Origin: Elusimicrobiales bacterium | GTDB lineage: Bacteria > Elusimicrobiota > Elusimicrobia > Elusimicrobiales > UBA9959 | Assembly (NCBI GenBank): GCA_036171915.1 | Contig: JAVHRY010000138.1 | Location: 2,890 to 66,889, forward strand | Reading direction: 5' to 3' | Length of the DNA: 64,000 nucleotides | Part shown: positions 1 to 64,000 of the stretch, one piece after another | How the letters are laid out: the number at the start of each line of letters is the position of its first letter | How positions within the stretch are numbered: position 1 is the first letter of the stretch | Translations under genes and position numbers: made by a program | The notes under the pieces: generated by a model | Told to the model about the DNA's origin: nothing | Databases searched by the model: none | Seen by the model: the letters and a program-made list of their open reading frames with translations, nothing else

Positions 1-84
1 GAACACCTCGGTTTCGCCGCGGAAGTAGCTCACCTCGTCGGATGTGGAGCCGGGATTCAACACGAGAATATTATATTCGATCAT
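1..84 (-). CDS. buk: butyrate kinase-like protein, first 28 codons only (gene runs off the left edge)
   Basis: Reverse-strand ATG at 84..82 is preceded by GAGGAA. Translation is MIEYNILVLNPGSTSDEVSYFRGETEVF, which carries the NPGSTS motif typical of butyrate kinase N-termini (acetate kinases usually read NxGSSS). It is absent from the ORF track because it is truncated. Confidence 0.5.
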   Translation of the reverse strand, partial: MIEYNILVLNPGSTSDEVSYFRGETEVF

Positions 85-94
85 CGATAATTCC

Positions 95-1207
95 TCACTC
101 AAAAGAAATTTCGTACAGGTAAGGCGCGTTCTTTTTCTCGACCGTAAGCGTTATCCGCTTGCCGCCGGCCAGGGACAGCGCGGGCTGCTCCTTGGCGCCG
201 TAGCAATAGTCCTCTTTGGCACAGGCCGTCAGCTTCTCGGCGGGCCCCCACGGGCCCCAGGGGTAGCGGGCCTGCCTGGCGTACACTGCCGCCCCTTTTT
301 CGTCCATAAACACCGCCAGGTAGCTATTAAGAAATTCGTTGTAGGATACGGAAAAATCCTCCGGCATCCTGTCGAGCACCACGGAGGCCTCCGACAGGTC
401 CGCGGTCCAGCTCCCGGACGCGGCGTCAACGCTGTAATAGGAATATTTTTCCGGGGCGTCCAGCTGGGCGGGCTTCACCCTGGCCAGGGCCGCGCCGTAC
501 TCCCCCGGGGCGGTGATGACCCGGCCATAGACGTAAACCCAGCCGTCCTCGTCCTTAAACAGGGCGGAACCGAAAGCAGGCTCTATATCGTTCCAGAGAA
601 AATAACTGCCGGCTGCGCGCGCTTTCCGGTAGACGCCTTCAGGCTTTTGTGAAACCGCCACGCCCTGGCCTACCCTGAAATAGTCGTAGGGGTCGGCGCC
701 GTAATTATTCATTATGGAATAAAAAACCCAGCACTTTTCCGCGGAGCAAAAACCGGAACGCGGCCAGAAACGGCGGGCCTGGCTGTATTCCCCCGGGCCG
801 CCTGATAGCAGCGGCAGGGGAAGGCCGTTTTCTTCCGCCAGGTAGTTCAGCGCCGGGACCGGGGCCCCGGTGGACACCCCGGCCGAAAAAGCCGCGGCAC
901 CGTCCACAATATTCCAGACCTCGCCCTGGCCGTCTGGCTTGCGCTCGCCGGACATAACGTTGTTCAGGAACCAGATAAGGCGGCCGCCGCCAAGGGCGAC
1001 GGCATAGTTGCCGGCCTGGCCCACTACCGTCCCGGTAGCCGCGGCCTGCGCAAGCAGCGGCATGCCGCCTGAAACTGAGAAAGCCGGCAAGCCGGTTGCC
1101 TGCCGGGCGCAAACCGGCCCGCAAGCCAGCAGCGCGGCCAGCGACATGGCGGCGTTAAACCGTTTTTTTTTAAAATTTTGGCCTGGCCTGCTGCGGGTGG
1201 GGATCAT
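95..1207 (-). CDS. secreted or lipoprotein-like hypothetical protein (possibly DUF4185-like; function unknown)
   Basis: ORF 95..1243. I prefer the internal ATG at 1207, giving MIPTRSRPGQNFKKKRFNAAMSLAALLACGPVCA: a K/R-rich n-region, a hydrophobic core and a possible lipobox LLAC. Composition is protein-like with W/Y/G-rich beta-type segments. The family call is from memory only. Confidence 0.55.
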   Translation of the reverse strand: MIPTRSRPGQNFKKKRFNAAMSLAALLACGPVCARQATGLPAFSVSGGMPLLAQAAATGTVVGQAGNYAVALGGGRLIWFLNNVMSGERKPDGQGEVWNIVDGAAAFSAGVSTGAPVPALNYLAEENGLPLPLLSGGPGEYSQARRFWPRSGFCSAEKCWVFYSIMNNYGADPYDYFRVGQGVAVSQKPEGVYRKARAAGSYFLWNDIEPAFGSALFKDEDGWVYVYGRVITAPGEYGAALARVKPAQLDAPEKYSYYSVDAASGSWTADLSEASVVLDRMPEDFSVSYNEFLNSYLAVFMDEKGAAVYARQARYPWGPWGPAEKLTACAKEDYCYGAKEQPALSLAGGKRITLTVEKKNAPYLYEISFE

Positions 1208-1371
1208 TAGATTGAAACCTTTTACCGTATGCGCGTAAAACACGGGGCCTTGTTTTAACTATAATATAATACAAAACCTACCCCTTGCAACAAACCGGGG
1301 CGCAGGTATTGCTTTTATTCTTGTAACATATTGGGCATTGAATTTAAGCCGCGGTCTGTTAGACTATACTT

Positions 1372-4300
1372 ATGTTTAAAAGGGCAACAACGCTCGCCGC
1401 CTACTGCGCCTGCTTTTTCGCGCTGGCCGCAACCGCGGCGGCTGCCATACCGACGCCGTCCGTTGTATCCACCAGTACGGGCAGCGTTAATTATAACTGG
1501 TCCGGCGGGGTCCAGCCTTATACTGCCGTTATTTCGACCTCCTTTGATTTTTCCTGCCCGGTCTCCAGCGGCTCTGTAGGAACTGCCGCAATAAACTACC
1601 CCGGGCTTAATCCCAATACCACCTACTACTTCCGCGTCAAGGTAACTGCGGACCCCGAAGATCAATATTCCACCCGTTTAACCACCTCCACCTGGGTATA
1701 CGCGCCCACCGCTCTGTACTTCATTCCTAATAATTTTGTGTCCGAATCCTCTTTTACCGCCCTGGCTAGCCTGGGCTGGGATACCGGCAATAACCCGGAC
1801 TGGACTACTTACGAGCTTGAGCAAGCAGACGACAACACCTTCATCCCAGCCCTTACATTGACCAGGAAAACCAATACTACCAATGTGGGCGGCCTGAACG
1901 CCAATACCACCTACTACTTTAAACTGCGTGCGCGCGGCGTATCCGGAACGGTAACCGACTACACTCCGTACATAGATACCGCCACCCTGTCCGTAAAACT
2001 TTCCGGCTTTAGCTCGGTGGTTTCAGATAATGACGCTACCATTTCGTGGGTCAAAGTAAACGATCCCAGCATTAACGCGCTTAAAGCCACAGGCTATCAC
2101 CTGGTACTTTCCACTTCCCAGTCCATGGTCCCTATTACCACCGACCTGGTAAACCCGGACCCGGACACGCCCTCGATACATCTGACCCCGCTTACGGCGA
2201 ACACCACTTATTACTACCGGGCCGGGACCCTCAACACGAACGGGGTTTCAAACATGAGCGACAACCGCTCTTTTACAACGCTCGCGCCGATCCCTGCCGG
2301 GTTGAAGATAATAACGGTAGCCGACGGCTCGGCCAAACTGGGCTGGACCGCCCTGGCGCCCGGGGCCGCGCTGGGCTACAAACTGGAAGCCTCCACGGAT
2401 AATTTCACCGGCCCGGAGATCGCGTTATCCTCAGTTTCATACGGCGTTGCCATAAGCACGCTCTCCATCCCCACCCTGGACCCGAACACCACCTATTATT
2501 TCAGGGTCTCATCTCTTAACAGCGCCGAAGCCCAAAACCACGGGACCTCGCTTTCCACTGTTACGTTAACACTCCCGCTTTCACCTCTAGGCGCGTTATT
2601 ACAGATCTCTCACAACCAGCACAATATGACGGCGAGTTTTGCAGGCGGCCTGTTCCCGGAAACGCCGCAGGCCTTTGCCTGCGAGGGGTATATTTTTGAT
2701 ATTTCCACCGCGGCCTTCGGCTCCGGCGGCACCATACTTTCCTCGGTAACCTACCAGCGGGACCTTAGCGTACTTAATATCTCCGGCCTGGGACCGAACG
2801 TGCTGTATTATCTGCGCATAGGCACTTTAAACTGGGAATTTACCCCAAACTATACTTACCTGGACCCAGCTAGAACAGATGTTCCCGGCCCGCTTTCAAA
2901 CGTGCTGCTCGCTGGCGTCTGGCTCTCCAGCGCCTCTATAAACTTCACCCCCGCGGGCGACGCCGACGGCTATGTGGCGGAAGCCTCCGAGGACCAGCAT
3001 TTTTCCCCGGTATTTAAAAGCTCGGCGACCGCCGCGCCCCTGGCGAGCAACCTGGTTATAACAGGTTTGAACCCCAATACCCAGTACTACTACCGAGCCG
3101 GGGCGCTCTTCAACGGAGCCACGGTGTATATGTACACTATCCCGGAAAGGCAATCAACCCTGGCCACCCCCCTTACCCTGTCGGACCCGCCTTTCGCCGG
3201 GGTGTTTTTCTCAAGCGTCTCGCTTACCTGGGGCGCGCTGCCGGCAAATTCGGCCGCGAGCTACAGGATAGAGGCCGCCGCCACCGCGGCTTTCTCGCCG
3301 GTACTTTTTTCATCTTCCTCCCCCAATATGTCGCTAAGCACGCTTACCTTGACCGGCCTTACCCCCAACACAAGTTATTATTTCCGGGCCGGCACCGTTA
3401 ACCTGGACAATACGCCGAACTATTATTTTACCCCGGCCACGGCCACGCTTGCCGCTATGCCAACCGAACAGCCCTACACCGGGCTCAGGCCTACCTCAAT
3501 TACGCTTAACTGGCTGGCGAACTTAAACCCGGCGGACACGCTTTACATCGCAGAGCTGGACACCGACCCGGGCTTCGGCTCCCCCGCCTCCTCCGCAACC
3601 GTGCTCTCTTCAGCCACCTTCACTGGCCTCATCCCCGCCACGGTATATCACGCGCGGGTAACGGCCTACAACCGCCTCAACAGGATGACCCCGACGGTGC
3701 CTTTCGCAGACATGGCCACCGGGGCCTACGACCCGGTTCTACCCGGTTATACTGATATAGGCGTAACCTCCATGACGGTGAACTGGGGGCCGGGCCTGAA
3801 CCCGGTCAACAATTATTACCGCGCTCAAATATCGTCCAGCACTAACTTTTCAGGAGTGGTGCTTTCCTCTATCACCATCGCCCTGGATGCGGTCTTTAAC
3901 GGGCTGGTCTCCAATGCCAGCTATTACCTGCGTGTTTCCGCCCTTAACTTGACCGGGGTGGCTACGGACCCGGCGGTGCCGTCCGCTGCGCCGGCCCTGA
4001 CGCTGCCCGCCACCGCGTATATGCTGCCGCTGGCGGACGCTTTTTCAAACCCGCTGATAGACGGTTTTACCGTAAGCTGGCTAGCCAACGGGAACTCCTC
4101 ACTTACCATGTACAACGTGCAGGCATCCACCATGGAAGATTTTTCGGTGATAACCTCCAGCCGCGTCGCGCCTGACGTTACCTGCAAATTCTCCGACCTG
4201 CTTATTGACACCACCTACTGGGTGCAGGTGCAGGCAAAAGGCCAGGGCGGCGTGCTTACACCTTATGAGACCGTGGGCTCCACCTGGACCACGCCGTATT

Positions 4301-5001
4301 CCCTGTTAAACTCGGTGGCCCTGCAGGATTCCATAATTTTCCTGGACACCTCTTACGGGCGTATTTCGGTGCACATGCCCGCCGGCTCCGTAGGCGGCTC
4401 GACCCGCCTGACATTGCAGCCGAAAACCCTGTCCAGGGCGTCGGCGAAATCGGCGGTGTCGGAACTTACGCCCACCGGGATAGGCATAGCCATAACATAT
4501 TTTCCCCCGGTGCTGATACTTAACGCCATAACCATTACGCTGCCGTACAGGCAGGCGGATCTGCCTGCGTACACGGATAAATCAAAACTGATACTGGCGC
4601 TGTTTGACGAGACCAACGCGCTCTGGGTGCCGCTGCCGTCCGCCTCGGACATCCCGAATAACCGCGTAATCGGCCAGACCTGGCATCTGTCAACCTTCCA
4701 GATAATGCAGGCGAAATCCGAAAGCGGGCTTGGCGACGTTAAAATTTACCCCAACCCGTACCGCCCGAACTCGGTTGCGGACGTTATGCATTTCACCAAT
4801 ATGACCCCCTACGCCAAGGTCAGGATCTACACTTTTATCGGCGAGCTGGTGCGCGAGATAAAAGCCGACGTGAACGGCATGGCGCACTGGGACGGGCTTA
4901 ACGGCGACAAGCGCAAGGCGGCCAGCGGCGTTTATATAGCTTTCATACAAACCGCGGATAAAAAATCTTCAAAGAGTTTCAAGGTGGCGCTGGAAAGGTA
5001 G
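1372..5001 (+). CDS. large secreted surface protein with ~10 FN3-like repeats and a T9SS-type C-terminal sorting-domain-like tail
   Basis: 1209-aa ORF with signal peptide MFKRATTLAAYCACFFALAATAAAA. Ten modules end in the FN3 F-strand signature L(N/T/D)PNTTYYFR(V/A) (NTTYYFRVKV, NTTYYFKLRA, NTTYYYRAGT, NTQYYYRAGA, NTSYYFRAGT and others). See the C-terminal tail feature below. Confidence 0.85.
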   Translation: MFKRATTLAAYCACFFALAATAAAAIPTPSVVSTSTGSVNYNWSGGVQPYTAVISTSFDFSCPVSSGSVGTAAINYPGLNPNTTYYFRVKVTADPEDQYSTRLTTSTWVYAPTALYFIPNNFVSESSFTALASLGWDTGNNPDWTTYELEQADDNTFIPALTLTRKTNTTNVGGLNANTTYYFKLRARGVSGTVTDYTPYIDTATLSVKLSGFSSVVSDNDATISWVKVNDPSINALKATGYHLVLSTSQSMVPITTDLVNPDPDTPSIHLTPLTANTTYYYRAGTLNTNGVSNMSDNRSFTTLAPIPAGLKIITVADGSAKLGWTALAPGAALGYKLEASTDNFTGPEIALSSVSYGVAISTLSIPTLDPNTTYYFRVSSLNSAEAQNHGTSLSTVTLTLPLSPLGALLQISHNQHNMTASFAGGLFPETPQAFACEGYIFDISTAAFGSGGTILSSVTYQRDLSVLNISGLGPNVLYYLRIGTLNWEFTPNYTYLDPARTDVPGPLSNVLLAGVWLSSASINFTPAGDADGYVAEASEDQHFSPVFKSSATAAPLASNLVITGLNPNTQYYYRAGALFNGATVYMYTIPERQSTLATPLTLSDPPFAGVFFSSVSLTWGALPANSAASYRIEAAATAAFSPVLFSSSSPNMSLSTLTLTGLTPNTSYYFRAGTVNLDNTPNYYFTPATATLAAMPTEQPYTGLRPTSITLNWLANLNPADTLYIAELDTDPGFGSPASSATVLSSATFTGLIPATVYHARVTAYNRLNRMTPTVPFADMATGAYDPVLPGYTDIGVTSMTVNWGPGLNPVNNYYRAQISSSTNFSGVVLSSITIALDAVFNGLVSNASYYLRVSALNLTGVATDPAVPSAAPALTLPATAYMLPLADAFSNPLIDGFTVSWLANGNSSLTMYNVQASTMEDFSVITSSRVAPDVTCKFSDLLIDTTYWVQVQAKGQGGVLTPYETVGSTWTTPYSLLNSVALQDSIIFLDTSYGRISVHMPAGSVGGSTRLTLQPKTLSRASAKSAVSELTPTGIGIAITYFPPVLILNAITITLPYRQADLPAYTDKSKLILALFDETNALWVPLPSASDIPNNRVIGQTWHLSTFQIMQAKSESGLGDVKIYPNPYRPNSVADVMHFTNMTPYAKVRIYTFIGELVREIKADVNGMAHWDGLNGDKRKAASGVYIAFIQTADKKSSKSFKVALER
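4735..4998 (+). other. C-terminal ~85-aa domain resembling the T9SS (Por) sorting CTD / FlgD-Ig-like fold
   Basis: GDVKIYPNPYRPNSVADVMHFTNMTPYAKVRIYTFIGELVREIKADVNGMAHWDGLNGDKRKAASGVYIAFIQTADKKSSKSFKVALER. It matches the pattern YPNP..(hydrophobic strand)..V(K/R)IY...G(E/R)LV......WDG.N......SGVY...(I/L), as in TIGR04183-type tails. Confidence 0.55.
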
Positions 5002-5027
5002 ACCGGCGGGCAAGGGCGCGCACTATT

Positions 5028-6020
5028 ATGACCGAGCGGGCATTGCAAAAAAGCGTTCTTCAAGGCGCGGCTTTAATGCCGGCGCTGCTGCTTTGGGCCC
5101 TTTACTCAGCGCCCGGCTGCGGCGCGCAGGGCTTTGACGCCGCCTCGGCCGGCACCGCTACCGCGCAATTTTTAAAGATAGCTTCGGGCGCGCGCGGGGC
5201 GGCCCTGGGCGAGGCCTATTCCGCGCTGGCCGACGACGCCTTCGCCCTGGACTGGAACCCGGCCGGCCTGATCAACGTAAAGACAAATTCCATGGCCTTC
5301 ATGCACTCTCCCTACCTGGCCGGCACTTCCGTGGATTACTTCGCCTACGCCGAAAGCGCCGGGGAGGTAGGGGCCTGGGGCGTTTCAGGCAAATACATGA
5401 GTTATGGCAAGATCAGCCGGACCGACTCCAGCGGCCTTGAACTGGGCAGTTTCAACCCTTACGACAGCGCCGTTAACGTGGGCTTCGCCTGCTATATAAC
5501 CGGCTTCAATAAAGACCCGGAAGAACGCTTTGTGCTGGGCGGTACCGGTAAATTCGTGCGTTCCAAGATCCTGACTGCCGACAATACCGTTTCGGCCGAT
5601 ATCGGAATTAATATGCCGTACATGTTCGACAACCGTTTCCGCATGAGCCTGGTGGCGCAGAACATAATGGGCACGCTTCGCTACGACAAAGAAGAGGCCC
5701 CTCTCCCCCTTATACTGCGCGCCGGCACGGTGACAAAACTGGCGGATTACCTTAACCTTACCGCCGACGTGATAGCGACACGGGACAACCTGCCGTACCT
5801 GGCCATGGGCGGGGAAGGCAAGATCCCAGTCTATAAGGATATGGATGTTTTTTTGCGGGCCGGTTTCAACACGCGCGCCATCACCGATACCGGCGGCACG
5901 CGCAACGTGGCTTTCGGGCTGGGTATCCGCTACACCGGCTACTGGCTGGATTACGCTTTCTCTCCGTTCGGGGAGCTCGGGACGGTGCACCGCATGTCGG
6001 CGGTTATCAATTTCCAATAA
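5028..6020 (+). CDS. PorV/PorQ-family-like outer-membrane beta-barrel protein
   Basis: 330 aa with a signal peptide, followed by the family-typical N-terminal block GTATAQFLKIASGARGAALGEAYSALADDAFALDWNPAGL. The remainder has alternating beta-strand character and ends in an aromatic residue (...SAVINFQ). It starts 26 nt after the CTD-bearing protein. Confidence 0.7.
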   Translation: MTERALQKSVLQGAALMPALLLWALYSAPGCGAQGFDAASAGTATAQFLKIASGARGAALGEAYSALADDAFALDWNPAGLINVKTNSMAFMHSPYLAGTSVDYFAYAESAGEVGAWGVSGKYMSYGKISRTDSSGLELGSFNPYDSAVNVGFACYITGFNKDPEERFVLGGTGKFVRSKILTADNTVSADIGINMPYMFDNRFRMSLVAQNIMGTLRYDKEEAPLPLILRAGTVTKLADYLNLTADVIATRDNLPYLAMGGEGKIPVYKDMDVFLRAGFNTRAITDTGGTRNVAFGLGIRYTGYWLDYAFSPFGELGTVHRMSAVINFQ

Positions 6021-7284
6021 CAGTCTGCCGGAGGCTGCCGCCGGCAGTTGCCCCCCTTTGCGCCGTAAGCGGAAAGGACAGGACCAGCCACACCCCGGAG
6101 AAAACCAAACCCAGCGCCGGGTAGAAGCCCGGAGCTATAGCGCCCAGCGTCTTCAGGCCGGATATCCAGGCGGCGGTAACGCCCTTGGCGAAGCGGTAGG
6201 TAAAAGCGTCCGCCACCTGCTTGGCGCGGTAGCGGGTATCGTAGGAGAACGGGATATACAGGGTTTCCTTGGACGCCCTGAAGATGGAATAATCCATCCC
6301 CTTGAACAGCAGGAAGGCCGCGGAAGCGACGCCCAGGGTGGGGTACAGGAAGAGCAGCAGGCAGGTAAAGATATGCACCGCAGGGATGGACGTCAGTATG
6401 CCGCGCCGGGGAATATAGCGCAGCAGCAGCGGCGTGAGCAGGAACTGCATTGAGAACGAAAAAATATTCACGCTCATCCAGAAATGCCCCAGGTAGGCCG
6501 TGCGCGCGTCCTTGGTGGGCATGAAGTCCTGCACCAGCTGCGTGAAGCGGAAATCCAGCGCGGTAGCCACCACCTGCGCCGCGAAAATGATGAAAGCTAT
6601 AAAAAGGACCGTGCGGTTCTCTTTAAGGATGCTCAGGTGCAGGGGACCTTTTTTCCCTCCGGCCTCGTCCTCGGCGGGCTTGGGCTCCCCCGCCTTCCCG
6701 TAGCCTATCCAGAAGAGCGCGGCGGCGGGCACGATCGCAAGCGCCGCGAAACCGACGAAGATGTCGGTCCCGAGGCTCACCGCGAAGCGCCCCAGCAGCC
6801 AGCCGCCGGCCAGGGACCCCAGCGCGCCAAGGCCGGCCACAGGCCCGTTAAAGATCTTCCCCTCGTCGTCTTTAAGCACGCTGTTTATAAAAGACCAGTA
6901 TTGCTCGGAAATTATCACTACATAGGACTCCTTGAAGACCAGCAGCAGGAAAGCCAGCCACCGGCCCGCCCAGCCCAGCAGCAGCCAGGCCGCCGCCAGG
7001 AAAACCGCGCTCCCCAGCATCGAGGCCACCATGGCCTTTTTGGCCCCCACGGCGGAAAGCAGCAGGCCGTAGCCGTAGATCATAGCGGCCATCAGAAAGG
7101 GCACGCAGGCGATAGCGTAAGGTTTGGCCGCCGCGCCGAACTGCTCCATAAAAATTGACTCGGCGGGCGAGCGGATGAACTCATAGCCGCAGAAAAGGAA
7201 CATGGCGGAAAGTCCCGCCAGGAAGACCGCCCCCGCCACGTGCCGGCCGCGTTCGGTCTTTAAAGCCGCGAAAAGTGTGCTCAT
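6007..7284 (-). CDS. polytopic membrane transporter, MFS/TLC (nucleotide translocase)-like
   Basis: 425 aa with about 11-12 hydrophobic segments. The block EQYWSFINSVLKDDEGKIFNGPVAGLGALGSLAGG resembles the conserved (Q/E)FWSFAN....EAKR.(F/Y)P..G.GA..G motif of TLC-type carriers. The family assignment is tentative. Confidence 0.55.
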   Translation of the reverse strand: MSTLFAALKTERGRHVAGAVFLAGLSAMFLFCGYEFIRSPAESIFMEQFGAAAKPYAIACVPFLMAAMIYGYGLLLSAVGAKKAMVASMLGSAVFLAAAWLLLGWAGRWLAFLLLVFKESYVVIISEQYWSFINSVLKDDEGKIFNGPVAGLGALGSLAGGWLLGRFAVSLGTDIFVGFAALAIVPAAALFWIGYGKAGEPKPAEDEAGGKKGPLHLSILKENRTVLFIAFIIFAAQVVATALDFRFTQLVQDFMPTKDARTAYLGHFWMSVNIFSFSMQFLLTPLLLRYIPRRGILTSIPAVHIFTCLLLFLYPTLGVASAAFLLFKGMDYSIFRASKETLYIPFSYDTRYRAKQVADAFTYRFAKGVTAAWISGLKTLGAIAPGFYPALGLVFSGVWLVLSFPLTAQRGATAGGSLRQTVIGN

Positions 7285-7363
7285 AGTTTATGCGCCTTAC
7301 ATAAAACCCGGCCGGCGGCCCGGGGCTTTCTCCGCCCCGGAACTGCCGCCGCTTTACCTCCGC

Positions 7364-8569
7364 TTAATACCTGAACTGCCCGTTCTCGTAGATAACTATC
7401 TTCCTGCCGTTGACGAGCGTGGCGGTAACTTTCTTATCCTCGGTGTTTATCAGGTCCCAGTGCACCGCGGAATCGTTGTAGCCAAGCTTACTCTTCAGCG
7501 CCCCGTTGAGTTTTGAAATGTCGCCGGTATAAGTATCGCTGTAGGAGTTGCCTATGGCCACGTGGCAGTTGCCGTGTTTGCCGCCGTGGTTCTCGTCGAA
7601 CAGCGTGTCGGCCATGAACTTATCTATCCGCGAGAAGCGCTTGTCCGTCAGCGAGTACTCGCCTATCTGCGAAGCGCCCTTGTCGGTCCCCATGATCTTC
7701 TTTACGTAATCTTCGCCTTTGCCGGCGGAGATCTTTACCGCGCGGCCGGCCTTAAACTCCAGCTTTATCTTCTCCACATAGTTGCCGCCGCGGAAGGCCG
7801 GGAGGTTGGCGTAGTAAATGCCGCGCGTGCCGCGCCAGTCGGGCGAAGTGAAGATCTCGAAGGACGGGATGTTGTGGCCGCTGATGCCCAGGAAGCGGCG
7901 CTTCTCCCCCAGCTTAACCTCGAAGTCCATCGAGGCGGACTCGGTGCGGATGGTGCCCATCCCCAGCGAGCCCAGCCATTTCTTTATGGCCGTCACCTGC
8001 TTGTAGACCTGGCCCCATTTCTTCACCGGGTCCGGCGCGTCCAGGTAGCAGGCCTTGGCTATCTGGGCCGCGTATTCCTTAACGGAAAGCTTGGCCTGTT
8101 TGGCGAGTTCTTCGGTCGGGTAGGTGCAAAGGGTCCAGGCGAACCGGCCGCTCTCTTCGCGCTTGTTGCGGATGTCGAACAGCGGCTTTTTGGCTATGGC
8201 AACCTGCGACTGGCGCTTGGTGTCTATGTCCTTTAAGTGCGTCAGCGAGGCGGGGGCGTGGATGAAGACGTAGCCGTTGAGGTTGTTATACATCTCCCTG
8301 TCCCATGACGACAGGAAGCCGCGCTGTTTCTCGTCCGAGAACTGGTAGAAGTCCCTCTCCAGCACCGGGCTGGGCAGAAAGGCAACCGCCACGTTGAAGC
8401 GGCGCTGCACCAGCTTGCGGTGGACTATCTCGCCCAGTTCGCGGGCTGCGAGATCGCAGCGCAGCAGCACATTGTCGTATTTTTTAAAAGGCTTGGTGCG
8501 GGCGGTGATGAGCCCCCAGACCAGGGTGTCCGCGTATTTTTCCAGCTGCATTTTTGACAGTACGCTCAT
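7364..8569 (-). CDS. aminopeptidase, peptidase family M29 (AmpS/PepS-like)
   Basis: 401 aa. N-terminus is LEKYADTLVWGL. The C-terminal metal-site region reads DENHGGKHGNCHVAIGNSY...AVHWDL, typical of M29 thermophilic metalloproteases. RBS AAGGAGA lies upstream of the ATG at 8569. Confidence 0.8.
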   Translation of the reverse strand: MSVLSKMQLEKYADTLVWGLITARTKPFKKYDNVLLRCDLAARELGEIVHRKLVQRRFNVAVAFLPSPVLERDFYQFSDEKQRGFLSSWDREMYNNLNGYVFIHAPASLTHLKDIDTKRQSQVAIAKKPLFDIRNKREESGRFAWTLCTYPTEELAKQAKLSVKEYAAQIAKACYLDAPDPVKKWGQVYKQVTAIKKWLGSLGMGTIRTESASMDFEVKLGEKRRFLGISGHNIPSFEIFTSPDWRGTRGIYYANLPAFRGGNYVEKIKLEFKAGRAVKISAGKGEDYVKKIMGTDKGASQIGEYSLTDKRFSRIDKFMADTLFDENHGGKHGNCHVAIGNSYSDTYTGDISKLNGALKSKLGYNDSAVHWDLINTEDKKVTATLVNGRKIVIYENGQFRY

Positions 8570-8621
8570 AGCATCTCCTTAAAGGCTGCGCATAAAAATC
8601 CCGGGCAGGCGCCCAGGGTAA

Positions 8622-8630
8622 ATTATAACA
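8622..8630 (-). promoter_or_regulatory. candidate extended -10 promoter (TGTTATAAT) for the aminopeptidase gene
   Basis: The minus strand reads ...cgcttTTGTTATAATttaccc..., i.e. TGnTATAAT, about 50 nt upstream of the AAGGAGA RBS/ATG at 8569. No convincing -35 was seen. Confidence 0.35.
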
Positions 8631-8709
8631 AAAGCGCTCCGCCGCCTTTTGGGGAACCGCGCCGCGGCGCTCAAAAGGCCCAGGCACAGATCAGGCCTGT
8701 TGCCGGGCC

Positions 8710-8758
8710 GGGACTTTGACAGGGACTTTGACAAGGGACTTTGACAGGGACTTTGACA
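8710..8758. repeat. four tandem copies of GGGACTTTGACA (12-mer; one extra A between copies 2 and 3)
   Basis: Exact copies at 8710..8721, 8722..8733, 8735..8746 and 8747..8758, in the divergent intergenic region between the aminopeptidase (-) and ORF 8797 (+). Confidence 0.9.
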
Positions 8759-8761
8759 CCC

Positions 8762-8790
8762 TTAACAAACCGTAACAAAGCTGTTATACT
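8762..8790 (+). promoter_or_regulatory. candidate sigma70-type promoter (TTAACA-17 nt-TATACT) for ORF 8797
   Basis: -35-like TTAACA at 8762..8767, a 17-nt spacer and -10 TATACT at 8785..8790. The ATG at 8797 lies only 6 nt after the -10 box and has no SD, implying a leaderless or near-leaderless mRNA. Confidence 0.35.
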
Positions 8791-8796
8791 CTAGAT

Positions 8797-9225
8797 ATGG
8801 AACAAACACCCCGGGAACCGGCCGCCGAGCCCGTTAAAAACCCGGTTCCTTCAAAGAGAGCCGGGCTTTTTACCCGGGCGGCGTTTATATTGCTGTCGGC
8901 TTTTATAATACTGCACCGCGCTTACTTGGTTTATTTAATAGCCGCTCTGGGCGGCAGCCAAAAACCGGGCGCCCTGGACGGCCTGGGGATGTCCCTTATG
9001 TTCCTTGACCCGGTGGCCGCCCTGCCGATAATACTTATCGGCGCGGTTACAGGCATTGCGAATATGCCGGTAGACGCTTTTTACCGGCATTACTACCAGC
9101 CCGCGTCAATAGGGCTGGACTGTTTCCTTATCTATCTTTTATGGCTTTGGGCCCGCGGCGCGTTCCGGGGCAGGGAAGAGGAAAAGAAGGAAGAAAAAAA
9201 CATGGGAGATTCCGGCGGGATATAA
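8797..9225 (+). CDS. small hypothetical integral membrane protein
   Basis: 142 aa with 3-4 hydrophobic helices (AAFILLSAFIILH, LVYLIAALGG, PVAALPIILIGAVTGIA, LDCFLIYLLWLWA) and a charged tail (REEEKKEEK). No family recognised. Confidence 0.5.
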   Translation: MEQTPREPAAEPVKNPVPSKRAGLFTRAAFILLSAFIILHRAYLVYLIAALGGSQKPGALDGLGMSLMFLDPVAALPIILIGAVTGIANMPVDAFYRHYYQPASIGLDCFLIYLLWLWARGAFRGREEEKKEEKNMGDSGGI

Positions 9226-9349
9226 GCCGGAACGCGCGCTCCCGCGGCAAAAAAGCCGGTGCCCCCGGTTTCAGGGCCGGGGAAAGTGCCCCGGGCGCGC
9301 TTGCGGGCTCTGCGGAGGAGGCGGCGGAGAGCACCCAGGAGCCTGTCCC

Positions 9350-12300
9350 TCAAAGGTACTTGTGTATTTTTTCCAGCAGCCCCGGTTTTTTAACAGGCTT
9401 CAGCAGGTAATCCGTGAACCCGGCGTCCAGGCATTCCTTTATCTTTACGGCGTCGTCGTGCGCGCTGAAGGCGATCACCGGCACCTCTTTCAGGGCCGGA
9501 GTACGGCGCAGCACCCTTACCGCCGCAAGGCCGTCCATCACCGGCATTTCCAGGTCCATCAGCACCAATGAATAAGCGGCGCGTCCCAGCATTTCCAGCG
9601 CCTCTTCCCCGTTAGACGCCCGGTAAAGGCGCAGTCCCGCTTCACCTTTGAGGTGCAGTTCCACCAGGTCCAGGTTGTCGGGGTTGTCGTCCACTACCAG
9701 CACCTTGCGCCTGGAATCGAGCCATTTATTCAGCGCCTCATAAAGCACCTTTTTCTTAAGCGGCTTGGTAATATGGGCGTTCATGCCGAAGGAAAGCGAT
9801 TTCTGTATATCGCTGTCCAGGCCGTGGGCCGTGAGCGCCAGTATAGGGGTCTTCTTGTAGGCCGGGGTCTTGCGCAGCTGAAAAGTCGCTTCATAGCCGT
9901 CCATCTCCGGCATTTGTATGTCCATCAGGACCAGGTCATATTCATAAACGGCGCATTTTTCCAGCGCCTCGCGGCCATTACAGGCTATGTCCAGCTTATA
10001 GCCGGCCTTTTCCAGCATCAGCCTGTCCAGGTTCTGGTTGTCGGGATTGTCCTCAGCCACCAGGATCCTGAGGTGGGACCTGTCCGGCGCGGACGCTTCC
10101 GCTCCGGCCGGCGCCGCGCTCGGGGCGGCCGGCATAAAAACCTTCAGGATGGCGTTAAAAAGGCCCGACCTTGTTATGGGCTTTGACAGGAAGGCCGCTA
10201 CTTCCGACTTAACGCTTTCCGGGATGACCTCTACCCGCGAGGAAAGCATTATTATTTTAGCCTCTCCGGAAGCGCCGCCAGAGGCCTCTTTTATGAACTG
10301 CTCGCCGTTTCCGCCCGGCATCTGGTGATCGACTATGAGCAGGTCGAATTTACCTCCGCTGTCAAGCACCGCCTTGGCTTCGAAAATGTTCCTGGCCGGT
10401 ACCGTGCTGAAGCCCCATACCGCCATGTTCTGGGCCAATATTTCCAGGCTGTCCGTGTTGTCGTCCACCAGCAGCGCCCGCAGGCCGGCGAACGAAACGT
10501 GCTCCTCCCTCCGGGCCGGTACCGCCGCGGCCTCCTCGCAGGGCAGCCGGAAACTAAAGGAGGAACCCTTCCCCGCTTCGCTCTCCAGCGAAATGGACCC
10601 GCCCATCATCTCCACAAGGGACTTCGAGATGCTCAGGCCCAGCCCTGTGCCGCCGTACTTGCGGGTGCTTGAATCGTCCACCTGGGAGAACTTGCTGAAA
10701 AGTTTTTTCTGGTTCTCCGGAGAAATGCCGATGCCGGTATCGGTCACGGAGAACACCATCCAGCTGCCGGCCCCGCCCTTCAGCAGTTCAGCGGAAATCT
10801 TTATCTGGCCGGTAAGCGTGAATTTGAAGGCGTTCCCGACCAGGTTTATCAATATCTGGCGCAGGCGGTTGCCGTCCCCGATAACCGAGGCGGGCAGGTC
10901 CGTGGAAACCTTAAGGACCAGTTCCAAGCCTTTCGCGGCGGCTCGCTGCGCGAACATTTCGGCCACGCTTTCGGCCACTTCCCGCGGGTCGTACGGGGCC
11001 TTCTCGACCTTTAAGAGGCCAGCCTCTATTTTTGAAATATCCAGGATGTCGTTTATTATATACAGGAGTGCGTCGGCCGAACGCTCGATGGTCTGCAGAT
11101 GCCGCCGCTGCTCTGCGCTCAGGTCGCTGTCCAGCAGGATCTCCGCCATGCCGATTATGGAGTTCATGGGCGTACGGATCTCATGGCTCATATTGGCCAG
11201 GAAGTCGCTTTTAGCGCGGTTGGCCGCCTCCGCGGCTTCCCTGGCTTTGAGCTGGGCGGCTTCTACCGCCTTGCGGGCGGTTATATCCACCAGCACCGCC
11301 AGCACCGCCGGCGCTCCCTTGTAAACTATGGGCGCGCTTTTAACCACGAGATGCAGTATCTTCCCGGGCTTCGTGACGAACTGCACATCGTAATCGCCCG
11401 GCGCCGCGCCCGCCGTCCTCTTGGACATAGCCGCGTAGATCTTTGCCCTGGACGCCTCCGTAAGGAAATCGAAAATAGAGCTGCCCGCCAATTCCTTGCG
11501 CTCATAGCCTGATATTTTTGTGCCTATGTCGTTGACATAAAGGATACGGCCGTCCCGGTGTATTATCACCGTCTCGGGGGCGTTGTTGGCGATGGCCGCA
11601 TACCGGCTCTCGCTCTCTTTCAGCGCGTCCTCCGTTCTTTTGCGCGCCGTTATGTCGCGCAGCACGCCCACGGCGTGCCACTCCCCCCTGAGCCTGACCA
11701 CCGACAGCGAAAGCTCCACGGCGATCTCCGAGGAATCTTTTTTAAGCGCCGCCAGTTCCAGGGTCTTGCCCACCGCGGAACCTGCGCCTGACTTCCGGAA
11801 GTCCGGGAAGGCTTTTAAATGGGCCTCGCGGAAACGTTCCGGCACTATAAGGGTATGCAGGTTTTTTCCCAGCGCTTCTCCGGCGGTCCAGCCAAAAATC
11901 CTCTCGGCCGCTGGATTCCAGAAGGAAATGGCCCCGGAACTGTCCATCATCAGGATAGCGTCCTGGGCGGAGGTCGTTATCGCGCGGAACGTAGCCTCCT
12001 GCCCGGAGAGCCGGTCTTCGGCCAGCTTCCGCTCGGTTATATCCTCTTTTACCGCCAGGTACTTTATTATGTTGCCGCGCGCGTTCTTTATTCCCGAGAT
12101 CGAGGCCAGCTCCCAGAACAATTCGCCGTTCTTCTTTTTGTTGTGCAATTCCCCGCGCCAGGTACCGCCGGCACTGATAGTCTCCCAGAGTTCCCTGTAT
12201 TTTTCCGCGGACAGCTCCCCGGATTTAAGTATCCTGGGATTCCTACCTACGACCTCGTTAAGCGTATAGCCGGTAACCTCGTAAAATTTACGGTTGACGT

Positions 12301-13177
12301 ACTCAATACTGCCCTCCGGGTTGGTTATGACGAAACTAGCCGGACTCTGCTCGGCGGCTATGGACAGCAGCCTAAGCTGTTCCTCGGCAAGCCGCCGCTC
12401 GGTAATATCCTCGAAACTTTCTATGCCGCCGGTAACCACCCCTTTCGCGTTGCGTATCACATCGGCGTTTTTAGAGACGATCCTTATGAGCCCGTCCTTG
12501 GTACGGACGGTACATTCCGCGCAATTTATAGGTTTGGGCACGGTGTCGTCAAAAAGACCGCAGCCGACCCTGCAGGGCATGTCGGCAAAAATACTGCAGG
12601 GCTTGCCTATCACCTCTTTGGCCGAATAGCCGGTTATCTCGGCCGCCTTGCGGTTCCAGTTCATTACCCGCTTGTCGGCGTCCACGGTATACACGGCGCT
12701 GGGCACGAGCTGGAACCCCAGTTCCGCTTCTGCTTTTGCGCTCTCCAGGGCCTCCCGGGCCAGCCGGCGCTCCGTGCTGTCGCTGAAAGCTATTATCAGC
12801 CCCATGACCTTGCCGTTGTCTTTGAGCGGCGCGGCCGAGCAGTCCACCGGGATGCGGCGGCCGTCCTTGGAGACGAACACCTCCTCGGTGAACCTCCGGG
12901 GCGCCCCGGAACGCATCACTTCCATGATGGGGCAGCCATTCTCCGGATTAGCCGTCCCGTCATTCTTGGTGCAATGGAAAACTTTATGGGCGCTCTTGCC
13001 GATGATGTCCCCGTCTTCGTGGCCAAGGATCTCCCTGGCCGCCTTGTTCATGTAGACCACCTTTCCGGCGATGTCCGTCAGGTAAATGCCTTCAGCCACC
13101 GCCTCGAGCAGCGCCTCCTCGTCTTTGCACGAAGCCGATTTCCCGGCTTTATTTTTACCCTTGAACCAGGCGAACAT
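9350..13177 (-). CDS. hybrid sensor histidine kinase: multiple PAS domains, HisKA, HATPase_c and three receiver domains
   Basis: 1275 aa with several PAS/PAC units (repeated ...DITERK/RLAE... boundaries). H-box is FLANMSHEIRTPMNSIIG; N/G boxes are LINLVGNAFKFT, DTGIGI and GGTGLGLSI. Three REC modules: LLVDDN...LLIVDHQMP, ILVAEDNPDN...LVLMDIQMPEMDG and VLVVDDNPDN...LVLMDLEMPVMDG. RBS AAGGAG lies 5 nt upstream of the ATG. Confidence 0.9.
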   Translation of the reverse strand: MFAWFKGKNKAGKSASCKDEEALLEAVAEGIYLTDIAGKVVYMNKAAREILGHEDGDIIGKSAHKVFHCTKNDGTANPENGCPIMEVMRSGAPRRFTEEVFVSKDGRRIPVDCSAAPLKDNGKVMGLIIAFSDSTERRLAREALESAKAEAELGFQLVPSAVYTVDADKRVMNWNRKAAEITGYSAKEVIGKPCSIFADMPCRVGCGLFDDTVPKPINCAECTVRTKDGLIRIVSKNADVIRNAKGVVTGGIESFEDITERRLAEEQLRLLSIAAEQSPASFVITNPEGSIEYVNRKFYEVTGYTLNEVVGRNPRILKSGELSAEKYRELWETISAGGTWRGELHNKKKNGELFWELASISGIKNARGNIIKYLAVKEDITERKLAEDRLSGQEATFRAITTSAQDAILMMDSSGAISFWNPAAERIFGWTAGEALGKNLHTLIVPERFREAHLKAFPDFRKSGAGSAVGKTLELAALKKDSSEIAVELSLSVVRLRGEWHAVGVLRDITARKRTEDALKESESRYAAIANNAPETVIIHRDGRILYVNDIGTKISGYERKELAGSSIFDFLTEASRAKIYAAMSKRTAGAAPGDYDVQFVTKPGKILHLVVKSAPIVYKGAPAVLAVLVDITARKAVEAAQLKAREAAEAANRAKSDFLANMSHEIRTPMNSIIGMAEILLDSDLSAEQRRHLQTIERSADALLYIINDILDISKIEAGLLKVEKAPYDPREVAESVAEMFAQRAAAKGLELVLKVSTDLPASVIGDGNRLRQILINLVGNAFKFTLTGQIKISAELLKGGAGSWMVFSVTDTGIGISPENQKKLFSKFSQVDDSSTRKYGGTGLGLSISKSLVEMMGGSISLESEAGKGSSFSFRLPCEEAAAVPARREEHVSFAGLRALLVDDNTDSLEILAQNMAVWGFSTVPARNIFEAKAVLDSGGKFDLLIVDHQMPGGNGEQFIKEASGGASGEAKIIMLSSRVEVIPESVKSEVAAFLSKPITRSGLFNAILKVFMPAAPSAAPAGAEASAPDRSHLRILVAEDNPDNQNLDRLMLEKAGYKLDIACNGREALEKCAVYEYDLVLMDIQMPEMDGYEATFQLRKTPAYKKTPILALTAHGLDSDIQKSLSFGMNAHITKPLKKKVLYEALNKWLDSRRKVLVVDDNPDNLDLVELHLKGEAGLRLYRASNGEEALEMLGRAAYSLVLMDLEMPVMDGLAAVRVLRRTPALKEVPVIAFSAHDDAVKIKECLDAGFTDYLLKPVKKPGLLEKIHKYL

Positions 13178-13216
13178 ATAGCTCCTTACTCAAGCGGGAA
13201 AGGCCTTAGCGGCCGG

Positions 13217-13528
13217 TTAATCCATCGGGACGTATTCTATCTCCACCGTGTCTAAAAAATCCTTCAGTTCCGCGGCCAGCGCGGCCAGCGCGGCCTTGTC
13301 GGCCGCTTTAGCGGACTTTTCCATGCGTTCTCCAAGTTCGGTCAGGAAATCCAGCCCGAACCCGCCGCCGGAGCCGTGCAGCTTGTGGCCTATTCCCCAA
13401 AGCTCGTCGAAATCCCCCGCTTCAAGAAGCGCGGAGACCCGCGCCAGTTCTTCGCGCCTGCTAGCCAGGTAGACGGGCACCAGTTCCGCCAGGTCGGCAT
13501 CTACTTTTATTATTTTTTTCATAACCAC
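13217..13528 (-). CDS. Hpt (histidine phosphotransfer) domain protein
   Basis: 103 aa with the canonical Hpt motif GHKLHGSGGGFGL in a four-helix-bundle-like context. It lies directly upstream of and co-directional with the hybrid kinase (39-nt gap). Confidence 0.8.
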   Translation of the reverse strand: MVMKKIIKVDADLAELVPVYLASRREELARVSALLEAGDFDELWGIGHKLHGSGGGFGLDFLTELGERMEKSAKAADKAALAALAAELKDFLDTVEIEYVPMD

Positions 13529-13654
13529 CCCCGGTTACCGGGCCTCTGCCGGCCCGCTAAGCGGCGGTACCTTATCTTACATAAGTTTTCATGGTATCAC
13601 AATTAGCCGCGCGGCAGGTCCGGTGCCCCCTCTTTTGTATAATGAGTTCACAAA

Positions 13655-14929
13655 ATGAAATCGAAAATATCCGCAACAGGCGGCGCCGACATACTAATTA
13701 TAGGCGGCGGACCCGCCGGTCTTATGGCGGCGGGCCGCGCCGCCGAACTGGGCGCGCGCGTCACTTTAATAGAGAAGAACGCGCGCCCGGGCCTGAAGCT
13801 CCTTATTACCGGGGGGGGCCGGTGCAACGTCACCAATAGCGCCGGGTTGAAAGGCTTTGTCGCGGCTTTCGGCAAGAACGGCAATTTCCTGTACCGGGCT
13901 TTCTCGGTTTTTTCCAGCGAGAATTTAACGGGGTTTTTAAAATCCTTCGGCGTGCCCACCCGCACCGACCCGGACGGGAAGGTCTTCCCCGCCGACGACA
14001 AGGCCCAGAGCGTGCTGGAAGCGCTGCGTTGCTACCTCAGCCGCGGCAAGGTCGCCACCGTCTTCAACGGGCAGGCCGCCGGGCTGCTCCTGGGCGCGGA
14101 TTCTAAGATGGAAGGCGTAAAGCTCCTGGACGGAGGCTTGCTGCGCGCGAAAAAAGTCGTCATCGCCACCGGCGGCATGTCCTACCCGGCCACCGGCTCT
14201 ACCGGCGACGGCTACGCCCTGGCCAGGCAGTGCGGCCACACCGTAACCCCGCTCAGGCCCGGCCTTACGGCGCTGGAATCGGACGAGCCGTTCATAAGGG
14301 ACCTGCAGGGCCTGACGCTGCAGGATATAAGCATCGGGATCCTGGTGAACGGCAAGAAGGCGGCGGAGGAAAAAGGCGAGCTGCTTTTCACCCATTTCGG
14401 CGTTTCCGGCCCGAAACTGCTGGTTATGAGCGGGACGGCGTCCGACGCCCTGTCCGAACCGGGCAACAAGGTGGAACTTTCCTTGGACCTGAAGCCGGAG
14501 CTCGATCCTTCCGCCCTGACCAGGACCATCCAGGATTATTTCGCCGCTAACGGCGCCAAGATGTTCGCCAGCTACGCAAGAGCCGCCCTTCCCGGCTCGC
14601 TCGCCCCGGTCTTCGAGCGCCGCTGCGGCATTGCCCACGACCGGAAGTGCGCTTCCATTACCGGGAGCGAACGCAAAAAGATAGCGAAAATGCTGGGCGA
14701 CTTCAGAATACATTTAACCCGGCCGCGCCCCCTCCGGGAAGCCACCGTAACGCGCGGCGGAGTGAATTTAAAAGAAATAAACCCGCAGACAATGGAGTCG
14801 CGCCTTGTCCCCGGGCTTTATTTTTGCGGAGAGGTGCTGGACCTGGACGGCATCACCGGCGGCTATAACCTGCAGGAAGCTTTTTCTACCGGCTACCTTG
14901 CCGGGCAGTCGGCCGCTAAGCCGTTTTAA
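13655..14929 (+). CDS. NAD(P)/FAD-dependent oxidoreductase, HI0933/BaiN (YhiN) family
   Basis: 424 aa. Dinucleotide fold is ILIIGGGPAGLMAA. Family motifs are TGGGRCNVTN and the C-terminal FCGEVLDLDGITGGYNLQEAFSTG. Confidence 0.85.
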   Translation: MKSKISATGGADILIIGGGPAGLMAAGRAAELGARVTLIEKNARPGLKLLITGGGRCNVTNSAGLKGFVAAFGKNGNFLYRAFSVFSSENLTGFLKSFGVPTRTDPDGKVFPADDKAQSVLEALRCYLSRGKVATVFNGQAAGLLLGADSKMEGVKLLDGGLLRAKKVVIATGGMSYPATGSTGDGYALARQCGHTVTPLRPGLTALESDEPFIRDLQGLTLQDISIGILVNGKKAAEEKGELLFTHFGVSGPKLLVMSGTASDALSEPGNKVELSLDLKPELDPSALTRTIQDYFAANGAKMFASYARAALPGSLAPVFERRCGIAHDRKCASITGSERKKIAKMLGDFRIHLTRPRPLREATVTRGGVNLKEINPQTMESRLVPGLYFCGEVLDLDGITGGYNLQEAFSTGYLAGQSAAKPF

Positions 14930-15188
14930 CGTTCTTGCCTACCCAGACAAAGCCGGACGGCAGCACTATGCACTGGCACTTATCGCTCAGCATGGAACTG
15001 TTTTCCGGCATGATATTGACTATGCCGTTGGTCCAGGACACATAGCGTATGTGCGCCGCTTCTATCCATTCGTAAACCCGCGGCCCCACGCGCGGCATGA
15101 TAGTCCACACCACCGCGTTCTCCCACGGTATTTCATTGGCGTCGGACGAAAATTTAATTTCAGGTATCTTAGCCGCAAGAGAGTCCAT
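14916..15188 (-). CDS. small hypothetical protein (90 aa)
   Basis: Internal ATG at 15188 of ORF 14916..15305 is preceded by AAGGAG (aaggagttacttATG). The sequence MDSLAAKIPEIKFSSDANEIPWENAVVW... has balanced, protein-like composition. No family recognised. Its 3' end overlaps the convergent oxidoreductase gene by 14 nt. Confidence 0.45.
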   Translation of the reverse strand: MDSLAAKIPEIKFSSDANEIPWENAVVWTIMPRVGPRVYEWIEAAHIRYVSWTNGIVNIMPENSSMLSDKCQCIVLPSGFVWVGKNVKTA

Positions 15189-15217
15189 AAGTAACTCCTT
15201 ATTCCCCACCGCATGGA

Positions 15218-15352
15218 GGGCGCGGGCCTGGGACAGGGTAAGAAAAACCCTGTCGGAGGCCCGAGCTTGCATAGCGCGAGGGCTGAGACGGGGAAGGGCG
15301 AGCACGGTGTGCGAGACCCTGTTTTTTCTTACCCTGTCCCAGGCCCGCGCCC
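15218..15352. repeat. perfect 30-bp inverted repeat (GGGCGCGGGCCTGGGACAGGGTAAGAAAAA) separated by 75 nt
   Basis: The left arm at 15218..15247 is the exact reverse complement of 15323..15352. It lies immediately 3' of rnpB on the minus strand and upstream of the small ORF at 15188. Confidence 0.85.
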
Positions 15353-15361
15353 GAAACTTTT

Positions 15362-15735
15362 TTAGACCGCGGACTGTACCCCGAATTCTGTCCGGCCCCT
15401 TGCGGGACCTGGAGGACCATTTATCTGTTGCGGCCCACTCTGCGCCTCCCCCCGGAGGGGGACGGACGGGCTATCCAGGCGCAATTTTGGCCTTGCTTCA
15501 GGAGGGGCTTGCCCTGCCGTCCGCGTTTCCGCGGACGCGGTGCGCTCTTACCGCACCTTTTCACCCTTACCCTTGCGGGCGGTATGTTCTCTGTGGCGCT
15601 ATCCGTCGGCGGGGGATGTAGCCCCCGCCTCCCGGCCTATGGCCGCTTAGCGGCTTTGAACCGGCACCCTGCCCTGTGAAGTTCGGAAGTTCCTCCCCTC
15701 CCTTGCGGGAAGAGCGGCCCTCCGTCCGCGGTCTA
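15362..15735 (-). ncRNA. rnpB: RNase P RNA, bacterial type A
   Basis: The minus strand reads GACCGCGGAC(P1 5')...GGAGGGGAGGAACUUCCGAACUUCACAGGGCAGGGUGCC...GGUAAGGGUGAAAAGGUGCGGUAAGAGCGCACCGCG...GCAAGGCCAAAA...ACAGAAUUCGGGGUACA GUCCGCGGUC(P1 3'). This is collinear with E. coli M1 RNA blocks (GAGGAAAGUCCGGGCUCCAUAGGGCAGGGUGCC; GGUAAGGGUGAAAGGGUGCGGUAAGAGCGCACCGCG; GCAAGGCCAAAU; ACAGAACCCGGCUUA). P4 shows compensatory changes (CCGAA/UUCGG versus CCGGG/CCCGG). Ends are +/-10 nt. Confidence 0.9.
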
Positions 15736-15740
15736 AAAAT

Positions 15741-16235
15741 TCATAACACGGCTTTTCGCGGCGTTTTTTTCACGTCCGCGGCGTTCTCCGCCGCCAGCGA
15801 CTTATCCAGCGCAGGGGACGCGTGGACGGCGTTATCTAGTATCCGGCTTACCAGCCTTTGCGCCTCCCTGTTCTTCCCGCCCGGCACCAGTGAAAGCGAA
15901 ATTTTCCGGAACCGCGCTCGAGGCCCGCGGAGCCCGGACATAAGAGCGGCCAGCCCCGCGCCCTTTATACCGCACGCTCCGGAGAACTGTTTAACCAGCA
16001 GCCCGGAGTCCGAGAATATCTCCAGCTCCTGCCCTCCCAGGCGGGCGGCCGCGGCCAGCGCCAGCCTTAAGCCGTTATATTCCGCTGACTTACCGGTGCA
16101 GCGCCCCAAGTATTTGCCTTCTTCGCGTAATATCGTGCCGTCCGCGTCAAAGAACACGGCGGCGCAGGCGCCTTGCCCGGGGTTTCCGCGCACCGCTCCG
16201 TCTATAAAGATACGCAGCTTTTTCCCTTTTTTCAT
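15741..16235 (-). CDS. RNase H family protein (RNase HI-like)
   Basis: 164 aa. IFIDGAVRGNPGQGACAAV...SAEYNGLRLALAAA...LEIFSDSGLLVKQ gives a D-E-D catalytic-residue spacing typical of RNase H / RVT_3-type domains. The stop codon is 7 nt from the predicted rnpB 5' end. Confidence 0.75.
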   Translation of the reverse strand: MKKGKKLRIFIDGAVRGNPGQGACAAVFFDADGTILREEGKYLGRCTGKSAEYNGLRLALAAAARLGGQELEIFSDSGLLVKQFSGACGIKGAGLAALMSGLRGPRARFRKISLSLVPGGKNREAQRLVSRILDNAVHASPALDKSLAAENAADVKKTPRKAVL

Positions 16236-16236
16236 G

Positions 16237-16986
16237 TTAACCGCCGAACAGCGTGCGCTCGAGATAAATAAGGCGGCGGCAGTCCGGGCAGACGGCGAGA
16301 GAATCCGTCTTTTTAACGTCCAAAGTCTTCTGCGGGGTAAGCGCTATATGGCAGCCCCCGCACGAGAGCTTGCCCGTGGTTTTGTCCTCGTGAACCGCGG
16401 CCGCGGCCAGTCCGCCCCTGTTTGCCCTGAGGTCCTCGTATTTTTCCAGGAGCTCCGGGGTTAGCGCGCCCGCGGCGGCCGCCCGCACGGTCCTGGCGGC
16501 TTCCAGCCCCGCGCCCGCCTCGCGGGCGGCGGCTTCAAGGGCGGAAATTTCAGCATTCTTAACGGCCTCCATCTTCCTCACTTCAACCTGTATCGCTTTT
16601 TCATCGGAGGAAGCCTTGTCGATGTTTTCCAGCAGCACAAGTTCCGAGGTCTCAAGTTCATCCTTATTCTTCTTATCGTTATCGATTTCGTTCAGCAGGG
16701 CTTTGAAAGCGTTATTGTCCTTAACCAGGTTGAGCTCCCGCTGGTGCTTGCGGATACCCTCTTCGGCTTCCACCAGTTTTAATTCGACGTCTTTTTTTCC
16801 GGACTGAAGCTTATAAAGGGCCTCCCGCGCGGCGCCCATGGATTTTTTTTTAGCCTCAAAAGCGGAGTTGAGAGCGGCTATCTTTACGGGGATATCGGCG
16901 CAGCGCGCCGCCAGCGCGTCTATGGCGGTGTCTTTTTTCTGCAGCTCTACCAGCGCCTTCGCCTCAACAGTGTGAATAGTTTCCAT
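16237..16986 (-). CDS. coiled-coil zinc-ribbon protein, COG1579/DUF164 family
   Basis: I prefer the ATG at 16986 (AAGGAAAAATG) within ORF 16237..17025. It has a long heptad-like coiled coil followed by a C4 zinc ribbon, CGGCHIALTPQ...CPDCRRLIY. Confidence 0.75.
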   Translation of the reverse strand: METIHTVEAKALVELQKKDTAIDALAARCADIPVKIAALNSAFEAKKKSMGAAREALYKLQSGKKDVELKLVEAEEGIRKHQRELNLVKDNNAFKALLNEIDNDKKNKDELETSELVLLENIDKASSDEKAIQVEVRKMEAVKNAEISALEAAAREAGAGLEAARTVRAAAAGALTPELLEKYEDLRANRGGLAAAAVHEDKTTGKLSCGGCHIALTPQKTLDVKKTDSLAVCPDCRRLIYLERTLFGG

Positions 16987-17045
16987 TTTTCCTTGGGTAA
17001 CAGCCAGATTATAGCAACTGCGCACGCCGTATGACAGCCTGGCGT

Positions 17046-17927
17046 TTACAGACCGCCGACCACTTTCCGCGCCCCTTTTACGTTGCGAAGTATTGCCATG
17101 GCGGCTTTGCTCTGGTTAAGCGTGTAAAGGTGCAGGCCCGGCGCCCCGCCCTTCAGCAGTTCCAGCGCCTGCGCCGAGGCGTACTCCACGCTGAACTTGA
17201 ACATCCCGTCCTTGTCGCCGTTCCAGCGCTCTATGCCCGCTTTCAGCGCTCCGGGCACGGACACCTTCATCAGCTGCGTGAACTTCTGCATCTGTTTGTA
17301 GCCGGTTATCGGCATGACGCCCGGCAGTATGGGAACGGAGATCCCCGCCGCTGAAGTTTTTTCCAGGAACCTGAAATAAAAAGAGTTATCGAAGAAAAGC
17401 TGCGTTATAAGGTACTCGGCGCCGGCGTCCACCTTTTCCTTAAGGCGGCCGATGTCGGCCTCAAGAGTAGGCGCCTCCGGGTGTTTTTCCGGGTAGCAGG
17501 CCCCGCCTACCGCGAAATCCCCGGTAGCCTTGAGGTCAGCCGTAAGCTGCGCCGCGTAGCTGTAGTCGCGCCTGGGAGGCAGGCCTTGCAGGTTATGCAC
17601 ATCACCGCGCAGAGCCAGTATATTCTTAATGCCGAGCCCTTTAAGGCGCAGGCAGATCTCCGCTATTTCCGCGCGGCTGTGCGCCACGCAGGTCAGGTGG
17701 GCCACCGTCTCCAGCCCGAGTTCGGCCTTGAGCACGCCCGAAAGCGCGACGGTGCGGTACGGCGCGGCCCCGGTGGAGGAATTCGTAACGGATACAAAAT
17801 CCGGGCCGAGCGCCTTCAGCTCCCGGGCCGCGGCAAAGAGCTTGCGTGAATCCTCCTCCGTTTTAGGGGGATAGAACTCGAAGGAAAAAACCTTGGCGCC
17901 GGAGTTCAGGCGCTCGGTAACTTTCAT
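17046..17927 (-). CDS. metF: 5,10-methylenetetrahydrofolate reductase
   Basis: 293 aa. It has FSFEFYPPKTEE at the N-terminus, plus VTNSSTGAAP, HLTCV, ILALRGD and ITQLFFD blocks typical of MetF. Confidence 0.9.
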   Translation of the reverse strand: MKVTERLNSGAKVFSFEFYPPKTEEDSRKLFAAARELKALGPDFVSVTNSSTGAAPYRTVALSGVLKAELGLETVAHLTCVAHSRAEIAEICLRLKGLGIKNILALRGDVHNLQGLPPRRDYSYAAQLTADLKATGDFAVGGACYPEKHPEAPTLEADIGRLKEKVDAGAEYLITQLFFDNSFYFRFLEKTSAAGISVPILPGVMPITGYKQMQKFTQLMKVSVPGALKAGIERWNGDKDGMFKFSVEYASAQALELLKGGAPGLHLYTLNQSKAAMAILRNVKGARKVVGGL

Positions 17928-18925
17928 TCCGGCAGCCCTATCCTGGACGGCGGCCAGTAAGTGAGCCAGGCTTTCCCTTTTATAAGGCTCTCCGGCACCG
18001 GGCCCCAGTAGCGGGAATCGCAGGAGCGGTCGCGGTTGTCGCCCATAACCATGTAGTGGCCCTTCGGCACGGTAACGGGCCCGAAATTATCCCTTATATA
18101 TTCGGAGAACATCTTGCCCAGCATCCGGTTTTCCCAGTAAGCCTGGTAATCCCTGGGCGCCACATTGTCCGTGGCCTTGGGGTAGCGGTAAAGGTCCAGG
18201 TACTGCGTGTAGGCCTCATCCTGGACCAGGACCCCGTTGACATAAGCGCGCCCGGCTTTGACTTCCACGATATCGCCCGGCATCCCGACTACCCGCTTGA
18301 TAAAATCCTTTCCGTACTGGCTCCCGCCGCACTGGAACTCGCGCGGGTCCTCGGAAGGGAACTGGAAGACCACGATATCGCCGCGTTTAACGTGCCTGAA
18401 TTTCAGGATCTTGGTTTTAGTGTAGGGGATGCGGAAACCATAAACGAACTTGTTTACGAACAGGTGGTCGCCCACGAGGAAAGTTTTTTCCATAGACCCG
18501 GAGGGGATCTTGAAGGCCTGCACGAACAGGTACATTACCACCGAAGCCAGCAGCACCGCGGAGAATACCGTCTCCGACCATTCCATGTCCACCTTTATGG
18601 CTTCGGTCAGGGCATCTTTATTTTTTCCTTTCTCCCCCGCGCCGCTTTTCCAAAGGGCGTAGGCCGCGCCCGCGCAGGCGGCCAAGAGCCCGTACGTAAG
18701 CTGCTTTCCCGAGAAAAGCACGGCCGTAACCACGTCGCCGCGGCTGTTATCCAGGCTGACGGCTAGAAGGATCATGCCGGTAAACGAGATAAGGGCGGCG
18801 AACACGGCGTGCCAGGCCCGCGTAAAAAGCCCCCCGTCCTTAAATAACTCTTTTTCCCTGAAATGGCGGGAAAGGAACAGGTGGATCCCCATCACTATGC
18901 CTATCCAAAAAAGTTTTTCTTCCAT
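17924..18925 (-). CDS. lepB: signal peptidase I
   Basis: 333 aa. Catalytic Ser box is IPSGSMEKT, Lys box is KRVVGMPGD, and GDNRDRSCDSRYWG is box E. It has an extended multi-TM N-terminus and a 4-nt overlap with the metF start. Confidence 0.9.
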   Translation of the reverse strand: MEEKLFWIGIVMGIHLFLSRHFREKELFKDGGLFTRAWHAVFAALISFTGMILLAVSLDNSRGDVVTAVLFSGKQLTYGLLAACAGAAYALWKSGAGEKGKNKDALTEAIKVDMEWSETVFSAVLLASVVMYLFVQAFKIPSGSMEKTFLVGDHLFVNKFVYGFRIPYTKTKILKFRHVKRGDIVVFQFPSEDPREFQCGGSQYGKDFIKRVVGMPGDIVEVKAGRAYVNGVLVQDEAYTQYLDLYRYPKATDNVAPRDYQAYWENRMLGKMFSEYIRDNFGPVTVPKGHYMVMGDNRDRSCDSRYWGPVPESLIKGKAWLTYWPPSRIGLPE

Positions 18926-19046
18926 GTTAAATTATCTCCATTTGATGAAACGGCTTAATTAAATATTTTTCCTATAACCGCGAAGCGTAAAGCGGAAAGA
19001 GTTTTCCAGGGGTTCCTTATGGTTCTATACGCTTCCCGCTTCACGA

Positions 19047-20861
<1,815 letters not shown>

Positions 20862-20955
20862 AAAGTCGTACAGTGTGAAGCGTAAAGAGCAAAGCTTAAA
20901 GAGCCATAAAGAACTCCTGAAAAATTCTTTACGCTTTCCGCTCCGCGCTTCCCGG

Positions 20956-22683
20956 TCATTTCACCTCTTCCTCCACCAGGCGGCGTATTTCGTCGGCGGT
21001 AGGGAGCCCCAGCGCGCTCTGGGCCAGCCCGGAGAATTTCTCGAAGTTCATGGCCCGCACCGAGTGCTTGGCGCGCAGGTACATCTTGGCCGGCACGGAC
21101 AGCACGTCCACGCCCAGCCCAACCAGCAGCGGGATGGCGAACGGGTCGGAGGCCATTTCGCCGCAGACGGACACCGGCTTGCCTTTCTTGTGCGCGGTCT
21201 GCACCACCAGGTTTATAAGCCGCAGCACCGCCGGGTGGAAGGGCTCATAGAGCTCCGACACGTACTGGTTTATGCGGTCCACGGCCAGCGTGTACTGCAC
21301 CAGGTCGTTGGTGCCGATGGAAACGAAGTCGATGTCGCCCAGCAGGGAGTCGAGGATGATCGCGGCAGCGGGGATCTCTACCATCACGCCGAGTTCCGGC
21401 ACGTGCTTAACCTGGAACCCCTCTTCCGCCAGCTCCGTCTTCACTTCCTGCGCCACTTTCTTGACCGTAACCAGTTCGTCGGCGGAGGAGAGCATCGGGA
21501 TCATGATCTTTATGTTCCCGGCGGTATTCGCCTTGTAGATGGCGCGCAGCTGCGTCTTGAGGAGGTCGGGGTATTTTATGAAGAGCCTGATGCCGCGGAA
21601 CCCCATAAAGGGGTTGCGCTCGTCCTTAAGCCCCTTTATCCCCAGCTGCGTGGCGCGGTCGCCGCCGATATCGGCGGTGCGGATGGTAAGCGGGATGCCG
21701 GGGGCCGCCGCCGCCACGGCGGAGTAGGCCTTAAGCTGCTCCTCTTCCGAAGGAACGGAGTCGCGGTTCATATAAATGGATTCCGTGCGGTAAAGGCCCA
21801 CGCCTTCGGCTTTTACGGCGGCAAGTTCGTGCGCGTCCGCGGAAGAGTCCAGGTTCACCATAAGGCTTATCTTGTGCCCGTCGCGCGTGGTGGCGGGCAG
21901 GCCTTTCAGGCGGTGGAAGAAGATCTCCTGCTTCTGCAGCTCCTCTTTGCGCGCCTTGTATTTCTCTATTATTTCAGGAGAGGGCGAGATAATGACCATG
22001 CCCTGTTCGCCGTCCACTATCAGCGTGTCCCCGCTTTGTATCTGCCGGCTGATATCGGACAAGCCCACCACCGCCGGGATCCCCATGCTCTGGGCGAAGA
22101 TGGAGGTGTGGCTGGACTTCGAGCCCAGATCGGTGCAGAAACCCAGCACCTTGTTTGACTCGCGGATGTGCAGGGTGTCGGACGGATAGAGGCTGTGCGC
22201 CACTATTATCACCGGCTCTTTCAGATCTTTCAGCGACACCTTTTCGCTTTTAACCAGGTTCGCTATTATTTTTTTGCCCACGTCAAAAACGTCGTGCTTG
22301 CGCTCGTGGAAGAATTCGTCGTCTATTTTCTCGAACTGTTCCTCGGCCTGGTCCAGTATCTCGGAGAGCGCGAACTCCGCGTTAATTCCCTTGGACATTA
22401 TCAACCTGGGAACTTCCTTGGTGATCAGCGGGTCCTGCAGTATAAGGTGGTGCGCGTCTATGAGCTTGGCGTGATTTTTGCCCAGCACGGTAAGTATTTT
22501 ACTCCGTATGGCGTCCAGGTCCAGTTTGGTCTTATCCAGCGCTTCCTTGAAGCGCTTGACCTCGGCCTTCAGCTTTTCAGGCGGGATCTCTTTCTGCTCT
22601 ATGAGGATGTTTTCCTCTTTTACTATATGCGCCTTGCCTATGGCTATGCCAAGGCTCGCAGCTATCCCTTTTTTTATAAGCAT
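20956..22683 (-). CDS. ptsI: phosphoenolpyruvate-protein phosphotransferase (PTS Enzyme I)
   Basis: 575 aa. Active-site His region is GSKSSHTSIFAQSMGIPAVVG. PEP-utilising C-terminal TIM-barrel motifs are FVSIGTNDLVQYTLAVDR and CGEMASDP. Confidence 0.95.
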   Translation of the reverse strand: MLIKKGIAASLGIAIGKAHIVKEENILIEQKEIPPEKLKAEVKRFKEALDKTKLDLDAIRSKILTVLGKNHAKLIDAHHLILQDPLITKEVPRLIMSKGINAEFALSEILDQAEEQFEKIDDEFFHERKHDVFDVGKKIIANLVKSEKVSLKDLKEPVIIVAHSLYPSDTLHIRESNKVLGFCTDLGSKSSHTSIFAQSMGIPAVVGLSDISRQIQSGDTLIVDGEQGMVIISPSPEIIEKYKARKEELQKQEIFFHRLKGLPATTRDGHKISLMVNLDSSADAHELAAVKAEGVGLYRTESIYMNRDSVPSEEEQLKAYSAVAAAAPGIPLTIRTADIGGDRATQLGIKGLKDERNPFMGFRGIRLFIKYPDLLKTQLRAIYKANTAGNIKIMIPMLSSADELVTVKKVAQEVKTELAEEGFQVKHVPELGVMVEIPAAAIILDSLLGDIDFVSIGTNDLVQYTLAVDRINQYVSELYEPFHPAVLRLINLVVQTAHKKGKPVSVCGEMASDPFAIPLLVGLGVDVLSVPAKMYLRAKHSVRAMNFEKFSGLAQSALGLPTADEIRRLVEEEVK

Positions 22684-22695
22684 AAATAGCTCCGC

Positions 22696-22962
22696 TTAGT
22701 CTTCGTCGAATTTCTTCGCGAAAAGTTCTTCTATAGCGCGCACCGCTTCGGCCTCGTCTTTGCCATTAGCCGTCACCCCTATAACGCTGCCCTTGCCGGC
22801 CGCAAGCGTCATTATTCCCATGATGCTCTTGGCGTTAACCTCCATGCCGTCTTTCACCAGTTTAATGTCGCAGATAAACCTGGAGGAGGTGTTGGCTATC
22901 ATGCCCGCCGGGCGCGCGTGGATGCCCAGCTCGTTTATTATGGTTATCTCTCTTTTTATCAT
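22696..22962 (-). CDS. ptsH: phosphocarrier protein HPr
   Basis: 88 aa. The His15 motif is GIHARPA. The Ser46 regulatory motif NAKSIMGIM is present, consistent with the adjacent HprK. Confidence 0.9.
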   Translation of the reverse strand: MIKREITIINELGIHARPAGMIANTSSRFICDIKLVKDGMEVNAKSIMGIMTLAAGKGSVIGVTANGKDEAEAVRAIEELFAKKFDED

Positions 22963-23816
22963 AGGTATTGCTTTAAAGACTCCAACTTAAAAACGCTGAA
23001 GAACAATATGGACACCACAAGCAGCAGGCCGGCCGAAAAGAAAATGGAACGCCCGAAAGCGCGGGAAACGCGGTGCAGCACAAGCACGGCCAGCGGCAGC
23101 CCAAGCCTGAACGGCAGGTCCGCGCTTAAGGGGAAACCGACATTAAGCCCTACAAGCAGCCCGAAAGCGAGGAGGGCGATGGTCACCGACATGGCAAATC
23201 CCGCGGTACTAAGCCACCTTATTATCCCGCCCCAGTTGGCGGAGTCCAAACCGCAGGCGGACGAGCCTCCGCAGCTGTAGCCCGCCAGCAGCCCTTTCCA
23301 GCGCCAGTAAACGGAGAAAGCAGAATACACGGCGATGCCCGAAAGCGGGCCGGCCAGCAGCAGGGCCGTGGAAGGCCTGTCGTTAAAACCGGTAAAAAGC
23401 CAGCCGTAGAACCCGCCTATAGCCCAGACCAGCAGGCAGAGCTGGGTCGTTATGGGTTTAAGCCGGCCCCAGAAGATCCTGTCGCCGATAGAGGCAAAAC
23501 TGGACGCCAGCGCCTGCTTAACCCCCGGCATGGTCTTAAGCTCGGCCTCGGGGTCGGGGGCCGCGGCCGCGCCCTCCTCTATGCGCACGATATTCCCCAG
23601 CACAAAGGCGGCCATGTAAGGCTGTGTATTGAAAATCTGCAGGTGCCGCAGCAGGGCGGCTTTAAGTTTGCCCTTATCCGGACAGATGCGTTCAAGCGCC
23701 GGCTGCAGCGAAAAAGCAAAACCCAGGTTCTGGAACCTTTCATAGTTCCAGCCAGCCTGGATGAAAAACGACCTTAAAAATATCTTAAAAAACATATAAA
23801 TTCTTAACGCCTGCAA
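22959..23816 (-). CDS. PTS mannose/fructose/sorbose family EIID component
   Basis: 285 aa. FLRSFFIQAGWNYERFQNLGFAFSLQP matches the ManZ-type signature (SWNYERMQNLGF). It is polytopic. Confidence 0.8.
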   Translation of the reverse strand: MQALRIYMFFKIFLRSFFIQAGWNYERFQNLGFAFSLQPALERICPDKGKLKAALLRHLQIFNTQPYMAAFVLGNIVRIEEGAAAAPDPEAELKTMPGVKQALASSFASIGDRIFWGRLKPITTQLCLLVWAIGGFYGWLFTGFNDRPSTALLLAGPLSGIAVYSAFSVYWRWKGLLAGYSCGGSSACGLDSANWGGIIRWLSTAGFAMSVTIALLAFGLLVGLNVGFPLSADLPFRLGLPLAVLVLHRVSRAFGRSIFFSAGLLLVVSILFFSVFKLESLKQYL

Positions 23817-23834
23817 ACTCCTGGGGCTGTCACC

Positions 23835-24449
23835 TCAGCCTTTCTTATACACCTGCGTCCTGAACCTGAAATAAAGGCCGGAAAGCCCCAACCAGGGCAT
23901 GAACGAATAAGCTAAAGCCGCCCCGGGGTAGATACGGCAGATCCCGGGCAGGGCGGCCGCCGCCGCAGCACAGGCCGTAACCGCCAGCACATAAGCGCCT
24001 AAGGCCGCGTTCTCCGCCAGCATGGCTTTAGCAAGCCAGCGGTGGAGCACAAAATCCCCGTTCCTGACCTGTTCCTCTACGGCGGCGTTCCAGACCGAAC
24101 GCGAGGCCCTCAGGCGCGATTCAAGCGGCCCGTAAAATGCCCCGGCGGCAAGCCCCGCGAAGAAGGAAAGCCCCTGGGGAAGGCCGCCGGCGGAATGCGC
24201 AAGCACTCCCACGGCCGCGGCTACGGTCCCGTTGGGCGGAACAACCCCGCCCACCGGGATAAAATCGATATAAAGCAGCTCGAGCAATATCCCCAGGCGC
24301 GCGCCCTCAAGCGGGCAGCCGTTGAGCCAGCCAAGCGCCACGCCGACAAAAGCCGGGCGCGAAAGAAGGAACTGCCCGGCCTGCACAGCGTCCAGCCCGA
24401 GGAGGCCGGCCAGGGCGCTGGAAATTATTGTTTTAAGAAGCATCGTCAC
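23835..24449 (-). CDS. PTS mannose family EIIC component (short, 204 aa)
   Basis: LDAVQAGQFLLSRPAFVGVALGWLNG resembles the ManY N-terminal block (LD....GQ.M.SRP...G...G...G). It is hydrophobic throughout. Confidence 0.7.
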   Translation of the reverse strand: MTMLLKTIISSALAGLLGLDAVQAGQFLLSRPAFVGVALGWLNGCPLEGARLGILLELLYIDFIPVGGVVPPNGTVAAAVGVLAHSAGGLPQGLSFFAGLAAGAFYGPLESRLRASRSVWNAAVEEQVRNGDFVLHRWLAKAMLAENAALGAYVLAVTACAAAAAALPGICRIYPGAALAYSFMPWLGLSGLYFRFRTQVYKKG

Positions 24450-24493
24450 AGCGGCCTCGCGTCCGCGGTCTTTGTGTTGGCCGGCGGGCCACG

Positions 24494-24970
24494 CTACGCT
24501 ATCGCCGCCATCAGATTCAACGGGGTGTCCGAGGGCACGCCCCTGCCTTCTATTTTCACTCCGGCCGCGGAAAGCGCTTTAAGCGCCGCGCAGTCGGCTT
24601 CGTTCAGAAAAATCGCCTTACCGATGGAAAAATTTTTCCCGGCGGAATAATGCATGCCGCCTATATTAAGCTCCGGTATTTTCACGCCCTTAGCCAGCAG
24701 GGCCCGGGCCTCTCCGAGGCCCGGGAGAAGCAGGAGCACCTTCTTCCCCGATCTCTCCGCTTCCGGCAGGTAAACCGCAGCCTCGTCCACCGTCATTATT
24801 TTCAGGTCCACGCCTTCGGGCGTGGCAAAACGCATGATAGTGCGGCGCATCTCGTCCCCGGCTATCTCGTCCGACACCACGGCCAGTTCTTCGGCGCGGA
24901 GGTGCGGCACCCAGCCTTCCACGACCTGGCCGTGCACCAGCCTGTCGTCAACCCTGTAGAGAATAATCAT
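24494..24970 (-). CDS. PTS mannose family EIIB component
   Basis: 158 aa. MIILYRVDDRLVHGQVVEGW is the sorbose/mannose-type IIB phospho-His motif (R.DDRL.HGQV). Confidence 0.85.
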   Translation of the reverse strand: MIILYRVDDRLVHGQVVEGWVPHLRAEELAVVSDEIAGDEMRRTIMRFATPEGVDLKIMTVDEAAVYLPEAERSGKKVLLLLPGLGEARALLAKGVKIPELNIGGMHYSAGKNFSIGKAIFLNEADCAALKALSAAGVKIEGRGVPSDTPLNLMAAIA

Positions 24971-24982
24971 TGTTGCGGGTCC

Positions 24983-25390
24983 TCACTTTTTAATCAGGAG
25001 GCTTTTCACTTCACAGATAGCCTTGCGGCCGTCCACCATGATCTTTTCGACAAGCCGGTCGAAATCCAGGGACTGCCTGTAGGCGAAAGCGGAAGTCATC
25101 ATGTTTATATTGACTCCGCAGATAACGGCGCTTTCTTCTATGTCTTTGGCCATCGGCAGCACCACGTTCATGGGCGTGCCGCCCGGCATATCTATGAGAA
25201 AAACAAGGCCGTCGGCGGAGCGCATTTCCTCTATGGCGCCGGCCACGGCCTCTTTTACCTTCTCCAGCGTCATGCGGGGAGAAATTGAAACATTTTTAAG
25301 CCCGGCGGGCTGCACCCCTACTATTCCTTCGGCCGCCTCTATAAGATACGCGCCGAATTCACCGTGGGTAAGAACGATTATATTTATCAT
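24983..25390 (-). CDS. PTS mannose family EIIA component
   Basis: 135 aa. MINIIVLTHGEFG (His10-type site) and ...FLIDMPGGTP are typical of EIIA-Man. Confidence 0.8.
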   Translation of the reverse strand: MINIIVLTHGEFGAYLIEAAEGIVGVQPAGLKNVSISPRMTLEKVKEAVAGAIEEMRSADGLVFLIDMPGGTPMNVVLPMAKDIEESAVICGVNINMMTSAFAYRQSLDFDRLVEKIMVDGRKAICEVKSLLIKK

Positions 25391-25423
25391 GGAACCAGGA
25401 CCCCATCCTTCATCTTTCAGCCT

Positions 25424-26287
25424 TTATTTGCGGATATCCCTATGGTACTCGGAAACGGAAAAACCGCCGGCCGCAAGTTTTTTAACTATTTCCCCGGCGA
25501 TATAGACGCTGCGGTGGCGGCCGCCCGTACAGCCGATGGCTATGGTAAGGTAGGACTTCCCCTCCTTCACGTAAAGCGGCAGCAGGTCTTTTATCTGCCT
25601 GGTATAATTCTTAAGGAAGCCGCGGAAGCCCGGCTTGCCCCTGAGGTAGCGGCCCACCGGTGCGTCCAGCCCGGTCTTAGCCCTGAGCGAGGCCACGTAA
25701 TACGGGTTGGGCAGGAAGCGCACATCCATTACGATATCGGCGTCCAGCGGGATGCCGTACTTATAACCGAATGAAATAACAGAAAGCTTCATCTCCGCCG
25801 TGCGCCTGAGCTCGAGCATGCCGGAGAGAGTTTCCTTCAGTTCTCCCAGCGTAAGCTTCGAGGTGTCTATAACCCTGTTGGCGCGGGCCTTGAGCTCGCA
25901 GAGGATGTGGCGCTCTTCTTTTACGGCCGCCGCGATATTCTTGCCGAGCGGGTGGCGGTGGCGCGTCTCGGAGAAGCGCTGCATCAGCACGGAGTCGGCG
26001 GCGTCCAGGAAGATCACCCGGCAGTCCAGGCCCAGCTTGCCCAGGTTATCCAGCGTGCGCACGAAATCCTTGAAGAACCGCCCCTCGCGGATGTCTATGC
26101 CCAGGGCGACGTTCCGAAGGTAGCGGCGCGAATTTATAAGCCCCGCGAACTCCGGGATAAGGGTTATGGGCAGGTTGTCAACGCAGTAAAAGCCCAGGTC
26201 CTCGAAGGACTTCAGGGCCTGGCTCTTGCCGGCCCCGGACATCCCCGTAATTATGAAAATCTTTCCTTTAGCTTTTATTTTTCCCAT
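25424..26287 (-). CDS. rapZ: RNase adapter protein RapZ (YvcJ/YhbJ family P-loop NTPase)
   Basis: 287 aa. Walker A is ITGMSGAGKS, followed by FYCVDNLP. The C-terminal signature is IGCTGGRHRSV. Confidence 0.9.
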   Translation of the reverse strand: MGKIKAKGKIFIITGMSGAGKSQALKSFEDLGFYCVDNLPITLIPEFAGLINSRRYLRNVALGIDIREGRFFKDFVRTLDNLGKLGLDCRVIFLDAADSVLMQRFSETRHRHPLGKNIAAAVKEERHILCELKARANRVIDTSKLTLGELKETLSGMLELRRTAEMKLSVISFGYKYGIPLDADIVMDVRFLPNPYYVASLRAKTGLDAPVGRYLRGKPGFRGFLKNYTRQIKDLLPLYVKEGKSYLTIAIGCTGGRHRSVYIAGEIVKKLAAGGFSVSEYHRDIRK

Positions 26288-26295
26288 GGCGGACT

Positions 26296-27261
26296 TTATT
26301 TTTTCCCCATTTCCCTGATAAGGCCCTCGTTAAATTTCTTGGCGACAAAATAACCCTGGTTCTTAAGGCGCTGGTTAAGCGCGGCCACTTCTATGAGAAC
26401 GGCAAGATTCCTGCCGGGAGTGACCGGCAGCCTCAGCGAGGAAACAGGCACGTCCAGGATATTAACCTCGGCCGCCGCCAGCCCCGTGCGGTCATAGTTG
26501 CCCAGCGAGCCTGAAGTCACGCTTTCCAGCTTCACGTGCATTTCTATCAGCGACTGGTCCATAATGGACCCGATGCCGAAGAGGAGTTCAACGTCGATAA
26601 TGCCCAGCCCGCGCACTTCCATGTAATGCTTTATGTTCTTGGGCGAATTGCCCACCAGCATGTAGCCTATGCGCCGCTTCACCTCGACCACGTCGTCGGC
26701 GATAAGGATGTGCCCGCGCTTTAAAAGCTCCAGAGCGCATTCGGACTTGCCGACGCCGGAGTCGCCCTGTATCAGCACGCCCAGCCCGTAGACGTTAACC
26801 AGCACGCCGTGCACGTAGGTGATGGCAGCCAGCTGGTCGTCCAGGTAAATGGTGAGCTCGCGGATAAAAGCGGAGGTGTCTTCGCTGGTGACCAGCAGCG
26901 GGATACCGGCCTTGGCGCAGGCCTGTTTTATCACCGGCAGCGGTTTAACGCCGCCGGTCACTATCACGCAGGGGATGTCCGGCGCCGAGAACATTTTCTG
27001 CAGATTGGCCAGGACCTTGCGCGAATCCTCTTTCTGGCAGTAGGCGTACTCACCCTGGCCTATTATCTGTATGCGCTCCGAGCGGAACTGCTCCATGTGC
27101 CCGGCGATGGCCAGCCCCGGCCGGTTTATCTCGCTGACGACCACCCGGCGGCCCAGATCCTTCTTGCCCGACGCGGACTTAAGCCCCAGGACTTTGCCCC
27201 TGTGCTTAAGGAGTTCCCGTACAGTAATTGACTTGCCTTCTTTTTTAGCCGGCTGGGACAT
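26296..27261 (-). CDS. hprK: HPr kinase/phosphorylase
   Basis: 321 aa. Motifs are HGVLVNVYGLGVLIQGDSGVGKSECALEL (P-loop), IADDVVEV and MEVRGLGIIDV. Confidence 0.9.
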   Translation of the reverse strand: MSQPAKKEGKSITVRELLKHRGKVLGLKSASGKKDLGRRVVVSEINRPGLAIAGHMEQFRSERIQIIGQGEYAYCQKEDSRKVLANLQKMFSAPDIPCVIVTGGVKPLPVIKQACAKAGIPLLVTSEDTSAFIRELTIYLDDQLAAITYVHGVLVNVYGLGVLIQGDSGVGKSECALELLKRGHILIADDVVEVKRRIGYMLVGNSPKNIKHYMEVRGLGIIDVELLFGIGSIMDQSLIEMHVKLESVTSGSLGNYDRTGLAAAEVNILDVPVSSLRLPVTPGRNLAVLIEVAALNQRLKNQGYFVAKKFNEGLIREMGKK

Positions 27262-27278
27262 GGAGTTGCCTGGAACGG

Positions 27279-27797
27279 TTATTTCTTAACGGGCTGCAGC
27301 AGGCCGTAGGTGCTGTCCAGCCGCTTAAAAACCACCTGCAGCTGCTTGGAGCCTTTCTCCATGTACAGCCAGAAGTTAAAACCGAGCTTTTCCATTTCCA
27401 TCACAGCCTCTTCCCTGTTCATGGGCTTCAAGGGCACGTCTTTAACCACGGAGAAGCGTATTTCCGGGCCCACCAGGGTGGTAAATTCGCCCAGGTCCAC
27501 GGATTCGGCAGCGTGGTGGTCGGTAAAGCGCTCCTTGTACTTCTTGATCTGAATCTCTATTTTATCCATGGCCTTGTCTATGGCGGAGTACATCTCGTCG
27601 GATTCGGCCGCGGCCTTCATGGTCTGGTGGCCGGCGTGCACTACCACTTCCGCGGAATGTATCTTCTTTTCCACGCCCACGATGACCTGCGCCCAGACTA
27701 TGTTGTCCAGGTACTCATGCAGTTTCGAAAGCTTGGTTTCTATGAAGTCTTTTACCGGCTTGGTCATCTTCAGTTTGCGGGCTACTATATGTATTCT
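27279..27797 (-). CDS. hpf: ribosome hibernation promoting factor, long form
   Basis: I prefer the second ATG (27797), because the first ATG of ORF 27279..27812 lies inside its own GGAGGA RBS (atGGAGGAtacgATG). It has a RaiA/YfiA-type N-domain and a C-terminal dimerisation domain (KPMNREEAVMEMEKLGFNFWLYM). Confidence 0.85.
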   Translation of the reverse strand, partial: RIHIVARKLKMTKPVKDFIETKLSKLHEYLDNIVWAQVIVGVEKKIHSAEVVVHAGHQTMKAAAESDEMYSAIDKAMDKIEIQIKKYKERFTDHHAAESVDLGEFTTLVGPEIRFSVVKDVPLKPMNREEAVMEMEKLGFNFWLYMEKGSKQLQVVFKRLDSTYGLLQPVKK

Positions 27798-28054
27798 CAT
27801 CGTATCCTCCATAAGCTGTGTCTAAAACTAAAACAAGGCCATTCCCCCCTTACAAAGCGGGAATGTCTTGTTAATCATATTTTATTACATTTCCGCGCGG
27901 GTTGGGGGACGAATCTTTAAGAGGCCTGCGAATCGGGGAGCGAATGCCGGAAAACGCTTATTTAAACGAATCAATCTTTATTTTTCCAATTCGCGGCCTT
28001 TAAAGCGGCTTCGGCCGGGTGACTATCCGCGCAGACCTGTGCTATCATTATCGC

Positions 28055-28723
28055 ATGCGAATAGAAGCCAGGGGGCTGGTCAAGATCTTCCCCGCGCCGG
28101 TTTTGAGCGGCGGGGCGCCGCTGCGCGCCCTGGACGGGATAACTATTGAAGCCGGGCCGGGCGTAACCGGCCTGGAAGGCCCCAACGGCTGCGGCAAAAC
28201 CACGCTTTTAAAGACCCTGGCCGGGATATTAGAGCCTGACGGCGGGCAGCTAACGGCCTGCGGCGAGGCCGCCGGGGCGGGGCGACTCAGGGAATTTTCA
28301 GCCTATTGCCCGGCAAACCCGCGCGCCTTCTATTTCCGGCTGAGCGCAGGCGAGAACCTGCGTTTTTTCGGGGCACTGGCCGGCCTGAGCCCGGAGCAGG
28401 CCGCCGAACGCGCGGGCGCGCTGGCGCTGCGCCTCGGTCTTTCAGCCGCGGACCTTGGCCGCCGTTTTGACAGGCTTTCGGAAGGCAATATGCAGAAAGT
28501 GTCGCTGATAAGGGCCTTCTCGCGCCGGGCCGGGGTTTTGCTGCTGGACGAACCTTCCCGCGGGCTGGACAAAGACTCAGTTCTCGGCCTTGTGGAATTG
28601 ATAGCCGAAACCGGCAGGAGTTCAACGGTGCTGGTCTCCAGCCACAGCCATGAACTGCTGCGCGAAACTGCAGGCAGGATAATCACTTTAGAAGGCGGGA
28701 AAATCAAGAATGGGGAAAAATAG
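28055..28723 (+). CDS. ABC transporter ATP-binding protein
   Basis: Walker A is GPNGCGKTTLLKTLAG, signature is LSEGNMQKV and Walker B is LLLDEPSRGLD. The start is set at MRIEARGLVKIF (ATG 28055). The ORF could also start at GTG 28019. Neither start has a clear SD. Confidence 0.8.
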   Translation: MRIEARGLVKIFPAPVLSGGAPLRALDGITIEAGPGVTGLEGPNGCGKTTLLKTLAGILEPDGGQLTACGEAAGAGRLREFSAYCPANPRAFYFRLSAGENLRFFGALAGLSPEQAAERAGALALRLGLSAADLGRRFDRLSEGNMQKVSLIRAFSRRAGVLLLDEPSRGLDKDSVLGLVELIAETGRSSTVLVSSHSHELLRETAGRIITLEGGKIKNGEK

Positions 28724-28762
28724 CCGAAAAGAAGCACAAGAGGCGCAAGAAAAAAGCGCAGT

Positions 28763-29052
28763 CTGCCTGGGCGGCCGGAACGCAAAACGCGCTAGGAGCC
28801 TGTCCGACATAAGGCTTTCATGACGAAATTGCCGATTTTGGAGCCGAGCCGAAGCGACGCGGAACGAGCACCCTCGACGGAGGTTGTAAGTCGAGCGCCG
28901 CGAAGGCGCAGGACAAAAGCGGCAATTACAGGCGAAATCGCTTATGTCGGACAGGCTCCTAGGCCACACCGTGGCCCCGCTCCGTGTTCGCCCGCGGGGC
29001 TATGCAACCGGCGGGCTCTCCGAGGGTTTTGCTAACCCGGCCGCCCAGGCAG
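28763..29052. repeat. nested perfect inverted repeats (16-bp outer, 22-bp inner) forming a ~290-nt structured element between the ABC ATPase and permease genes
   Basis: Outer arms: CTGCCTGGGCGGCCGG at 28763..28778 pairs with 29037..29052. Inner arms: CTAGGAGCCTGTCCGACATAAG at 28792..28813 pairs with 28941..28962. A further imperfect pairing (AATTGCCG / CGGCAATT) extends the inner stem. Confidence 0.8.
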
Positions 29053-29093
29053 CCTATTGCTCTCATTAGGCAATTTTCAAGAAGAATAAAACG

Positions 29094-29906
29094 ATGAAAC
29101 CAGTTCTTATTATACTTGCTTTCATCCGCAGGGATTTCCTGGCGGAGCGCAGCTACAGGCTTTCTTTCGCGCTGGGCGCGCTGGCCACGCTCGCCAACCT
29201 GGCGGTCTTCTACTTTATCGGCAGGCTTTTCGGCGGCAGTCTGGCCGCGGGCCTGGCGCCTTTCGGCGCGGATTACTTCGCCTACGTTTTCACCGCCCTG
29301 GCTTTTTTCGGCTATATCGGCACCGGGGCGGGCTCTTACTCCGGGTGTTTGCGCCTGGAACAGACCCAGGGCACGCTCGAAGCGGCCCTCTCCACGCCGC
29401 TCGGCGTGCTGCCGCTGCTGGCCGCCATGTCGGCCTGGAATTTCCTGTCCGCCAGTTTTGAACTGATAATTTACGCGCTGGCGGGAATCTTTGTTTTCAA
29501 GGTGGACCTCTCCGCGGCTGACTGGCCGGCGGCGGGGCTGGTGTTCGTGCTGTCGGCGGCCTGTTTCGCGGCGCTCGGCATCATCTCTTCCTGTTTTGTA
29601 ATGCTGTTCAAGCGCGGCAACCCGGTAGCCTGGCTGCTTAACAACTTCGAGGGACTGCTGGGCGGGGTTTATTTCCCGGCGGCGGTACTGCCGGGCTGGC
29701 TGCTGGCTGTTTCGAACCTGCTGCCCGTCACCTACGCGGTGCGGTCTTTCCAGCTGGCCCTGCATAAAGGCGCGGGCCTGGCCGCCATCGGCCACGACCT
29801 GCTTATACTGACGATCTTCGACATTATCCTGATACCGGCCAGCGTCTGGTTCTTCTCGCTGGCAGTCAGGCGCGCCCGCCGCGCGGGCACGCTGGGCGAA
29901 TACTAA
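29094..29906 (+). CDS. ABC-2 type transporter permease
   Basis: 270 aa with six hydrophobic segments and an ABC-2-like organisation. It is the partner of the upstream ATPase. Confidence 0.7.
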   Translation: MKPVLIILAFIRRDFLAERSYRLSFALGALATLANLAVFYFIGRLFGGSLAAGLAPFGADYFAYVFTALAFFGYIGTGAGSYSGCLRLEQTQGTLEAALSTPLGVLPLLAAMSAWNFLSASFELIIYALAGIFVFKVDLSAADWPAAGLVFVLSAACFAALGIISSCFVMLFKRGNPVAWLLNNFEGLLGGVYFPAAVLPGWLLAVSNLLPVTYAVRSFQLALHKGAGLAAIGHDLLILTIFDIILIPASVWFFSLAVRRARRAGTLGEY

Positions 29907-29908
29907 CC

Positions 29909-31447
29909 TTATTTTACCGCGAAAACGTAATGCGAACTGAGCGGGGCTTTTGCCGAGAAGGGGCAGACCCCGGCCGCGCATTCGCCTTTTATCAGCTCCG
30001 CCTTACGCCAACCCCCGGAAACCCTGTAGAATAAATCCGTTTTTTTGTCCTTTACTTTTTCCTCCGGGAATTTAAAATTCAAATCCAGGCCGCCAGAAAC
30101 GCCGCCGAAGCCGGCGCCCAGCTGCAAGGCGTCAACCTGCGAGTAACCGGCAGGCAGGCCCGCGGCCAGACCCGCCGGGAGCGCGCCCTCTAGCACTTCC
30201 ACGGGGATATCCCCGCCACCGCGCTGGCGGGTCCTGAAAGCCAGCCGGACGGCGGCGGCCTGTTCGGAAACCGCCTCTACGGCGTAATCGATCCCGCGCG
30301 GGGAGATCTTAAGCGCTTTCTTTGACACGGTATAGTTAAAAAGGCTTGCCCCTTCCAGCTTGTCGGCGGCCGGAACGGATTGCTCCGGGCGCACCGGCTG
30401 GGCCGCCGCCGGCACCGGGAACCTGTAAGCCAGGGAAATGCGGTGGGTCACGCCGAGATCCCCGAACGGGGAAAAAGCGTAGTCGAAACTGAACTGGCTG
30501 TAAGCGAAACCAAGACCCGCCGAAAAACCGGAGAAGGCGCCCAACTCATTGCCGTGCTGACGGTAGCGGTAGCCAGCCCTGAGGAAAAGCCGGTTGGCCA
30601 GGGGGTGCTCGAGCCCGAGGGCCAGGGATGGATAATTATCCACGGGTTTATACAGGTCCAGGGCCAACAGAAGGCCCCTTTCATAAAGGCGGTGGCTCAA
30701 GCCGGCCCGGAAAACAAGCGGCAGGTCGAAGCGCCGGCTGTTGAATTTTACGCCGGGGCCCAGGTTCTGCACGGCGAAGCCGCCGGTGAACTGCCGGTCC
30801 AGCCAGGCGAAGTCGTACTGCGCCCCGAGGTCCAGCGCCGCGGTGTTCCCTGAGTCGTTGTCTATGCTCTGCCGGATAAATTTAAGGGCGGCGCCCAGCC
30901 GCAGGTCCCGGCTATAGTTGAACCCATAGGCCCCGGAAAAGGCCAGGTCGTAAGCGCCGAATTTGCCTTCCACCGGGGAGATGGCGCCGAAGGCCTCGTT
31001 GAGCCCGCTTCTGCGCTCAAGGTCACTGGGAGTAGAAAGGTAGTTGAACCCGAGGCCGAACCCGCCGTCCTCAAAACGGCTGCCTTTAAGAAATCCTATT
31101 TTCTCTCCCGGCAGGGTGAAGCCGAAATACTCCTGTTTCAAACCTTCGAAATAGTCGTTATGAGTGAAGGCCAGACCGGTACCAAGCGGCTGGGCAAGCC
31201 CCGCGGGGTTCCAGTATACGGCGTAAGCGTCGTCGGAGAGGGCGGCGTAGGCCCCGCCCATGGCCACAGCGCGCGCGCCCACTCCTATCTTAAGGAAGGA
31301 AGCCGAAGTGGTGCCGGCGGAAGGGTAGATACTGGCCGCGTGAGCCGGAAAGCGTAAAGCGCAAAGAGTAAAGAGCAGGAGCAGCGCCGGCAGCATACGG
31401 CGGCCGGAGCCCCCCCCTACTGTAAACCATCCTGTAACGCTTTTCAT
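29909..31447 (-). CDS. PorV/PorQ-family-like outer-membrane beta-barrel with a ~170-aa C-terminal extension
   Basis: I prefer the ATG at 31447 (AGGAGATGGtcttATG) over the TTG at 31504. It has a signal peptide (...LLLLFTLCALRFPAHA) and then GTTSASFLKIGVGARAVAMGGAYAALSDDAYAVYWNPAGLA, the same family block as ORF 5028. The barrel ends near ...RISLAYRF, followed by an extra domain. Confidence 0.7.
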   Translation of the reverse strand: MKSVTGWFTVGGGSGRRMLPALLLLFTLCALRFPAHAASIYPSAGTTSASFLKIGVGARAVAMGGAYAALSDDAYAVYWNPAGLAQPLGTGLAFTHNDYFEGLKQEYFGFTLPGEKIGFLKGSRFEDGGFGLGFNYLSTPSDLERRSGLNEAFGAISPVEGKFGAYDLAFSGAYGFNYSRDLRLGAALKFIRQSIDNDSGNTAALDLGAQYDFAWLDRQFTGGFAVQNLGPGVKFNSRRFDLPLVFRAGLSHRLYERGLLLALDLYKPVDNYPSLALGLEHPLANRLFLRAGYRYRQHGNELGAFSGFSAGLGFAYSQFSFDYAFSPFGDLGVTHRISLAYRFPVPAAAQPVRPEQSVPAADKLEGASLFNYTVSKKALKISPRGIDYAVEAVSEQAAAVRLAFRTRQRGGGDIPVEVLEGALPAGLAAGLPAGYSQVDALQLGAGFGGVSGGLDLNFKFPEEKVKDKKTDLFYRVSGGWRKAELIKGECAAGVCPFSAKAPLSSHYVFAVK

Positions 31448-31500
31448 AAGACCATCTCCTGCCTTGAAACTCTTCCCGCTTTGCCCCTTCCGGTTGACGC

Positions 31501-34500
31501 TCAATGTATTATCGCCAGTTTCTTCGTTACGGCCTTGGTGCCGGAGGCGCTCTTGGCCTCAAGGCGGTACACGTAAACTCCGCTGGCCACGTTTTTCACA
31601 TGCCAGCTTACCTCTGAAGTACCGCCGGCGTCGGCAAGGCCCACGGTTTTCTCAAGCCTGGCCACTTTTTCCCCGGCCACGTCATAGACGTCTATGGTCA
31701 CCGCGGCCTGGTAGTTCACCCTGAACTTGAAGGTGAGATAGTCGCCTTTCGCCGGGTTAGGATAGGTATAGACCTCTTCGGATTCGAATAAGGCTCCTGA
31801 AGGCACATAGCCCATCAGAGAATACGTGGAAAAATGGGCAACCTCGGCGCTTACCTTGCGCAGGCCCGGCAGCACCCGGGAGCTGGCGACTCGCGTCCAG
31901 CGCTGCCCCTCAAGCAGGTACATGCGCAGGCTTTCCTCCGGCATAGAGACGATTTCGGCCGGGGTATAAGGCAGGGAGATAACTGCGTTCTTGAGCAGGT
32001 GGGTTCCGGTTTTTTCAAACTTCACCTCATATATTATCCCGGTAGGCTTCGCCCCCCCGGTGTCCGCGCTGGCGCTCGCGGAAGTCCCGAAGAAGTCGGT
32101 CTTTTCCCTGCGCACGATGAGTATGCTGTCGCTATCGGAGGCGGCATCCGGGGGAATGCTTACCTCCGCCCCGTCCGGCAGCCTGTCCGTTCCACCGGTG
32201 GATTTATCGAGGAAACGCCAGTTGTCCGCGGAGATTCCCCAGGCCTCCGCCGTCATGGTCGACAGGTTGGTGCTGTCAAAAGCCGCCACGGCGTAGTAAA
32301 ACTTAAGGTTCTCCGGGGCGCCCGTATCCACATAGACCGCGGTACCGGCCGGGACCTCGGCATAAGGAGTCCCGGAGGCGGAAATGCCGGAGGAGGCGGA
32401 ACGGAATATTTTATATCCGTAGACGTCGCGCGCCCCCGCGTAGTCGTCAAAAGACAGTCCCCAGTTCAGCACCAGCGCCCCCCCGTGGTCGCCGGGTTTG
32501 TCGGAAACCACCAGGTCCGAAGGGGCGGCGGGCGGCATATAGTCGGGGGTAGCATAAGCGGAAACGGAGGAGGAAGCGGCGGAATAGCTGGGCTTCCCGT
32601 CGTCATAGGCCTCGACCATAAGATAATAGGTGACGCCGCCGAAAAGGCGGGAAACCGCCTCTCGCTCCGGAGTGCCGTACGGCCCCGCGACTGCGCGGCT
32701 GCTTTTCCAGACCCGCCCCGAAGCCCAAACCGAAGCGGAGTAGGTAGCGTAGCGTATCTCGTAGCCGGAGGCCGCCCCGACTATGCCGTCGTCGCCGGTG
32801 GCCGTCCAGGCCAGGTCCACGCTGCCCGCGGCCGCCCCGGGCGCGGCGGAGAGGCCGGTCACGGCCGCCGGGGGTATAATATCGGCGGACGGGTTATTAT
32901 CCGCAGAAACCGCGGAGGCCTGCCCGGAAAGGACCGACTCGCTGTAGCCGTCAAAGGCGCTCACGCCGTAGGTGAAGCGGGAGCCGGTAGCCGCGGCCGC
33001 GTCGAGATAGGTGAGGGACGGCGTGCTGACCTGCGCCAGGTAAGCAAGGCCGCCGCCGTAGGGCGCGCGGTAGACGCGGTAAGCCGTTACCCAGGCGGAA
33101 GGCGAGGCGGCCCAGTTAAGAAGTATCTTGTTGCCGCTGTCCCCCGGGTTATCGGCCGCGTTAAGCCCGGCAGGGGGCTGGGGGAGATGATTAACCCTTA
33201 CCACGTTCCTGGCCTCGGCCAGGTGTCCTGACGGCGAAGACTCCGTAGCCCTGAGGCGCAGGGTATAAAGCCCGTTCGGCAGATCCGACACTTTCCAGTT
33301 CCCAAGCGGCCCGCCTGAGATCTCAGAGACCGCGGGGCTGGAGAACACGAGGGTCCAGCCGCCGGGATTTTCTCCCGCCCCGTAATCCAGCGTATAACCG
33401 GTAAGGAAGGAATCGTCCTTAAGGGAGCCGCTGACGGGAACCGTCCCGTCGACCAGGCCATAGTTCCCCGGAGAGGATATAGCCGTTATGAACGCGGCCT
33501 TATACCCTATAATGCTGCCGCCCATTACCCCGACATAGACGAACCCGTTCGAAACCGCCGGAGAAGAATAGGCCGAGGAGGAGACCGGGATCTCCTGGAG
33601 CTGCGCCCCGGAAGAGCTTACGGCCACTACGCGGGCGTCCACCGTGCCAAGGTACATCACCTCGTTGGCCATGGCTGGCGAAGAAACCAGGCCGAATGAA
33701 ACGGTATTACCGGCAGTAGGAGAGCTGAAAATCAGGTCGTCCATAGAAGAGGGGTCGAAAGCGTAGATGGTATGCGGCAGCGAACCGGCGCCGGCGAAGA
33801 CGGCATAGGGCGAAACTACCGGAGAGGTAACCTCGTTCTCGCTGGCCCTCGGGTTAGAATATATATCCAGGATCTTGGCAAAAGGGGAACTGGCGGCGGC
33901 CAGGGAACCGTCCGAAGAGAGCAGGCGCAGGATCTTGCGCTCGTCGTGTCCGGGCAGGGCGTAAAGGGACCCGCCAAGGACCGCGGCAGCGTTGGGACCA
34001 AAACTGCCTATCGTCTGAGAATAACCCGGAGTTCCCCACCGGTCCTTCCCGCTGACCGCGTCCACGGCGTAAAGCCTGCCGTCGTTAGAGCCGAAATAGA
34101 TATATACGCCGTCGGTGGAGGGAGCGGATTCCACGGGCTGGGCGGCCTGCTTTTCCCAGAGCAGCGCGCCGGTGGCGGCGCTGAAAGCCCTGAGCTTTTT
34201 AACCGGGGCGCCGCAGCCCGCGTAAACGCGCCCGTTAAAAGCCAGCGGGCTTGAAGCCGAGGGCGCGCCGAGTTCGGCCTGCCAGAGCAGGGCCCCGGTG
34301 AGCCGGTTAAAAGCGTAAAGCCTGGAATCACGGCCGGCCGCGAAAACGCGGTCCTCTAAAACCGCGGGAGAGGCGTCCACCCAGCCGTCGGTAGAGTAAT
34401 CCCAGATCAGTTCCCCGGTGAGGGCGTTCAGCGCGTAAATGCTGCCTGAGCGGGCGGTGGCATAAACTATCCCGCCATAAACCACCGGGCCGGACACCAC

Positions 34501-34716
34501 GTCGCCCTGAACCTGGAATTCCCATTTTTTTATAAGCGGCGGGTAAGCCTGCTCGTAAGTAAAACCCGTGCGCCCGGAGTTGCCGCGGAAGAGCGGCCAA
34601 TCCGCGGCGGCAGCCGGAAACAGGGAAGCGGAAAGCGGGAACAGTAAAAACAGGGCGGCCAGGACCGCCTGCCGGGCGGAATTACTAGTGTTATTTTTTA
34701 TCCGGTCTTTTTCCAT
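31501..34716 (-). CDS. secreted PQQ-like (BamB-type) beta-propeller / FN3 multi-domain protein with a T9SS-type CTD-like tail
   Basis: Start is set at ATG 34716 (GGAGAGttccgttATG), giving MEKDRIKNN...LFLLFPLSASLFPAAAA. The longer ORF start at 34899 would overlap the giant gene. PQQ-like blades are present (GSIYALNALTGELIWDY, SRLYAFNRLTGALLWQ, GRLYAVDAVSGKDRW), along with several FN3-like modules (...VTAYRVYRA..., ...YEIRYAT..., ...YKIFRS...). Confidence 0.85.
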   Translation of the reverse strand: MEKDRIKNNTSNSARQAVLAALFLLFPLSASLFPAAAADWPLFRGNSGRTGFTYEQAYPPLIKKWEFQVQGDVVSGPVVYGGIVYATARSGSIYALNALTGELIWDYSTDGWVDASPAVLEDRVFAAGRDSRLYAFNRLTGALLWQAELGAPSASSPLAFNGRVYAGCGAPVKKLRAFSAATGALLWEKQAAQPVESAPSTDGVYIYFGSNDGRLYAVDAVSGKDRWGTPGYSQTIGSFGPNAAAVLGGSLYALPGHDERKILRLLSSDGSLAAASSPFAKILDIYSNPRASENEVTSPVVSPYAVFAGAGSLPHTIYAFDPSSMDDLIFSSPTAGNTVSFGLVSSPAMANEVMYLGTVDARVVAVSSSGAQLQEIPVSSSAYSSPAVSNGFVYVGVMGGSIIGYKAAFITAISSPGNYGLVDGTVPVSGSLKDDSFLTGYTLDYGAGENPGGWTLVFSSPAVSEISGGPLGNWKVSDLPNGLYTLRLRATESSPSGHLAEARNVVRVNHLPQPPAGLNAADNPGDSGNKILLNWAASPSAWVTAYRVYRAPYGGGLAYLAQVSTPSLTYLDAAAATGSRFTYGVSAFDGYSESVLSGQASAVSADNNPSADIIPPAAVTGLSAAPGAAAGSVDLAWTATGDDGIVGAASGYEIRYATYSASVWASGRVWKSSRAVAGPYGTPEREAVSRLFGGVTYYLMVEAYDDGKPSYSAASSSVSAYATPDYMPPAAPSDLVVSDKPGDHGGALVLNWGLSFDDYAGARDVYGYKIFRSASSGISASGTPYAEVPAGTAVYVDTGAPENLKFYYAVAAFDSTNLSTMTAEAWGISADNWRFLDKSTGGTDRLPDGAEVSIPPDAASDSDSILIVRREKTDFFGTSASASADTGGAKPTGIIYEVKFEKTGTHLLKNAVISLPYTPAEIVSMPEESLRMYLLEGQRWTRVASSRVLPGLRKVSAEVAHFSTYSLMGYVPSGALFESEEVYTYPNPAKGDYLTFKFRVNYQAAVTIDVYDVAGEKVARLEKTVGLADAGGTSEVSWHVKNVASGVYVYRLEAKSASGTKAVTKKLAIIH
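31504..31775 (-). other. C-terminal T9SS-type sorting-domain-like tail of the PQQ/FN3 protein
   Basis: VYTYPNPAKGDYLTFKFRVNYQAAVTIDVYDVAGEKVARLEKTVGLADAGGTSEVSWHVKNVASGVYVYRLEAKSASGTKAVTKKLAIIH has the same pattern as the tail at 4735..4998. Confidence 0.55.
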
Positions 34717-34778
34717 AACGGAACTCTCCGAGCTTAAAGCTCTTCTACGCTCCCCGCTTCCTGCCCTGCGTCTTCTGT

Positions 34779-37700
34779 TCAAGGGCCGATGTACAAAACG
34801 TATGTCTTGCCGTCCCCGGAACCGACCATCAGAGTAAAGGTGGTGAAAGGGTCTATAACCAGGTCCGCGCGCACAGGGCCGCCGGTAGCCACCGGCCAAC
34901 CGTCGCGCAACTGGCCGGTATTGGCGTCCACGGCGTAAATATTGCCGTCATCGCAGCCGAAGTACGCGTAATCCTGCCAGACCCCGGCGATCATGCCGGA
35001 ACTAACGACCACCGGTGAAGACCTTATGGCCCCGCCGGCGCGGAAAAGAAGCCCGCCGGTTCCCGAAGACGCATTCACTTTGTAAAGTCCGCCGGCGTCG
35101 TTGCCGAAGAACACGTACGTGTTCCCGTCGGCGAGAGCCGAGAGGAACGGCGACGTGCGGATAGGCGCACCGGAATTAAAATCCGACCAGTGCGGGGGCA
35201 GCGTCGTAAGGTTGGCCGAGGTCCTGGCGTAGAGCTTTTTGTCCGTAGAGGTGACATACAGGTTGTTCCCGCCCAGGTAGGCCGCCTCCGCGTACGGCGA
35301 GGACTGGATGGCCCCGCCTGTCTGCAAAGTGCTAGTCACAACGCCGTCCGAAGTCCTGAAGCGCAAGACATTACCGTCCATAAGGCCCGCCCAGGAAGCG
35401 TTCACGCCCGGGGTACGGTCGTCCAGCGCCAGCGTGCCGGAAACGGCGGCCGTGAACCCGGCGTCGTAAGTCCAGCCGGCGCAGTCGGAGCCGTCGCCTT
35501 TATTAAGACAGTAGACCCTGGCATCGGAAGCGCCGAGGTAGAGTTTATCTCCCGAATCCACCAGGTTTGAATCCACCGGCACGCCGAGCTGCCGCTTCCA
35601 GACCTGCTGGGCGGAGAAATTATTGTCGCGCAGTTTGTAGACGTCGCCGTTGCCGGCGGCAAAATACAGGTAGACGCCGGCGGACTCCACCAGCATCAGG
35701 GGACTGGTTTTAACAGGCGCCAGCGGGGAAGTCTTGAAAGTCCACTTGGGGTTGCCGGCGGCCGTCACGGCGCGCAGGTTCCCGTCGAGCGCGGCGATAT
35801 ACACCGAGGGCGTTATAGAAGGCGCCCCGTCTCCGTCGTAGTAATCAAGCAGAGAAACTATCCCGGCCTGCGCCCCAGCGTCATAAGGCCACGAAGTGCC
35901 CGCCGGCGGCGCCGCCGGCACTATAATGGTGGTGGAATCAGTCTGCACGGCCGCGCCGTAGGCGAAAGCCTGCGGCTCCGCGCTGGGCGAGTCGCGCAGG
36001 ACCACGCCGGCCGCGGGATCCAGACTTACCCGGAAAGTGTTCGGGGCCTGGGTGGAGGCGTACTGCGCGGCCTCAAAAACCACATAGTAGGCGGCGGTGG
36101 AAGCGGCCTGGGTCTGCGCGGCGGCGGGCACGGCTACGGACAAGGTCAGCGCGCCGGACCCGTCCAGCGTTATATCCGGGTTCTGCAGAGAAACGGCCAC
36201 CTGCTCGTCGATGCCGGATTCGTAAACTCCGCTCAAGCCCACGGCTGAATCCTTCACTAGGGAAATGCTCCGGAACAGGTTCCTGGCCTCTGCGGTGCTG
36301 AGAGGGGCAATAAGGTCGGCGCTGGAGATCCGGACCGTGATGCTGGCAAGTTCGACCGAATTGTAGCCGGCCGGGCTGTTGTTCTGCACGTCCAGCCGCA
36401 CCACGGCCGCCGCCGCCTGCTCGCCGAGGCGCTGCGGCGCCGCTGCCGCGGCGTTGACCGCGTGGACGGAGGCATCGTAGGTGAGGCCCGCGCGCTCTGT
36501 CTGCCGGGCGGAAACGGATCCCGTGTCGCTGTTCAATATCAGTTTATATAAGGCGCCGTTCACGAGCGGCCTGCCATCCTGGTCCTGGAAAGACATACCG
36601 TACTGTGAAGTGGCCTGCTCGGCCATTGTATCGGCCAGGTTGAAGCCGATGTTTTCCAACCTGTAGATATGCGGGGAATAAGGGTCGGCCGTACCGCCGG
36701 TGCGCGTAAAGACCATATTATTCCCGGTACCCCAGGTAGACGCGGCCCCGAGGGTCAGGCGCAGCGGGAAGCGCGCCGGCAGTATCTGGGAGGCGGCGGG
36801 GTAAGAGAGGGCGTTCGCCGCGGCCAGGCCCGCGCCGTTATTGCGCGAGGCCGGGGTGGAGGAGGCCTCTACCGCGAAATCGGCGGAATTATAGCCGGTA
36901 TCGGAACCTTCCGCCGGAGTTCTGCCTATGGAGTAGGAGGCGTTGGCCGGCGCCCAGTCCGCGGCGCTGACCAGGGCGGCTTTATAATCGCGCAGGGAAT
37001 AGGCGGCCCCCGATTGCCAGACCACGCGGTCCACCGCCTGACCGGCGGCGTTTTCCAGCACCACGAAGTCCCCGGCGGCGGACAGGCCGGACGGACCGAA
37101 CACGGAAGCGTACGGCAGCGCCTCGTCGCTTACCGCCGACTGGTCGATGAGCGCGTAAGAGCCGGCGTAGATCTTGCGGGTGAAACGGAACCTCCCGTTA
37201 TAAGAACCGCGCAGGGAATAACCGGCAAGCGTAGGCGAGGAGGTCCCCTTGTTATAGAGTTCGATAAACTGCCCGGCCGGCGCGCCGTAGGAAATTTCAT
37301 TTATCTTCACGGGGTCCGTGGCTATAGCGTTGGCGTAGCCCGGAGTTGGCGTCGGGTCGGCGTCGAAATAATCGGCGTTGCCGTCCGTTATCCTGGCGAA
37401 AGACCTGCCGGAGGACAGCGCCGGCCACTGCACGCGGTCCACCACGTTGCCGCCAGCGTCCTTAAGTATCACGTGGTAGCTCTGCGCGCCGTTCAGGTTA
37501 TAGGACGGTACGATGAGGAAAGCAGCGTTGACGCTGCTCCTGTCCACCGCGGCCCCTGTCCAGGCCGTCACCTCAAGGCCGGGCAGAGCTATAGTCCCCT
37601 GATCGTAAACCAGCTTCCAGCCGGCCAGAGAGAAGGTAGAGGCGGTATTGTTGTATAGCTCTACCCAGTCGTCAGCGGCCGCAGCCCCGGACGGGTAAAC

Positions 37701-40700
37701 CTCGTTTATGTACACGTTCGATATCTGCGGCTGCGCCGCGGCCTGGTTGGAGAGGGCGGAAATATTCCCGGCCTTGTCGCCGGTTTTTACGGCGAAATAA
37801 TAGGTCTTGCCCGTATCCAGGCCGTACAGCACGCGCGCCTCGGGCTGGCCGGCCGCGGCCGGGCTCCAGGCCTGCGCGTAGGTGCTGGCCGCGCTGAACA
37901 GCGCGTCGGTGGTGATCTGGAACGTGGCGGACTTCACTACATAGTAACCGCCGTTATCATCTCCGGCGGCGCCGTCGTCCCCGGGGGCGGCCCAGGACAG
38001 CTGCACGGAGCCGCGCACCGGGCCGGCGGCCGCGGCGAGGCCGGCTATGGCAGCGGGCGGCTGCGTATCTTTCAGCACCTTGAAAGCGTCCACCAGCGTA
38101 GTGGTGCTGAAAGCGTTGTCGATGGCGCGCACGCTTATATAGTTGGTGCCGTTCCCGAGCAGGGCGAAGCTGAGCGCCCAGTTGGCCTGCGAAAGGGACC
38201 CCAGGGTACCGGAAGAAATAACCGTCCAGTCCAGGGTCTGGATGCCGGTCTGCGAGGGCCCGCTGGAGGCTGAGTATTCCAGGCTCCTCAGCTGCGAACC
38301 TCCCACGTCGGCGAAGTCCACGTCGTAACCGGGCCCCTGGTCCGAATTGTGCCACGCGGAATCGTACCCGGCGTCCAGGTTATTGGTGATGGTCGGGGGC
38401 ACGGTATCCTTTTGGACGTTGAAAGCGTCCAGGATATAAGAAGAATAATTCCCGGCATTGTCGCGCGCCCGGACGGCCACGTAATTCTGGCCCTGCGGCA
38501 GCAGGTCGAAGGTACCCTGGGTAAGCGGCCAGTCGGCGGAATAGGAATCGGAGTTGATGCCGGAGACCTGGTCGGTCCAATCCTGCAGCAGCGTGCCGCC
38601 GCCGCCGGCCTGCGAGAAGATCCTGGTCTGGATGGACGCCAGGTGCGACCCGCCAGGATCCGTGGCGTCTATATTATAAGCAACGCGCGTATTGCACCAG
38701 TTGTCATCCCCCGGCTGGTTGTCTATGACCGTGGGCGGCACCGGGTCCTGCCTGTCGAAGGCCAGCGCCGCGGACTCGTGGTTGAAGTCGGACAGCGTCG
38801 TCGTGTGCTGGAAATTGGAGGAAGCGGTGGTGCCGGCCCAGGCCGAACCTCCCCACAGGGTGGTCTTAAGTATGCCCAGGGTATCGATGCCCATAGCCGT
38901 TATCTTGCTGGTATTAGGGTCGGGAACAAGCGCCAGCCAGTTTATATTCCCGGCGAAAGTGGTATTAGTGTTTACCGTAGCGCCCGAAAGCGTGGCCGGG
39001 GTCCAGGCGCCGTTAAGCCAGGTAGCGTAAGTCAGGCGCGTAGGATTGGCGGAGGTGACGGCCGCGGTCATGAACTTGCCGGACTGCGCCTCCCAGGCGG
39101 CGTCGGCGATGCGCGAGGCGTTGGCGCGCCCGGTGCCGGAAGTCGGTAGGGCCGACCAGGCCTCCACGGTAAGCGTAGGCCGCCAGATAGCCGCTGCCCA
39201 GGTGGAGGAGCCGTTTATGGAAGTCATTCCAAGGCGGTTCGTAGTAGGGTCGGCCGCCAGCCTGAGCCAGTTGCCGGCCGCGGCGATGGCCGGCCCGGTC
39301 TTGACGGTTTCCCAGGCCGCGGAAGTGGAACGCCAGATACGGTAGTTGGTGGTAACGCCGGTGCCCCAGAGCGCCAGCGCGTTGCCCGTCAGGGATTCCC
39401 AGTCGCCGTCGAAGCATTCCTCGGTGGCTATGGAAGCGGCGGTGGTGAGGTTCTGGTTGGACACCCAGGCGGAGCCGTTCCAGACGGCCGCGGTGATGTC
39501 GGAATTGGCGTCCAGCGCCATCAGCAGGATGCGGTTGGTGCCCGGCATGGGCTTCAGGCGCACCCAGTTGATAACCCCGGTTAGCGAGGCAAGCGGCAGC
39601 GAGGCCGGCGGCGCCACCCAGGCGGAAGAGGTGGCCGACCAGACCGCGTAGGTTACGGCGCCGGCGGCGCCGTTATAGTAGGCGGCCAGCATCCTGCCTG
39701 AAAGATTCTCTGGCGCCAGGTCGAACTTGCGCGTGGCCGAGCCGCCCGGAGCTGGCGCCGGAGAAGGCGTGACATCGGTCCAGGAGGAGTTTAGGCCGTC
39801 CCAGTTCAGGAACTTCAGGCTGTTGTCCGAAGCGAGGAAGCCGCCCAGTTTCGAGTTGGCCACCACGGACACGGATTTAAGTTCGGTCCAGAGCACATTG
39901 GCTGCCGTGGCCGCGGCATCCGTTTCGGCGTGCCAGGTTTCAGGAGTCCAGCTGCGGTATTTTGGGATAGTGGAAGCCCCCGAGCCGTAAACTATCATGC
40001 CGGCGGCCGCGCCCGCCGGAGTGGCGCTGGAGGTGGGCACGTTGGAAATGGCCCCCGCATTCCCCATCTCATCCACAGCTTTTATAGCGATAGAGTAGGT
40101 GGTGCCGGGAACTAGCCCGTCCATCACGCGGCTCTCGGCCTGGCCGTAGGCCAGAGGGATCCATTCCTGCGTGAAGGTGGAAACCGCGGGCGCGCTGAAA
40201 TTACCAGCGGTTATAAGCGCTGTAGAGTAGCGGACTATATAAGAGGTCGCCGTCCCGGCATTGGTAAAGCCTTTGACTCCTTCTCCCGGAGCTGTCCAGG
40301 CAAGCGCTATCTGGCCCTGGAAATCGGCCATGGCCGCGGAGAGGTCGGAGATGGCGCCGGGCGGGGTTTGGTCCACGCCTGCGTAGGTGGAGGTCATATT
40401 ACTGAGCGGCCCCATGTTACCGGCTTTGTCTACGCCCTCTACGGCGATATAATAGGTGACGCCCGCGGTAAGACCGCTCATGGTAAGCCCTTCCAGCGAA
40501 CCGGCGGCTTTCGGAGCCAGCGTGGATACGTACACCGAAGCGGCGTCAAAAGCGGCCTGATCGGCGAAGGCGTCGGTCCCATAGCGTATCAGGTAGTAGC
40601 TGGCATTGCCGATAAGCGCGTTATCCCCGGGAGCGTTCCATCTGGCGTACAGGTCGCCTTCGCCGGCCGGGCCGGTCTTGGCGAGGGAGGCCAGCGTGGT

Positions 40701-43700
40701 TATGGCGGAAGGCGGCACGGTATCTTTCAGTATATAGAAAACATCCACGGCGGCGGAGGAATGCCCGAGGGCGTCCCACGCGGTTACGGTTATATAGCTG
40801 GTACCCGGGGGCAGCAGCAGCCAGTCGGCGCCGTAAACTCCCCAGTCCTGCGTATAGGAGGACATGGGCGGCCCGGAGAAGATCGGCGTGGACGGCAGGA
40901 CCTGGCCGCCTGTATGCCCGGGGCCGGCCCAGGCCTCGTAGGCGGCGCTGGAAACGCCGATGCTGGCGTCGGCGAAATCTATGTTGAAGACCGGGCCCGG
41001 GTTGAGCCTGTACCAGGTGGTGTCCCCGTTCTGCAGGTCCGTAATGACCGGCGCGGCGGTGTCTTTCTTAACGTAGAAGACGTCCCCGGCTTCGGCCTGG
41101 TTGCCGGCGGCATCCCAGGCGCGCACCGAGATATAATTGAGGCCCGGCGCCAGGTTATTGAAATCCACTGGCCAGTCCGCGGTGTAGGCGGCGGTGGGCG
41201 CGGCGAAGATCTGCGTCCAGCCCTTCACCGGGGAACCTGTCTGGCCGGGCCCGGTCCAGGCGGCATAGGCGGCGCTGGACACCCCGGAGCCGCCGTCGGC
41301 GAAATCCACGTCGTAAAGAGATCCGGAGACGTCGCGCCAGGTATCGGACCCCGCCTGGTTGTCGTAGATAGAGGGCGCCGTCGTATCTTTCAGCACCCTG
41401 AACGCGTCCGTTATGGTGTAGGAACTGCCGGCATTGTCCCACACGCGCACGCTCACGTAATTGGTGGCGCTGTCGGCAAGGCCGTTCCAGATGCCCAGGG
41501 ACAGGGGCCAGGGCACGGAGTAAGTGTTGGCGTTGATGGCCGTGATATTATCCGTCCAGTCGAAGGCTGTTATGCCGGTGCCGCCGGGGCCGGTGCTGGC
41601 CTTAAGCTGGAACCTGGAGATCCGCGAGCCGCCGGTGTCGCCGAAAGAAACGCTGTAGGCGCCGCCGTTGGAATTCCGCCAGGAGAATTCGCCCGCCTGG
41701 CTGCTGACGGCCGTCGGGGGCGTGGTGTCTTTCTTTATAAAGAAAGCGTCCTTGAGCACCGCGGTGGAACCAGCTATATCCCAGGCGCGCACGCTTATGT
41801 AGTTCGTCACGCCCTCCCTGAGGGCGGCAAAATCCACCGGCCAGTCCGCCGTGTAGGACAGGCCGCCGCCCGGAGCGGCAATGGTGGTCCAGCCCTTCAC
41901 TCCGCCGTCGGCCGAAGCCTGCGCGGTGCTGGCGCTGTACTCAAAAGCAGCCAGCCCGCTCATGGCGTCGTTAAAGTCAAGGTTATAATTGCGGCCTGCA
42001 TTGAGCCAAGCGGCGTCGCCCCCGGCTTCTCCGTTAGCGAAGAAAGGCGTTGTCGTATCCTTGAGAATAAAGAACGGCTGGACTCCGTACGCAAAGGTGC
42101 TGCCTGCCGCGTCCCAGACCTGCACGGAAATATAATTGGTCCCCTCGCCCAGCAGGTCCCATAGCCCCTGGGGCACCGGCAGCCCGGAGGCGTAAGAGTC
42201 AGAGTTGATCCCGGTAAGGGCGTCGGACCAGTCAAAATACCACGGCCCCAGCGTGCCCGAGTTCGGCGAAGCCCGGAGCTGCACTTTAGAGAGCCTGGAG
42301 CCGCCGGTATCGGTAAAAGTCACGTTATAGACCGTTCCCGAGCTGCGGCGCCAGTAAGAGTCCCCGGCCTGGCTGCCGGCCAGCGCCGGCGGGGTGGTGT
42401 CCTTCAGCACGAAGAACGCGTCCACCACGGTGGAGGTGTTGCCTGCCACATCGTAAGCCCGCAGGGAAATGTAATTAGTCACGTTCTCCATCAGCAGCGT
42501 AAAGGAAGAGGCGGGAAGGGCGAAACCGCCGGTTAAAGAACCCGAATTTATCCCGGCCTGTATGACCGTCCAATTAAAGAGGTAGGGGCCGGTGCCGGCG
42601 TTAGTGGAAGCCCGCACCTCGAGCCCGGACAGCAGCGAGCCGCCGGCATCGGCCAGGTTTATGTTGTAAACGGTGCCCGGCCCGTTGCGCCAGGCCAGGT
42701 CCCCGCCGGCCGCGTTATTGGCCACCTGGGGCGCTACCGTATCCTTAAACACGTAGAACACATCGGGCAGTTCCGCGTAGAACCCGGCCTGGTTATAGGC
42801 GCGCACCGACACGTAGTTGTAGTAGCCGCTGAGCATGGCGTTAAAAGCCGCGGCGGGCAGGGGCCAGTCCGTAGAATAGGCATAAGCATTAAGCCCCGTA
42901 ACGGCGGCCGTCCAGCCGGAGGTGAACGGCCCCAGGTTGCCGGGCAGCGTGGAAGAGCGCACTTCGAAGCGGTCCAGCGGCGAACCGCCCAGCGCGGCCG
43001 CGGAAATTTTATAAAGCCCGTTATTAAGGGAGCGCCAGGCGTCGTCCCCCGTCTGATTATCGGTCAGTGAAACCGCCTGCGTGTCCTTGCGTATATAGAA
43101 TGCTCCGACCGTAGCGGAAGAGGAGCCCGCGCCGTCCCAGGCGCGTACGGAAATGTAGGAAGTGCCGCTTGAAAGCAGGCTCCACATCTGGCTGGTAAGC
43201 TGCCAGTCGGCGGTATAGGACTGGGCATTTATCCCGGAGGCCAGCGTGGTCCAGTCGAACAGCGGCGTACCGTGAGCCGCCGCGTCCGTGGTGGCCTTCA
43301 CCTGGAAGTAGTCCATCCCGGAACCGCCGGCATCCTGGAAATGCACGCTATACAAGCCGGTATTGGCGGAACGCCAGACATTATCCCCGGCCTGGCCGTT
43401 CAGCACGGAAGGCGGGGTAGTGTCCTTCCTGACTGAATACACGTCCGCCTGCTGGGCGCTGTTGCCGGCGTTATCGTAGACGCGCACCGACACGTAATTG
43501 GGGCCTTCGTTAAGCGTGCTGAAGTCCGGGCCCCAGGGCAGGCTGTAATAAGTAGCGTTAACGGTCAGGCGGTCTGTCCAGTCGCGTATCACCGTGCCGG
43601 TGCCGGCGGGGCCGGAGGTTATCCTGGTCTGGAACCGGTCTATCTTTGACCCGCCCAGGTCGGTAAAACCCACGTTATAGACAGGCCCCGGGTCGGCGGC

Positions 43701-46700
43701 GCGCCAGACATTGTCGTCGGGCTGGTTGTCCTGGATGGCCGGGTTGGTTATATCCTTGAGAATATAGAAGGCGTCGTTGGCCGTCCGGCTGCTGCCCAGC
43801 ATGTCGTAGGCGCGCACCGACACATAGTTCGTCGCGGTCTCCGCCAGGGTGAAGAAGTCCACCGGCCAATCCGCGGGATAAGAGGCCGCGCCGGCCGCCG
43901 TGAAGATCACGGTCCAGTCCTTGAGCACGGAGCCGCCGCCGGCCGGCTGAGAGGTTATGCGGTACTGCGCCGTGGCGAGCCCGGCGCCCAGGTCCTCAAA
44001 ATTCACGTCATAGAGCGTGCCCGAAGTCCTGCGCCAGACGTTATCCCCGGCCTGAACGACCGTCACAGAAGGGGCGGAGGTGTCTTTGCGCACCACGAAA
44101 GCGTCCGCGGCCGCGGAAGAAAGGGCTACGCGGTCGAAAGCGCGCACCGACACGTAGTTGAGGCCCTCTGCGAGCGCCGCGAAGTCCAGCGCCCAGTCGG
44201 CCGGCGCGTAAAGCGTGCCGGTGGAAGAGAGGAGGTCGGTCCAGTCCTTCAGCACCGTACCCGCCCCGGCCGGGGCCGAGGTCACGCGGTACTGCGCGGT
44301 AGTCACCCCTGAAGTCAGGTCGCGGAAATCCACGTTGAAGACCGCGCCCGGATCGGCCACCAGCCAGGCGGTGGGGCTGACCTGGTTGTTGCTTATCAGC
44401 GGGCTGGAGGTATCCACGGTGAAGGCCCTGGTGGCCATATCGGCGGAATAGTTGCCGGCGCGGTCGAACGCCCTGGCACGCCAGTAATAGTTGCCGTCGG
44501 CAACATTAGCCAGCGAGGCCTGCGAGACAGCCGTAACGGACGAAGCGTAAACAGAGGAGAAGTCCTGGTAAAGGGAGGCCTCGAGGACGTAGCCGGCCGC
44601 GCCTGACCGCAGGTCCGAAGCGTCGGTCCAGTCGAAGGCCGCGGTAGCCGTAGAATAGGCGGCCTTGTCGGCGGGAGAGACCGCGGCCACGGCGGAGGGC
44701 GGGGTAGTGTCTTTCAAAATATAGAACGCGTCCGCGGCCGCGGAGCTCTGCGCGAGCAGGTCGAAGGCGCGCACCGTGACGTAACCGGTAGCCCATTCCT
44801 GGAGCGCCGCGAAGTCCGCTGGCCAGGGCGCGGTATAGGAAGCCGCGCCGCCGGGCGAAGCTATGTCGGTCCAGTCCTTCAGCACGGCCCCGCCCTGCGC
44901 GGGCTGCGAGGTTATCCGGTATTGCGCCGTGGCGAGCCCCGAGAGCGCGTCGTAGAAAGACACATTATAAGCCTTGCCGGCCGCGCCCTGCCAGGCCGTA
45001 TCCCCGCCCTGGTTCAACCCGAGGGAAGGGGGCGAAGTATCCTTCAGCACGTAGAAAGCGTTATTAAGGACGGAAAAACTGGGCTGCAGGTCGTAGACGC
45101 GCAGGGAAATATAATTCTTGCCCGGCGCCAGGGCGTCGAAAACCGCCTGGGGCAGCGCCCAGTTGGCGGAATAAGCCGTGGAGCCGATATTCCAGGCCGC
45201 GCTGGTCCAGGCTACCAGGTAGGCGGGCGCGGCCGCGGAGGTGGCGGCGGTGACCTGGAAATAGTTCAGGTTATACCCGGACTCCGACTGGAAGTCCACG
45301 TTATAGAGCCCGTCGTTAAGATTGCGCCAGGCGTTGTCGCCGGCCTGTCCGTTTATGATGGAGGGCCCGGACCCTTCCTTGTATATGCTTAGCGCGTCGT
45401 TGTAGTAGGTGGTGTTCCCGGCCAGGTCGTAAGCGCGCACCGAGATATAGGAAGTCGCCAGGTTCGGCAGCGCCAGGTAGTTTACCGGCCAGGCCGCCGT
45501 ATAAGCGGGCGCGTTTATGTTGGCCGCTATATCGGTCCAGGGGATTATCTCCCCCCCGGCGCGGCCCGGCGCGGTCCAGGCCGAGTACTGGGCCTTGGAC
45601 AGCAGCGAGCCGCCGGTATCGGCAAAAGTTACGTTGACCGCGTCCACGTCCGCCTGGCTGGCGGCCAGCGGGATATTCGCCTGGTTATCGGCCACGGTGG
45701 GCGCCGTGGTGTCTTTATTTATGTAAAAAGCGTCGGGCAGCGTAGTAAGCTGGCCCAACCGGTCATAAACCCGCACCGACACATAATTGGTACCCTGGGC
45801 CAGCAGGTTCCAGTTAGCCGCCGAAAGCCCCCAGTTGGCGCCGTAAAGCTGGACATTAAGCCCGGAAGCGAGGTCCGACCAGTCCACCAGGGTAGCGCCG
45901 CCCTGCGCCGGCAGCGAATTGACCCGGTACTGTATGGTCGCCACGCCGGAGTAAAGGTCCCTGAAATCCACGTCGTAAACAGCGCCGGGATTAGCCGCGC
46001 GCCAGACGGCGTCCCCGGCCTGGTTATTGATAATGTCCGGGCCGTAAGTATCTTTGAGCACGGTGAACAAGTCGGCGCGGACCGCGGTGGAGCCGGCCAC
46101 GTCCCAGGCCCTGGCGGAGATATAATTCGTGCCGGCCCCGAGCAGGGCGAAATTCACGCCCCAGGGAACGGAGTAGGCCAGCCTGGGAGTGCCGGAGGAG
46201 ATAAGGGTCCAGGCCAGTGAATTGGCCCCGGTCTGTCCGGGCCCGCTCCAGGCCGAGTACTCCATCGTGTCCAGGCCGGTAAGGTTGTCGGCAAAGGTGA
46301 CGTTATAGGTAGCGCCGCCTCCGGAGTTGCGCCAGAAAGCTTCTCCGGACTGGTAGTCAGTTATAACAGGCGGGACCGTGTCCGCTATTACCCTGAACGA
46401 GGAACTATACCCGGAATAGTTGCCGGCATTATCTGCCGCCTTGACGCGCCAATAGTACGTGGTCCCGGCGGAGAGGGCGCCGGTCTGCTGCGAAACGGAA
46501 GGGGCGGCGGAGTAGGCCGGCGGGGCGAACCCGGCGGCGGTGGAAACCTCCAGCGAATAGCCATAGATGCCGGAAGAACCGTCCGAAGAATCCGACCAGT
46601 CGAACAGCGGCCCGAGCGTGGCGGCGGGCGCGAGATCGGAAGGAGAGAGAAGCGAAGGCGCAGACGGCGGCGTAGTGTCTTTTTTTACATAAAAGGCGTC

Positions 46701-49700
46701 GTCCTGCTCGGACATGTTGCCGGCATTGTCGTAAACACGCAACGAGACCCGGCCCACGCCTTCGGGCAGGGCAGTGAAGGTGGAGGCGGCCAGGGCCCAG
46801 TCATAGGGATAGGCGTTGGCGTTTATCCCGGAAACCGGCGCGTACCAGTCCGCCACCAGCGTCCCGGTCTGCGCCGGTCCGGTCGTCAGTTTTACCTCGA
46901 AGCGCGAAAGCGCCGATCCCCCGGCGTCGGCGAAGTGCACGTTGTAGGCACCGTTATTGACGGAACGCCAGGTATCGTCCCCGGACTGGCCATTGGCTAT
47001 GGACGGGGCCGTAATATCCTTTTTCACATAGAAGACGTCGCTGGCCGTGGTGGTGGCGCCGCTCACGTCCCAGACGCGCACTGAAACGTAGTTCGTGCCG
47101 TTCTCGGCGAGAGCGGAGAAAGCCACGGACCAGTCGGAGTTGTAGGCCGGGGAGTTTATGTTAGAAGCGATATAGGTCCAGTCCTTTATCAGCGTTCCGT
47201 TCTGCCCGGGCAGAGAGGTGACCTTATACTGGGCGGCGGAAAGGCCGGAGGCCCCGGCGTCCTCGAAATGCACATTATACAGGGTACCGGGCGCCGAACG
47301 CCAGGTGTCATCCCCGGCCTGGTTGTCGGCCACGCGCGGCGCGGCGGTGGATTTCCTAACATAGAACACGTCGCTAAGCGCCGAGGACAGGCCAGCGTTG
47401 TCGTAAGCCCTTACTGAGATGTAGTTCAGGCCGCTGGCCAGCGAGTCGAACACGGAAGCCGGCAGGGCCCAGCCGCCGGGGTAGAGATCCGCGCCTATGC
47501 CCGCGGCCACGGTGGTCCAGTCCGCCGTGACCAGGCCGGTCTGGGCGGCCCCGGTAGCGGCTTTCACCTGGAAGTAGGACAGCTTGGAACCGCCGGAATC
47601 GGCGAAGCTGACATCATAGAGCCCGGTGTTGGAGGCGCGCCAGGCGTCGTCGCCGGACTGGCTGTCGGTTATGCCGGGCGGGGTGGTGTCTTTTTTTATA
47701 TAGAAGACGTCGTCCAGCGCCGCGGAGTTGCCGGCGTTGTCGTAAACCCGGGCGGACACATAGGAAACGCCCTGCGGCAGGTTCAGCCAGGTGGAGATGC
47801 CCAGGTCGAAGTTGTCCGTATAGGCCGCGGCGTTGAGACCAGCGGCCCGGTCGAACCAGTTGGAGATAAGGCCGCCGGTCTGGTTCGGGCCGGACATTAT
47901 CTTAAGCTGGAAATTGGAGAGCAGCGACGCGCCCGTATCCTGGAAGTCCACGTCGAACTGCGCCCCGGGGACCGCGCGCCAGGCGTCGTCGCCGGGCTGG
48001 TTGTCCACTATGTTGGGGGCGTAGACGTCCTTTTTCACGTAGAACACGTCGGGGGCGGTAACGGTGGACCCCGCGGCGTCCCAGACCCGCACGGAGATGA
48101 AATTAGTGCCATCGCCTAGCAGGCCGAAATTAACGCCCCAGGCCGCGCCGTAGGCGTCGGCGCCCAGCGGCGTGGAGGTTATTATGGTCCACGGGGTAGC
48201 GTTGGCGCCGGTCAGCCCTGGGCCGGACCAGGCCGAGTATTCCAGCGATTCTATATGGGAACCGCCGGTATCGGCAAAAGCCACGTTATAGACCGCGCCG
48301 GGGTTGGAGGAATGCCAGGCGTTGTCCGCCGCCTGGTTGTTCTGCACCGAAGGCGGCGCGGTGTCGACGCGCACCGCCCAGGTAGAGGAATAGTTGCCGT
48401 AGTTGCCGGCATTATCCAGCGCGCGGGCGCGCCAGTAGTAGCCGCCGGAAGCCATAGTCTGCGAATACTGCGACAGCGTTTTCAGCGCGCTGGAGTAGAC
48501 GACGGCGAAATCGGAGGAGGTGGCGACATAGACCTCGTAGCCGTAGACGCCGGAACCGGAGTCGGAGGCGTCGCTCCAGTCAAAAGTCACGTTGGCGTTA
48601 TTGGTTATAGTGCCGCTGGCAGGGGAAACCGGCGCGACGGCGGAAGGCGCGGAGGTGTCCTTGCGCACATAAAAAACATCATTGAGCAGCGAAACGTTGC
48701 CTGCCCCGTCGTAAGCCCTGACGGAAACATAGGACTGGCCCTCGGGCAGCGCGGCCCAGGTGGAAGCCCCGAGCGCGAAATCGTCTGTGTAGGAAACCGC
48801 GTTTATCCCGGTCACCCTGTCGAACCAATTGGCCAGCACGGTGCCGCTCTGGTTGGGCCCGGAGGTTATCTTGAGCTGGAACCTGTCCAGCAGCGAGCCG
48901 CCCGCGTCGGCGAAATCCACGTTATAAAGAGTGCCGGCCGAGGCCAGCCAGGAATCGCCGCCGGGCTGGTTGTCCGTTATCACGGGCGCCTGCGCGTCCT
49001 TGCGGATATAGAACACGTCGTTGGTGACGGTAAGGTTGCCGGCGCGGTCATAAGACTGCACTGAAACGTAGTTGGTGCCGTTCTGCAGCAGCGCCCAATT
49101 GGCGGGAGAAAGGCTCCAGGGCGCCGCGTAAGAAGGCGAAGCAATGCCCGAAGCTATAGGCCCGGCCGCGAAGGGAACCAACTGCGCCCCGGTACGGCCG
49201 GTGGAACTGTAGACCGAGTAGCCGGCGGAATCCAGCAGGGAGCCGCCAGCGTCCGTAAAGCCCACGGCGTAGGCCGTGCCCGAAGCGTTGCGCCAGGCAT
49301 TGTCCCCGCTCTGGCCGTTTACCGTCACCGGCAGCACAGTATCCACCAGCACGGTATAGGCGGAGGTATAAGCGGAACCGTTCCCGACCAGGTCCGCGGC
49401 GCGCGCGCGCCAGTAATACAGCGCGCTGGGAAGAACCGCCGAAGTGGACTCCGAGACCGAAGGCGAAGCGCTGTAGACCGGGGTAGTGAAATCGACAGAA
49501 GTCGCCACCTGAAGCTCGTAGTTGTTTACGCCGCTGGCCAGGTCCGAAGAATTTCCCCAATCGAAGTAGACAACCGGGTTTTTAAGGAAAGCCCCATCGG
49601 CGGGCAAAAGCAGCGCGGGTACTGTAGGCGGCGTAGTGTCTTTCTTGACATAGAAAGCGTCCGTCACGGGATTAAGGGACACATTATCCGAGCCGTCAGT

Positions 49701-52700
49701 AGACCTGACCGCAACGTAATTGTAACCCTCTTTCATGGCGGCCCAGGTGCCGGCGCCCAGCGGCCAGTCCGGGGTATAGCTGTCCACGCCGGAAGTGGAC
49801 ACCTGGGTGGTCCAGTCCTCCAGCAGCTGGCCGGTCTGGTTGGGGCCGGAGTAGATCTTTGTCTGTATGCCCCTCAGATGCGAACCGCCGGTATCCGCCG
49901 CGTCTATATTGTAAACGCCCGTATTGGCCCCGCGCCAGGCGTCGTCGCCGGGCTGGTTGTCGGTCACCGTGGGCGGCACTATGTCGTGGCGGTGAATGGC
50001 CAGCATGGCAGGCATATAAGTATTGGCCGATAGGGTGGTAGTGTGCGCCACAGGGTTCAGCGTGAACACGCTGCCGCTCCAGGCCGCGCTGCGCAAGTCG
50101 CTCGAGGCGGACCAGGCGGTGAGCATGACCGCGTTGGTCTTTGAATCCGGCTCCAGCTGAACGCCGTTAACAAGACCTGTCCAGTTGCCGACGCTGTAGG
50201 CCGCCGCCAGCGTGGTAGCCCAGCCGCCGGCCGGCGACCAGTAGGAATAAAGGACGGTGTTCGTAAACCTGGCGGCGGAAGCGACTATGAATTTACCGCT
50301 CTTGCTTTCCCAGGCGGCGTCTATGGTCCGGGCCTGGTTGGCGTTCCTGGCCGCGTTGGCGTTCTCGGTGGCCGAAGGGTACCAGCCGGAGCCGTCCCAG
50401 ATGGCGGCGTTCCAGTCGCGGCCGGAGTCTATAGCGGTGGCGCCGATATAATTCGAGTTGGGGTCGGCCGCCAGGCGCACCCAGTTGGCGTTGCCGTTGG
50501 CGCCTATAAAAGTGAACTCGGTAGAGTTGAAAAGAGCCCAGGAGGAGACGGTCCAGATCTGGGTGATGACCTTGCCGGTGACGGCGGTGCCGCCGTACGA
50601 AATGAGACAGCGGCCGGAAAGCGACTCCCAGGCCAGGTCAAAATTCTGATAGGTAGTAAGGCCGAGGCTGGGCACTATCTGCGTGGTATTGTCCCAGGCC
50701 GAGCCGCTCCAGTGCATGGCGGTGAGCCGCGAGGAGGTGGCGTTGGAGAAGGCGGCCATCAGCTCGTCGGCTTTGGGCCTGGCCTCCAGCCTTACCCATA
50801 GCGCGGCGCGGGCGGGGTCGCCGGCCGCGACGGTCTGCACCCCGGTCCAGGAACTGCCGTCGTAGATATTGTATTTCAACTGGCCGTTGGTCGAAGAGTT
50901 ATACAGCACCACCGCCCGGCCGGAATTCTGCTCGTAAGCGATATCGAAGCCCCTGTAAGCCGAGTTGGCCGCCGTAATATCCGTGGCGCTCCATTCGTTG
51001 GTCCAGGTCCCTTGCCGGCCGTTATAACGCTGTATCTGCAGCACGCCGTCCGAAGAAAGTATGCCCGCCATCTTCTCGTTCCTGAGCGGGGAGGCGCGCG
51101 TAATAATATGCCGCATCACGGAAGTAGCCAGGGCACTTGTAGTTGCGCCGTTGTTGGCCGTCCCAAAACTGGGCGGAGCCCAGGTATTGACCATAGGAAT
51201 ATTGGTGGTGCCCACCCCGTACATTATGTTGCCGCCGGTGCCGCCGCCTACGGCCGCGTAGGCGCCGGGGCTGTTGGAAAGCGCCGAAGTGTTCCCTGCG
51301 TCGTCCACGGCTTTTACAGCCCAGTAATAGGTGGTGCCGGCGGTCAGGCCGTCAATGCCCTGCGCCTCGGTTACGCCGGGATACTGCGGCACCCAGGCCT
51401 GGTCATAAACGCTAGCGCTGTCCCAGAGGCCGGGCGTAGCTATGGTCTGGTCCGTGCGGTAGCGCACCTGGTAGGCGGTGGCCGTTCCTATGGATACGCC
51501 ATTATCACCCACGGCGGTCCAGGAGAGGGAAACCTGCCCGTCAAAGCCGCCGTGTTGCGCGGCCAGGTCCGTTATGGCCCCGGGCGGCGTCGCATCCGGG
51601 CCGGAAACAGCCGAGGCCGTGTTTGAGACGCCGGAAAGGTTGCCCGCCTTGTCCACGGACTTAACGGCTATGTAGAAAAGGGTATCCGGCTCCAGGCCTG
51701 TAAGGTTATAACTTTCCGGGAAGCCCGGCGCTACAGGAACCCAGGCCTGCGCGTAGGTGTCGGCCGTATCGAAATTGGCCCCGCTGACGTTTATATAGGA
51801 CGACACCTTCACCACATAGCCGACTGCGGCGGCCCCGCCGTCATCGGGAGCGGTCCAGGAGACGGCTATCTGGCCTTCGGCTCCTTTGACCCCGGCCAGC
51901 GCGCTTACGGCGTCCGCGGGGACGGTATCTTTGCGTACGTAGAAAGCGTCGGTCAGCGAGGAGGTGGAGCCGCCCATGTCGTAGGCGCGCACGGAAATGT
52001 AGTTAGTGTTCTGCGCTAACAAGGGCCAGAGGCCGGGGGGCAGAGCCCAATCGGTGGTATAGGACGCGGCGTTTATCCCCGTAACGGCGTCAGTCCAGTC
52101 GAAAACCAGCGCCCCCGTTTGGCCGGGGCCGGTCATGGCTTTAACCTGGAGTTTTGCCGCGAGTGATTTATCGTCGGCCAGATCAACGTTGTAAACCCCG
52201 GTATTGGCGCCGCGCCAGGTATTGTCGCCGGCCTGGTTATTAGTAATTGACGGACCGGTGGTATCCTTGTAAACGTAGAAAGCGTCGTTAAGAGTGGAGG
52301 AGTTAGCCACGGAGTCCAGCGCGCGCACGGACACGTAGTTAACCCCTTCGCGCATGGCGGTAAAGACCGCGGCGGGCAGTGCCCAGTTGGGCGTATAAAC
52401 CTGCCCGGAAAGGGCGGAGCCCTGCGTCCAGTCCGACAGCACGGTGCCGCTCTGGTTAAGGCCGGTAGTTACCTTAACCTGGAAAGAGCCAAGGCCGGAA
52501 AGCAGGTCGGAAAAATCCGTGTCGTAAAGGCCGGTATTGGCGGCGCGCCAAGTATTATCCCCGGTCTGGTTATTTATTATAGCCGGCCCGGCCTGGTCCT
52601 TGCGCACGTAGAAGGCGTCCTCCAGCGTGGTAGTGGAACCGGCATAGTCGATAACGCGCACGGACACGTAATTAGTTCCCGGGGCCAGCAGCGCGAAAGA

Positions 52701-55700
52701 ACCGGCGCTCAAAGCCCAATCCGTTACGTAGGAGTTCAGCCCGGAGGGCGAAGGTGAAATATCGGTCCAGGCCGCGATCTCCGTCCCGGCCCGGCCGGTG
52801 GAGGACCAGATATTGTACTGGGCCTTCGAAAGCCTGGAACCGCCGGCATCGTCGAAATGCACATTATAGACGCCGGTGTTGGCGGGACGCCAGACATTAT
52901 CCCCGGCCTGGTTATTCGCCGCGGCGGGCGGCACTGTATCCTTCAGCACATAGAAAACGTCGGTACTTACCGCCGCGTTCCCGGCCAGGTCGTAAGCGCG
53001 CGCCGAGATATAGGCCGTGGCGCCGGAATTGAGCGCGGAGAAATCCACGCCCCAGGGGTTGGCGTAGGCCGGGGCGGAGATGCCGGCCGCTATATCCGTC
53101 CAGCCCACCAGGTCGCCGGAAGCCGTGCCCGGCGCCGAGGAGGCGGAATACTGCGCCTTGGAAAGCAGGGAGAAGCCGTCGGTGAAGCCGACGTTGTAGA
53201 CAGCTCCCGGGTCCGAGGACCGCCAGTTGTTATCGCCGGGCTGGTTGTTCGCAAAAAGCGGCGCCTCGGTATCCTTCTTAATGTAGAACACGTCGTTGGC
53301 CGTGGTAGTTGTGCCGGCCAGGTTCCAGGCGCGCACGCTGACATAGTTAAAACTGGATTTCAAGGCCGAGAAATCCACGGGCCAGTCGGCCGTGTAGTCG
53401 GCGGCGTTGATGTTTACGGCGATATTAGTCCAGTCCTTAAGGACGGCGCCGCCCTGGGAGCCAGCCGAGGTGACCTTGTACTGCGCCGCTGAAAGCAAAG
53501 AGCCGCCGGCGGCGCTGAAATCCACGTTATAGAGCGTACCGGGAGAATTGCGCCAGGCGGCGTCCCCGGTCAGGTTTTTCACCACCGACGGGGCGGTAAG
53601 GTCAACGCTGGTAACGGCTTCCGGGGCGGTATCGGTGCCGGGCGGGTCGGTTTCATCCCTGTTACCCGCCTTATCGTAGACAATAAGCCTGAAGCCGGCC
53701 GCGCCGCCGGAAGGGGCGGTGAAAGCGATGGGTGAGAAATTGAAAGTGGAACCGAACTGGGTCCAGGCATACGGGACCTGCGTCGCATACGTGTAGTAGA
53801 GCTTCACATACTGCACCCCGGCGGGTCCCGCGTCGGCAGCTGAATAAGGCACGCTGAAATTCAGGGACCCGGTATATGCCGGAGGAGAGACGGCGCCGGA
53901 CGGGTTCTGCGTATCTTTAAGCACATAGAAAGCGTCGCCCAGGTCGGCGTAGGCGCCGGCGTTATCATAAACGCGCAGGGAAATATAATTTGTGCCGGGC
54001 AGCAGCAGCTGCCACAGGCCGGGCGCCATGGCCAACGGTCCGGGATAGGAAGAGGAATCCAGGCCGGTTACATTATCGGTCCAGCCGAAGGCCGAAGCGC
54101 CGGTGCCGGCGGTGCCGGTGCTGGCTTTCAACTGCACTTTCGAAAGCAGGGAGCCGCCCAGGTCTGTGAAAGCCACGCTATAACCGCCGCTGTCGGAGTT
54201 CCTCCAGACGGAATCCCCGGCCTGGCTGTTATTGACGGCCGGGGGAACCGTGTCCTTAAGCACGTAAAAAGCGTCGGTCAGCGTGGAGCTGGACCCGGCA
54301 TTATCTAAGGCCGCCACCGACACATAAGCGGTGACCCCGCTCCGGATGGCGTCCCAGAGGCCCGCGGTAAGCGGCCAGGGAGCGGAAGCTGAGGCGGCGT
54401 TCAGGCCGGTCAGCACCGGTGTCCAATCCGCCAGGACCGTCCCGGTCTGCCCCGTGCCGGTAGTTATCTTCACCTGCACCTGGTCCAGCAGCGAACCTCC
54501 GGCGTCGGCAAAACGCACGTCGTAGACGGCTGAATTGGCCGAGCGCCAGGCCCCGTCGCCGCCCTGGTAATTATTTATGACCGGCGGCGTAACGTCCTTT
54601 CGCACGTAGAAAACGTCTGAGGTCTCCCTGTCGTTGCCTGCCTTGTCGTAAGCGCGCACGGACACATAGGTCTGGCCTTCCGGCAAGGCGGACCAAAGGC
54701 CATAAGTCAGCGTCCAGGGGCCGGGATACGCGGAAGAATTTATGCCAAAGGCGACATCCGTCCAATCCGCTATCACCGTCCCCAGCTGGTTCTGGCCGGA
54801 AACCAGCCTGACCTGGAACTTATCCAGCAGGGAACCGCCGGCGTCGGCGAACCCCACATTATAAAGCGTGCCGGAGGAATTGCGCCAGGCGTCGTCGCCG
54901 GGCTGGTTGTCGGCGATCGTCGGCATGGTTACGTCCTTGAACACCCTAAAGACGTCGCTGGATACGGAGACGAGGTTCCGCTGGTCGTAAGCCCGCACGG
55001 AAATATAGTTGGTGACGTTCTCCGCCAGGGTGGAGAAGAGCACGGACCAGTTATCGGTATAATAAGTGGGATAGCCGGTCAGGACGTCCACAGTCTGCCA
55101 GGCACTTATGGGATAAGCGAGCGCCGGCGCCGTGCTTACCCGGTACTGCAGCGTCGAAAGGCCCGAGGCCCTGTCGAAGAAATCCACGTTATATGCCGCG
55201 CCGGGGGAACCCTGCCAGGCATTATCCCCGGCCTGGTTATTTACTATCACGGGCGGGGTGGTGTCCTTCAATACGTAGAAGGCGTCCTGCGCGTTTGCCG
55301 AGAGTCCGCCGCGGTCGAAAACCCGCACAGTAACATAGTTGGGCCCTTCCACGGCGGAGGCTAAATCTACGCCCCAATTGGCCGTGTAACTCTTTGTGCC
55401 GCCGGGGATATTGAAGATATCTGTCCAATCCTTCAGCAGCGCGCCGGCCTGCCCGGGCTGGGAATACAGGCGGTACTGCGCGGTTGCCGCGCCGGACTCC
55501 AGATCGCGGAAGTCCACGTCGTAGACCGCGCCGGGGTCGGTAAGCCGCCAAATATCGTCCCCGGCCTGGTTCACCACCACCTCTGGCTGCGCCGTATCTT
55601 TCCAGACCGTGAAAGCGTCGTAAGTGCTGCTGGAGAGCAGGGCCGCGTCGAAAACTTTCACCGAGATATAGGCGGTAACGCCGCTGGGGATGGAATCCCA

Positions 55701-58700
55701 GATGTCGGCCTGCAGCGGCCAGTCCGCGGTGTAGCTGCCGCCCGAGAGGTTTCCGGAGTCCGTCCAGTCGAGCAGATAAGGCGCGTAGTTGCCGGTATGC
55801 GTGGACGCCCTCAGCTGGTAGCGCAGCAGGCCGGACTCCTGGCCCGGATCGGTAAAGTCCACGTTATAGAGCCCCGTATTCCCGGAAAGATAGGCGGACG
55901 CCGCGGGCTGGTTATTGGCGAAAACCGGCGGCGTGGTATCCTTGCGCACGTAGAAAACGTCGTTGCGGGAGGAGGATAACCCTGCCTGGTCGTAGGCCCG
56001 CACGCTCACGTAGCCGCTGGTCCAGCTCTGGAGCGCGGCAAAATCTACAGGCCAATTCGTGGTATAAGAGGCCTGCCCCGCCGGGGTAGTAAAAATGTCG
56101 GTCCAGTCCTTTATCAGGATCCCCGTTTGAAGCGTGCCGGTGCTGATCCTGTACTGCGCCTGGGTCAGGCGGGAACCGGCGTCCGCGAAGTCCACGTTAT
56201 ATACAGAGCCGGCTGCGGAGCGCCAGACGTCGTCGCCGTTCTGCAGGTCGCTGATAGCCGGCGGCGTGGTATCTTTTTTTACATAGAACACATCTTCCAG
56301 CGTCATACTGGTGCCGGCCACGTTCCAGGCGCGCACAGTTATATAGTTGGTGGTTTCGTAGAGCGAATTATAGAAACCCGCCGGCAGCGCCCAATCGGCA
56401 TAATACGACTGGCCGGGGAGATCCCCTGCTTTTGTGAAGTCGGCAGTCATTACGCCGGTGCGGCCCGGCTGCGTCCAAGCCTGGATGGAGAAGGAACTCA
56501 GGTCCACGCCGGGATCGTTGCTTTCGAAATCCACGTTGTAAAAGCCGTTGTCGGAAGTGCGCCACACGCTGTCGCCTGACTGGTTGACTATTATGGATAT
56601 GGGGTGAGTAGTCCGGAACACCTTGAAGGCGTCCAGGTACGTGGAGGTATTGCCCGCCAGGTCCGTGGCGCGGACCGAGAAATAGTTGGTCGCCGGCAGC
56701 AGTTCGAGCGCGTAGAAGTCCACGTCCCAGTTCTGCGTGTAATAAGTGGCCCCGGCAAGCGTGGCGATATTGGTCCAGTCCTTCACCGGCGTCCCTGCTC
56801 CGGCGGGAGACGTGGACACCATGTACTGCGGGGCGGCTATACCCGAGCCGCCGCCGTCGAAGAAGTCCACATTGAAGATGGCCGCTGGATTTACGGAATA
56901 AGGTCCGAAGCCTTTGGTGGGCGTACTGACTATTACGATACTGGGGGCCACGGTGTCTTTCAGCACATAAAAGGCGTCGTTCACCTGCGCGGGGTTGTCA
57001 GCCTTATCGTAAGCCCGCACGCTGACATACCCGGTTGTACCGCTGGGAATGGCAAGGAAGTCCACGCCCCAGTTAGCGGTATATGCGGCCACACCTGCGG
57101 GCGCGGAAACGATATTGGTCCAGTCCCTGATCACCGTGCCGCTCTGGGCGGGCAGGGACGTAATGCGGTACTGCGCGGTGGTAAGGCCCGCGGTCAGGTC
57201 GCCGAAATCCACGTTATAGACGGCGCCGGGATCGGAGTTGTGCCAGGTATTGTCGCCGGCCTGGTTGTCGGTTATGGTCGGGGAGACATTGTCCTTTAAC
57301 ACGTAGAACACGTCCGGGAGGGAGGCGGAATGCCCCAGGCCGTCCACGGCGGCCACGCTAATATAGTTGGTGCCCTGCGCGAGCAGGTTGAAATCCACGG
57401 TCCAGGGAGCGGCGAACGAAGGCCCCGCCGCGCCGGGAATGACCGTGGGCGTTACCGGGTTAGTCCCGGTGAGCCCCGGGCCGCTCCAGGCTTCGTAGCT
57501 GACGGAGGCCAGGCCGGAATCCGCGTCGCCGAAACTCACGGTGTAGGTTGTGCCGCCAAAGCGCCGCCAGGTGTTGTCCCCTGACTGCCCGTCGGTAATA
57601 ACGGGGACCGACGTATCTTTCAGCACGTAGAACACGTCGGAAAGCGCGGTCGTGGAGCCGGCGTAATCCATGGCGCGCACGGAGATATAATTGGTGCCGG
57701 ACCTGAGGAGGCTCCAGACCGGGGCCGGCAGCTGCCAGCCGCCAGGGTAAGAAACCGCGTCTATGCCGGTGACGGCGTCGGTCCAGTCCGCCGCCAGCGT
57801 GCCGGTCTGCGCTGGACCGGTGGCAGCTTTCACCTGGAACCCGGAAAGCAGCGAACCGCCGATATCGGCGAAAGACACATTGTAAACCCCGGTATTGGCG
57901 TCGCGCCAGTTGGCGTCGCCGGGCTGGCTGTCGGTTACGGACGGGGCGGACGTGTCCTTAAGTATATAGAAAACATCGTCCTTCCCCTGCTGGTTGGCGG
58001 CGTTATCGTTCACGCGCACGGAAACATAAGAGATGCCGGCCGGGAGCGCGTTCCACTGCGCCTGGGTCAGTTTCCAGGGACCGGGATAAGAAGCTGAATT
58101 TATAGAACCCTGCTGCACGGCCCAGTCCTGCACCAGGGTTCCGGTCTGGCCGGAGCCGGTCGTTATTTTAATTTCAAAGTTTGAAAGCAGGGAGCCGCCG
58201 GCGTCGGTAAAGCCGACGGCATAAACGGTGCCGGAGGAATTGCGCCAGTTGTCGTCACCGAACTGGTTATCCGCCACTACCGGCAGAGTTTTGTCCTTGC
58301 TTATATAGAAAGCGTCGGCGTAGGTGGAGGTGTTGCCGGCCAGGTCGGTGAAGCGCACCGAGACATAGTTGGTAGCGGCCCCTTCGGCGAGCGCAGCGAA
58401 ATCCACGGACCAGGGGGAGGTGTAGGAAGCCGCGCCCAGCGGCGGGGCTGCGATAGGGTTCCAGCCCTTGCGCGGCGTTCCCTTCTGGCCCGGCTCCGAC
58501 CAGACGGAGTACTCCACGGTATTAAGCAATGACCCGCCGGTGTCGTAGAACTTCACGTCGTAAAGCTTGCCCGGGTCTTTCTGCCAGGCCGCGTCGCCGC
58601 CGGCCTGGAGGTTCTGCGCGTATGGCGCGGTAGTGTCCTTGTAAACGTAGAACACGTCGTTCAGCGCGGTGGTGGTGCCGGCCACGTCCCAGGCGCGCAC

Positions 58701-61700
58701 GGAAATATAATTTATCCCTTCGGCCAGCGCCGGCCAGGAAGAAACGGAGATCCCCCAGGGGCCGGGGTAGGAAGAAAGGTTGGCCGGGCCCGAAGAGATG
58801 AAGGTCCAGTCGATCTTTTTAACCCCGGTCTGCCCGGCCCCGGGATATGCCGTGTACTGGATGCTGTCCAGCTTCGAGCCGCCGGCGTCGGCGAAAGCGA
58901 CGTTGTAGATGCCGCCCGGGTTGGCGTTGCGCCAGGCGTCGTCCCCGGCCTGCGCGTCGGTGATAACGACCGGCACGGTATCCTTCAGCACGTAGAACAG
59001 GTCGTTGACGGAAGTGGAGGAGTTATTGACATTGTCGAAAACGCGCACGCTGACGTAACCGGTGGTGCCGCTGGGGATATTGTCCCAGACCGCGGTCGGC
59101 AGGGCCCAGGCCGAACCGTAGCCGGCGGAGTTTATGCCGGTCGCCACGCTGGTCCAGTCGGAAAGCAAAGTCCCGGTCTGCGAAGGGCCGGAGGTAACCT
59201 TGACCTGGAAATAGGACAAAAGCGAACCGCCAGCGTCGTTGAAGGTTATGTTGTACAGGCCGTTATTGGAATTGCGCCAGCGCGTATCCCCGGCCTGGCC
59301 ATCCGTTATTGTCGGGGTAGACAGGTCCACCAGCAGGGAACGGTAGGCGCTGAAAGCCGAGACGTTCCCCGCCGTGTCGTTCGACGCCGCGCGCCAGTAA
59401 TAAGTAGTCTGCGCGGCCAGCGGCACGAACGCCGCCGAGACCGCCGGCTGGCTGGAATACGAGATGGTGGTAAAATCAGTGGAAGTGGCCAATTGAAGCA
59501 GGTAATTGGCGGTGCGAGAAGCGCTATCGGCCGAGTCGCCCCAGTCGAAAGCCAGGTTAGCCAGGTTGGTCTTGTAGCCGTCGGCCGGTGAAATAAGCGA
59601 GGGAACTGCGGGCGGGGTGGTGTCCTTCAATATCCGGAAAGCGTCGACAACGCTTGTGGTATTACCGGCCACGTCGTAGAATTCCACGCTGATATAGTTG
59701 GTATTGTCGCCGCCCAGGCTGGCGAAAGCCACGGGCCAATCCGCGGTGTAGGCGGCGCCGGTCACCCCGGCTATGGTGGTGGAGGCTACCAGTACCGGCG
59801 GGGTCCCGCCGGGATTGGCGCGCGCCGCGTACTTGGCCCCGGCCAGGCGGGAGGCGCCGTCGGAGAAGTCGAAGTTGTAATTCCTGCCGGTATTGCGCCA
59901 GACGGAATCCCCGCCGGCCTCGCCGTTGACGTAAGCCGGCGGCGTGGTGTCCTTGAGCACCTTGAAAGCGTCGGTGATGGTGGTGGTATTGCCGGCGATG
60001 TCGTACAGTTCGATGGAAATATAGTTGGTAGCGTCGCCGGCCAGCCCGGCGAAGTTCAGCGCCCAGTCCGTGGCATAGGAAGCGCCGGACACGCCGGGGA
60101 TGGCGGTGGTGGAGATTTGCATGGCCCCGGCCCCGCCCGCCGCGGTCCGCGCCGCGTAAACCGCCCCGGCCAGCCTGGAATAGGGATCGGCGAAATCCAC
60201 GTTGTAGCTCTTTCCGATATTGCGCCAGACAAGGTCTCCCCCCGCCTCCCCGTTAGTGAAAGTGGGGGCCACGGTATCTTTCAGCACCTTGAAAGCGTCC
60301 GAAAGCGTTACGGTGTTAGAGGAGTAATCCACGGCCCGCACCGAGATATAGTTGGTGGTCCAGCTGGCGAGGCTGGTCCAGAAACCGGCTGGCAGGGCCC
60401 AGTCCGTATAATAATAGGTGGCGTTCACGTTTAATACGGCGTCCACCCAGCCGCCGCCGAAGTCCGTGCCGGTCTGGCCCGTGCCGGAAGTGGCGCGCAC
60501 CTGGAACTTGGAGATCAGCGAGCCGCCGGCGTCGTCGAAGTCCACGTTGTAAACGCCGTTATTAGTATTGCGCCACACCTGGTCCCCAGTCCCCATCCTG
60601 CCGGTGATGACCGGCGTGGAAAGGTCCACCCTGAAAGCGCGCGTGGCCGACCACAGGCCGGTATTGCCGGCGTTGTCCAGCGCGCGCACGCGCCAGAAAT
60701 ACGGGTTCTGCGCCAGGCCCGCCGGCGCGGCCGCGGCGGCCAGCGGGGCGGAACTGAAGGTAACGGTTGTAAAATCTGCCGCGGTCGCCAGCTGCACCTC
60801 GTAATTCTTCAGGCCGGACCCGTCGATGTCGGCAACCGCTTCCCAGCTCAGCGCCGGGGAACCGTTGTTGAGGTTGGCGTTATTTACCGGCAGGATGGCG
60901 GCCATGGCCGGGGCGGGAGGGCTGGAATAGTCCACGCCGAAGGAAGGGGCGGCAAAGTTTATCCAGCCGCCGCGGCCGCCGTCGCCCAGCGCCGCCACAC
61001 GCCATTTATACTGGCTGCCGGAAGTGATATTTGCCGAGCTGAGGTTTACGGTCAGCGGGCTGCCGCCGTAAACGCTGAAGCCGCCGGTAGAAAGGCCTAT
61101 GCCGTCGAAGGCCGACGCGTTAGGCTTGATCTCCGCCACAAGCGCCAAATTATCCGCGTTCATGGAACTGGCCAGCACGCCCTCGAAGGTGATAGCGCGG
61201 TTATTTGTCCAGCCCCCGGTAGTTAATCCCGAGCCGCCGGCATACTGCGCAGGACTTACCGGCAATTTGGGGTAGGGCACAAAAGTGTAGGTCACCCCCA
61301 CGCGGCCCCCCAGCACGCTATTGGCGCTGCCGGCATAATTCACCTTCACCAGGGTAGTGGTGCTGGTGACGGGCGACATGTTCTGGTAGAACCTCGAAAT
61401 AGTGGTGGTTTCTGTAATAGAGCGGTGATTAACGGTCTGCGGGCCGTTGCCGTTGAAATTCACCGTATCAGTGAAGGCAGCGCCGCCCGTGGAAAGCACG
61501 TTGGCGTAGACATAGGTCCCGCGCATGGTGTCGGTGCCGTACGCCTCGGGGTGATAAAGACCGACGTAGGAAGTGTATGCCTTGGCCGTATTTACTGTAT
61601 TGGAGCCGGCAAGCGCTTCGTAGTACGTGGTATGGGCGGCTTCGTTGGCGGAAGTGTAGGTTATTATCAGCTCGCCGCCCGGCGCCCCGGAAGCCGCGTT

Positions 61701-62990
61701 GGCAGTAACCGTGGTATCCACCGTGCTGCCGTTGGTCCAAGAACCGGCGGCTGAAGTTAGAGAATGAATGAACTCATAGCCGCTGACCTGGCTGGCCTGC
61801 GACCTCACCATGTAGCTCTGAGTGGGGACCGCGGTAGAATTCACGTTTGACCCGACAGGAAGGGCCGTGGCCGTGGCGCTGTTAAAAGTGCCGACTATGC
61901 GGTTGTATATTTCCTTGATGGTAATGCCCTCTTCGCGCAGGTATATGGGCTGGGAGAATACCGCGGTAGTAAGGGCTGCCGCGCCCTGCCCCAGGTAATA
62001 GCGGACCGTCCGCAGCTGCGTGGCGGCCGCGGCGTCCGCCTCATAGGTTATAACAACCTCGCCGCCAAGCGTGGCGATGGGGCTCTGCACGGTAACCAGG
62101 TTGACGGTCTGCAGCGTATTGGCCGCGAACCCGGCGACCACAGTAGACGAAGAAAGATAGGTGAACTGGTACGAACTCTGCAGGCTGCCTTCCAGATAGG
62201 CGGTAGGCTCGGCGGCCGAGACCCCGATCTTGGCATAGATCTGGCCGTCCGTATTGGAAGCGTTGCTCTGCCTGAACCCGCGCACTTCGAACCACTGCTG
62301 CTGGATGGCGCTCAGGTCCGGCAGGTCGGCCTGGTACTGCATGGCGTGGGTGCCCGCGTTCTGTATGGCCGCAAAAGCGGCTATTTTATTGGAGTAATCG
62401 GAATACAGCGGGAAACGCACCGTCTTTACCTGTATGGGGGAAATTACCGGGTCGTCCTCGTACTCATAGGTTATATACAGCTTCATCACCTGGGTATTGC
62501 AGGTGGCCCCTGTCAGGGTAACTGCGCCGGTAAACACCTGCCCGGCGGTAAGGGTTCCCGCCGCCACCGCGGCGGTAACGTCGGCCCTGGCAAAAACTTT
62601 TATGGACTCGCCGCTGTTCGTGGTATAGGCCCCCGAGGTAAAGCGCGCCGTGGTGGCCGTGGCTCCGGCGTTGAAATAAACGTTCAGCGCGGTGATGGCG
62701 GCGGCCGAAGTAACGCCTTCGAACTCCAGCCAGGCGCTCCTGACGGTTTTGCCGCCCTCGGGCAATTTTACGGTCTGGGATTTAAAAGTAAATTTGGCGG
62801 CGGACGCAATGTTGGCCGTAGCGTACCTGCCGCCGAAATTATATTCTACCGTCTTTATGCGGGTTTCGGCTTGCGCCTGGGGCGCGGAAAGGAGCATGGA
62901 GAAGAACAGCAATAACGGGGCAAAAGAAAGGCCGCGCAGGCTTAAGCCGCGTTTTACGCCTCCTTTCTTTTTATCGCTCCGGAATTTCAT
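34779..62990 (-). CDS. giant secreted repeat protein (9,403 aa); function unknown, surface fibre/adhesin-like
   Basis: One uninterrupted ATG-to-TGA frame of 28,212 nt with an N-terminal Sec signal peptide. It is modular, with extracellular-type composition throughout (see sub-features). Antisense and other-frame ORFs inside it are short and R/G/P-rich, as expected for GC-rich non-coding frames. Confidence 0.9.
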   Translation of the reverse strand: MKFRSDKKKGGVKRGLSLRGLSFAPLLLFFSMLLSAPQAQAETRIKTVEYNFGGRYATANIASAAKFTFKSQTVKLPEGGKTVRSAWLEFEGVTSAAAITALNVYFNAGATATTARFTSGAYTTNSGESIKVFARADVTAAVAAGTLTAGQVFTGAVTLTGATCNTQVMKLYITYEYEDDPVISPIQVKTVRFPLYSDYSNKIAAFAAIQNAGTHAMQYQADLPDLSAIQQQWFEVRGFRQSNASNTDGQIYAKIGVSAAEPTAYLEGSLQSSYQFTYLSSSTVVAGFAANTLQTVNLVTVQSPIATLGGEVVITYEADAAAATQLRTVRYYLGQGAAALTTAVFSQPIYLREEGITIKEIYNRIVGTFNSATATALPVGSNVNSTAVPTQSYMVRSQASQVSGYEFIHSLTSAAGSWTNGSTVDTTVTANAASGAPGGELIITYTSANEAAHTTYYEALAGSNTVNTAKAYTSYVGLYHPEAYGTDTMRGTYVYANVLSTGGAAFTDTVNFNGNGPQTVNHRSITETTTISRFYQNMSPVTSTTTLVKVNYAGSANSVLGGRVGVTYTFVPYPKLPVSPAQYAGGSGLTTGGWTNNRAITFEGVLASSMNADNLALVAEIKPNASAFDGIGLSTGGFSVYGGSPLTVNLSSANITSGSQYKWRVAALGDGGRGGWINFAAPSFGVDYSSPPAPAMAAILPVNNANLNNGSPALSWEAVADIDGSGLKNYEVQLATAADFTTVTFSSAPLAAAAAPAGLAQNPYFWRVRALDNAGNTGLWSATRAFRVDLSTPVITGRMGTGDQVWRNTNNGVYNVDFDDAGGSLISKFQVRATSGTGQTGTDFGGGWVDAVLNVNATYYYTDWALPAGFWTSLASWTTNYISVRAVDYSSNTVTLSDAFKVLKDTVAPTFTNGEAGGDLVWRNIGKSYNVDFADPYSRLAGAVYAARTAAGGAGAMQISTTAIPGVSGASYATDWALNFAGLAGDATNYISIELYDIAGNTTTITDAFKVLKDTTPPAYVNGEAGGDSVWRNTGRNYNFDFSDGASRLAGAKYAARANPGGTPPVLVASTTIAGVTGAAYTADWPVAFASLGGDNTNYISVEFYDVAGNTTSVVDAFRILKDTTPPAVPSLISPADGYKTNLANLAFDWGDSADSASRTANYLLQLATSTDFTTISYSSQPAVSAAFVPLAAQTTYYWRAASNDTAGNVSAFSAYRSLLVDLSTPTITDGQAGDTRWRNSNNGLYNITFNDAGGSLLSYFQVKVTSGPSQTGTLLSDWTSVATGINSAGYGSAWALPTAVWDNIPSGTTGYVSVRVFDNVNNSSTSVNDLFYVLKDTVPVVITDAQAGDDAWRNANPGGIYNVAFADAGGSKLDSIQYTAYPGAGQTGVKKIDWTFISSGPANLSSYPGPWGISVSSWPALAEGINYISVRAWDVAGTTTALNDVFYVYKDTTAPYAQNLQAGGDAAWQKDPGKLYDVKFYDTGGSLLNTVEYSVWSEPGQKGTPRKGWNPIAAPPLGAASYTSPWSVDFAALAEGAATNYVSVRFTDLAGNTSTYADAFYISKDKTLPVVADNQFGDDNWRNSSGTVYAVGFTDAGGSLLSNFEIKITTGSGQTGTLVQDWAVQQGSINSASYPGPWKLTQAQWNALPAGISYVSVRVNDNAANQQGKDDVFYILKDTSAPSVTDSQPGDANWRDANTGVYNVSFADIGGSLLSGFQVKAATGPAQTGTLAADWTDAVTGIDAVSYPGGWQLPAPVWSLLRSGTNYISVRAMDYAGSTTALSDVFYVLKDTSVPVITDGQSGDNTWRRFGGTTYTVSFGDADSGLASVSYEAWSGPGLTGTNPVTPTVIPGAAGPSFAAPWTVDFNLLAQGTNYISVAAVDGLGHSASLPDVFYVLKDNVSPTITDNQAGDNTWHNSDPGAVYNVDFGDLTAGLTTAQYRITSLPAQSGTVIRDWTNIVSAPAGVAAYTANWGVDFLAIPSGTTGYVSVRAYDKADNPAQVNDAFYVLKDTVAPSIVIVSTPTKGFGPYSVNPAAIFNVDFFDGGGSGIAAPQYMVSTSPAGAGTPVKDWTNIATLAGATYYTQNWDVDFYALELLPATNYFSVRATDLAGNTSTYLDAFKVFRTTHPISIIVNQSGDSVWRTSDNGFYNVDFESNDPGVDLSSFSIQAWTQPGRTGVMTADFTKAGDLPGQSYYADWALPAGFYNSLYETTNYITVRAWNVAGTSMTLEDVFYVKKDTTPPAISDLQNGDDVWRSAAGSVYNVDFADAGSRLTQAQYRISTGTLQTGILIKDWTDIFTTPAGQASYTTNWPVDFAALQSWTSGYVSVRAYDQAGLSSSRNDVFYVRKDTTPPVFANNQPAASAYLSGNTGLYNVDFTDPGQESGLLRYQLRASTHTGNYAPYLLDWTDSGNLSGGSYTADWPLQADIWDSIPSGVTAYISVKVFDAALLSSSTYDAFTVWKDTAQPEVVVNQAGDDIWRLTDPGAVYDVDFRDLESGAATAQYRLYSQPGQAGALLKDWTDIFNIPGGTKSYTANWGVDLASAVEGPNYVTVRVFDRGGLSANAQDAFYVLKDTTPPVIVNNQAGDNAWQGSPGAAYNVDFFDRASGLSTLQYRVSTAPALAYPISAWQTVDVLTGYPTYYTDNWSVLFSTLAENVTNYISVRAYDQRNLVSVSSDVFRVFKDVTMPTIADNQPGDDAWRNSSGTLYNVGFADAGGSLLDKFQVRLVSGQNQLGTVIADWTDVAFGINSSAYPGPWTLTYGLWSALPEGQTYVSVRAYDKAGNDRETSDVFYVRKDVTPPVINNYQGGDGAWRSANSAVYDVRFADAGGSLLDQVQVKITTGTGQTGTVLADWTPVLTGLNAASASAPWPLTAGLWDAIRSGVTAYVSVAALDNAGSSSTLTDAFYVLKDTVPPAVNNSQAGDSVWRNSDSGGYSVAFTDLGGSLLSKVQLKASTGTAGTGASAFGWTDNVTGLDSSSYPGPLAMAPGLWQLLLPGTNYISLRVYDNAGAYADLGDAFYVLKDTQNPSGAVSPPAYTGSLNFSVPYSAADAGPAGVQYVKLYYTYATQVPYAWTQFGSTFNFSPIAFTAPSGGAAGFRLIVYDKAGNRDETDPPGTDTAPEAVTSVDLTAPSVVKNLTGDAAWRNSPGTLYNVDFSAAGGSLLSAAQYKVTSAGSQGGAVLKDWTNIAVNINAADYTADWPVDFSALKSSFNYVSVRAWNLAGTTTTANDVFYIKKDTEAPLFANNQPGDNNWRSSDPGAVYNVGFTDGFSLLSKAQYSASSAPGTASGDLVGWTDIAAGISAPAYANPWGVDFSALNSGATAYISARAYDLAGNAAVSTDVFYVLKDTVPPAAANNQAGDNVWRPANTGVYNVHFDDAGGSRLSKAQYNIWSSTGRAGTEIAAWTDISPSPSGLNSYVTDWALSAGSFALLAPGTNYVSVRVIDYAGSTTTLEDAFYVRKDQAGPAIINNQTGDNTWRAANTGLYDTDFSDLLSGLGSFQVKVTTGLNQSGTVLSDWTQGSALSGQVYTPNWALPAAVFTAMREGVNYVSVRALDSVANSSTLNDAFYVYKDTTGPSITNNQAGDNTWRGANTGVYNVDLADDKSLAAKLQVKAMTGPGQTGALVFDWTDAVTGINAASYTTDWALPPGLWPLLAQNTNYISVRAYDMGGSTSSLTDAFYVRKDTVPADAVSALAGVKGAEGQIAVSWTAPDDGGAAAVGYVVKVSSYINVSGANFDTADTYAQAWVPVAPGFPESYNLTGLEPDTLFYIAVKSVDKAGNLSGVSNTASAVSGPDATPPGAITDLAAQHGGFDGQVSLSWTAVGDNGVSIGTATAYQVRYRTDQTIATPGLWDSASVYDQAWVPQYPGVTEAQGIDGLTAGTTYYWAVKAVDDAGNTSALSNSPGAYAAVGGGTGGNIMYGVGTTNIPMVNTWAPPSFGTANNGATTSALATSVMRHIITRASPLRNEKMAGILSSDGVLQIQRYNGRQGTWTNEWSATDITAANSAYRGFDIAYEQNSGRAVVLYNSSTNGQLKYNIYDGSSWTGVQTVAAGDPARAALWVRLEARPKADELMAAFSNATSSRLTAMHWSGSAWDNTTQIVPSLGLTTYQNFDLAWESLSGRCLISYGGTAVTGKVITQIWTVSSWALFNSTEFTFIGANGNANWVRLAADPNSNYIGATAIDSGRDWNAAIWDGSGWYPSATENANAARNANQARTIDAAWESKSGKFIVASAARFTNTVLYSYWSPAGGWATTLAAAYSVGNWTGLVNGVQLEPDSKTNAVMLTAWSASSDLRSAAWSGSVFTLNPVAHTTTLSANTYMPAMLAIHRHDIVPPTVTDNQPGDDAWRGANTGVYNIDAADTGGSHLRGIQTKIYSGPNQTGQLLEDWTTQVSTSGVDSYTPDWPLGAGTWAAMKEGYNYVAVRSTDGSDNVSLNPVTDAFYVKKDTTPPTVPALLLPADGAFLKNPVVYFDWGNSSDLASGVNNYELQVATSVDFTTPVYSASPSVSESTSAVLPSALYYWRARAADLVGNGSAYTSAYTVLVDTVLPVTVNGQSGDNAWRNASGTAYAVGFTDAGGSLLDSAGYSVYSSTGRTGAQLVPFAAGPIASGIASPSYAAPWSLSPANWALLQNGTNYVSVQSYDRAGNLTVTNDVFYIRKDAQAPVITDNQPGGDSWLASAGTLYNVDFADAGGSLLDRFQLKITSGPNQSGTVLANWFDRVTGINAVSYTDDFALGASTWAALPEGQSYVSVRAYDGAGNVSLLNDVFYVRKDTSAPSAVAPVSPASGTITNNANVTFDWSDASDSGSGVYGYEVYVATSSDFAVVYSSALKTLSQYSQTMASGGYYWRARALDNAGNYGNYSSTWAVRVDTAPPSVQNNQAADNAWHSSNPGAVYNVAFADTGGSHIESLEYSAWSGPGLTGANATPWTIITSTPLGADAYGAAWGVNFGLLGDGTNFISVRVWDAAGSTVTAPDVFYVKKDVYAPNIVDNQPGDDAWRAVPGAQFDVDFQDTGASLLSNFQLKIMSGPNQTGGLISNWFDRAAGLNAAAYTDNFDLGISTWLNLPQGVSYVSARVYDNAGNSAALDDVFYIKKDTTPPGITDSQSGDDAWRASNTGLYDVSFADSGGSKLSYFQVKAATGAAQTGLVTADWTTVAAGIGADLYPGGWALPASVFDSLASGLNYISVRAYDNAGLSSALSDVFYVRKSTAAPRVADNQAGDDTWRSAPGTLYNVHFEDAGASGLSAAQYKVTSLPGQNGTLIKDWTYIASNINSPAYNSDWSVAFSALAENGTNYVSVRVWDVSGATTTASDVFYVKKDITAPSIANGQSGDDTWRSVNNGAYNVHFADAGGSALSRFEVKLTTGPAQTGTLVADWYAPVSGINANAYPYDWALAASTFTALPEGVGRVSLRVYDNAGNMSEQDDAFYVKKDTTPPSAPSLLSPSDLAPAATLGPLFDWSDSSDGSSGIYGYSLEVSTAAGFAPPAYSAAPSVSQQTGALSAGTTYYWRVKAADNAGNYSGYSSSFRVIADTVPPVITDYQSGEAFWRNSGGGATYNVTFADNLTGLDTMEYSAWSGPGQTGANSLAWTLISSGTPRLAYSVPWGVNFALLGAGTNYISARAWDVAGSTAVRADLFTVLKDTYGPDIINNQAGDAVWRAANPGAVYDVDFRDLYSGVATIQYRVNSLPAQGGATLVDWSDLASGLNVQLYGANWGLSAANWNLLAQGTNYVSVRVYDRLGQLTTLPDAFYINKDTTAPTVADNQANIPLAASQADVDAVNVTFADTGGSLLSKAQYSAWTAPGRAGGEIIPWTDIAANINAPAYTAAWPVNYLALPNLATSYISVRAYDLAGNTTYYNDALSIYKEGSGPSIINGQAGDNAWRNLNDGLYNVDFQSESGYNLNYFQVTAATSAAAPAYLVAWTSAAWNIGSTAYSANWALPQAVFDALAPGKNYISLRVYDLQPSFSVLNNAFYVLKDTSPPSLGLNQGGDTAWQGAAGKAYNVSFYDALSGLATAQYRITSQPAQGGAVLKDWTDIASPGGAASYTAPWPADFAALQEWATGYVTVRAFDLLAQSSAAADAFYILKDTTPPSAVAAVSPADKAAYSTATAAFDWTDASDLRSGAAGYVLEASLYQDFSSVYASSVTAVSQASLANVADGNYYWRARAFDRAGNYSADMATRAFTVDTSSPLISNNQVSPTAWLVADPGAVFNVDFRDLTSGVTTAQYRVTSAPAGAGTVLKDWTDLLSSTGTLYAPADWALDFAALAEGLNYVSVRAFDRVALSSAAADAFVVRKDTSAPSVTVVQAGDNVWRRTSGTLYDVNFEDLGAGLATAQYRITSQPAGGGSVLKDWTVIFTAAGAASYPADWPVDFFTLAETATNYVSVRAYDMLGSSRTANDAFYILKDITNPAIQDNQPDDNVWRAADPGPVYNVGFTDLGGSKIDRFQTRITSGPAGTGTVIRDWTDRLTVNATYYSLPWGPDFSTLNEGPNYVSVRVYDNAGNSAQQADVYSVRKDTTPPSVLNGQAGDNVWRSANTGLYSVHFQDAGGSGMDYFQVKATTDAAAHGTPLFDWTTLASGINAQSYTADWQLTSQMWSLLSSGTSYISVRAWDGAGSSSATVGAFYIRKDTQAVSLTDNQTGDDAWRSLNNGLYKISAAALGGSPLDRFEVRSSTLPGNLGPFTSGWTAAVTGLNAYAYSTDWPLPAAAFNAMLSGYYNYVSVRAYNQAGFYAELPDVFYVFKDTVAPQVANNAAGGDLAWRNGPGTVYNINLADAGGSLLSGLEVRASTNAGTGPYLFNWTVIQAGINSGSLTGGFALPASSFTLLMENVTNYISLRAYDVAGNTSTVVDAFFVLKDTTPPALAGSQAGDSYWRRSSGTVYNVTFTDTGGSRLSKVQLRASPNSGTLGPWYFDWSDALTGINSDSYASGLPVPQGLWDLLGEGTNYISVQVWDAAGSTFAYGVQPFFILKDTTTPFFANGEAGGDAAWLNAGRNYNLDFNDAMSGLAAFEYSASTAQASADGGVKGWTTIAAPGGGLSYTADWPVDFAALREGVTNYISVRAWDIAGSTAVLKDAFFIKKDTTPPTAVSSQAGEFSWRNSNGGAYSVSFGDTGGSRISRFQLKASTGPGGTGITAFDWTDNITAINANTYSVPWPLSLGIWNGLADSATNYVSVRVWDNAGSSYTITDAFRVLKDTTAPSIYDNQAGSDTWRDVSGSLYDVDFADGGSGVSSAAYAAWTGPGQTGSPVKGWTQIFAAPTAAYTADWPVDFNNLAPGLNYISVRAWDAAGNQAEAGDVFYVKKDTAAPVITDLQNGDTTWYRLNPGPVFNIDFADASIGVSSAAYEAWAGPGHTGGQVLPSTPIFSGPPMSSYTQDWGVYGADWLLLPPGTSYITVTAWDALGHSSAAVDVFYILKDTVPPSAITTLASLAKTGPAGEGDLYARWNAPGDNALIGNASYYLIRYGTDAFADQAAFDAASVYVSTLAPKAAGSLEGLTMSGLTAGVTYYIAVEGVDKAGNMGPLSNMTSTYAGVDQTPPGAISDLSAAMADFQGQIALAWTAPGEGVKGFTNAGTATSYIVRYSTALITAGNFSAPAVSTFTQEWIPLAYGQAESRVMDGLVPGTTYSIAIKAVDEMGNAGAISNVPTSSATPAGAAAGMIVYGSGASTIPKYRSWTPETWHAETDAAATAANVLWTELKSVSVVANSKLGGFLASDNSLKFLNWDGLNSSWTDVTPSPAPAPGGSATRKFDLAPENLSGRMLAAYYNGAAGAVTYAVWSATSSAWVAPPASLPLASLTGVINWVRLKPMPGTNRILLMALDANSDITAAVWNGSAWVSNQNLTTAASIATEECFDGDWESLTGNALALWGTGVTTNYRIWRSTSAAWETVKTGPAIAAAGNWLRLAADPTTNRLGMTSINGSSTWAAAIWRPTLTVEAWSALPTSGTGRANASRIADAAWEAQSGKFMTAAVTSANPTRLTYATWLNGAWTPATLSGATVNTNTTFAGNINWLALVPDPNTSKITAMGIDTLGILKTTLWGGSAWAGTTASSNFQHTTTLSDFNHESAALAFDRQDPVPPTVIDNQPGDDNWCNTRVAYNIDATDPGGSHLASIQTRIFSQAGGGGTLLQDWTDQVSGINSDSYSADWPLTQGTFDLLPQGQNYVAVRARDNAGNYSSYILDAFNVQKDTVPPTITNNLDAGYDSAWHNSDQGPGYDVDFADVGGSQLRSLEYSASSGPSQTGIQTLDWTVISSGTLGSLSQANWALSFALLGNGTNYISVRAIDNAFSTTTLVDAFKVLKDTQPPAAIAGLAAAAGPVRGSVQLSWAAPGDDGAAGDDNGGYYVVKSATFQITTDALFSAASTYAQAWSPAAAGQPEARVLYGLDTGKTYYFAVKTGDKAGNISALSNQAAAQPQISNVYINEVYPSGAAAADDWVELYNNTASTFSLAGWKLVYDQGTIALPGLEVTAWTGAAVDRSSVNAAFLIVPSYNLNGAQSYHVILKDAGGNVVDRVQWPALSSGRSFARITDGNADYFDADPTPTPGYANAIATDPVKINEISYGAPAGQFIELYNKGTSSPTLAGYSLRGSYNGRFRFTRKIYAGSYALIDQSAVSDEALPYASVFGPSGLSAAGDFVVLENAAGQAVDRVVWQSGAAYSLRDYKAALVSAADWAPANASYSIGRTPAEGSDTGYNSADFAVEASSTPASRNNGAGLAAANALSYPAASQILPARFPLRLTLGAASTWGTGNNMVFTRTGGTADPYSPHIYRLENIGFNLADTMAEQATSQYGMSFQDQDGRPLVNGALYKLILNSDTGSVSARQTERAGLTYDASVHAVNAAAAAPQRLGEQAAAAVVRLDVQNNSPAGYNSVELASITVRISSADLIAPLSTAEARNLFRSISLVKDSAVGLSGVYESGIDEQVAVSLQNPDITLDGSGALTLSVAVPAAAQTQAASTAAYYVVFEAAQYASTQAPNTFRVSLDPAAGVVLRDSPSAEPQAFAYGAAVQTDSTTIIVPAAPPAGTSWPYDAGAQAGIVSLLDYYDGDGAPSITPSVYIAALDGNLRAVTAAGNPKWTFKTSPLAPVKTSPLMLVESAGVYLYFAAGNGDVYKLRDNNFSAQQVWKRQLGVPVDSNLVDSGDKLYLGASDARVYCLNKGDGSDCAGWTYDAGFTAAVSGTLALDDRTPGVNASWAGLMDGNVLRFRTSDGVVTSTLQTGGAIQSSPYAEAAYLGGNNLYVTSTDKKLYARTSANLTTLPPHWSDFNSGAPIRTSPFLSALADGNTYVFFGNDAGGLYKVNASSGTGGLLFRAGGAIRSSPVVVSSGMIAGVWQDYAYFGCDDGNIYAVDANTGQLRDGWPVATGGPVRADLVIDPFTTFTLMVGSGDGKTYVLYIGP
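34782..35810 (-). other. C-terminal PQQ-like beta-propeller of the giant protein
   Basis: Blade-like units are GNLRAVTAAGNPKWTF, GDVYKLRDNN...QVWKRQL, ARVYCLNKGDGSDCAGW, KKLYARTSAN, GGLYKVNASSG and GNIYAVDANTGQLRDGW. The protein ends ...GDGKTYVLYIGP with no CTD-like tail. Confidence 0.6.
36825..37725 (-). other. two tandem lamin-tail domains (LTD) in the giant protein
   Basis: VYINEVYPSGAAAADDWVELYNNTASTFSLAGWKL... and VKINEISYGAPAGQFIELYNKGTSSPTLAGYSLR... fit the LTD opening pattern INE(V/I)....(D/G).(W/F)(V/I)ELYN.....(L/F)..(W/Y).L. Later strands are also present (GDFVVLENAAGQAVDRVVW / HVILKDAGGNVVDRVQW). Confidence 0.7.
38064..38728 (-). repeat. giant protein repeat array 3: two further copies of the ~110-aa module
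   Basis: IDNQPGDDNWCN...AFNVQKDTVPPTI and TNNLDAGYDSAWHN...AFKVLKDTQPPAA. Confidence 0.75.
38728..40010 (-). other. ~427-aa Trp-rich blade-repeat module B (paralogue of module A)
   Basis: It runs from GMIVYGSGASTIPKYRSWTPETW... to ...FDRQDPVPPTV. It has the same unit pattern as module A (WVRLKPMPGTNRILLMALDANSDITAAVWNGSAW; WLRLAADPTTNRLGMTSINGSSTWAAAIW; WLALVPDPNTSKITAMGIDTLGILKTTLWGGSAW). Confidence 0.55.
40010..40718 (-). other. FN3 pair B of the giant protein
   Basis: ...GDLYARWNAPGDN...YLIRYGT...LTAGVTYYIAVEGVDKAGNMG... and ...GQIALAWTAPGEG...YIVRYST...LVPGTTYSIAIKAVDEMGNAG... Confidence 0.7.
40719..49975 (-). repeat. giant protein repeat array 2: ~24 copies of the ~110-aa module with four interspersed FN3-like (FDW.D..D..SG...Y.L.V...DF......YYWR..A.D.AGN) inserts
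   Basis: Manual parse as for array 1. The FN3-like inserts follow copies 25, 27, 32 and 37 in my numbering. Confidence 0.8.
49975..51250 (-). other. ~425-aa Trp-rich blade-repeat module A (candidate beta-propeller/lectin-like; unassigned)
   Basis: It runs from GNIMYGVGTTNIPMVNTWAPP... to ...AIHRHDIVPPTV. Internal recurring units are W(V/L)RL(E/A)(A/P).P......(A/M)......D(L/W).AA.W.GS.W. Confidence 0.55.
51250..51923 (-). other. FN3 pair A of the giant protein
   Basis: ...GQIAVSWTAPDDGG...YVVKVS...LEPDTLFYIAVKSVDKAGNLS... and ...GQVSLSWTAVGDNG...YQVRYRT...LTAGTTYYWAVKAVDDAGNTS... Confidence 0.7.
51924..60630 (-). repeat. giant protein repeat array 1: ~24 copies of the ~110-aa module (plus one FN3-like and one Ig-like insert)
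   Basis: I parsed the translation by hand. Modules are delimited by D(A/V)FYV(L/R/K)KDT(T/V)(P/A)P and contain NQ(A/P)GD..WR....G.YNVDF.D.GGS.LS..Q.K...G..QTG....DWT......(S/A)Y...W.L.......L..G.NY(I/V)SVRA.D.AGN. On the + strand this shows as recurring tccttcagcacgtagaa(a/c)(a/g)cgtc-like strings about every 330-340 nt. Confidence 0.8.
61270..62867 (-). other. N-terminal region of the giant protein: four paralogous ~130-145-aa modules
   Basis: Each module opens with (K/R)TV(E/R)(Y/F) and closes with GG..(I/V)(I/V)TY(E/T): ...QVMKLYITYEYEDD; ...LGGEVVITYEADAAA; ...PGGELIITYTSANE; ...LGGRVGVTYTFVPYP. Boundaries are approximate. Confidence 0.5.
62868..62990 (-). other. signal peptide of the giant protein (aa 1-41)
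   Basis: MKFRSDKKKGGVKRGLSLRGLSFAPLLLFFSMLLSAPQAQA|ETR: a strongly basic n-region, a hydrophobic core and an AQA-E cleavage-type site. Confidence 0.75.
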
Positions 62991-63004
62991 AAAGATTTTA
63001 ACCG

Positions 63005-63445
63005 CTATTCTTCAGCCGCGCCGCCCTGGTCTTTAAACTTGCCCGGTTTTTTTTCTTCTTTGCGCCGTTCCTCTTCCTTCATCATTTCCACTATGTCCTG
63101 CACGGTCAGGCCGACCAGCCAGTGGTTAACCTCCCCGCGCAGCGTCTCGTAAAGTTTTATGGAAACTTCTTTTTTAGAGGCGTCCGGGGCGCCGTTGAAG
63201 GTAAAGGCCTCCATCAGCTGCCACACGCTTATATCGTCCAGGTCCTTGCGCAGGCGGTAGCCCTTGCCCTTCTGCGATTCCACAAAACCGGCGTGCACCA
63301 GCGCCTGCAGCACCTTGTTGCAGTACGGCGCCGGCAAGCCCTGGAAACGGGAAATCTCCGCCACCTGGTTCCAGGAACCGCCATTGTTCTGCCCAAGGTA
63401 ATGCAGGCAGGCCAGGCCGTAAGCTAAGGTGCGGTTCATCTTCAT
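63005..63445 (-). CDS. Rrf2 family transcriptional regulator
   Basis: Start is set at ATG 63445 (MKMNRTLAYGLACLHYLGQNNGGSWNQVAEISRFQGLPAPYCNKVLQALVHAGFVESQKGKGYRL), a winged-HTH typical of Rrf2/BadM. No three-Cys Fe-S ligand cluster is visible. It has an acidic/basic tail (EEERRKEEKK). Its stop is 14 nt upstream of the giant-gene ATG. Confidence 0.8.
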   Translation of the reverse strand: MKMNRTLAYGLACLHYLGQNNGGSWNQVAEISRFQGLPAPYCNKVLQALVHAGFVESQKGKGYRLRKDLDDISVWQLMEAFTFNGAPDASKKEVSIKLYETLRGEVNHWLVGLTVQDIVEMMKEEERRKEEKKPGKFKDQGGAAEE

Positions 63446-63495
63446 AAAATTATCATAAAAAGGTTTTTTTCCTAAGTTCAGTCCAGCAAACAACA

Positions 63496-63522
63496 GCCAT
63501 TGGATACTTTCTATCCAATGGC
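63496..63522. promoter_or_regulatory. perfect palindrome GCCATTGGATA-N5-TATCCAATGGC; candidate Rrf2 operator
   Basis: The 11-bp arms at 63496..63506 and 63512..63522 are exact reverse complements. It lies between the candidate promoter (63574..63601) and the Rrf2 start (63445). Confidence 0.35.
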
Positions 63523-63573
63523 ATCCCAAAAAATCGGGCGGCTTAAGACAACAGAGCCGTCCTTGATATCAAT

Positions 63574-63601
63574 AGTATAGCAGGCCTATTAACCAAGTCA
63601 A
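63574..63601 (-). promoter_or_regulatory. candidate sigma70-type promoter TTGACT-16 nt-TATACT for the Rrf2/giant-gene string
   Basis: On the minus strand, TTGACT is at 63601..63596, followed by a 16-nt spacer and TATACT at 63579..63574. A 10-bp palindrome TTGATATCAA (63563..63572) abuts the -10 box on its downstream side. Confidence 0.45.
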
Positions 63602-63618
63602 GGGGGGGGCCGGGTTAC

Positions 63619-64000
63619 TTACGATACACTCTTTTCAGCCTGCCTGCGGGCGGCCTTTGCCAGCGTACAAGCCGGTACGTTGGGGGCAAAAACATCCCCC
63701 TCCTCCAGGAAACTCACTCCGGGGCAGCGGCTGCAGAACTCCAGCTCCCGGCAGGAAACGCACTTTACCAGGTCCGCCGCGCCGGCTGAGCGCCATTTTT
63801 TCAGCCAGGCGGATCTCTTCCACACTACGGAAAATTTATCGCGGGCCAGGTTCCCTAGCTTTACCGGCAGCTGCAGGCAAGGGTAAAGGTCCCCGCCGGG
63901 AGTTACCGCGCAGACATTGCGGCCGGCGCCGCACAGGAAGTCAAAAGCCGAAAGATGAGAACTTAAAGGCGCCGGGACGGAAGAGGCTGAAGGCTTTTCG
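63619..64000 (-). CDS. radical SAM protein, C-terminal SPASM domain (partial; gene runs off the right edge)
   Basis: The frame stays open to the window edge (the GTG-started ORF 63619..63825 is only its tail). My translation is ...FLCGAGRNVCAVTPGGDLYPCLQLPVKLGNLARDKFSVVWKRSAWLKKW...CVSCRELEFCSRCPGVSF..., i.e. the CGAG...V.P.G.(V/L)YPC ... C..C....C..C Cys pattern of SPASM/twitch auxiliary-cluster domains. Confidence 0.7.
   Translation of the reverse strand, partial: EKPSASSVPAPLSSHLSAFDFLCGAGRNVCAVTPGGDLYPCLQLPVKLGNLARDKFSVVWKRSAWLKKWRSAGAADLVKCVSCRELEFCSRCPGVSFLEEGDVFAPNVPACTLAKAARRQAEKSVS

Follow-up and report, generated by a model that had tools for sequence, protein, structure and literature searches.

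The 64,000-nucleotide stretch of DNA analysed here (the window), from a contig of an Elusimicrobiales bacterium, carries two cassettes in which a gene for a large secreted protein, hereafter the cargo, is followed by a gene for a predicted outer-membrane beta-barrel (Table 1). Both cassettes had been picked out in an initial annotation, and the motifs quoted there for the cargo tails and the barrel openings (AQFLKIASGARGAALGEAYSALADDAFALDWNPAGL and ASFLKIGVGARAVAMGGAYAALSDDAYAVYWNPAGL for barrels 1 and 2, respectively) are present in the sequence. Cargo 1 begins with a signal-peptide-like N-terminus, followed by FN3 repeats (fn3, 147 bits over five stretches in Pfam), a pre-CTD beta-sandwich domain and a C-terminal beta-sandwich domain (CTD), and its orthologues from five Elusimicrobia MAGs measure 1204-1222 aa. 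A gap of 26 nt without terminator-like sites separates the cargo 1 gene from barrel 1 downstream of it, and promoter and terminator scans around this pair yielded nothing above shuffled expectation.

The second cassette lies on the opposite strand, with cargo 2 directly downstream of a giant gene encoding 9,403 aa. Whereas the initial annotation described both cargos as rich in FN3, this was borne out for cargo 1 only; the N-terminal part of cargo 2 is a PQQ/BamB-like beta-propeller (PQQ_2, 110 bits), succeeded by repeats, a pre-CTD domain and a type A CTD, with no Pfam match at E<=0.1 across residues ~466-900. Barrel 2 most likely starts at the ATG at 31447, behind an AGGAG and 53 nt past the cargo 2 stop, and its barrel part is followed by a C-terminal extension of ~167 aa with no Pfam match. 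Kinship between this extension and the pre-CTD domain of the cargos was considered and rejected, as our HMM of that domain, which is all-beta in the AF2 model of cargo 1 and common to six of the 14 CTD proteins of the genome, matched those six cargo ORFs only. Rfam gave no match, c-di-GMP riboswitches included, in the vicinity of either cassette.

Table 1. Features of the two cargo-barrel cassettes, with positions in the window
Feature	Position	Strand	Description	Basis
Cargo 1	1372-5001	+	1209 aa secreted FN3-array protein	ORF and translation
Pre-CTD beta-sandwich domain of cargo 1	4372-4713	+	Residues 1001-1114	Own alignment and HMM
CTD of cargo 1	4732-4998	+	PorZ-like	PorZ model, genome-specific CTD HMM, Foldseek
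Barrel 1	5028-6020	+	330 aa PorV/PorQ-family predicted outer-membrane beta-barrel	NF033709
Cargo 2	34716-31501	-	1071 aa secreted protein	PQQ_2, Por_Secre_tail, TIGR04183
CTD of cargo 2	31504-31767	-	Type A	TIGR04183 and PF18962, above cut-off
Barrel 2	31447-29909	-	512 aa PorV/PorQ-family barrel	NF033709
Barrel part of barrel 2	~30419-31312	-		
C-terminal extension of barrel 2	29912-30418	-		
Giant gene upstream of cargo 2	34779-62990			

The tail of cargo 2 exceeded the cut-offs of both TIGR04183 (32.2 bits, cut-off 23) and Por_Secre_tail (PF18962; 39.5 bits, cut-off 27) and was matched by our own CTD HMM at 4.8e-21. For cargo 1 the corresponding scores were 21.8 bits, just under the TIGR04183 cut-off, and 16.6 bits for PF18962, so that the CTD proposed for both proteins was confirmed by standard profiles in cargo 2 and narrowly missed in cargo 1. 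The cargo 1 tail was matched by the PorZ model at 7.6e-15 and by the genome-specific CTD HMM at 6e-30, and PorZ (5m11) was the sole PDB match of its CTD model at E<=1e-3 in Foldseek. Across the 14 tails of the genome the consensus reads YPNP...IYT..GELVR...WDG.N..G...ASGVY; the best PDB matches of the CTD profile were PorZ (2.9e-9) and PorU (2.1e-7), followed by the type A CTDs of Flavobacterium johnsoniae, and some tails also matched the CHU_C model weakly.

Both barrels span positions 1-326 of the 326 in NF033709, with 159.3 bits for barrel 1 and 171.2 bits for barrel 2 against a cut-off of 90, in agreement with the PorV/PorQ assignment originally made from the sequence alone. Scores were higher to the PorQ model (NF033711; 108.7 and 93.5 bits) than to the PorV model (NF033710; 74.9 and 69.2 bits) and fell below the equivalog cut-offs of both (220 and 250 bits, respectively). 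On these profile scores, both barrels are PorV/PorQ family members and orthologues of neither PorV nor PorQ. The PorP/SprF model (TIGR03519, cut-off 90.55) gave 26.6 bits for barrel 2 and no listed match for barrel 1. A sequence search of the PDB with barrel 1 retrieved PorV (6h3i_F, 1.9e-5), and its AF2 model, of moderate confidence (pLDDT 70, pTM 0.71), is an all-beta barrel closest in Foldseek to 8gl6_F, a PorV within a substrate-bound translocon (E 2.6e-9, TM 0.58/0.52), with FadL/TodX next. Approximately 10 genes of the genome lie above the NF033709 cut-off. The model also has matches in Bacteroides thetaiotaomicron, an organism in which we know of no T9SS.

Pairing of cargo and barrel is the rule in this genome and not a product of chance. 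The next gene is a barrel for 11 of the 14 CTD genes, at distances of -4 to 35 nt downstream, or 332 nt in one case (C115), an outcome with P ~3e-21 given ~17 barrel genes among ~2,100 genes, the gene count being our own estimate. In five other Elusimicrobiota genomes, 46 of 69 CTD matches were paired (14/19, 17/28, 1/1, 10/13 and 4/8). In genome G057, three further pairs are adjacent with the gene order inverted, 4-12 nt apart, and in a gut-type genome whose only CTD protein is a metalloprotease, a barrel follows after 1 nt. Searching with the single barrel protein as query returned only close orthologues, and pair 1 is conserved as a syntenic unit in five named MAGs. That both partners are envelope genes, and nothing more, could be read as incidental adjacency of unrelated genes, a reading with negligible probability that is already refuted by the counts in the genome, by the recurrence elsewhere in the phylum, with either gene first and gaps ranging from -4 to 35 nt, and by the synteny of pair 1. 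Pairing is not obligatory, since three CTD proteins of the genome, one of them a subtilase, have no neighbouring barrel and five or six barrels do not adjoin a CTD gene. The dedicated pairing suggested from two instances within the window therefore extends to the genome at large, where profile searches support the family assignments and no complete T9SS with many unpaired cargos was found. We found no published description of such a cassette of a cargo and its private barrel.

Paired cargos comprise FN3 arrays, propellers, lectin, BNR and TIG proteins and proteases, including a papain-like protease and a metalloprotease, and the CTD is the sole element common to their genes. Among six pair 1 orthologues the mean identity was 84% for the CTD and 82% for the barrel, compared to 54% for the FN3 body. 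With FadL/TodX as the next-best fold matches behind PorV, and hydrolases among the cargos, each cassette might instead be an uptake pair, in which a FadL-like channel takes up a small hydrophobic product that the surface protein has captured or set free, and the tail has no connection with the barrel. We regard this as improbable, because the cargos are functionally unrelated to one another, the one element they share is a CTD whose conservation tracks that of the barrel, and the paralogue that truly resembles FadL (C113) does not adjoin any CTD gene.

Absence of further T9SS core genes, noted at first for the window, was upheld across the genome for GldK, GldM and the catalytic part of PorU, none of which were found by profile searches, and is qualified by a short, remote SprA/Sov homologue encoded on another contig. 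Among 151 Elusimicrobiota genomes, no GldK was detected above cut-off (partial matches only, to a generic sulfatase-modifying domain) and no PorU, matches to the PorU model being limited to the C-terminal (CTD) region apart from a single genome with a partial C25-like match. GldL, GldM and GldN likewise gave 0/151 above cut-off, with models that matched no control genome either. This is in line with TXSScan, which reported T9SS in Bacteroidetes only (PMC4793230). A clostripain (C11) gene beside an orphan barrel was evaluated as a PorU-like sortase and rejected as a general solution, C11 being absent from three of five cassette-bearing genomes.

The SprA-like gene matched TIGR04189 at E 2e-34, its 118 bits falling short of the equivalog cut-off (200), and encodes a single-copy protein of ~1,800 residues, ~600 shorter than SprA. 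Its family profile retrieved SprA only from the whole PDB (1e-17); the ORF as a single sequence gave no PDB match, and Pfam SprA_N was matched in one of 12 family members. The gene was present in 141 of the 151 Elusimicrobiota genomes, occurring together with barrels in 140, with both absent in six; this co-loss is mostly confined to one genus of reduced genomes. The cultivable Elusimicrobium minutum has one SprA-like gene alongside one or two barrels. Its neighbours include comF in 7/7 loci and lptF/lptG in 5/7, and in none of the loci examined did it lie beside a cassette, a neighbourhood equally compatible with a general envelope role and with a translocon role of the SprA-like protein. The lptF/lptG neighbours, together with the lack of a PF04453 match, raised the SprA-like barrel as a candidate substitute for LptD, which was rejected on finding a divergent 693-aa LptD homologue (C92:74450-76531).

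This genomic setting bears on a further reading, in which the cassettes act as split autotransporters or two-partner-like systems, the adjacent barrel itself exporting its cargo with the aid of BAM, and the SprA-like protein serves the envelope in some other way. Type V systems follow this gene logic of one barrel per cargo, synteny places the SprA-like gene with lptF/lptG and comF rather than with cassettes, and no motor was found. The barrels, however, are compact and of FadL/PorV type (~290 residues), carry a conserved plug-like segment at the N-terminus, show no POTRA or Omp85 features and would have to pass cargos as long as 9,582 residues, whose tails are modelled as a folded PorZ-like beta-sandwich with no pore-threading linker. 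With a separate LptD homologue encoded, LPS export also does not require the SprA-like barrel. We consider export by the private barrels rather unlikely.

Instead, with a probability of roughly 55%, we infer that each barrel collects and permanently holds the uncleaved tail of its own cargo in the manner of PorQ and PorZ, with export via the SprA-like pore. A cassette would thus pair a surface protein exported by Sec with an outer-membrane partner of its own, the single operon yielding both in matched amounts. The compact PorV/PorQ/FadL-type barrel would insert into the outer membrane and bind the C-terminal beta-sandwich domain of its cargo, the tail probably being left uncut because no PorU-type sortase was found, so that its private barrel would keep the cargo anchored at the cell surface. 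To cross the outer membrane, the cargos would most likely use the one short SprA/Sov-like barrel of the phylum and be collected there by their private barrels, with neither a PorK/N ring nor a PorL/M motor involved.

In Porphyromonas gingivalis, two PorV/PorQ-family barrels, PorQ and PorV, each retain a surface protein (PorZ and PorU, respectively) through a C-terminal beta-sandwich that is not cleaved, and this proposal would extend that relation to nearly all CTD proteins of the cell. Consistent with such a relation, the barrels described here score higher as PorQ than as PorV and the tails are nearest to PorZ and PorU. In P. gingivalis, PorQ-PorZ is one special pair within a machine of ~20 proteins, whereas here the arrangement is the rule for 11/14 CTD proteins, in the form of predicted two-gene operons, in a phylum without above-cut-off matches to the PorK/L/M/N and PorU models. 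To our knowledge, porQ and porZ of P. gingivalis are not adjacent genes. PorQ has been proposed to collect PorZ from the Sov translocon directly, independent of PorV and PorU, with the tail remaining uncleaved (PMC10947112, PMC5562754).

Whether each barrel would recognize its own cargo only is informed by the contrast between orthologues and paralogues. All paralogues share the barrel N-terminal motif and the CTD core (YPNP, IY..G, W, ASGVY), three CTD proteins do without a neighbouring barrel, and CTD and barrel distances correlate only weakly within the genome (mirror-tree/Mantel, r 0.36-0.42, p 0.02-0.05). We did not count this correlation toward specificity; co-duplication of cassettes would yield the same signal without any binding specificity. 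These observations would suit a generic shuttle with matched dosage, in which PorV-like carriers are interchangeable and are supplied one per cargo molecule because a carrier is never recycled without a sortase, with no pair-specific recognition. Paralogous barrels are, however, only 24-36% identical within the genome (CTDs, 21-45%), yet barrels are ~82% identical within the orthologue group, in step with the CTD, and a loop segment of the barrel (residues 152-171) is conserved among orthologues (0.9) but variable among paralogues (0.24-0.35). Linked PorP/SprF barrels of Flavobacterium are also specific to their own type B cargo (PMC12618676). Interchangeable carriers are thus an unlikely explanation, and the conservation pattern is more suggestive of pair-specific recognition of the CTD by its neighbouring barrel.

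The contrast drawn initially with Bacteroidota, where PorV is shared among cargos, remains valid for PorV itself and is tempered by precedents for cargo-linked barrels in type B PorP/SprF systems and in PorZ-PorQ (PMC12618676, PMC9143113, PMC10947112). Type B CTD cargos, such as SprB with SprF and others in F. johnsoniae and PG1035 with PorP in P. gingivalis, have a linked cognate PorP/SprF barrel gene that is needed for secretion and serves as surface anchor (PMC12618676, PMC9143113). The Elusimicrobiota cassettes resemble these in linking a per-cargo barrel gene to its substrate, and differ in that the barrels belong to the PorV/PorQ family (NF033709) rather than PorP/SprF, the cargos end in type A or PorZ-like tails instead of type B ones, and the known system runs inside a complete T9SS. 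Counterparts of all components of the F. johnsoniae SprA-PorV-substrate translocon (6H3I, 8GL6), a giant SprA-type barrel, a PorV-type barrel and a CTD substrate, are encoded in the genome, although the SprA-like protein has ~1,800 residues compared to 2,403 and many private barrels take the place of one shared PorV. Outside T9SS, the 14-stranded FadL-like barrel BamG of the B. thetaiotaomicron BAM complex binds its surface-exposed partner BamH via extracellular loops (PMC12578637). Within BAM, BamG is a fixed component, and BamH has no CTD-type tail in that description (PMC12578637), while no link to BamA was found for the barrels reported here. A role for cognate PorV-like barrels in protecting CTDs has been put forward as a hypothesis in a review (PMC10202324).

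The T9SS is taught as a speciality of Bacteroidota (FCB), comprising ~20 proteins, in which PorV alone shuttles all type A cargo and a proton-driven motor is indispensable. The cassette set looks like a stripped-down relative of this system, in a phylum outside FCB with only three recognizable ingredients, the tail, the barrel and the short SprA-like pore. More tentatively, one short SprA-like pore serving many private PorQ-like barrels, each extracting and permanently anchoring its own CTD protein, could represent the ancestral core of the Bacteroidota machine. If true, CTD-dependent export has no intrinsic need for the PorKLMN motor-ring, and Elusimicrobiota would offer a natural minimal system for learning what the CTD and PorV-type barrel do alone and what the motor is needed for. 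With dozens of diverged CTD-barrel pairs per genome, a code of recognition specificity becomes approachable, and the arrangement would explain how these bacteria could mount many giant surface proteins. The analysis also flags the SprA-like protein, a nearly universal predicted outer-membrane protein of the phylum, which public annotation lists merely as hypothetical.

Pairing of a cargo gene bearing a type-IX-secretion-style C-terminal tail (CTD) with an adjoining PorV/PorQ-family barrel gene is the rule at genome and phylum level. Searching all ORFs of the assembly that contains the window (2.26 Mb, 144 contigs, 89% complete) with HMMs from its own barrels and tails, we recovered 14 CTD-bearing and 17 barrel-like ORFs, one of which (contig C113) resembles true FadL. 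The two-gene cassette noted twice in the initial annotation proved to recur throughout the genome: 11 of its 14 CTD ORFs have a barrel as downstream neighbour on their own strand, spaced -4 to 35 nt away (332 nt on contig C115). Were such adjacency due to chance, a simple binomial estimate puts its probability at P ~3e-21. Paired cargos comprised an FN3 array, a propeller, a papain-like protease with a lectin domain, a sortilin/BNR propeller, TIG and FlgD-Ig repeats, and included giants of 1,900-9,582 residues; they are functionally unrelated, with the tail as common element. Across five further genomes of the phylum, picked for completeness and distance, a barrel lay within 700 nt downstream of 14/19, 17/28, 1/1, 10/13 and 4/8 CTD matches. 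The last of these genomes (G057) holds three more pairs in inverted order, barrel first, with gaps of 4-12 nt; these belong to one distant family (L024-L026, contig C1, about 428-431 kb, 1013-1017 kb and 1308-1311 kb), and one of them combines a 713-aa barrel ORF with a CTD protein just 145 aa long. The lone CTD protein of the gut-type 1.5 Mb genome among the five (G015) is a 1171-aa HExxH metalloprotease with a barrel 1 nt downstream (L023:2570-7190, contig C2), making this pair a candidate minimal system for experiments.

Three of the 14 CTD proteins have no barrel. One, encoded at L016:3759-5375 (-) on contig C88, is an S8 subtilase whose propeptide is fervidolysin-like; it may process tails or be an enzyme that is released, and downstream of it lie DUF192 and then a type II/IV secretion ATPase (GspE/PilB-type). 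A clostripain-family (C11) peptidase with no CTD is encoded 164 nt ahead of a PorV/PorQ-family barrel that is otherwise an orphan (L018:2044-3291 and 3456-4490; C116:19043-21489), an adjacency found also in another Elusimicrobiota genome (G012:C105). C11 belongs to clan CD, as does the C25 family of PorU. C11 copies number 6-23 in this genus, and three more distant genomes have none.

Coordinates of the two cassettes of the window and of the SprA-like ORF of the same assembly
Feature	Coordinates	Strand	Description
Cargo 1	1372-5001	+	1209 residues; signal-peptide-like N-terminus, FN3 array, two-part C-terminal module
Barrel 1	5028-6020	+	330-residue ORF, starting 26 nt past cargo 1
Cargo 2	34716-31501	-	PQQ/BamB-like beta-propeller protein
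Barrel 2	31447-29909	-	ATG at 31447 most likely start, preceded by AGGAG; 53 nt past cargo 2 stop
SprA-like ORF	C45:10217-15232		At least 1,671 residues, running off the contig; SprA model

Genes on the opposite strand, for a DUF4185 protein and an MFS-type transporter (95-1243 (-) and 6007-7284 (-)), flank pair 1, which is therefore a stand-alone two-gene unit, with no terminator-like site in the 26-nt gap. The tail and barrel-opening motifs first read from the sequence were both found in the translated ORFs. The description of both cargos as FN3-rich is borne out for cargo 1 only (Pfam fn3, 147 bits, five stretches); cargo 2 is a propeller protein whose middle part has zero Pfam matches. Assignment of the tails as CTDs was upheld by profile for cargo 2, which passes TIGR04183 and PF18962; cargo 1 falls slightly below both cut-offs and is matched by the C-terminal part of the PorZ model (7.6e-15). 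A profile of all 14 tails ranked PorZ first in the PDB (5m11, 2.9e-9), followed by PorU (6za2, 2.1e-7), FlgD Ig-like domains and those F. johnsoniae type A CTDs that are found in translocon complexes. For the final 209 residues of cargo 1, two beta-sandwiches are predicted (pLDDT 79), and Foldseek returned PorZ alone at E<=1e-3; a pre-CTD domain is common to six of the paired cargos.

The PorV-type assignment stands, as both window barrels cover the NCBIfam PorV/PorQ family model end to end (159 and 171 bits for barrels 1 and 2; cut-off 90), each scoring higher for PorQ than for PorV and below both equivalog cut-offs. By sequence, the sole relevant solved structure for barrel 1 is PorV (6h3i_F). 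Rival readings take the barrel for a FadL-type uptake channel or a type-V-like exporter. AlphaFold2 predicted barrel 1 as a closed beta-barrel (25 sequences, pLDDT 70, pTM 0.71), for which the best Foldseek match was PorV of a substrate-bound translocon (8gl6_F), then FadL and TodX. Several barrels carry C-terminal extensions that are presumably periplasmic (L011:1927-3348 (-), L019:2790-4109, L020:3152-4603). The 167-aa extension of barrel 2 (29912-30418) gave no match; one extension matches Pfam LysM after a coiled-coil-like linker, the L019 barrel has LysM-like sequence by eye without a Pfam match, and the L020 barrel has a CsgG-like segment.

Close relatives of barrel 1 occur in the MAGs Elusimicrobia bacterium GWA2_61_42 and GWC2_64_44 and in Elusimicrobiales bacteria, and the pair is adjacent in 5/5 relative loci (cargo 1204-1222 residues, barrel 327 residues, gap 14-27 nt). 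Mean pairwise identity across six species is 54% for the FN3 body, 72% for the pre-CTD domain, 84% for the CTD and 82% for the mature barrel, and paralogues within one genome share 21-45% (CTD) and 24-36% (barrel). Hence each tail-barrel pair is old, diverged from other pairs and under similar constraint, while the displayed part of the protein drifts. Orthologues keep barrel residues 152-171, a long loop in the model, which differ from paralogue to paralogue; the N-terminal FLK..GAR...NPAGL motif is preserved in either comparison. Such a pattern of conservation hints at recognition of every tail by the barrel paired with it; a rival reading holds that the barrels are a non-specific, dosage-matched shuttle. 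CTD and barrel distances inside the window's genome correlated weakly and positively (Mantel r 0.36-0.42, p 0.02-0.05), a result we do not lean on.

Searches of the window's genome found no GldK or GldM, and the PorU model matched only through its C-terminal CTD part. Among 151 genomes of the phylum (137 high quality, 62 genera), GldM and GldN gave no match and GldL none over cut-off, negatives that lack a positive control because these models matched none of the control genomes; GldK gave only partial matches, to a generic sulfatase-modifying-enzyme domain, and PorU matched only in the CTD region. The GldL, GldM and GldN negatives agree with the TXSScan survey, in which T9SS was confined to Bacteroidetes (PMC4793230). 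We class the cassette as a T9SS-type tail and a PorV-type barrel, privately paired, with no motor, ring or sortase detected. The barrels already bear the name 'PorV/PorQ family protein' in public annotation; we found no paper linking Elusimicrobia with type IX secretion and none on per-cargo PorV/PorQ barrels.

A short SprA-like ORF is encoded in the same genome (E 2e-34, 118 bits, under the equivalog cut-off of 200). Its relatives, of about 1,790 residues and 49-77% identity, are all 'hypothetical protein' in Elusimicrobia records, and a profile of twelve matched F. johnsoniae SprA alone in the whole PDB (1e-17). One copy per genome was present in 141/151 genomes (60/62 genera) and barrels in 144/151; both were present in 140 and both absent in six. 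This co-occurrence is consistent with a functional link and is no proof of one, because most of the double negatives come from a single genus whose genomes are very small. The gene adjoined no cassette in the loci examined; it is followed by a comF-like phosphoribosyltransferase gene in 7/7 loci (L001, L027-L032) and lies beside lptF/lptG in 5/7 across the phylum, a neighbourhood from which it may have a general envelope role. A role as LptD substitute was ruled out by a separate, divergent LptD homologue (693 aa, C92:74450-76531 (-)), missed by Pfam PF04453 and recovered only with a profile built on LptD-like ORFs that are weakly detected in other members of the Elusimicrobiota.

The most economical reading is a generalised form of the PorQ-PorZ arrangement. 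The PorZ and PorU proteins of P. gingivalis retain their CTDs and are held uncleaved on PorQ and PorV (PMC10947112; PMC5562754), and here such holding would extend to CTD cargos generally, each barrel keeping its own cargo's retained tail. PorQ has been proposed to take PorZ over from Sov with no need of PorV or PorU (PMC10947112), a review has suggested that cognate PorV-like barrels shield the CTD from cleavage (PMC10202324), and Flavobacterium type B cargo needs linked, cognate PorP/SprF barrels (PMC12618676; PMC9143113). We infer CTD-barrel binding, tail retention, pair specificity and use of the SprA-like pore; with no sortase to free the barrel, one barrel would be spent per cargo molecule, which would explain the operon arrangement. 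Elsewhere in the window, a full-length bacterial class A RNase P RNA lies at 15361-15733 (-) (RF00010, 203 bits).

Follow-up and report, generated by a model that had tools for sequence, protein, structure and literature searches.

An intact 9,403-residue Sec-signal protein of an uncharacterised Elusimicrobiota family and its proposed role as a tethered glycan-binding fibre

The window, which is the whole 64-kb stretch of DNA analysed here, carries a cassette with the gene order Rrf2 regulator, giant protein, propeller protein with a T9SS CTD, and PorV/PorQ-family barrel. The giant ORF occupies 34779..62990 of the minus strand, begins with ATG and encodes 9,403 aa and a stop. In its translation the terminal stop is the sole stop, and the frame is open for 28,212 nt. 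The mature protein has a computed mass of ~984 kDa and a computed pI of 4.4, and the GC3 of the gene (0.78) equals that of lepA and ptsI. The strand had been left unstated in the initial annotation of this DNA.

The Rrf2-family regulator gene (63005..63529, minus strand) ends 14 nt upstream of the giant ORF. Homolog alignments begin at residue ~28, so its true start is probably near 63445. It stands directly upstream of the family gene in 14 loci, with 55-86% identity. On the other side of the giant gene lies partner B (31501..34716, minus strand; recognised by TIGR04183 and orthologs), a protein of 1,071 aa that has its own signal peptide and is composed of a PQQ-like propeller, an Ig-like domain, about three fn3 domains, a ZU5-like region and a type A T9SS CTD (TIGR04183, 32.5 bits against a cutoff of 23). 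Its ortholog follows the family gene directly in 10 loci. Partner C (29909..31504, minus strand) is a PorV/PorQ-family outer-membrane beta-barrel of 531 aa when read from TTG, matching NF033709 with 171.2 bits against a cutoff of 90 and remaining below the specific PorV, PorQ and PorP/SprF equivalog cutoffs; 6 loci retain it downstream of partner B. The true start of partner C may be further downstream than this TTG. The order of family gene, partner B and, where present, partner C is found in every locus with a visible downstream side, distant short versions included.

The internal DNA repeats of the giant ORF are at most 80% identical to one another, and the longest exact repeat is 32 nt. 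The L018/P0042 ortholog is colinear with the giant at 76% amino acid identity across 4,031 aa, gap positions make up 4 of the 2,933 aligned array residues, and the comparison yields dN = 0.158, dS = 0.83 and an omega of ~0.19. The giant ORF, from an uncultured Elusimicrobiota bacterium, is an intact gene under purifying selection. An assembly artefact of collapsed or chimeric repeats, against which the initial annotation had cautioned, or a decaying pseudogene is highly improbable and already largely refuted by the low internal DNA identity, the colinear ortholog, the omega value and the open frame. In five related contigs a stop or frameshift does put the C-terminal part in a separate ORF, as a broken gene would; however, those breaks match a 10-N scaffold gap, a GC-rich tract, a T5 run, a deletion between repeated motifs and a single C-to-T change, and the relative L017 is unbroken. 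A programmed frameshift or split gene, considered on account of the same five orthologs, was rejected because the break sites differ and fit a scaffold gap, homopolymer or GC-rich tracts and single mutations. The giant ORF and the downstream ORF are likewise not one frameshifted CTD-bearing protein: past the giant stop, the downstream gene starts with an ATG and a signal peptide of its own, and the overlap of the two ORFs is due to a spurious TTG extension.

The giant protein starts with a Sec signal peptide of 41 aa (aa 1-41; 62868..62990, minus strand; MKFRSDKKKGGVKRGLSLRGLSFAPLLLFFSMLLSAPQAQA, followed by ETR), which comprises a basic n-region, a hydrophobic core and an AQA cleavage motif with the cut before E. 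The mature N-terminus directly past the cleavage site, TRIKTVEY, is kept in 12 of 12 homologs, and in the AF2 model residues 1-39 have a pLDDT below 50 with a helix at 24-33, while the first strand begins at residue 42. Beyond the signal peptide, the top 19-aa Kyte-Doolittle window reaches 1.29, compared to 1.77 for the signal peptide. The composition is A 14.1%, G 9.5%, S 9.5%, T 9.1%, D 6.8%, N 5.8%, Y 5.1% and W 2.9%, with 7 cysteines (0.07%). Pfam and NCBIfam searches show no catalytic, lytic, peptidase, toxin or pore-forming domain in the protein. These results bear out the initial annotation, which had described an uninterrupted 28.2-kb ATG-to-stop frame for 9,403 aa (ORF listing and translation agree), a 41-aa Sec signal peptide, no later hydrophobic anchor, a Cys-poor composition rich in A/T/G/S/D/N/W/Y, no catalytic motif and no NRPS/PKS features. 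Neither a membrane anchor nor a lipobox, CTD, LPXTG or PEP-CTERM motif was found in the giant. The CTD models TIGR04183/PF18962 and type B give no match, and the PQQ-like propeller reaches the last residue; lacking a CTD, the giant is therefore not a direct T9SS substrate. It is proposed, from its signal peptide, to be exported by the Sec pathway, and no recognisable outer-membrane export signal was seen in this CTD-less protein of ~1 MDa.

The head (aa 42-690, ~650 aa; 60921..62867, minus strand), delimited from AF2 and homologs, is the family-defining module. Its first four units are jelly-roll beta-sandwiches of ~130-150 aa, each ending in an ITYEY-like strand, and a further beta domain follows. 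The AF2 model is all-beta (pLDDT 80, pTM 0.83). The head has no Pfam match, even in a relaxed search, and no PDB sequence match. Foldseek finds domain-level likeness only, to reelin repeats, Cry protoxin domains, PNGase F and BcsB carbohydrate-binding domains (TM 0.1-0.14); a specific homology was sought among PDB and viral models and dropped, as just generic multi-sandwich matches (phage tail, reelin, Cry protoxin) were obtained, with a query TM of at most 0.17. The model suggests that the head is a stack of CBM-like sandwiches. Its 12 homologs, at 29-50% identity, share 33 invariant columns and the TRIKTVEY start after the signal peptide. Identity to the ortholog is 56% in the head, 65% in propeller 1 and 75-77% in the stalk, and omega is 0.30 for the head versus 0.16 for the stalk. 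Faster divergence is typical of ligand-contact modules, and the faster divergence of the head and propeller 1 than of the stalk was counted in favour of a ligand-binding role for them.

The giant stalk contains in all ~58 diverged Ig-like repeats of 112 aa, distributed over three arrays on the minus strand. Array 1 (aa 764-3759; 51714..60701) holds ~27 units of ~112 aa and was delimited by periodicity, HMM and consensus; array 2 (aa 4324-7472; 40575..50021) holds ~28 units and array 3 (aa 8071-8379; 37854..38780) ~3 units, both from HMM matches, and the last unit of array 3 grades into an fn3 domain. The array periodicity is 113 aa, and the repeat HMM gives 61 matches, 56 of them above 50 bits. 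Mean identity among the repeats is 37%, compared to 75-76% between a repeat and its orthologous counterpart, which marks every unit as old and conserved in its own right. The only higher-order structure is a faint lag-28 signal, which stems from an old super-duplication. Scanned singly against the curated families Big_3_3, Big_13, Ig_Rha78A_N and OmpL47 barrel, at most 3 of 41 repeats match any one of them, with a best E of 0.0035 and no family cutoff passed, and the Ig-like cutoffs of Pfam and NCBIfam are passed just by scores summed over the whole protein. The repeat profile found nothing among PDB sequences. Based on these summed weak matches, the 112-aa repeat is probably Ig-like.

Two inserts interrupt the stalk. 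Insert 1 (aa 3760-4323; 50022..51713, minus strand), delimited by Pfam fn3 and AF2, consists of two fn3 domains and a seven-bladed WxGSxW propeller (aa 3915-4323; 50022-51248). Insert 2 (aa 7473-8070; 38781..40574, minus strand) is its paralog, 30-45% identical, again with two fn3 domains and a seven-bladed propeller. The fn3 domains of the giant score 45-55 bits against a Pfam cutoff of 25. The AF2 model of the internal propeller (pLDDT 83, pTM 0.88) has the seven-bladed fold of the PLL/PHL lectins, and PHL, PLL, PLL2 and PLL3 are its best Foldseek matches (E = 7e-11, target TM 0.65-0.69). This likeness is one of fold, at 11-12% identity; sialidases and WD40 proteins are also in the Foldseek list, and seven-bladed propellers are generic. 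The internal propeller has no Pfam match in a relaxed search, and insert 1 with its flanks (aa 3671-4337) gave nothing meaningful against PDB sequences. In sequence, the internal propeller is homologous to C-terminal domains of ~560-aa proteins whose N-termini are type IV pilin-like, and these pilin-fused homologs are predicted to be modules displayed outside the cell.

The tail begins with two lamin-tail domains (LTD; aa ~8420-8690; 36921..37733, minus strand), matched by PF00932 in two stretches with 100.8 bits against a cutoff of 34.3. The neck (aa 8691-9055; 35826..36920, minus strand) aligns with P0010, P0012 and P0053 and is conserved in short family members; it has no Pfam match in a relaxed search and belongs to no curated family. 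The C-terminal PQQ-like beta-propeller (aa 9056-9403; 34782..35825, minus strand), recognised by Beta-prop_ACSF4/PQQ-like matches, extends to the last residue, and its PDB sequence matches are the Cake8-10 designed propellers (E = 6e-25) and 3HXJ. The C-terminal region is 66-71% identical to its closest homolog.

Relatives of the giant lie at 40 genome loci, almost all in Elusimicrobiota, and most exceed 4,000 aa. The family, defined by head, neck and C-terminal propeller, appears to be nearly confined to this phylum. Those of ~1,100 aa match the giant at both ends, in the head (aa 41-528) and in the tail (aa 8725-9397); for instance, aa 8725-9397 align to P0010 aa 425-1094 with E = 9e-34. The short members have head, neck and propeller alone, and the stalk is therefore an insertion of ~8,000 aa. 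Family sizes start at 1,100 aa and reach at least 7,000 aa; the other complete members have 1,100 to 3,074 aa and the rest end at contig edges, making the giant the longest complete member among the relatives found. The giant and its family have in common the head, the neck, the C-terminal propeller, the 112-aa repeat, the order of rrf2, family gene and partners B and C, and a neighbourhood of HPF, HprK, RapZ and PTS. Every member found with a source name is labelled 'hypothetical protein', 'BamB' or 'PQQ-binding-like beta-propeller repeat protein' (among them P0042, P0010 and P0033); the family of the giant is conserved but uncharacterised. Most relatives derive from MAGs of free-living organisms in groundwater, caves and mines.

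The initial annotation had singled out the giant as the most likely undescribed element in the window and recommended a search for homologous giant ORFs. The search was fruitful, with 40 loci and members mostly above 4,000 aa, and the giant is consequently no one-off, the 76%-identical ortholog being already public. The annotation had also spoken of modules that could not be placed in a known family. This stands for the head, the 112-aa repeat and the internal propeller, which have no curated sequence family; it falls for fn3, LTD and the C-terminal PQQ-like propeller, which Pfam or PDB place, and at the level of fold for the internal propeller too. The profile searches and structure predictions that it advised for each module were run in part, naming fn3, LTD and the PQQ-like propeller and providing AF2 models of the head and the internal propeller.

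Several known systems resemble parts of this arrangement. SprB of Flavobacterium johnsoniae is, like the giant, very large and highly repetitive, and its gene lies beside that of SprF, which belongs to the PorV/PorP superfamily of FadL-type 14-strand barrels and anchors a CTD (PMC9143113). However, SprB has its own type B CTD, whereas the giant has none and the separate partner B has one of type A; the barrel here is of the PorV/PorQ family, with the PorP/SprF model at 26.6 against a threshold of 90.55; and the phylum of the giant is outside Bacteroidota, with gliding unsupported here. With regard to the PorZ-PorQ and PorU-PorV pairs of the Porphyromonas gingivalis T9SS attachment complex, partner B is similar to PorZ in having one or more propellers before a CTD and a gene beside that of a PorV/PorQ-family barrel that could retain it (PMC8545088). 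Orthology to PorZ does not follow, since the PorZ model matches the CTD region of partner B alone, with 18.2 bits against a cutoff of 260; the propeller of partner B is PQQ/BamB-like, with fn3 and ZU5-like domains after it. The internal propellers are most similar in structure to the PLL/PHL (Photorhabdus) and BP39L lectins, with seven blades and Trp-rich repeats. The PLL lectins are small soluble proteins, whereas the giant's propeller modules are embedded in the presumed fibre and show 11-12% identity and no Pfam or PDB sequence match.

Giant RTX adhesins of the T1SS, such as LapA, SiiE and MpIBP, have an array of Ig-like spacers between an anchoring end and ligand-binding modules, and the layout proposed for the giant would follow the same logic of anchor, spacers and binding modules. 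Unlike them, the giant has a Sec signal, no T1SS genes nearby and no Ca-binding BIg, Cadherin or VCBS families (Pfam, NCBIfam), and it contains no RTX nonapeptide array (GGxGxDxUx) apart from a single isolated chance match at aa 6555. Pfam and NCBIfam show no terminal beta-barrel of T5SS autotransporters, intimins or invasins; the ends are jelly-roll sandwiches and a propeller. The giants of Omnitrophota are, like this one, multi-thousand-residue predicted extracellular proteins of uncultured small-celled lineages. They are reported to contain beta-helix filaments, dockerins and cell-wall-degrading domains (bioRxiv 10.1101/2023.11.21.568195), none of which was detected in the giant by Pfam or NCBIfam.

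Taken with the gene order, these features suggest, with moderate likelihood, that the giant protein forms a long, thin cell-surface fibre that binds glycans and is docked at its C-terminus via partners B and C; its location, ligand, polarity and docking are what we infer. The initial annotation had proposed a secreted surface or extracellular fibre or adhesin, a view that gains from the Sec signal, the ~58-unit Ig-like stalk, the two lectin-like propellers and the CTD and PorV/PorQ operon, although surface location and adhesion continue to be deductions. The proposed mechanism starts from the family core, which is the N-terminal jelly-roll head, the neck and the C-terminal PQQ-like propeller. 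In the giant, a spacer of ~8,000 aa is inserted between head and neck; it is made up of the ~58 Ig-like 112-aa units, the two lamin-tail domains and two pairs of fn3 domains, with one PLL-like propeller per pair. The head and the two internal propellers would be the ligand-binding modules and the Ig-like array a spacer of fixed length; if each Ig-like domain adds the usual ~4 nm, a fibre length of roughly 0.25 um would result. The C-terminal propeller would serve as the base, docking on the propeller protein partner B, which has a type A CTD and which the cognate barrel of the PorV/PorQ family would retain at the outer membrane. This polarity, with the C-terminus at the cell, is suggested by gene adjacency and by evolutionary rates. 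The tethering of partner B is modelled on PorZ, whose two propellers and uncleaved CTD are held by the outer-membrane barrel PorQ (PMC8545088), and on the 669-kDa SprB bound to the barrel SprF (PMC9143113), both in Bacteroidota.

A different fate for the same protein would be release as a matrix or coat protein (a biofilm scaffold or a sheath- or S-layer-like mesh) that is shed or self-associates, with the CTD protein and barrel serving another purpose. The missing anchor and sorting motifs would suit it, as would the acidic (pI 4.4), Cys-poor and highly repetitive character of the protein, and an unrelated second CTD protein and PorV/PorQ-like pair within the same 64-kb window indicates that such pairs can stand alone. 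Nevertheless, the order of family gene, partner B and, where present, partner C stays the same from the 1,100-aa members up to the 9,403-aa one, a constancy that speaks for a functional link. The number of repeats, too, is strictly the same from one species to another, which fits a defined-length spacer more readily than a bulk matrix, and differentiated head and base ends are retained family-wide. Release is hence unlikely. If the tethered fibre is the right object, its target could still be the surface glycans of another cell rather than an abiotic or polymeric substrate, so that it acts in contact with a host, partner or prey cell. Giant proteins from Omnitrophota and further lineages of small cells have been credited with such a role in published proposals. 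Moreover, the head module and the internal propeller recur in proteins with features suggesting CPR bacteria, one of them from an 'uncultured bacterium' MAG, and contigs of Sungbacteria and Saccharibacteria carry distant relatives of the head. However, the giant has no lytic, peptidase, toxin or pore-forming domains, unlike the Omnitrophota giants (bioRxiv 10.1101/2023.11.21.568195), and the mainly free-living origin of its relatives also speaks against this role, which is quite unlikely.

The polarity or the export route could also differ, with the head proximal to the cell, or with display through the T2SS or type IV pilus machinery abundant in Elusimicrobia and the C-terminal propeller as the distal binder. 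This arrangement has a low probability: the head is the fastest-evolving part and the C-terminal region more conserved, a gene for a propeller protein with an outer-membrane tethering signal invariably comes after the C-terminal propeller, and the window contains no pilin or T2SS gene, even though type IV pilin-like proteins carry fused domains homologous to the internal propeller, the giant lacks the CTD of a direct T9SS substrate and PQQ-like propellers can bind ligands themselves.

To return to the surface-docked fibre, a bolder version, which is rather doubtful, is that Elusimicrobiota use pairs of a stand-alone CTD protein and a PorV/PorQ-like barrel for tethering, and that one pair docks a CTD-less megadalton lectin fibre by contact between propellers, which would be piggy-back anchoring and perhaps export. 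The T9SS is regarded as specific to Bacteroidota/FCB (PMC7463736, PMC12398890). Genes for the SprA/Sov translocon, PorK/L/M/N (GldK/L/M/N) and the PorU sortase are absent from the 64-kb window, and the literature yielded no published report of a T9SS in Elusimicrobia, with just a statistical mention of T9SS or giant proteins there. If this version is true, it would be an unrecognised use of type IX secretion parts and an extension of their phyletic range, with the largest protein in the cell as cargo.

Metagenome assemblies usually lose or break giant proteins, which are left as 'hypothetical'. Since the giant gene is intact, it displays the full plan of a family conserved across Elusimicrobiota, in which a conserved head and base are separated by a spacer of anything from none to ~58 Ig-like units, the giant's spacer carrying two lectin-like propellers. 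If the proposed role is true, the fibre would be a way for small-celled, mostly uncultured Elusimicrobiota to reach and hold glycan-bearing surfaces or partner cells; three module families new to Pfam would be gained, namely the head, the 112-aa repeat and the pilin-associated propeller; and type IX-style CTD and PorV tethering parts would be at work outside the phyla to which the T9SS is thought to be confined. Should the model be just partly right, the giant would still be a well-documented case of a known class, the giant repeat adhesins.

Past the barrel gene, a 340-aa minus-strand ORF at 28959-29981 was considered as a further gene and is probably not one, as relatives carry a convergent ABC transporter there. 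At the other end of the cassette, before rrf2, consensus matching finds a promoter-like TTGACT-16-TATACT (63601-63574) and a palindrome with 11-bp arms (63522-63496), together at 63496..63601 on the minus strand, which may be the operon promoter and the Rrf2 operator.

The giant gene (34779-62990, minus strand) is a single ORF in the ORF listing of the window, with an ATG start and a 9,403-aa translation that contains the terminal stop and none inside; the uninterrupted 28.2-kb frame of the initial annotation thus stands. The next ORF downstream seems to overlap its 3' end but is an independent gene, which has an ATG and a signal peptide of its own. The product is exported, non-enzymatic, megadalton-sized, and beta-rich. 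Residues 1-41 form a classical Sec signal (MKFRSDKKKGGVKRGLSLRGLSFAPLLLFFSMLLSAPQAQA, followed by ETR), and in 12 of 12 aligned homologs the strongly conserved TRIKTVEY begins directly after the signal-peptide site. Since the top 19-residue hydrophobicity window past the signal peptide reaches 1.29, as against 1.77 for the signal peptide itself, the protein lacks a later membrane anchor. It is rich in A, G, S, T, V, D, N, Y, and W, with seven Cys, and the mature form has a computed mass of ~984 kDa and a pI of 4.4. No enzymatic domain was found by Pfam or NCBIfam, and a type IX secretion (T9SS) C-terminal domain (CTD), RTX array, LPXTG, and PEP-CTERM were all absent in domain and motif searches. 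The 41-aa signal peptide, the missing anchor, the biased, Cys-poor composition, and the lack of a catalytic motif had all been read from the DNA in the initial annotation and are borne out here.

Self-comparison of the protein gives a repeat period of 113 aa. An HMM built from its own repeats yields 61 matches, 56 of them above 50 bits, in three arrays (aa 764-3759, 4324-7472, and 8071-8379) with the consensus KDTTPPsItnNQAGDdaWRnanggvYNVdFaDaGGS.L...Q.k...GPGQTG....DWT......n...Y...W.L......L..GTNYvSVRAyDnAGN. Mean identity between units is 37%, and units 28 positions apart are slightly more alike, which marks the ancient duplication of a supermodule made up of ~28 units plus insert. A single 112-aa unit has no significant Pfam match and no match among PDB sequences; the cutoffs of Ig_Rha78A_N, Big_3_3, Glucodextran_B, and OmpL47 barrel are passed only by scores summed over the whole protein. 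We infer that the unit is an Ig-like beta-sandwich. The arrays are set apart by two homologous inserts (aa 3760-4323 and 7473-8070), each of which consists of an fn3 pair and then a seven-bladed propeller, whose ~52-aa blades bear a WxGSxW motif. The AlphaFold2 model of insert 1 is a propeller (pLDDT 83, pTM 0.88), and its top solved-structure matches in Foldseek are the Photorhabdus lectins PHL, PLL, PLL2, and PLL3 (E = 7e-11 to 1e-8, TM 0.65-0.69 on target), followed by BP39L, fungal fucose lectins, and sialidases. Sequence relatives of this propeller (P0015-P0030, matching giant-protein aa 3915-4330) are C-terminal domains of ~560-aa proteins. The three inspected have type IV pilin-like N-termini (e.g., KKYAFALVEVLLGV and KAGFSPVEVLLA), with the JGI label 'PilV' on two, and the module is therefore displayed on pilus-type proteins elsewhere too. 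These relatives, which come from uncultured bacteria and among whose source names is an 'uncultured bacterium' MAG, ACD_11C, are tentatively judged CPR-like in origin and point to a pilus-displayed, lectin-like, uncurated domain family.

The head (aa 42-690) has no match in Pfam and none among PDB sequences. Its AlphaFold2 model is all-beta (pLDDT 80, pTM 0.83), and the alignment resolves four units, each closing with an ITYEY-like strand, and then a further beta domain. Foldseek finds domain-level likeness only (TM 0.10-0.14) to jelly-roll/CBM-like sandwich stacks, with matches to reelin repeats, Cry1A protoxin domains, PNGase F, and BcsB carbohydrate-binding domains; matches in the viral library include phage tail proteins. 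At the other end, the last repeat array is followed by two lamin-tail domains (PF00932, 100.8 bits vs 34.3), a neck of ~365 aa that matched no curated family in a relaxed Pfam search, and a PQQ-like propeller that ends at the final residue, matches Cake propellers (E = 6e-25), and also matches 3HXJ. Three building blocks have no curated model, namely the head, the 112-aa repeat, and the pilin-associated internal propeller. For these the initial view that the modules cannot be placed holds, whereas it fails for the fn3, lamin-tail, and PQQ-like propeller domains, which have matches.

The giant protein clearly belongs to an unnamed family of Elusimicrobiota proteins, none of which has been characterised. 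A word-indexed search with the head returned 13 proteins, most of them partial ones from Elusimicrobiota MAGs. In species-representative genomes the head matched 40 loci, almost all in Elusimicrobiota (Elusimicrobiaceae, Endomicrobiia), with a few distant relatives in Firestonebacteria, CPR, and archaeal MAGs. Most of these loci have an ORF of >4,000 aa, open past 10 kb of sequence following the head match, and the long ORFs carry 25-28 copies of the giant protein's repeat; giant length is thus the norm in the clade, and homologous giant ORFs, for which the initial annotation had suggested searching related genomes, are indeed present. A head profile search of 1.84 billion representatives gave 908 matches at E <=1e-3, 212 of them at E <=1e-30, with lengths of up to 7,591 aa. 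Certain giant proteins contain the head module internally and more than once: P0085 (7,591 aa), which from its composition looks as if it came from a CPR bacterium, and others have the ~600-aa module inside the chain in at least three copies. Proteins of 1,211 aa that were binned to Actinomycetota (P0004) show it in duplicate. The head is thus a mobile module and more than an N-terminal cap. Members of ~1,100 aa (P0010, P0012, P0053) align to the giant head (aa 41-528) and to the neck and propeller (aa 8725-9397); the family core is head, neck, and propeller, and the giant gene is this core with an insertion of ~8,000 aa.

The internal repeats of the giant gene are old: its best DNA self-match reaches 74-80% identity, and no exact repeat exceeds 32 nt, which makes repeat collapse or chimerism during assembly unlikely. 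At 0.78, GC3 equals the value for lepA and ptsI, two other genes of the window. The closest public ortholog (locus L018; protein P0042, 6,986 aa, cut off by the end of its sequence) aligns colinearly with 76% identity, with 4 gap positions only among 2,933 aligned array residues, and repeat number is conserved between species. Nei-Gojobori estimates against L018 (dN 0.158, dS 0.83, omega ~0.19) show that the gene is under purifying selection. With repeats of at most 80% DNA identity, a colinear ortholog, and this omega, the artefact considered in the initial annotation is not borne out, and it is very unlikely that the ORF is an assembly artefact or a pseudogene. In all five related contigs with a visible junction (L045-L049), the part with lamin-tail domains, neck, and propeller is a separate ORF. 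The breaks fall at a single C-to-T nonsense change (L045), a T5 homopolymer run (L046), a 10-N scaffold gap (L047), a deletion between repeated fn3 motifs (L048), and a GC-rich tract (L049). A programmed split is rejected because the breaks differ in cause. The frame of another relative, L017, is intact. Most likely the breaks reflect assembly or sequence noise or sporadic mutations; a less likely reading is recurrent inactivation in natural populations.

The giant gene has two obligate genomic partners, a propeller protein that bears a CTD and a barrel of the PorV/PorQ type. The former, partner B (31501-34716, minus strand; 1,071 aa), lies downstream and has a signal peptide, a PQQ/BamB-like propeller, an Ig-like domain, ~3 fn3 domains, a ZU5-like region, and a type A T9SS CTD (TIGR04183, 32.5 bits vs a cutoff of 23). 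Partner C (29909-31504, minus strand) is the PorV/PorQ-family barrel (NF033709, 171 bits vs 90). In tblastn searches, partner B is downstream in 10 loci, among them L004 and L050, where the family member is short, the barrel is found in 6, and an Rrf2 gene lies directly upstream of the family gene in 14. The Rrf2-family regulator of the window (63005-63529, minus strand) ends 14 nt upstream of the giant ORF; ahead of it, within 63496-63601 (minus strand), are a sigma-70-like promoter match (TTGACT-16-TATACT, 10/12, with TG) and a palindrome with 11-bp arms (GCCATTGGATA...TATCCAATGGC). Since this adjacency is kept in 14 related loci, the fibre may be under Rrf2 control of the redox/Fe-S type. 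A wider neighbourhood of HPF, HprK, RapZ, and PTS-Man is common to the window and four related contigs (L045, L046, L047, L049). A second, independent cassette (1372-6020, plus strand) encodes a 1,209-aa fn3-rich secreted protein with a CTD-like C-terminus (TIGR04183, 21.8 bits, just below its cutoff of 23, and 54 bits against the C-terminal region of PorZ) and then a 330-aa PorV/PorQ-family barrel (159 bits vs 90); pairs of a CTD protein and its cognate barrel thus recur in this Elusimicrobiota genome.

The ends of the giant protein are differentiated and conserved, its spacer is length-conserved, and it carries two lectin-fold propellers. It would form a fibre ~0.25 um long, assuming ~58 Ig-like units plus fn3 domains at ~4 nm per domain, which is typical for Ig-like arrays. 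The head and internal propellers may bind glycans, and the C-terminal propeller would dock onto partner B. The barrel would hold partner B via its CTD, in the way that PorQ retains PorZ (PMC8545088) and SprF retains the 669-kDa SprB (PMC9143113). The protein would work like the giant repeat adhesins SprB and the RTX adhesins, yet it belongs to none of these classes. It differs from T9SS cargo in lacking a CTD, from RTX adhesins in having neither an RTX array nor a T1SS, and from autotransporters in lacking their barrel; profile searches did not return the routine membership of a characterised adhesin family that the initial annotation had weighed. In contrast to SprB/SprF, the barrel is of the PorV/PorQ and not the PorP/SprF family, and partner B is not a PorZ ortholog.

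Export is the main gap in this model: the giant protein has no CTD, and the T9SS is regarded as confined to Bacteroidota/FCB (PMC7463736, PMC12398890). It is a tentative and rather improbable proposal that tethering parts of the CTD/PorV type also function in bacteria outside FCB, where they would serve as the adaptor of a fibre that lacks a CTD. Rival readings make the giant protein a shed matrix or coat protein, or a cell-to-cell contact device, a role that has been considered in other phyla with many huge proteins (PMC11573180; bioRxiv 10.1101/2023.11.21.568195). Another rival has the fibre polarity reversed, or the display linked to a pilus or T2SS. Identity to the closest ortholog is 56% in the head, 65% in propeller 1, 75-76% in the arrays, and 77% in the fn3 pair, and omega is 0.30 in the head vs 0.16 in the stalk; the proposed polarity and division of labour are supported, since divergence is fastest in the putative ligand-contact modules.

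In this clade the PorV/PorQ-like barrel has a length of ~500-530 aa; the family model spans residues 65-362 only, and the ~170-aa C-terminal extension beyond it, which matches no assigned family, is conserved among orthologs. IS200/IS605-type Y1 transposase genes lie inside the three-gene cassette in L046 (8427-8876) and L048 (12375-13040), in one relative separating the giant gene from partner B, in the other partner B from the barrel. A 340-aa ORF without family match (28959-29981, minus strand) is probably spurious. Its position in related contigs is taken by a convergent ABC transporter (ABC_tran plus ABC2_membrane), which the plus-strand ORFs 28019-28723 and 29094-29906 fit by position. 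The gene at 9350-13177 (minus strand), unrelated to the giant gene, encodes a 1,275-aa hybrid sensor kinase with five PAS, HisKA/HATPase, and three receiver domains.

What the first reader, a model, noticed from the sequence alone, without database searches (positions are those of the whole stretch)
38728..60630. Higher-order duplication inside the giant gene: [~24 modules]-[FN3 x2]-[~425-aa Trp-rich module], twice
Seen by manual parse of the translation:
- Copies 1-24 (51924..60630) are followed by an FN3 pair (51250..51923) and Trp-rich module A (49975..51250).
- Copies 25-48 (40719..49975) are followed by a second FN3 pair (40010..40718) and module B (38728..40010).
- Both super-units end with the same junction (...PPTV + DNQPGDD.W).

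The equal copy number and identical capping order suggest an ancient duplication of a ~3,500-aa super-repeat. Gradual single-module slippage would not give this pattern. The copies are well diverged at protein level, so the duplication is old and both halves have stayed open.
Basis: seen in the sequence. Interest (0 to 1): 0.7.

Follow-up and report, generated by a model that had tools for sequence, protein, structure and literature searches.

The report
Ancient 27-domain super-repeat in giant protein
A 9,403-residue secreted protein of an uncultured Elusimicrobia bacterium is built from two copies of one very old block of about 3,750 residues (27 immunoglobulin-like domains, two FN3 domains and a lectin-like beta-propeller), and the number of domains in each block has stayed almost fixed across distantly related bacteria.

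Summary
ORF 34779..62990 (-) encodes 9,403 aa. HMM segmentation gives 24 + 24 copies of a ~113-aa Ig-like module (M).

The interpretation, an ancient en-bloc duplication, is supported but needs correcting.
- **Unit size.** The arrays also hold other Ig-like domains (X, Y). Counting every domain slot, the unit is X + 26 slots + FN3x2 + W + one M. This occurs twice: aa 687-4449 and aa 4450-8193.
- **End-to-end alignment.** The two units align at 39% identity (2,435 bits); the best shifted register scores 1,475 bits.
- **Slot register.** Slot-by-slot similarity peaks only at the register counted back from the FN3 pair (z = 4.9). The same register is best in eight genomes tested separately, including Endomicrobia-like MAGs.
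- **Equal M counts.** "24 = 24 M" is partly accidental: relative L014 has 22 vs 25 M. Slot counts are what is conserved: array B has 28 slots in nearly all lineages, and array A has 27 in the window's clade and L014.
- **Domain folds.** W is predicted to be a beta-propeller closest to Photorhabdus fucose lectins. M is an Ig-like sandwich.

The protein is most likely a fixed-length fibrillar adhesin-like surface protein; this function is inferred, not shown.

The parts
34779..62990 (-). Giant ORF, 9,403 aa. It has an N-terminal Sec-type signal peptide (read by eye: MKFRSDKKK...LLSAPQAQA|E) and a ~640-aa N-terminal region with no family match.
49644..60932 (-). Super-unit 1 (aa 687-4449, 3,763 aa): X + 26 Ig-like slots + FN3x2 + W-A + module B01.
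38412..49643 (-). Super-unit 2 (aa 4450-8193, 3,744 aa): X + 26 Ig-like slots + FN3x2 + W-B + module C01. It aligns end to end with super-unit 1 at 39% identity.
51933..60932 (-). Array A, 27 slots: X (aa 687-787), A01-A03, X (1122-1220), A04-A19, Y (3025-3128), A20-A24. It contains 24 M modules.
51252..51932 (-). FN3 pair A (aa 3687-3913).
49989..51251 (-). W-A (aa 3914-4334): Trp-rich beta-propeller, predicted with pLDDT 89 and pTM 0.92. Its fold is closest to the PLL/PHL propeller lectins.
40728..49988 (-). Array B, 28 slots: B01, X (aa 4450-4548), B02-B03, X (4777-4874), B04-B08, X (5437-5535), B09-B13, X (6093-6191), B14-B24. It contains 24 M modules.
40011..40727 (-). FN3 pair B (aa 7422-7660). 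It is 41% identical to pair A, and FN3-1 pairs with FN3-1.
38751..40010 (-). W-B (aa 7661-8080), 31% identical to W-A.
37725..38750 (-). Modules C01 and C02 plus a single FN3 (aa 8081-8422). This may be a short third, incomplete unit.
34782..37724 (-). C-terminal part: two lamin-tail domains (aa ~8423-8700), an unassigned stretch, and a PQQ/BamB-like beta-propeller (aa ~9060-9340; this match is below Pfam's curated cut-off).
29909..34716 (-). Conserved downstream partners. The first is a ~1,070-aa PQQ-like beta-propeller/FN3 protein with a T9SS-type C-terminal sorting domain; its likely real start is Met62 of ORF 31501..34899. The second is a 531-aa PorV-like outer-membrane barrel (29909..31504).

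Best explanation
The gene encodes a giant secreted, fibre-like surface protein of an Elusimicrobiales bacterium. Its central ~7,500 residues arose by one ancient tandem duplication of a ~3,750-aa super-unit.

The super-unit is an X-type Ig domain, 26 further Ig-like domains (mostly the ~113-aa M type), two FN3 domains, a ~420-aa Trp-rich beta-propeller (W) and one more M.

The duplication predates the split of the Elusimicrobia lineages sampled here. Since then:
- The two copies have diverged to ~39% identity without being homogenised.
- The number of domain slots has been held almost constant: 27 in array A and 1 + 27 in array B.
- Individual slots have occasionally switched type (M <-> X) or been overwritten by a neighbouring module.

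**Shown:** the architecture, the homology and register of the two units, and their conservation in orthologues.

**Inferred:** the Ig-like arrays act as rigid spacers of defined length (about 27 domains each). They would hold two lectin-like propellers at set distances along an extracellular fibre, so the protein would work like a fibrillar adhesin with a built-in ruler. A conserved neighbouring PorV-like barrel and a T9SS-CTD protein may handle or anchor it.
For: - **Architecture.** The domain string is X M3 X M16 Y M5 FF W M X M2 X M5 X M5 X M11 FF W MM F.
- **Caps.** The caps are collinear at 35% identity, E = 1e-88. FN3-1 pairs with FN3-1 (41%, against 36% for the crossed pairing).
- **Modules after W.** B01 and C01, the modules that follow each W, are mutual best matches.
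- **Whole units.** They align end to end at 39.3% identity and 2,435 bits. The best shifted register scores 1,475 bits.
- **Slot register.** Offset +1 gives z = 4.87 and p = 0.003 after correcting for all offsets. 17 of 21 pairs are positive. Partners rank 1-4 of 24 in at least one direction through A06-A18.
- **Replication.** The same register is best in six genomes separately (z 3.3-5.1). It was predicted beforehand from the cap position for L022 and L024 and is best there too (z ~4.0-4.1).
- **Arrays are intermixed.** Mean identity is 0.405 within A, 0.395 within B and 0.402 between them. This rules out independent growth of each array from its own founder module.
- **Orthology.** There is one-to-one orthology of every module with L001-L003 and mostly collinear orthology with L004-L009. 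Within-gene DNA repeats are at most 79% identical.
- **Slot counts.** Array B has 28 slots in the window clade, L014, L016, L022, L024 and L027. Array A has 27 in the window clade and L014.
- **Folds.** W is a propeller (pLDDT 89); the top PDB matches are the PLL/PHL lectins (E ~1e-9 to 1e-10, target-normalised TM ~0.7). W homologues sit at the C-terminus of pilin-like proteins. M is an Ig-like sandwich (pLDDT 95).
- **Gene neighbourhood.** The downstream genes are conserved in L019 and L025.
Against: - The in-register excess is small: 45.5% against a 41.6% background.
- It is absent at the array ends. A01-B02, A02-B03, A20-B20 and A23-B23 are at or below background.
- Several of the best-supported sister pairs are out of register: A20-B07 (bootstrap 0.85), A09-B24 and A08-B06. 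Later module exchange or replacement must therefore be invoked.
- Except for the leading X, the X and Y positions do not coincide between the two units in this genome.
- The W tree does not cleanly separate W-A from W-B outside the Elusimicrobiales. The age relative to other phyla is therefore uncertain.
- The function is inferred from fold similarity at 11-12% identity and from analogy only. No anchor or secretion signal other than the N-terminal signal peptide was found in the giant protein itself.
Confidence: 0.78

Rival explanations
1. Only the cap (FN3-FN3-W plus the next M) was duplicated. The two Ig arrays grew independently by single-module slippage, and their similar sizes are coincidence.
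For: - The M-index diagonal is only marginal (p ~0.015, not significant over offsets).
- The X/Y punctuation differs between the arrays.
- M counts are unequal in L014 (22 vs 25), and array A is shorter in L024 (22 slots).
- A02/A03 is a clear local tandem duplicate.
Against: - The arrays are fully intermixed in module subtype (within-array and between-array identities are equal).
- Neighbouring modules are barely more alike than distant ones.
- A single slot register stands out in eight genomes.
- The end-to-end alignment beats shifted registers by ~1,000 bits.
Confidence: 0.07
2. The arrays share no en-bloc ancestry. Similar position-dependent selection (for example mechanical or binding requirements at a given distance from the propeller) made modules at equivalent distances from the cap converge.
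For: - The excess similarity is small (about 4 identity points).
- Slot number is clearly under selection, so position-specific constraints do exist.
Against: - Ten or more consecutive slots have their in-register partner ranked between 1 and 4 of 24 in at least one direction. The signal is also present in both sequence halves and in both odd and even columns. This looks like descent rather than convergence at a few sites.
- The adjoining caps are unquestionably homologous and collinear.
Confidence: 0.07
3. Ongoing in-register recombination or gene conversion between the two arrays, rather than one old duplication, keeps them aligned.
For: - Slot-preserving overwriting does occur. Slots 5-7 of array A are A02/A03-like in L004, L006 and L010. 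M and X swap at fixed slots between lineages.
- Out-of-register close pairs exist, such as A20-B07.
Against: - Orthologous slots are far more alike across genomes (65-96%) than paralogous slots within a genome (~45%).
- No within-gene DNA repeat exceeds 79% identity.
- Exchange between the arrays has therefore not happened since these lineages split.
Confidence: 0.05

Closest known systems
Titin and nebulin super-repeats (eukaryotic muscle ruler proteins; from my own knowledge)
   Same: Both show higher-order duplication of multi-domain blocks of Ig/FN3-type domains. A domain resembles the domain at the same position of the other block more than it resembles its neighbours. Domain number is conserved and thought to set a length.
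   Different: The sequences are unrelated and the organisms differ: this protein is extracellular and bacterial. Here the block is 27 domains long and occurs only twice, whereas titin and nebulin have 7- or 11-domain blocks repeated many times. Each block here ends in a beta-propeller.
Bacterial fibrillar or giant adhesins (e.g. SiiE, MpIBP, LapA, Ebh; from my own knowledge, with SiiE appearing as a weak fold match)
   Same: Both are secreted proteins of thousands of residues. Long runs of Ig-like domains act as an extender for ligand-binding domains.
   Different: - No RTX or T1SS signals and no cell-wall anchor were found.
- The modules are old and ~40% identical, not near-identical.
- Domain number is fixed across phylum-level distances rather than varying between strains.
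- The putative binding domains sit mid-chain.
PLL/PHL/BP39L seven-bladed beta-propeller lectins (PDB 5c9l, 5mxg, 6rgr, 6gxr)
   Same: These are the best structural matches of the W model (E 4e-10 to 1e-7, target-normalised TM 0.65-0.70). Both are Trp-rich repeated blades.
   Different: Identity is 11-12%, and there is no sequence-level match to any PDB chain. W has about 31 strands, or roughly eight blades. Sugar binding was not tested.
C-terminal domains of prepilin-type (N_methyl, 'PilV'-annotated) proteins of CPR bacteria and archaea (P0007, P0020, P0024-P0028)
   Same: They contain the same W domain by sequence (E 1e-14 to 1e-27, 25-34% identity over 58-75% of W).
   Different: Those are ~560-670-aa pilin-like proteins with one W at the end of a pilin. 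Here W is embedded twice in a 9,403-aa Ig-repeat protein with a Sec signal.

Membership tests
Intragenic super-repeat (en-bloc duplication) | The two units are collinear over their whole length. | tested here: met
   a single HSP covers 1-3763 vs 2-3744 at 39.3% identity and 2,435 bits. The next register scores 1,475 bits.
Intragenic super-repeat (en-bloc duplication) | A domain is closer to the same-position domain of the other unit than to other domains. | tested here: met
   the cap-anchored slot register is the unique best offset in eight genomes (z 3.3-5.1). The effect is small, about +4 identity points.
Intragenic super-repeat (en-bloc duplication) | Both units have the same domain number and the same order of capping domains. 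| tested here: met
   each unit has 27 slots from the leading X to the FN3 pair, followed by FN3-FN3-W-M.
FN3 (PF00041) | Pfam match above the gathering score. | tested here: met
   44.5 and 55.4 bits against a cut-off of 25.
Ig_Rha78A_N (PF25788), the X domains | Pfam match above the gathering score. | tested here: met
   73 bits against a cut-off of 27.4 in the first half of the protein, and 28.4 bits in the second half.
Known Ig-like Pfam family for the M module | Pfam, NCBIfam or PDB sequence match for a single module. | tested here: inconclusive
   - Whole-protein sums for Big_3_3, Glucodextran_B and Big_13 reach 25-53 bits, but no single stretch passes.
- There is no NCBIfam hit above cut-off.
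- There is no PDB sequence hit.
- The fold is an Ig-like sandwich.
PLL-type beta-propeller lectins | Sequence-level homology and conserved sugar-binding residues. | tested here: not met
   no PDB sequence match at E <= 1. There is fold similarity only.
PLL-type beta-propeller lectins | Carbohydrate binding. | not testable with these tools
   This needs glycan arrays or ITC on purified W.
T9SS cargo protein | C-terminal Por_Secre_tail sorting domain. | tested here: not met
   there is no such hit in the giant protein at E <= 0.01. The downstream 1,132-aa neighbour has it.
RTX/T1SS giant adhesins | C-terminal RTX repeats or a T1SS signal. | tested here: not met
   there is no RTX-type family among the hits. 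The protein has an N-terminal signal-peptide-like sequence instead.

The most novel reading that the evidence does not exclude
The two 27-domain arrays are molecular rulers. Selection fixes the number of Ig-like domains, not their type or sequence, so that two lectin-like propellers sit at defined distances (roughly 100 nm apart, assuming ~4 nm per domain) on an extracellular fibre about as long as these very small cells. The fibre would be anchored or handled by the conserved PorV-like barrel and T9SS-CTD partner. This would be a bacterial, extracellular counterpart of titin/nebulin-type length determination, conserved across several phyla.
Probability: 0.2. Interest if true: 0.75.

Novelty: new variant of a known kind. 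Interest (0 to 1): 0.55.

Why it matters
Repeat arrays in bacterial surface proteins are usually young, nearly identical and variable in number. Here a 27-domain block was duplicated once, very long ago, and has been kept open. Each domain has its own orthologue, and the slot count is fixed (28 in array B across Elusimicrobia, Endomicrobia-like, Firestonebacteria-labelled and Ignavibacteria-labelled MAGs) even though individual slots change type.

This points to selection on physical length, an idea well known from muscle proteins but not from bacterial fibres. It also gives a concrete, testable handle on an uncharacterised giant protein family in a poorly known phylum.

Two domain families are defined in passing. 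Neither has a confident Pfam or NCBIfam assignment: M has only weak summed Ig-like matches and W has none.
- M, an Ig-like module.
- W, a lectin-like propeller that is shared with pilin-like proteins of CPR bacteria and archaea.

Tried and rejected
- **M-index comparison (A_i vs B_i).** It was only marginal (p 0.013-0.018, not significant over offsets). It was replaced by the slot-level test once X and Y were counted.
- **Subtype clustering of modules.** Three to six clusters gave no significant positional match.
- **Module-level Needleman-Wunsch and Smith-Waterman tests.** They were significant, but they allow gaps. The gaps turned out to be exactly the X slots, which led to the ungapped slot test.
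- **Exact look-up of neighbouring proteins to find the source contig.** Not on record.
- **Source genome.** It is also not the representative in the genome collection; the best W-A match is 75%.
- **NJ tree of W domains.** W-A of the Elusimicrobiales forms a clade, but W-A of L022, L024 and L027 and both Firestonebacteria W domains group with W-B. The tree therefore could not date the duplication across phyla.
- **PDB sequence searches for M and W.** Nothing was found.
- **NCBIfam.** Nothing above cut-off.
- **Literature searches.** Only general statements that Elusimicrobia are rich in huge proteins (PMC11573180). No description of this family was found.
- **Test of the register in L012.** The arrays are too short (6 pairs) and the result was not significant.

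Full report
**1. What is there**

The window carries one uninterrupted ORF on the minus strand, 34779..62990, encoding 9,403 aa. G+C content is 61-64% across the gene, slightly above the flanks.

The N-terminus looks like a Sec signal peptide (basic stretch, hydrophobic core...AQA|E; read by eye).

Pfam recognises only the following:
- two FN3 regions
- Ig_Rha78A_N-like domains
- weak summed Ig-like matches
- two lamin-tail domains
- a C-terminal PQQ/BamB-like propeller, below the curated cut-off

No T9SS sorting domain and no RTX repeats were found in the giant protein.

**2. Segmentation**

An HMM built from the gene's own modules finds 50 strong copies of a ~113-aa module M: 24 + 24 + 2. 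With extra HMMs for the other domain types, the full string is:

X M3 X M16 Y M5 | FN3 FN3 W | M X M2 X M5 X M5 X M11 | FN3 FN3 W | M M FN3, followed by LTD x2 and the C-terminal propeller.

**3. The caps are paralogous**

- FN3-FN3-W of unit A aligns collinearly with that of unit B at 35% identity, E = 1e-88.
- The FN3 pairs match in order: 41% for 1-1/2-2 against 36% crossed.
- The modules that follow each W (B01, C01) are mutual best matches at 51-55% (bootstrap 0.61).

**4. Relatives**

A scan of one genome per species with a W-domain profile returned 79 loci. The closest are Elusimicrobiales MAGs:
- L001, L002 and L003: 75, 70 and 66% identity to W-A
- L004-L010: 50-55%
- then other Elusimicrobiota, Endomicrobia-like, Firestonebacteria-, Caldiserica- and Ignavibacteria-labelled MAGs

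The window's own genome is not in the collections searched.

L001-L003 have exactly the same domain string. Every module has a one-to-one orthologue there: 65-96% identity on position, against a runner-up module at 43-71% (A03 is a marginal exception, because its tandem twin A02 scores about the same). L004-L009 are mostly collinear.

Within the gene, no DNA repeat exceeds 79% identity. The modules are therefore individually old, stable units, with no concerted evolution and no sign of a collapsed assembly.

**5. Slot counts, not M counts, are conserved**

Counting every Ig-like domain (M, X or Y) as a slot gives:

| Array | Slots | Where |
|---|---|---|
| A, including its leading X | 27 | window, L001, L002, L004, L009 and the distant L014 |
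| B | 28 | window clade, L014, L016 (all M), L022, L024, L027 |
| A | 22 | L024 |
| A | 12-13 | E. minutum-like L012/L013 |
| B | 14 | E. minutum-like L012/L013 |

- The L014 strings are X M X M X M X M14 Y M5 (array A) and M X M14 X M7 X M3 (array B).
- Between lineages, particular slots switch between M and X.
- In L004, L006 and L010, array-A slots 5-7 are overwritten by A02/A03-like modules.
- "24 = 24 M" is therefore not the conserved quantity: L014 has 22 and 25 M. The equality that matters is 27 slots versus 1 + 27 slots.

**6. Is there positional correspondence?**

Comparing A_i with B_i by M index gives only a marginal signal: 0.433 vs 0.416 +/- 0.007, p ~0.013, not significant over offsets.

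Module-level dynamic programming was significant:
- z 3-3.8 against permutation
- first of 48 circular-shift and reversal arrangements
- a local block A04-A19 <-> B05-B18/20 at z 4-4.8

The gaps it introduced fall exactly on X slots of array B. An ungapped slot-level comparison then shows one register standing alone: A-slot s <-> B-slot s+1. This is the register counted back from the FN3 pair. It pairs the leading X of A with the X at B-slot 2 and leaves B01 over.

Results for this register:
- mean centred identity +3.75 points over 21 M-M pairs
- z = 4.87; p < 2e-4; p = 0.003 after maximising over 26 offsets
- all other offsets between -2.4 and +1.3 points
- 17 of 21 pairs positive
- raw identity 45.5% against 41.6% background
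- partners ranked 1-4 of 24 in at least one direction through the centre of the arrays (A06-A18)

The same offset is best in the window, L001, L002, L004, L009 and L014 analysed separately (z 3.3-5.1). In L022 and L024, where array A is shorter, the cap-anchored register was predicted beforehand and is again the best offset (z 4.0-4.1).

As a plain check, BLASTP of aa 687-4449 against aa 4450-8193 gives a single end-to-end alignment (39.3% identity, 3,866 columns, 2,435 bits). The next register reaches 1,475 bits.

Within-array and between-array identities are equal (0.405, 0.395, 0.402). This excludes independent growth of each array from its own founder.

**7. Complications**

- The register signal is weak at both ends of the arrays.
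- Some well-supported sister pairs are out of register: A20-B07, A09-B24 and A08-B06.
- Some pairs are local: A02-A03, B03-B05 and A10-A13.
- Later slot-preserving replacement and local duplication have therefore overprinted the original pattern.
- A neighbour-joining tree of W domains does not separate W-A from W-B outside the Elusimicrobiales. I can only say that the duplication predates the common ancestor of the window clade, L014, L022 and L024.

**8. What the parts are**

- **W.** The model has pLDDT 89 and pTM 0.92. It is all-beta with about 31 strands, i.e. a propeller of roughly eight blades built from four ~105-aa double-blade repeats. Its best PDB matches are the Photorhabdus PLL/PHL and Burkholderia BP39L propeller lectins and the fungal fucose lectins (E 4e-10 to 1e-7, target-normalised TM up to 0.70, 11-12% identity). 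There is no sequence-level PDB relative.
- **W homologues.** By sequence, most are C-terminal domains of ~560-670-aa prepilin-type proteins of CPR bacteria and archaea.
- **M.** The model has pLDDT 95 and is an Ig-like sandwich with only weak PDB matches.
- **N-terminal ~640 aa.** It matches only "hypothetical protein, partial" entries of Elusimicrobiota and Endomicrobia, plus two ~1,100-aa PQQ-propeller proteins.
- **Downstream genes.** A PQQ-propeller/FN3 protein with a T9SS-type sorting domain is followed by a PorV-like barrel. The same order is found behind the giant gene in L019 and L025.

**9. Most likely mechanism**

*Shown:* a single old en-bloc duplication of a 27-slot array plus cap; long divergence without homogenisation; strong conservation of slot number.

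*Inferred:* a secreted, fibre-like adhesin-type protein in which two fixed-length Ig rods space two lectin-like propellers. It may be handled by the conserved PorV-like/CTD partners.

Confidence in the duplication is about 0.8. Confidence in the adhesin/ruler function is about 0.3-0.4.

**10. Novelty**

Higher-order repeats are well known in titin and nebulin, and giant Ig-repeat adhesins are well known in bacteria (my own knowledge). The literature tools returned no description of this family. They returned only the general remark that Elusimicrobia are rich in huge proteins (PMC11573180).

I rate it a new variant of a known kind. Interest is moderate to high for protein-evolution and Elusimicrobia specialists.

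Noticed in passing
window 29909-34716 (-); L019 5683-9553; L025 15314-20153: A conserved gene pair lies directly downstream of the giant gene. The first gene encodes a PQQ-like beta-propeller/FN3 protein with a T9SS-type Por_Secre_tail domain. The second encodes a ~514-534-aa PorV-like (UPF0164/FadL-like) outer-membrane barrel. The order is the same in distant Elusimicrobia and Endomicrobiales MAGs. In L019 and L025 an NTP_transf_5 gene follows; the 340-aa ORF at that place in the window has no Pfam hit.
   Followed up: partly
L004, L009, L014, L022, L024, L027 compared with window aa 687-7421: At fixed slots, the domain type switches between M and X in different lineages (array A slots 3, 5, 7 and 15, counting the leading X as slot 1; array B slots 4, 5, 11, 17, 18 and 23-27). 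In L004, L006 and L010, array-A slots 5-7 are A02/A03-like. Slot content is replaced while slot number is kept.
   Followed up: partly
L012 and L013 (Elusimicrobium minutum-like MAGs): Both arrays are about halved. Array B has 14 slots (M X M2 X M5 X M3, retaining orthologues of B01, B18-B20 and B23-B24). Array A has 12-13 slots; a frameshift in L013 makes the count uncertain. The two arrays may have shrunk by the same number of slots.
   Followed up: partly
window 49989-51251 and 38751-40010 (-); proteins P0007, P0020, P0024-P0028: The W propeller domain has no Pfam family. It recurs as the C-terminal domain of prepilin-type (N_methyl, 'PilV') proteins in CPR bacteria, and tblastn finds it in many archaeal MAGs (Bathyarchaeia, Woesearchaeota, Methanosarcinaceae).
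   Followed up: partly
window 60921-62990 (-), aa 1-690: The N-terminal region has no family match. It is shared (34-36% identity over ~70% of its length) with ~1,100-aa proteins that carry PQQ-type propellers (P0041, P0043). Visually it contains several ~150-aa units ending in '..ITYEYEDD' or '..ITYEADAA'-like motifs, although BLAST self-comparison found no significant internal repeat.
   Followed up: partly
window 31501-34899 (-): The listed ORF starts at a TTG that overlaps the end of the giant gene by 121 nt. Its first ~60 residues are Arg/Gly-rich and unlike a protein. The real start is probably Met62 (MEKDRIKNN..., followed by a signal-peptide-like stretch), which removes the overlap.
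   Followed up: partly
window 53607-53918 (-), aa 3025-3128: The Y domain is a ~104-aa Ig-like domain of a third type. It always sits five M modules before the first FN3 pair, in every lineage examined, including L022 and L024. It has no Pfam or NCBIfam match. Its in-register partner in array B is an M (B19) in the window but an X in L022, L024 and L027.
   Followed up: partly
window 19047-27812 (-): Housekeeping genes lie beside the locus: lepA, ptsI (PEP-utilising enzyme), rapZ, hprK and hpf (ribosome hibernation factor). The region is therefore chromosomal rather than part of a mobile element.
   Followed up: no
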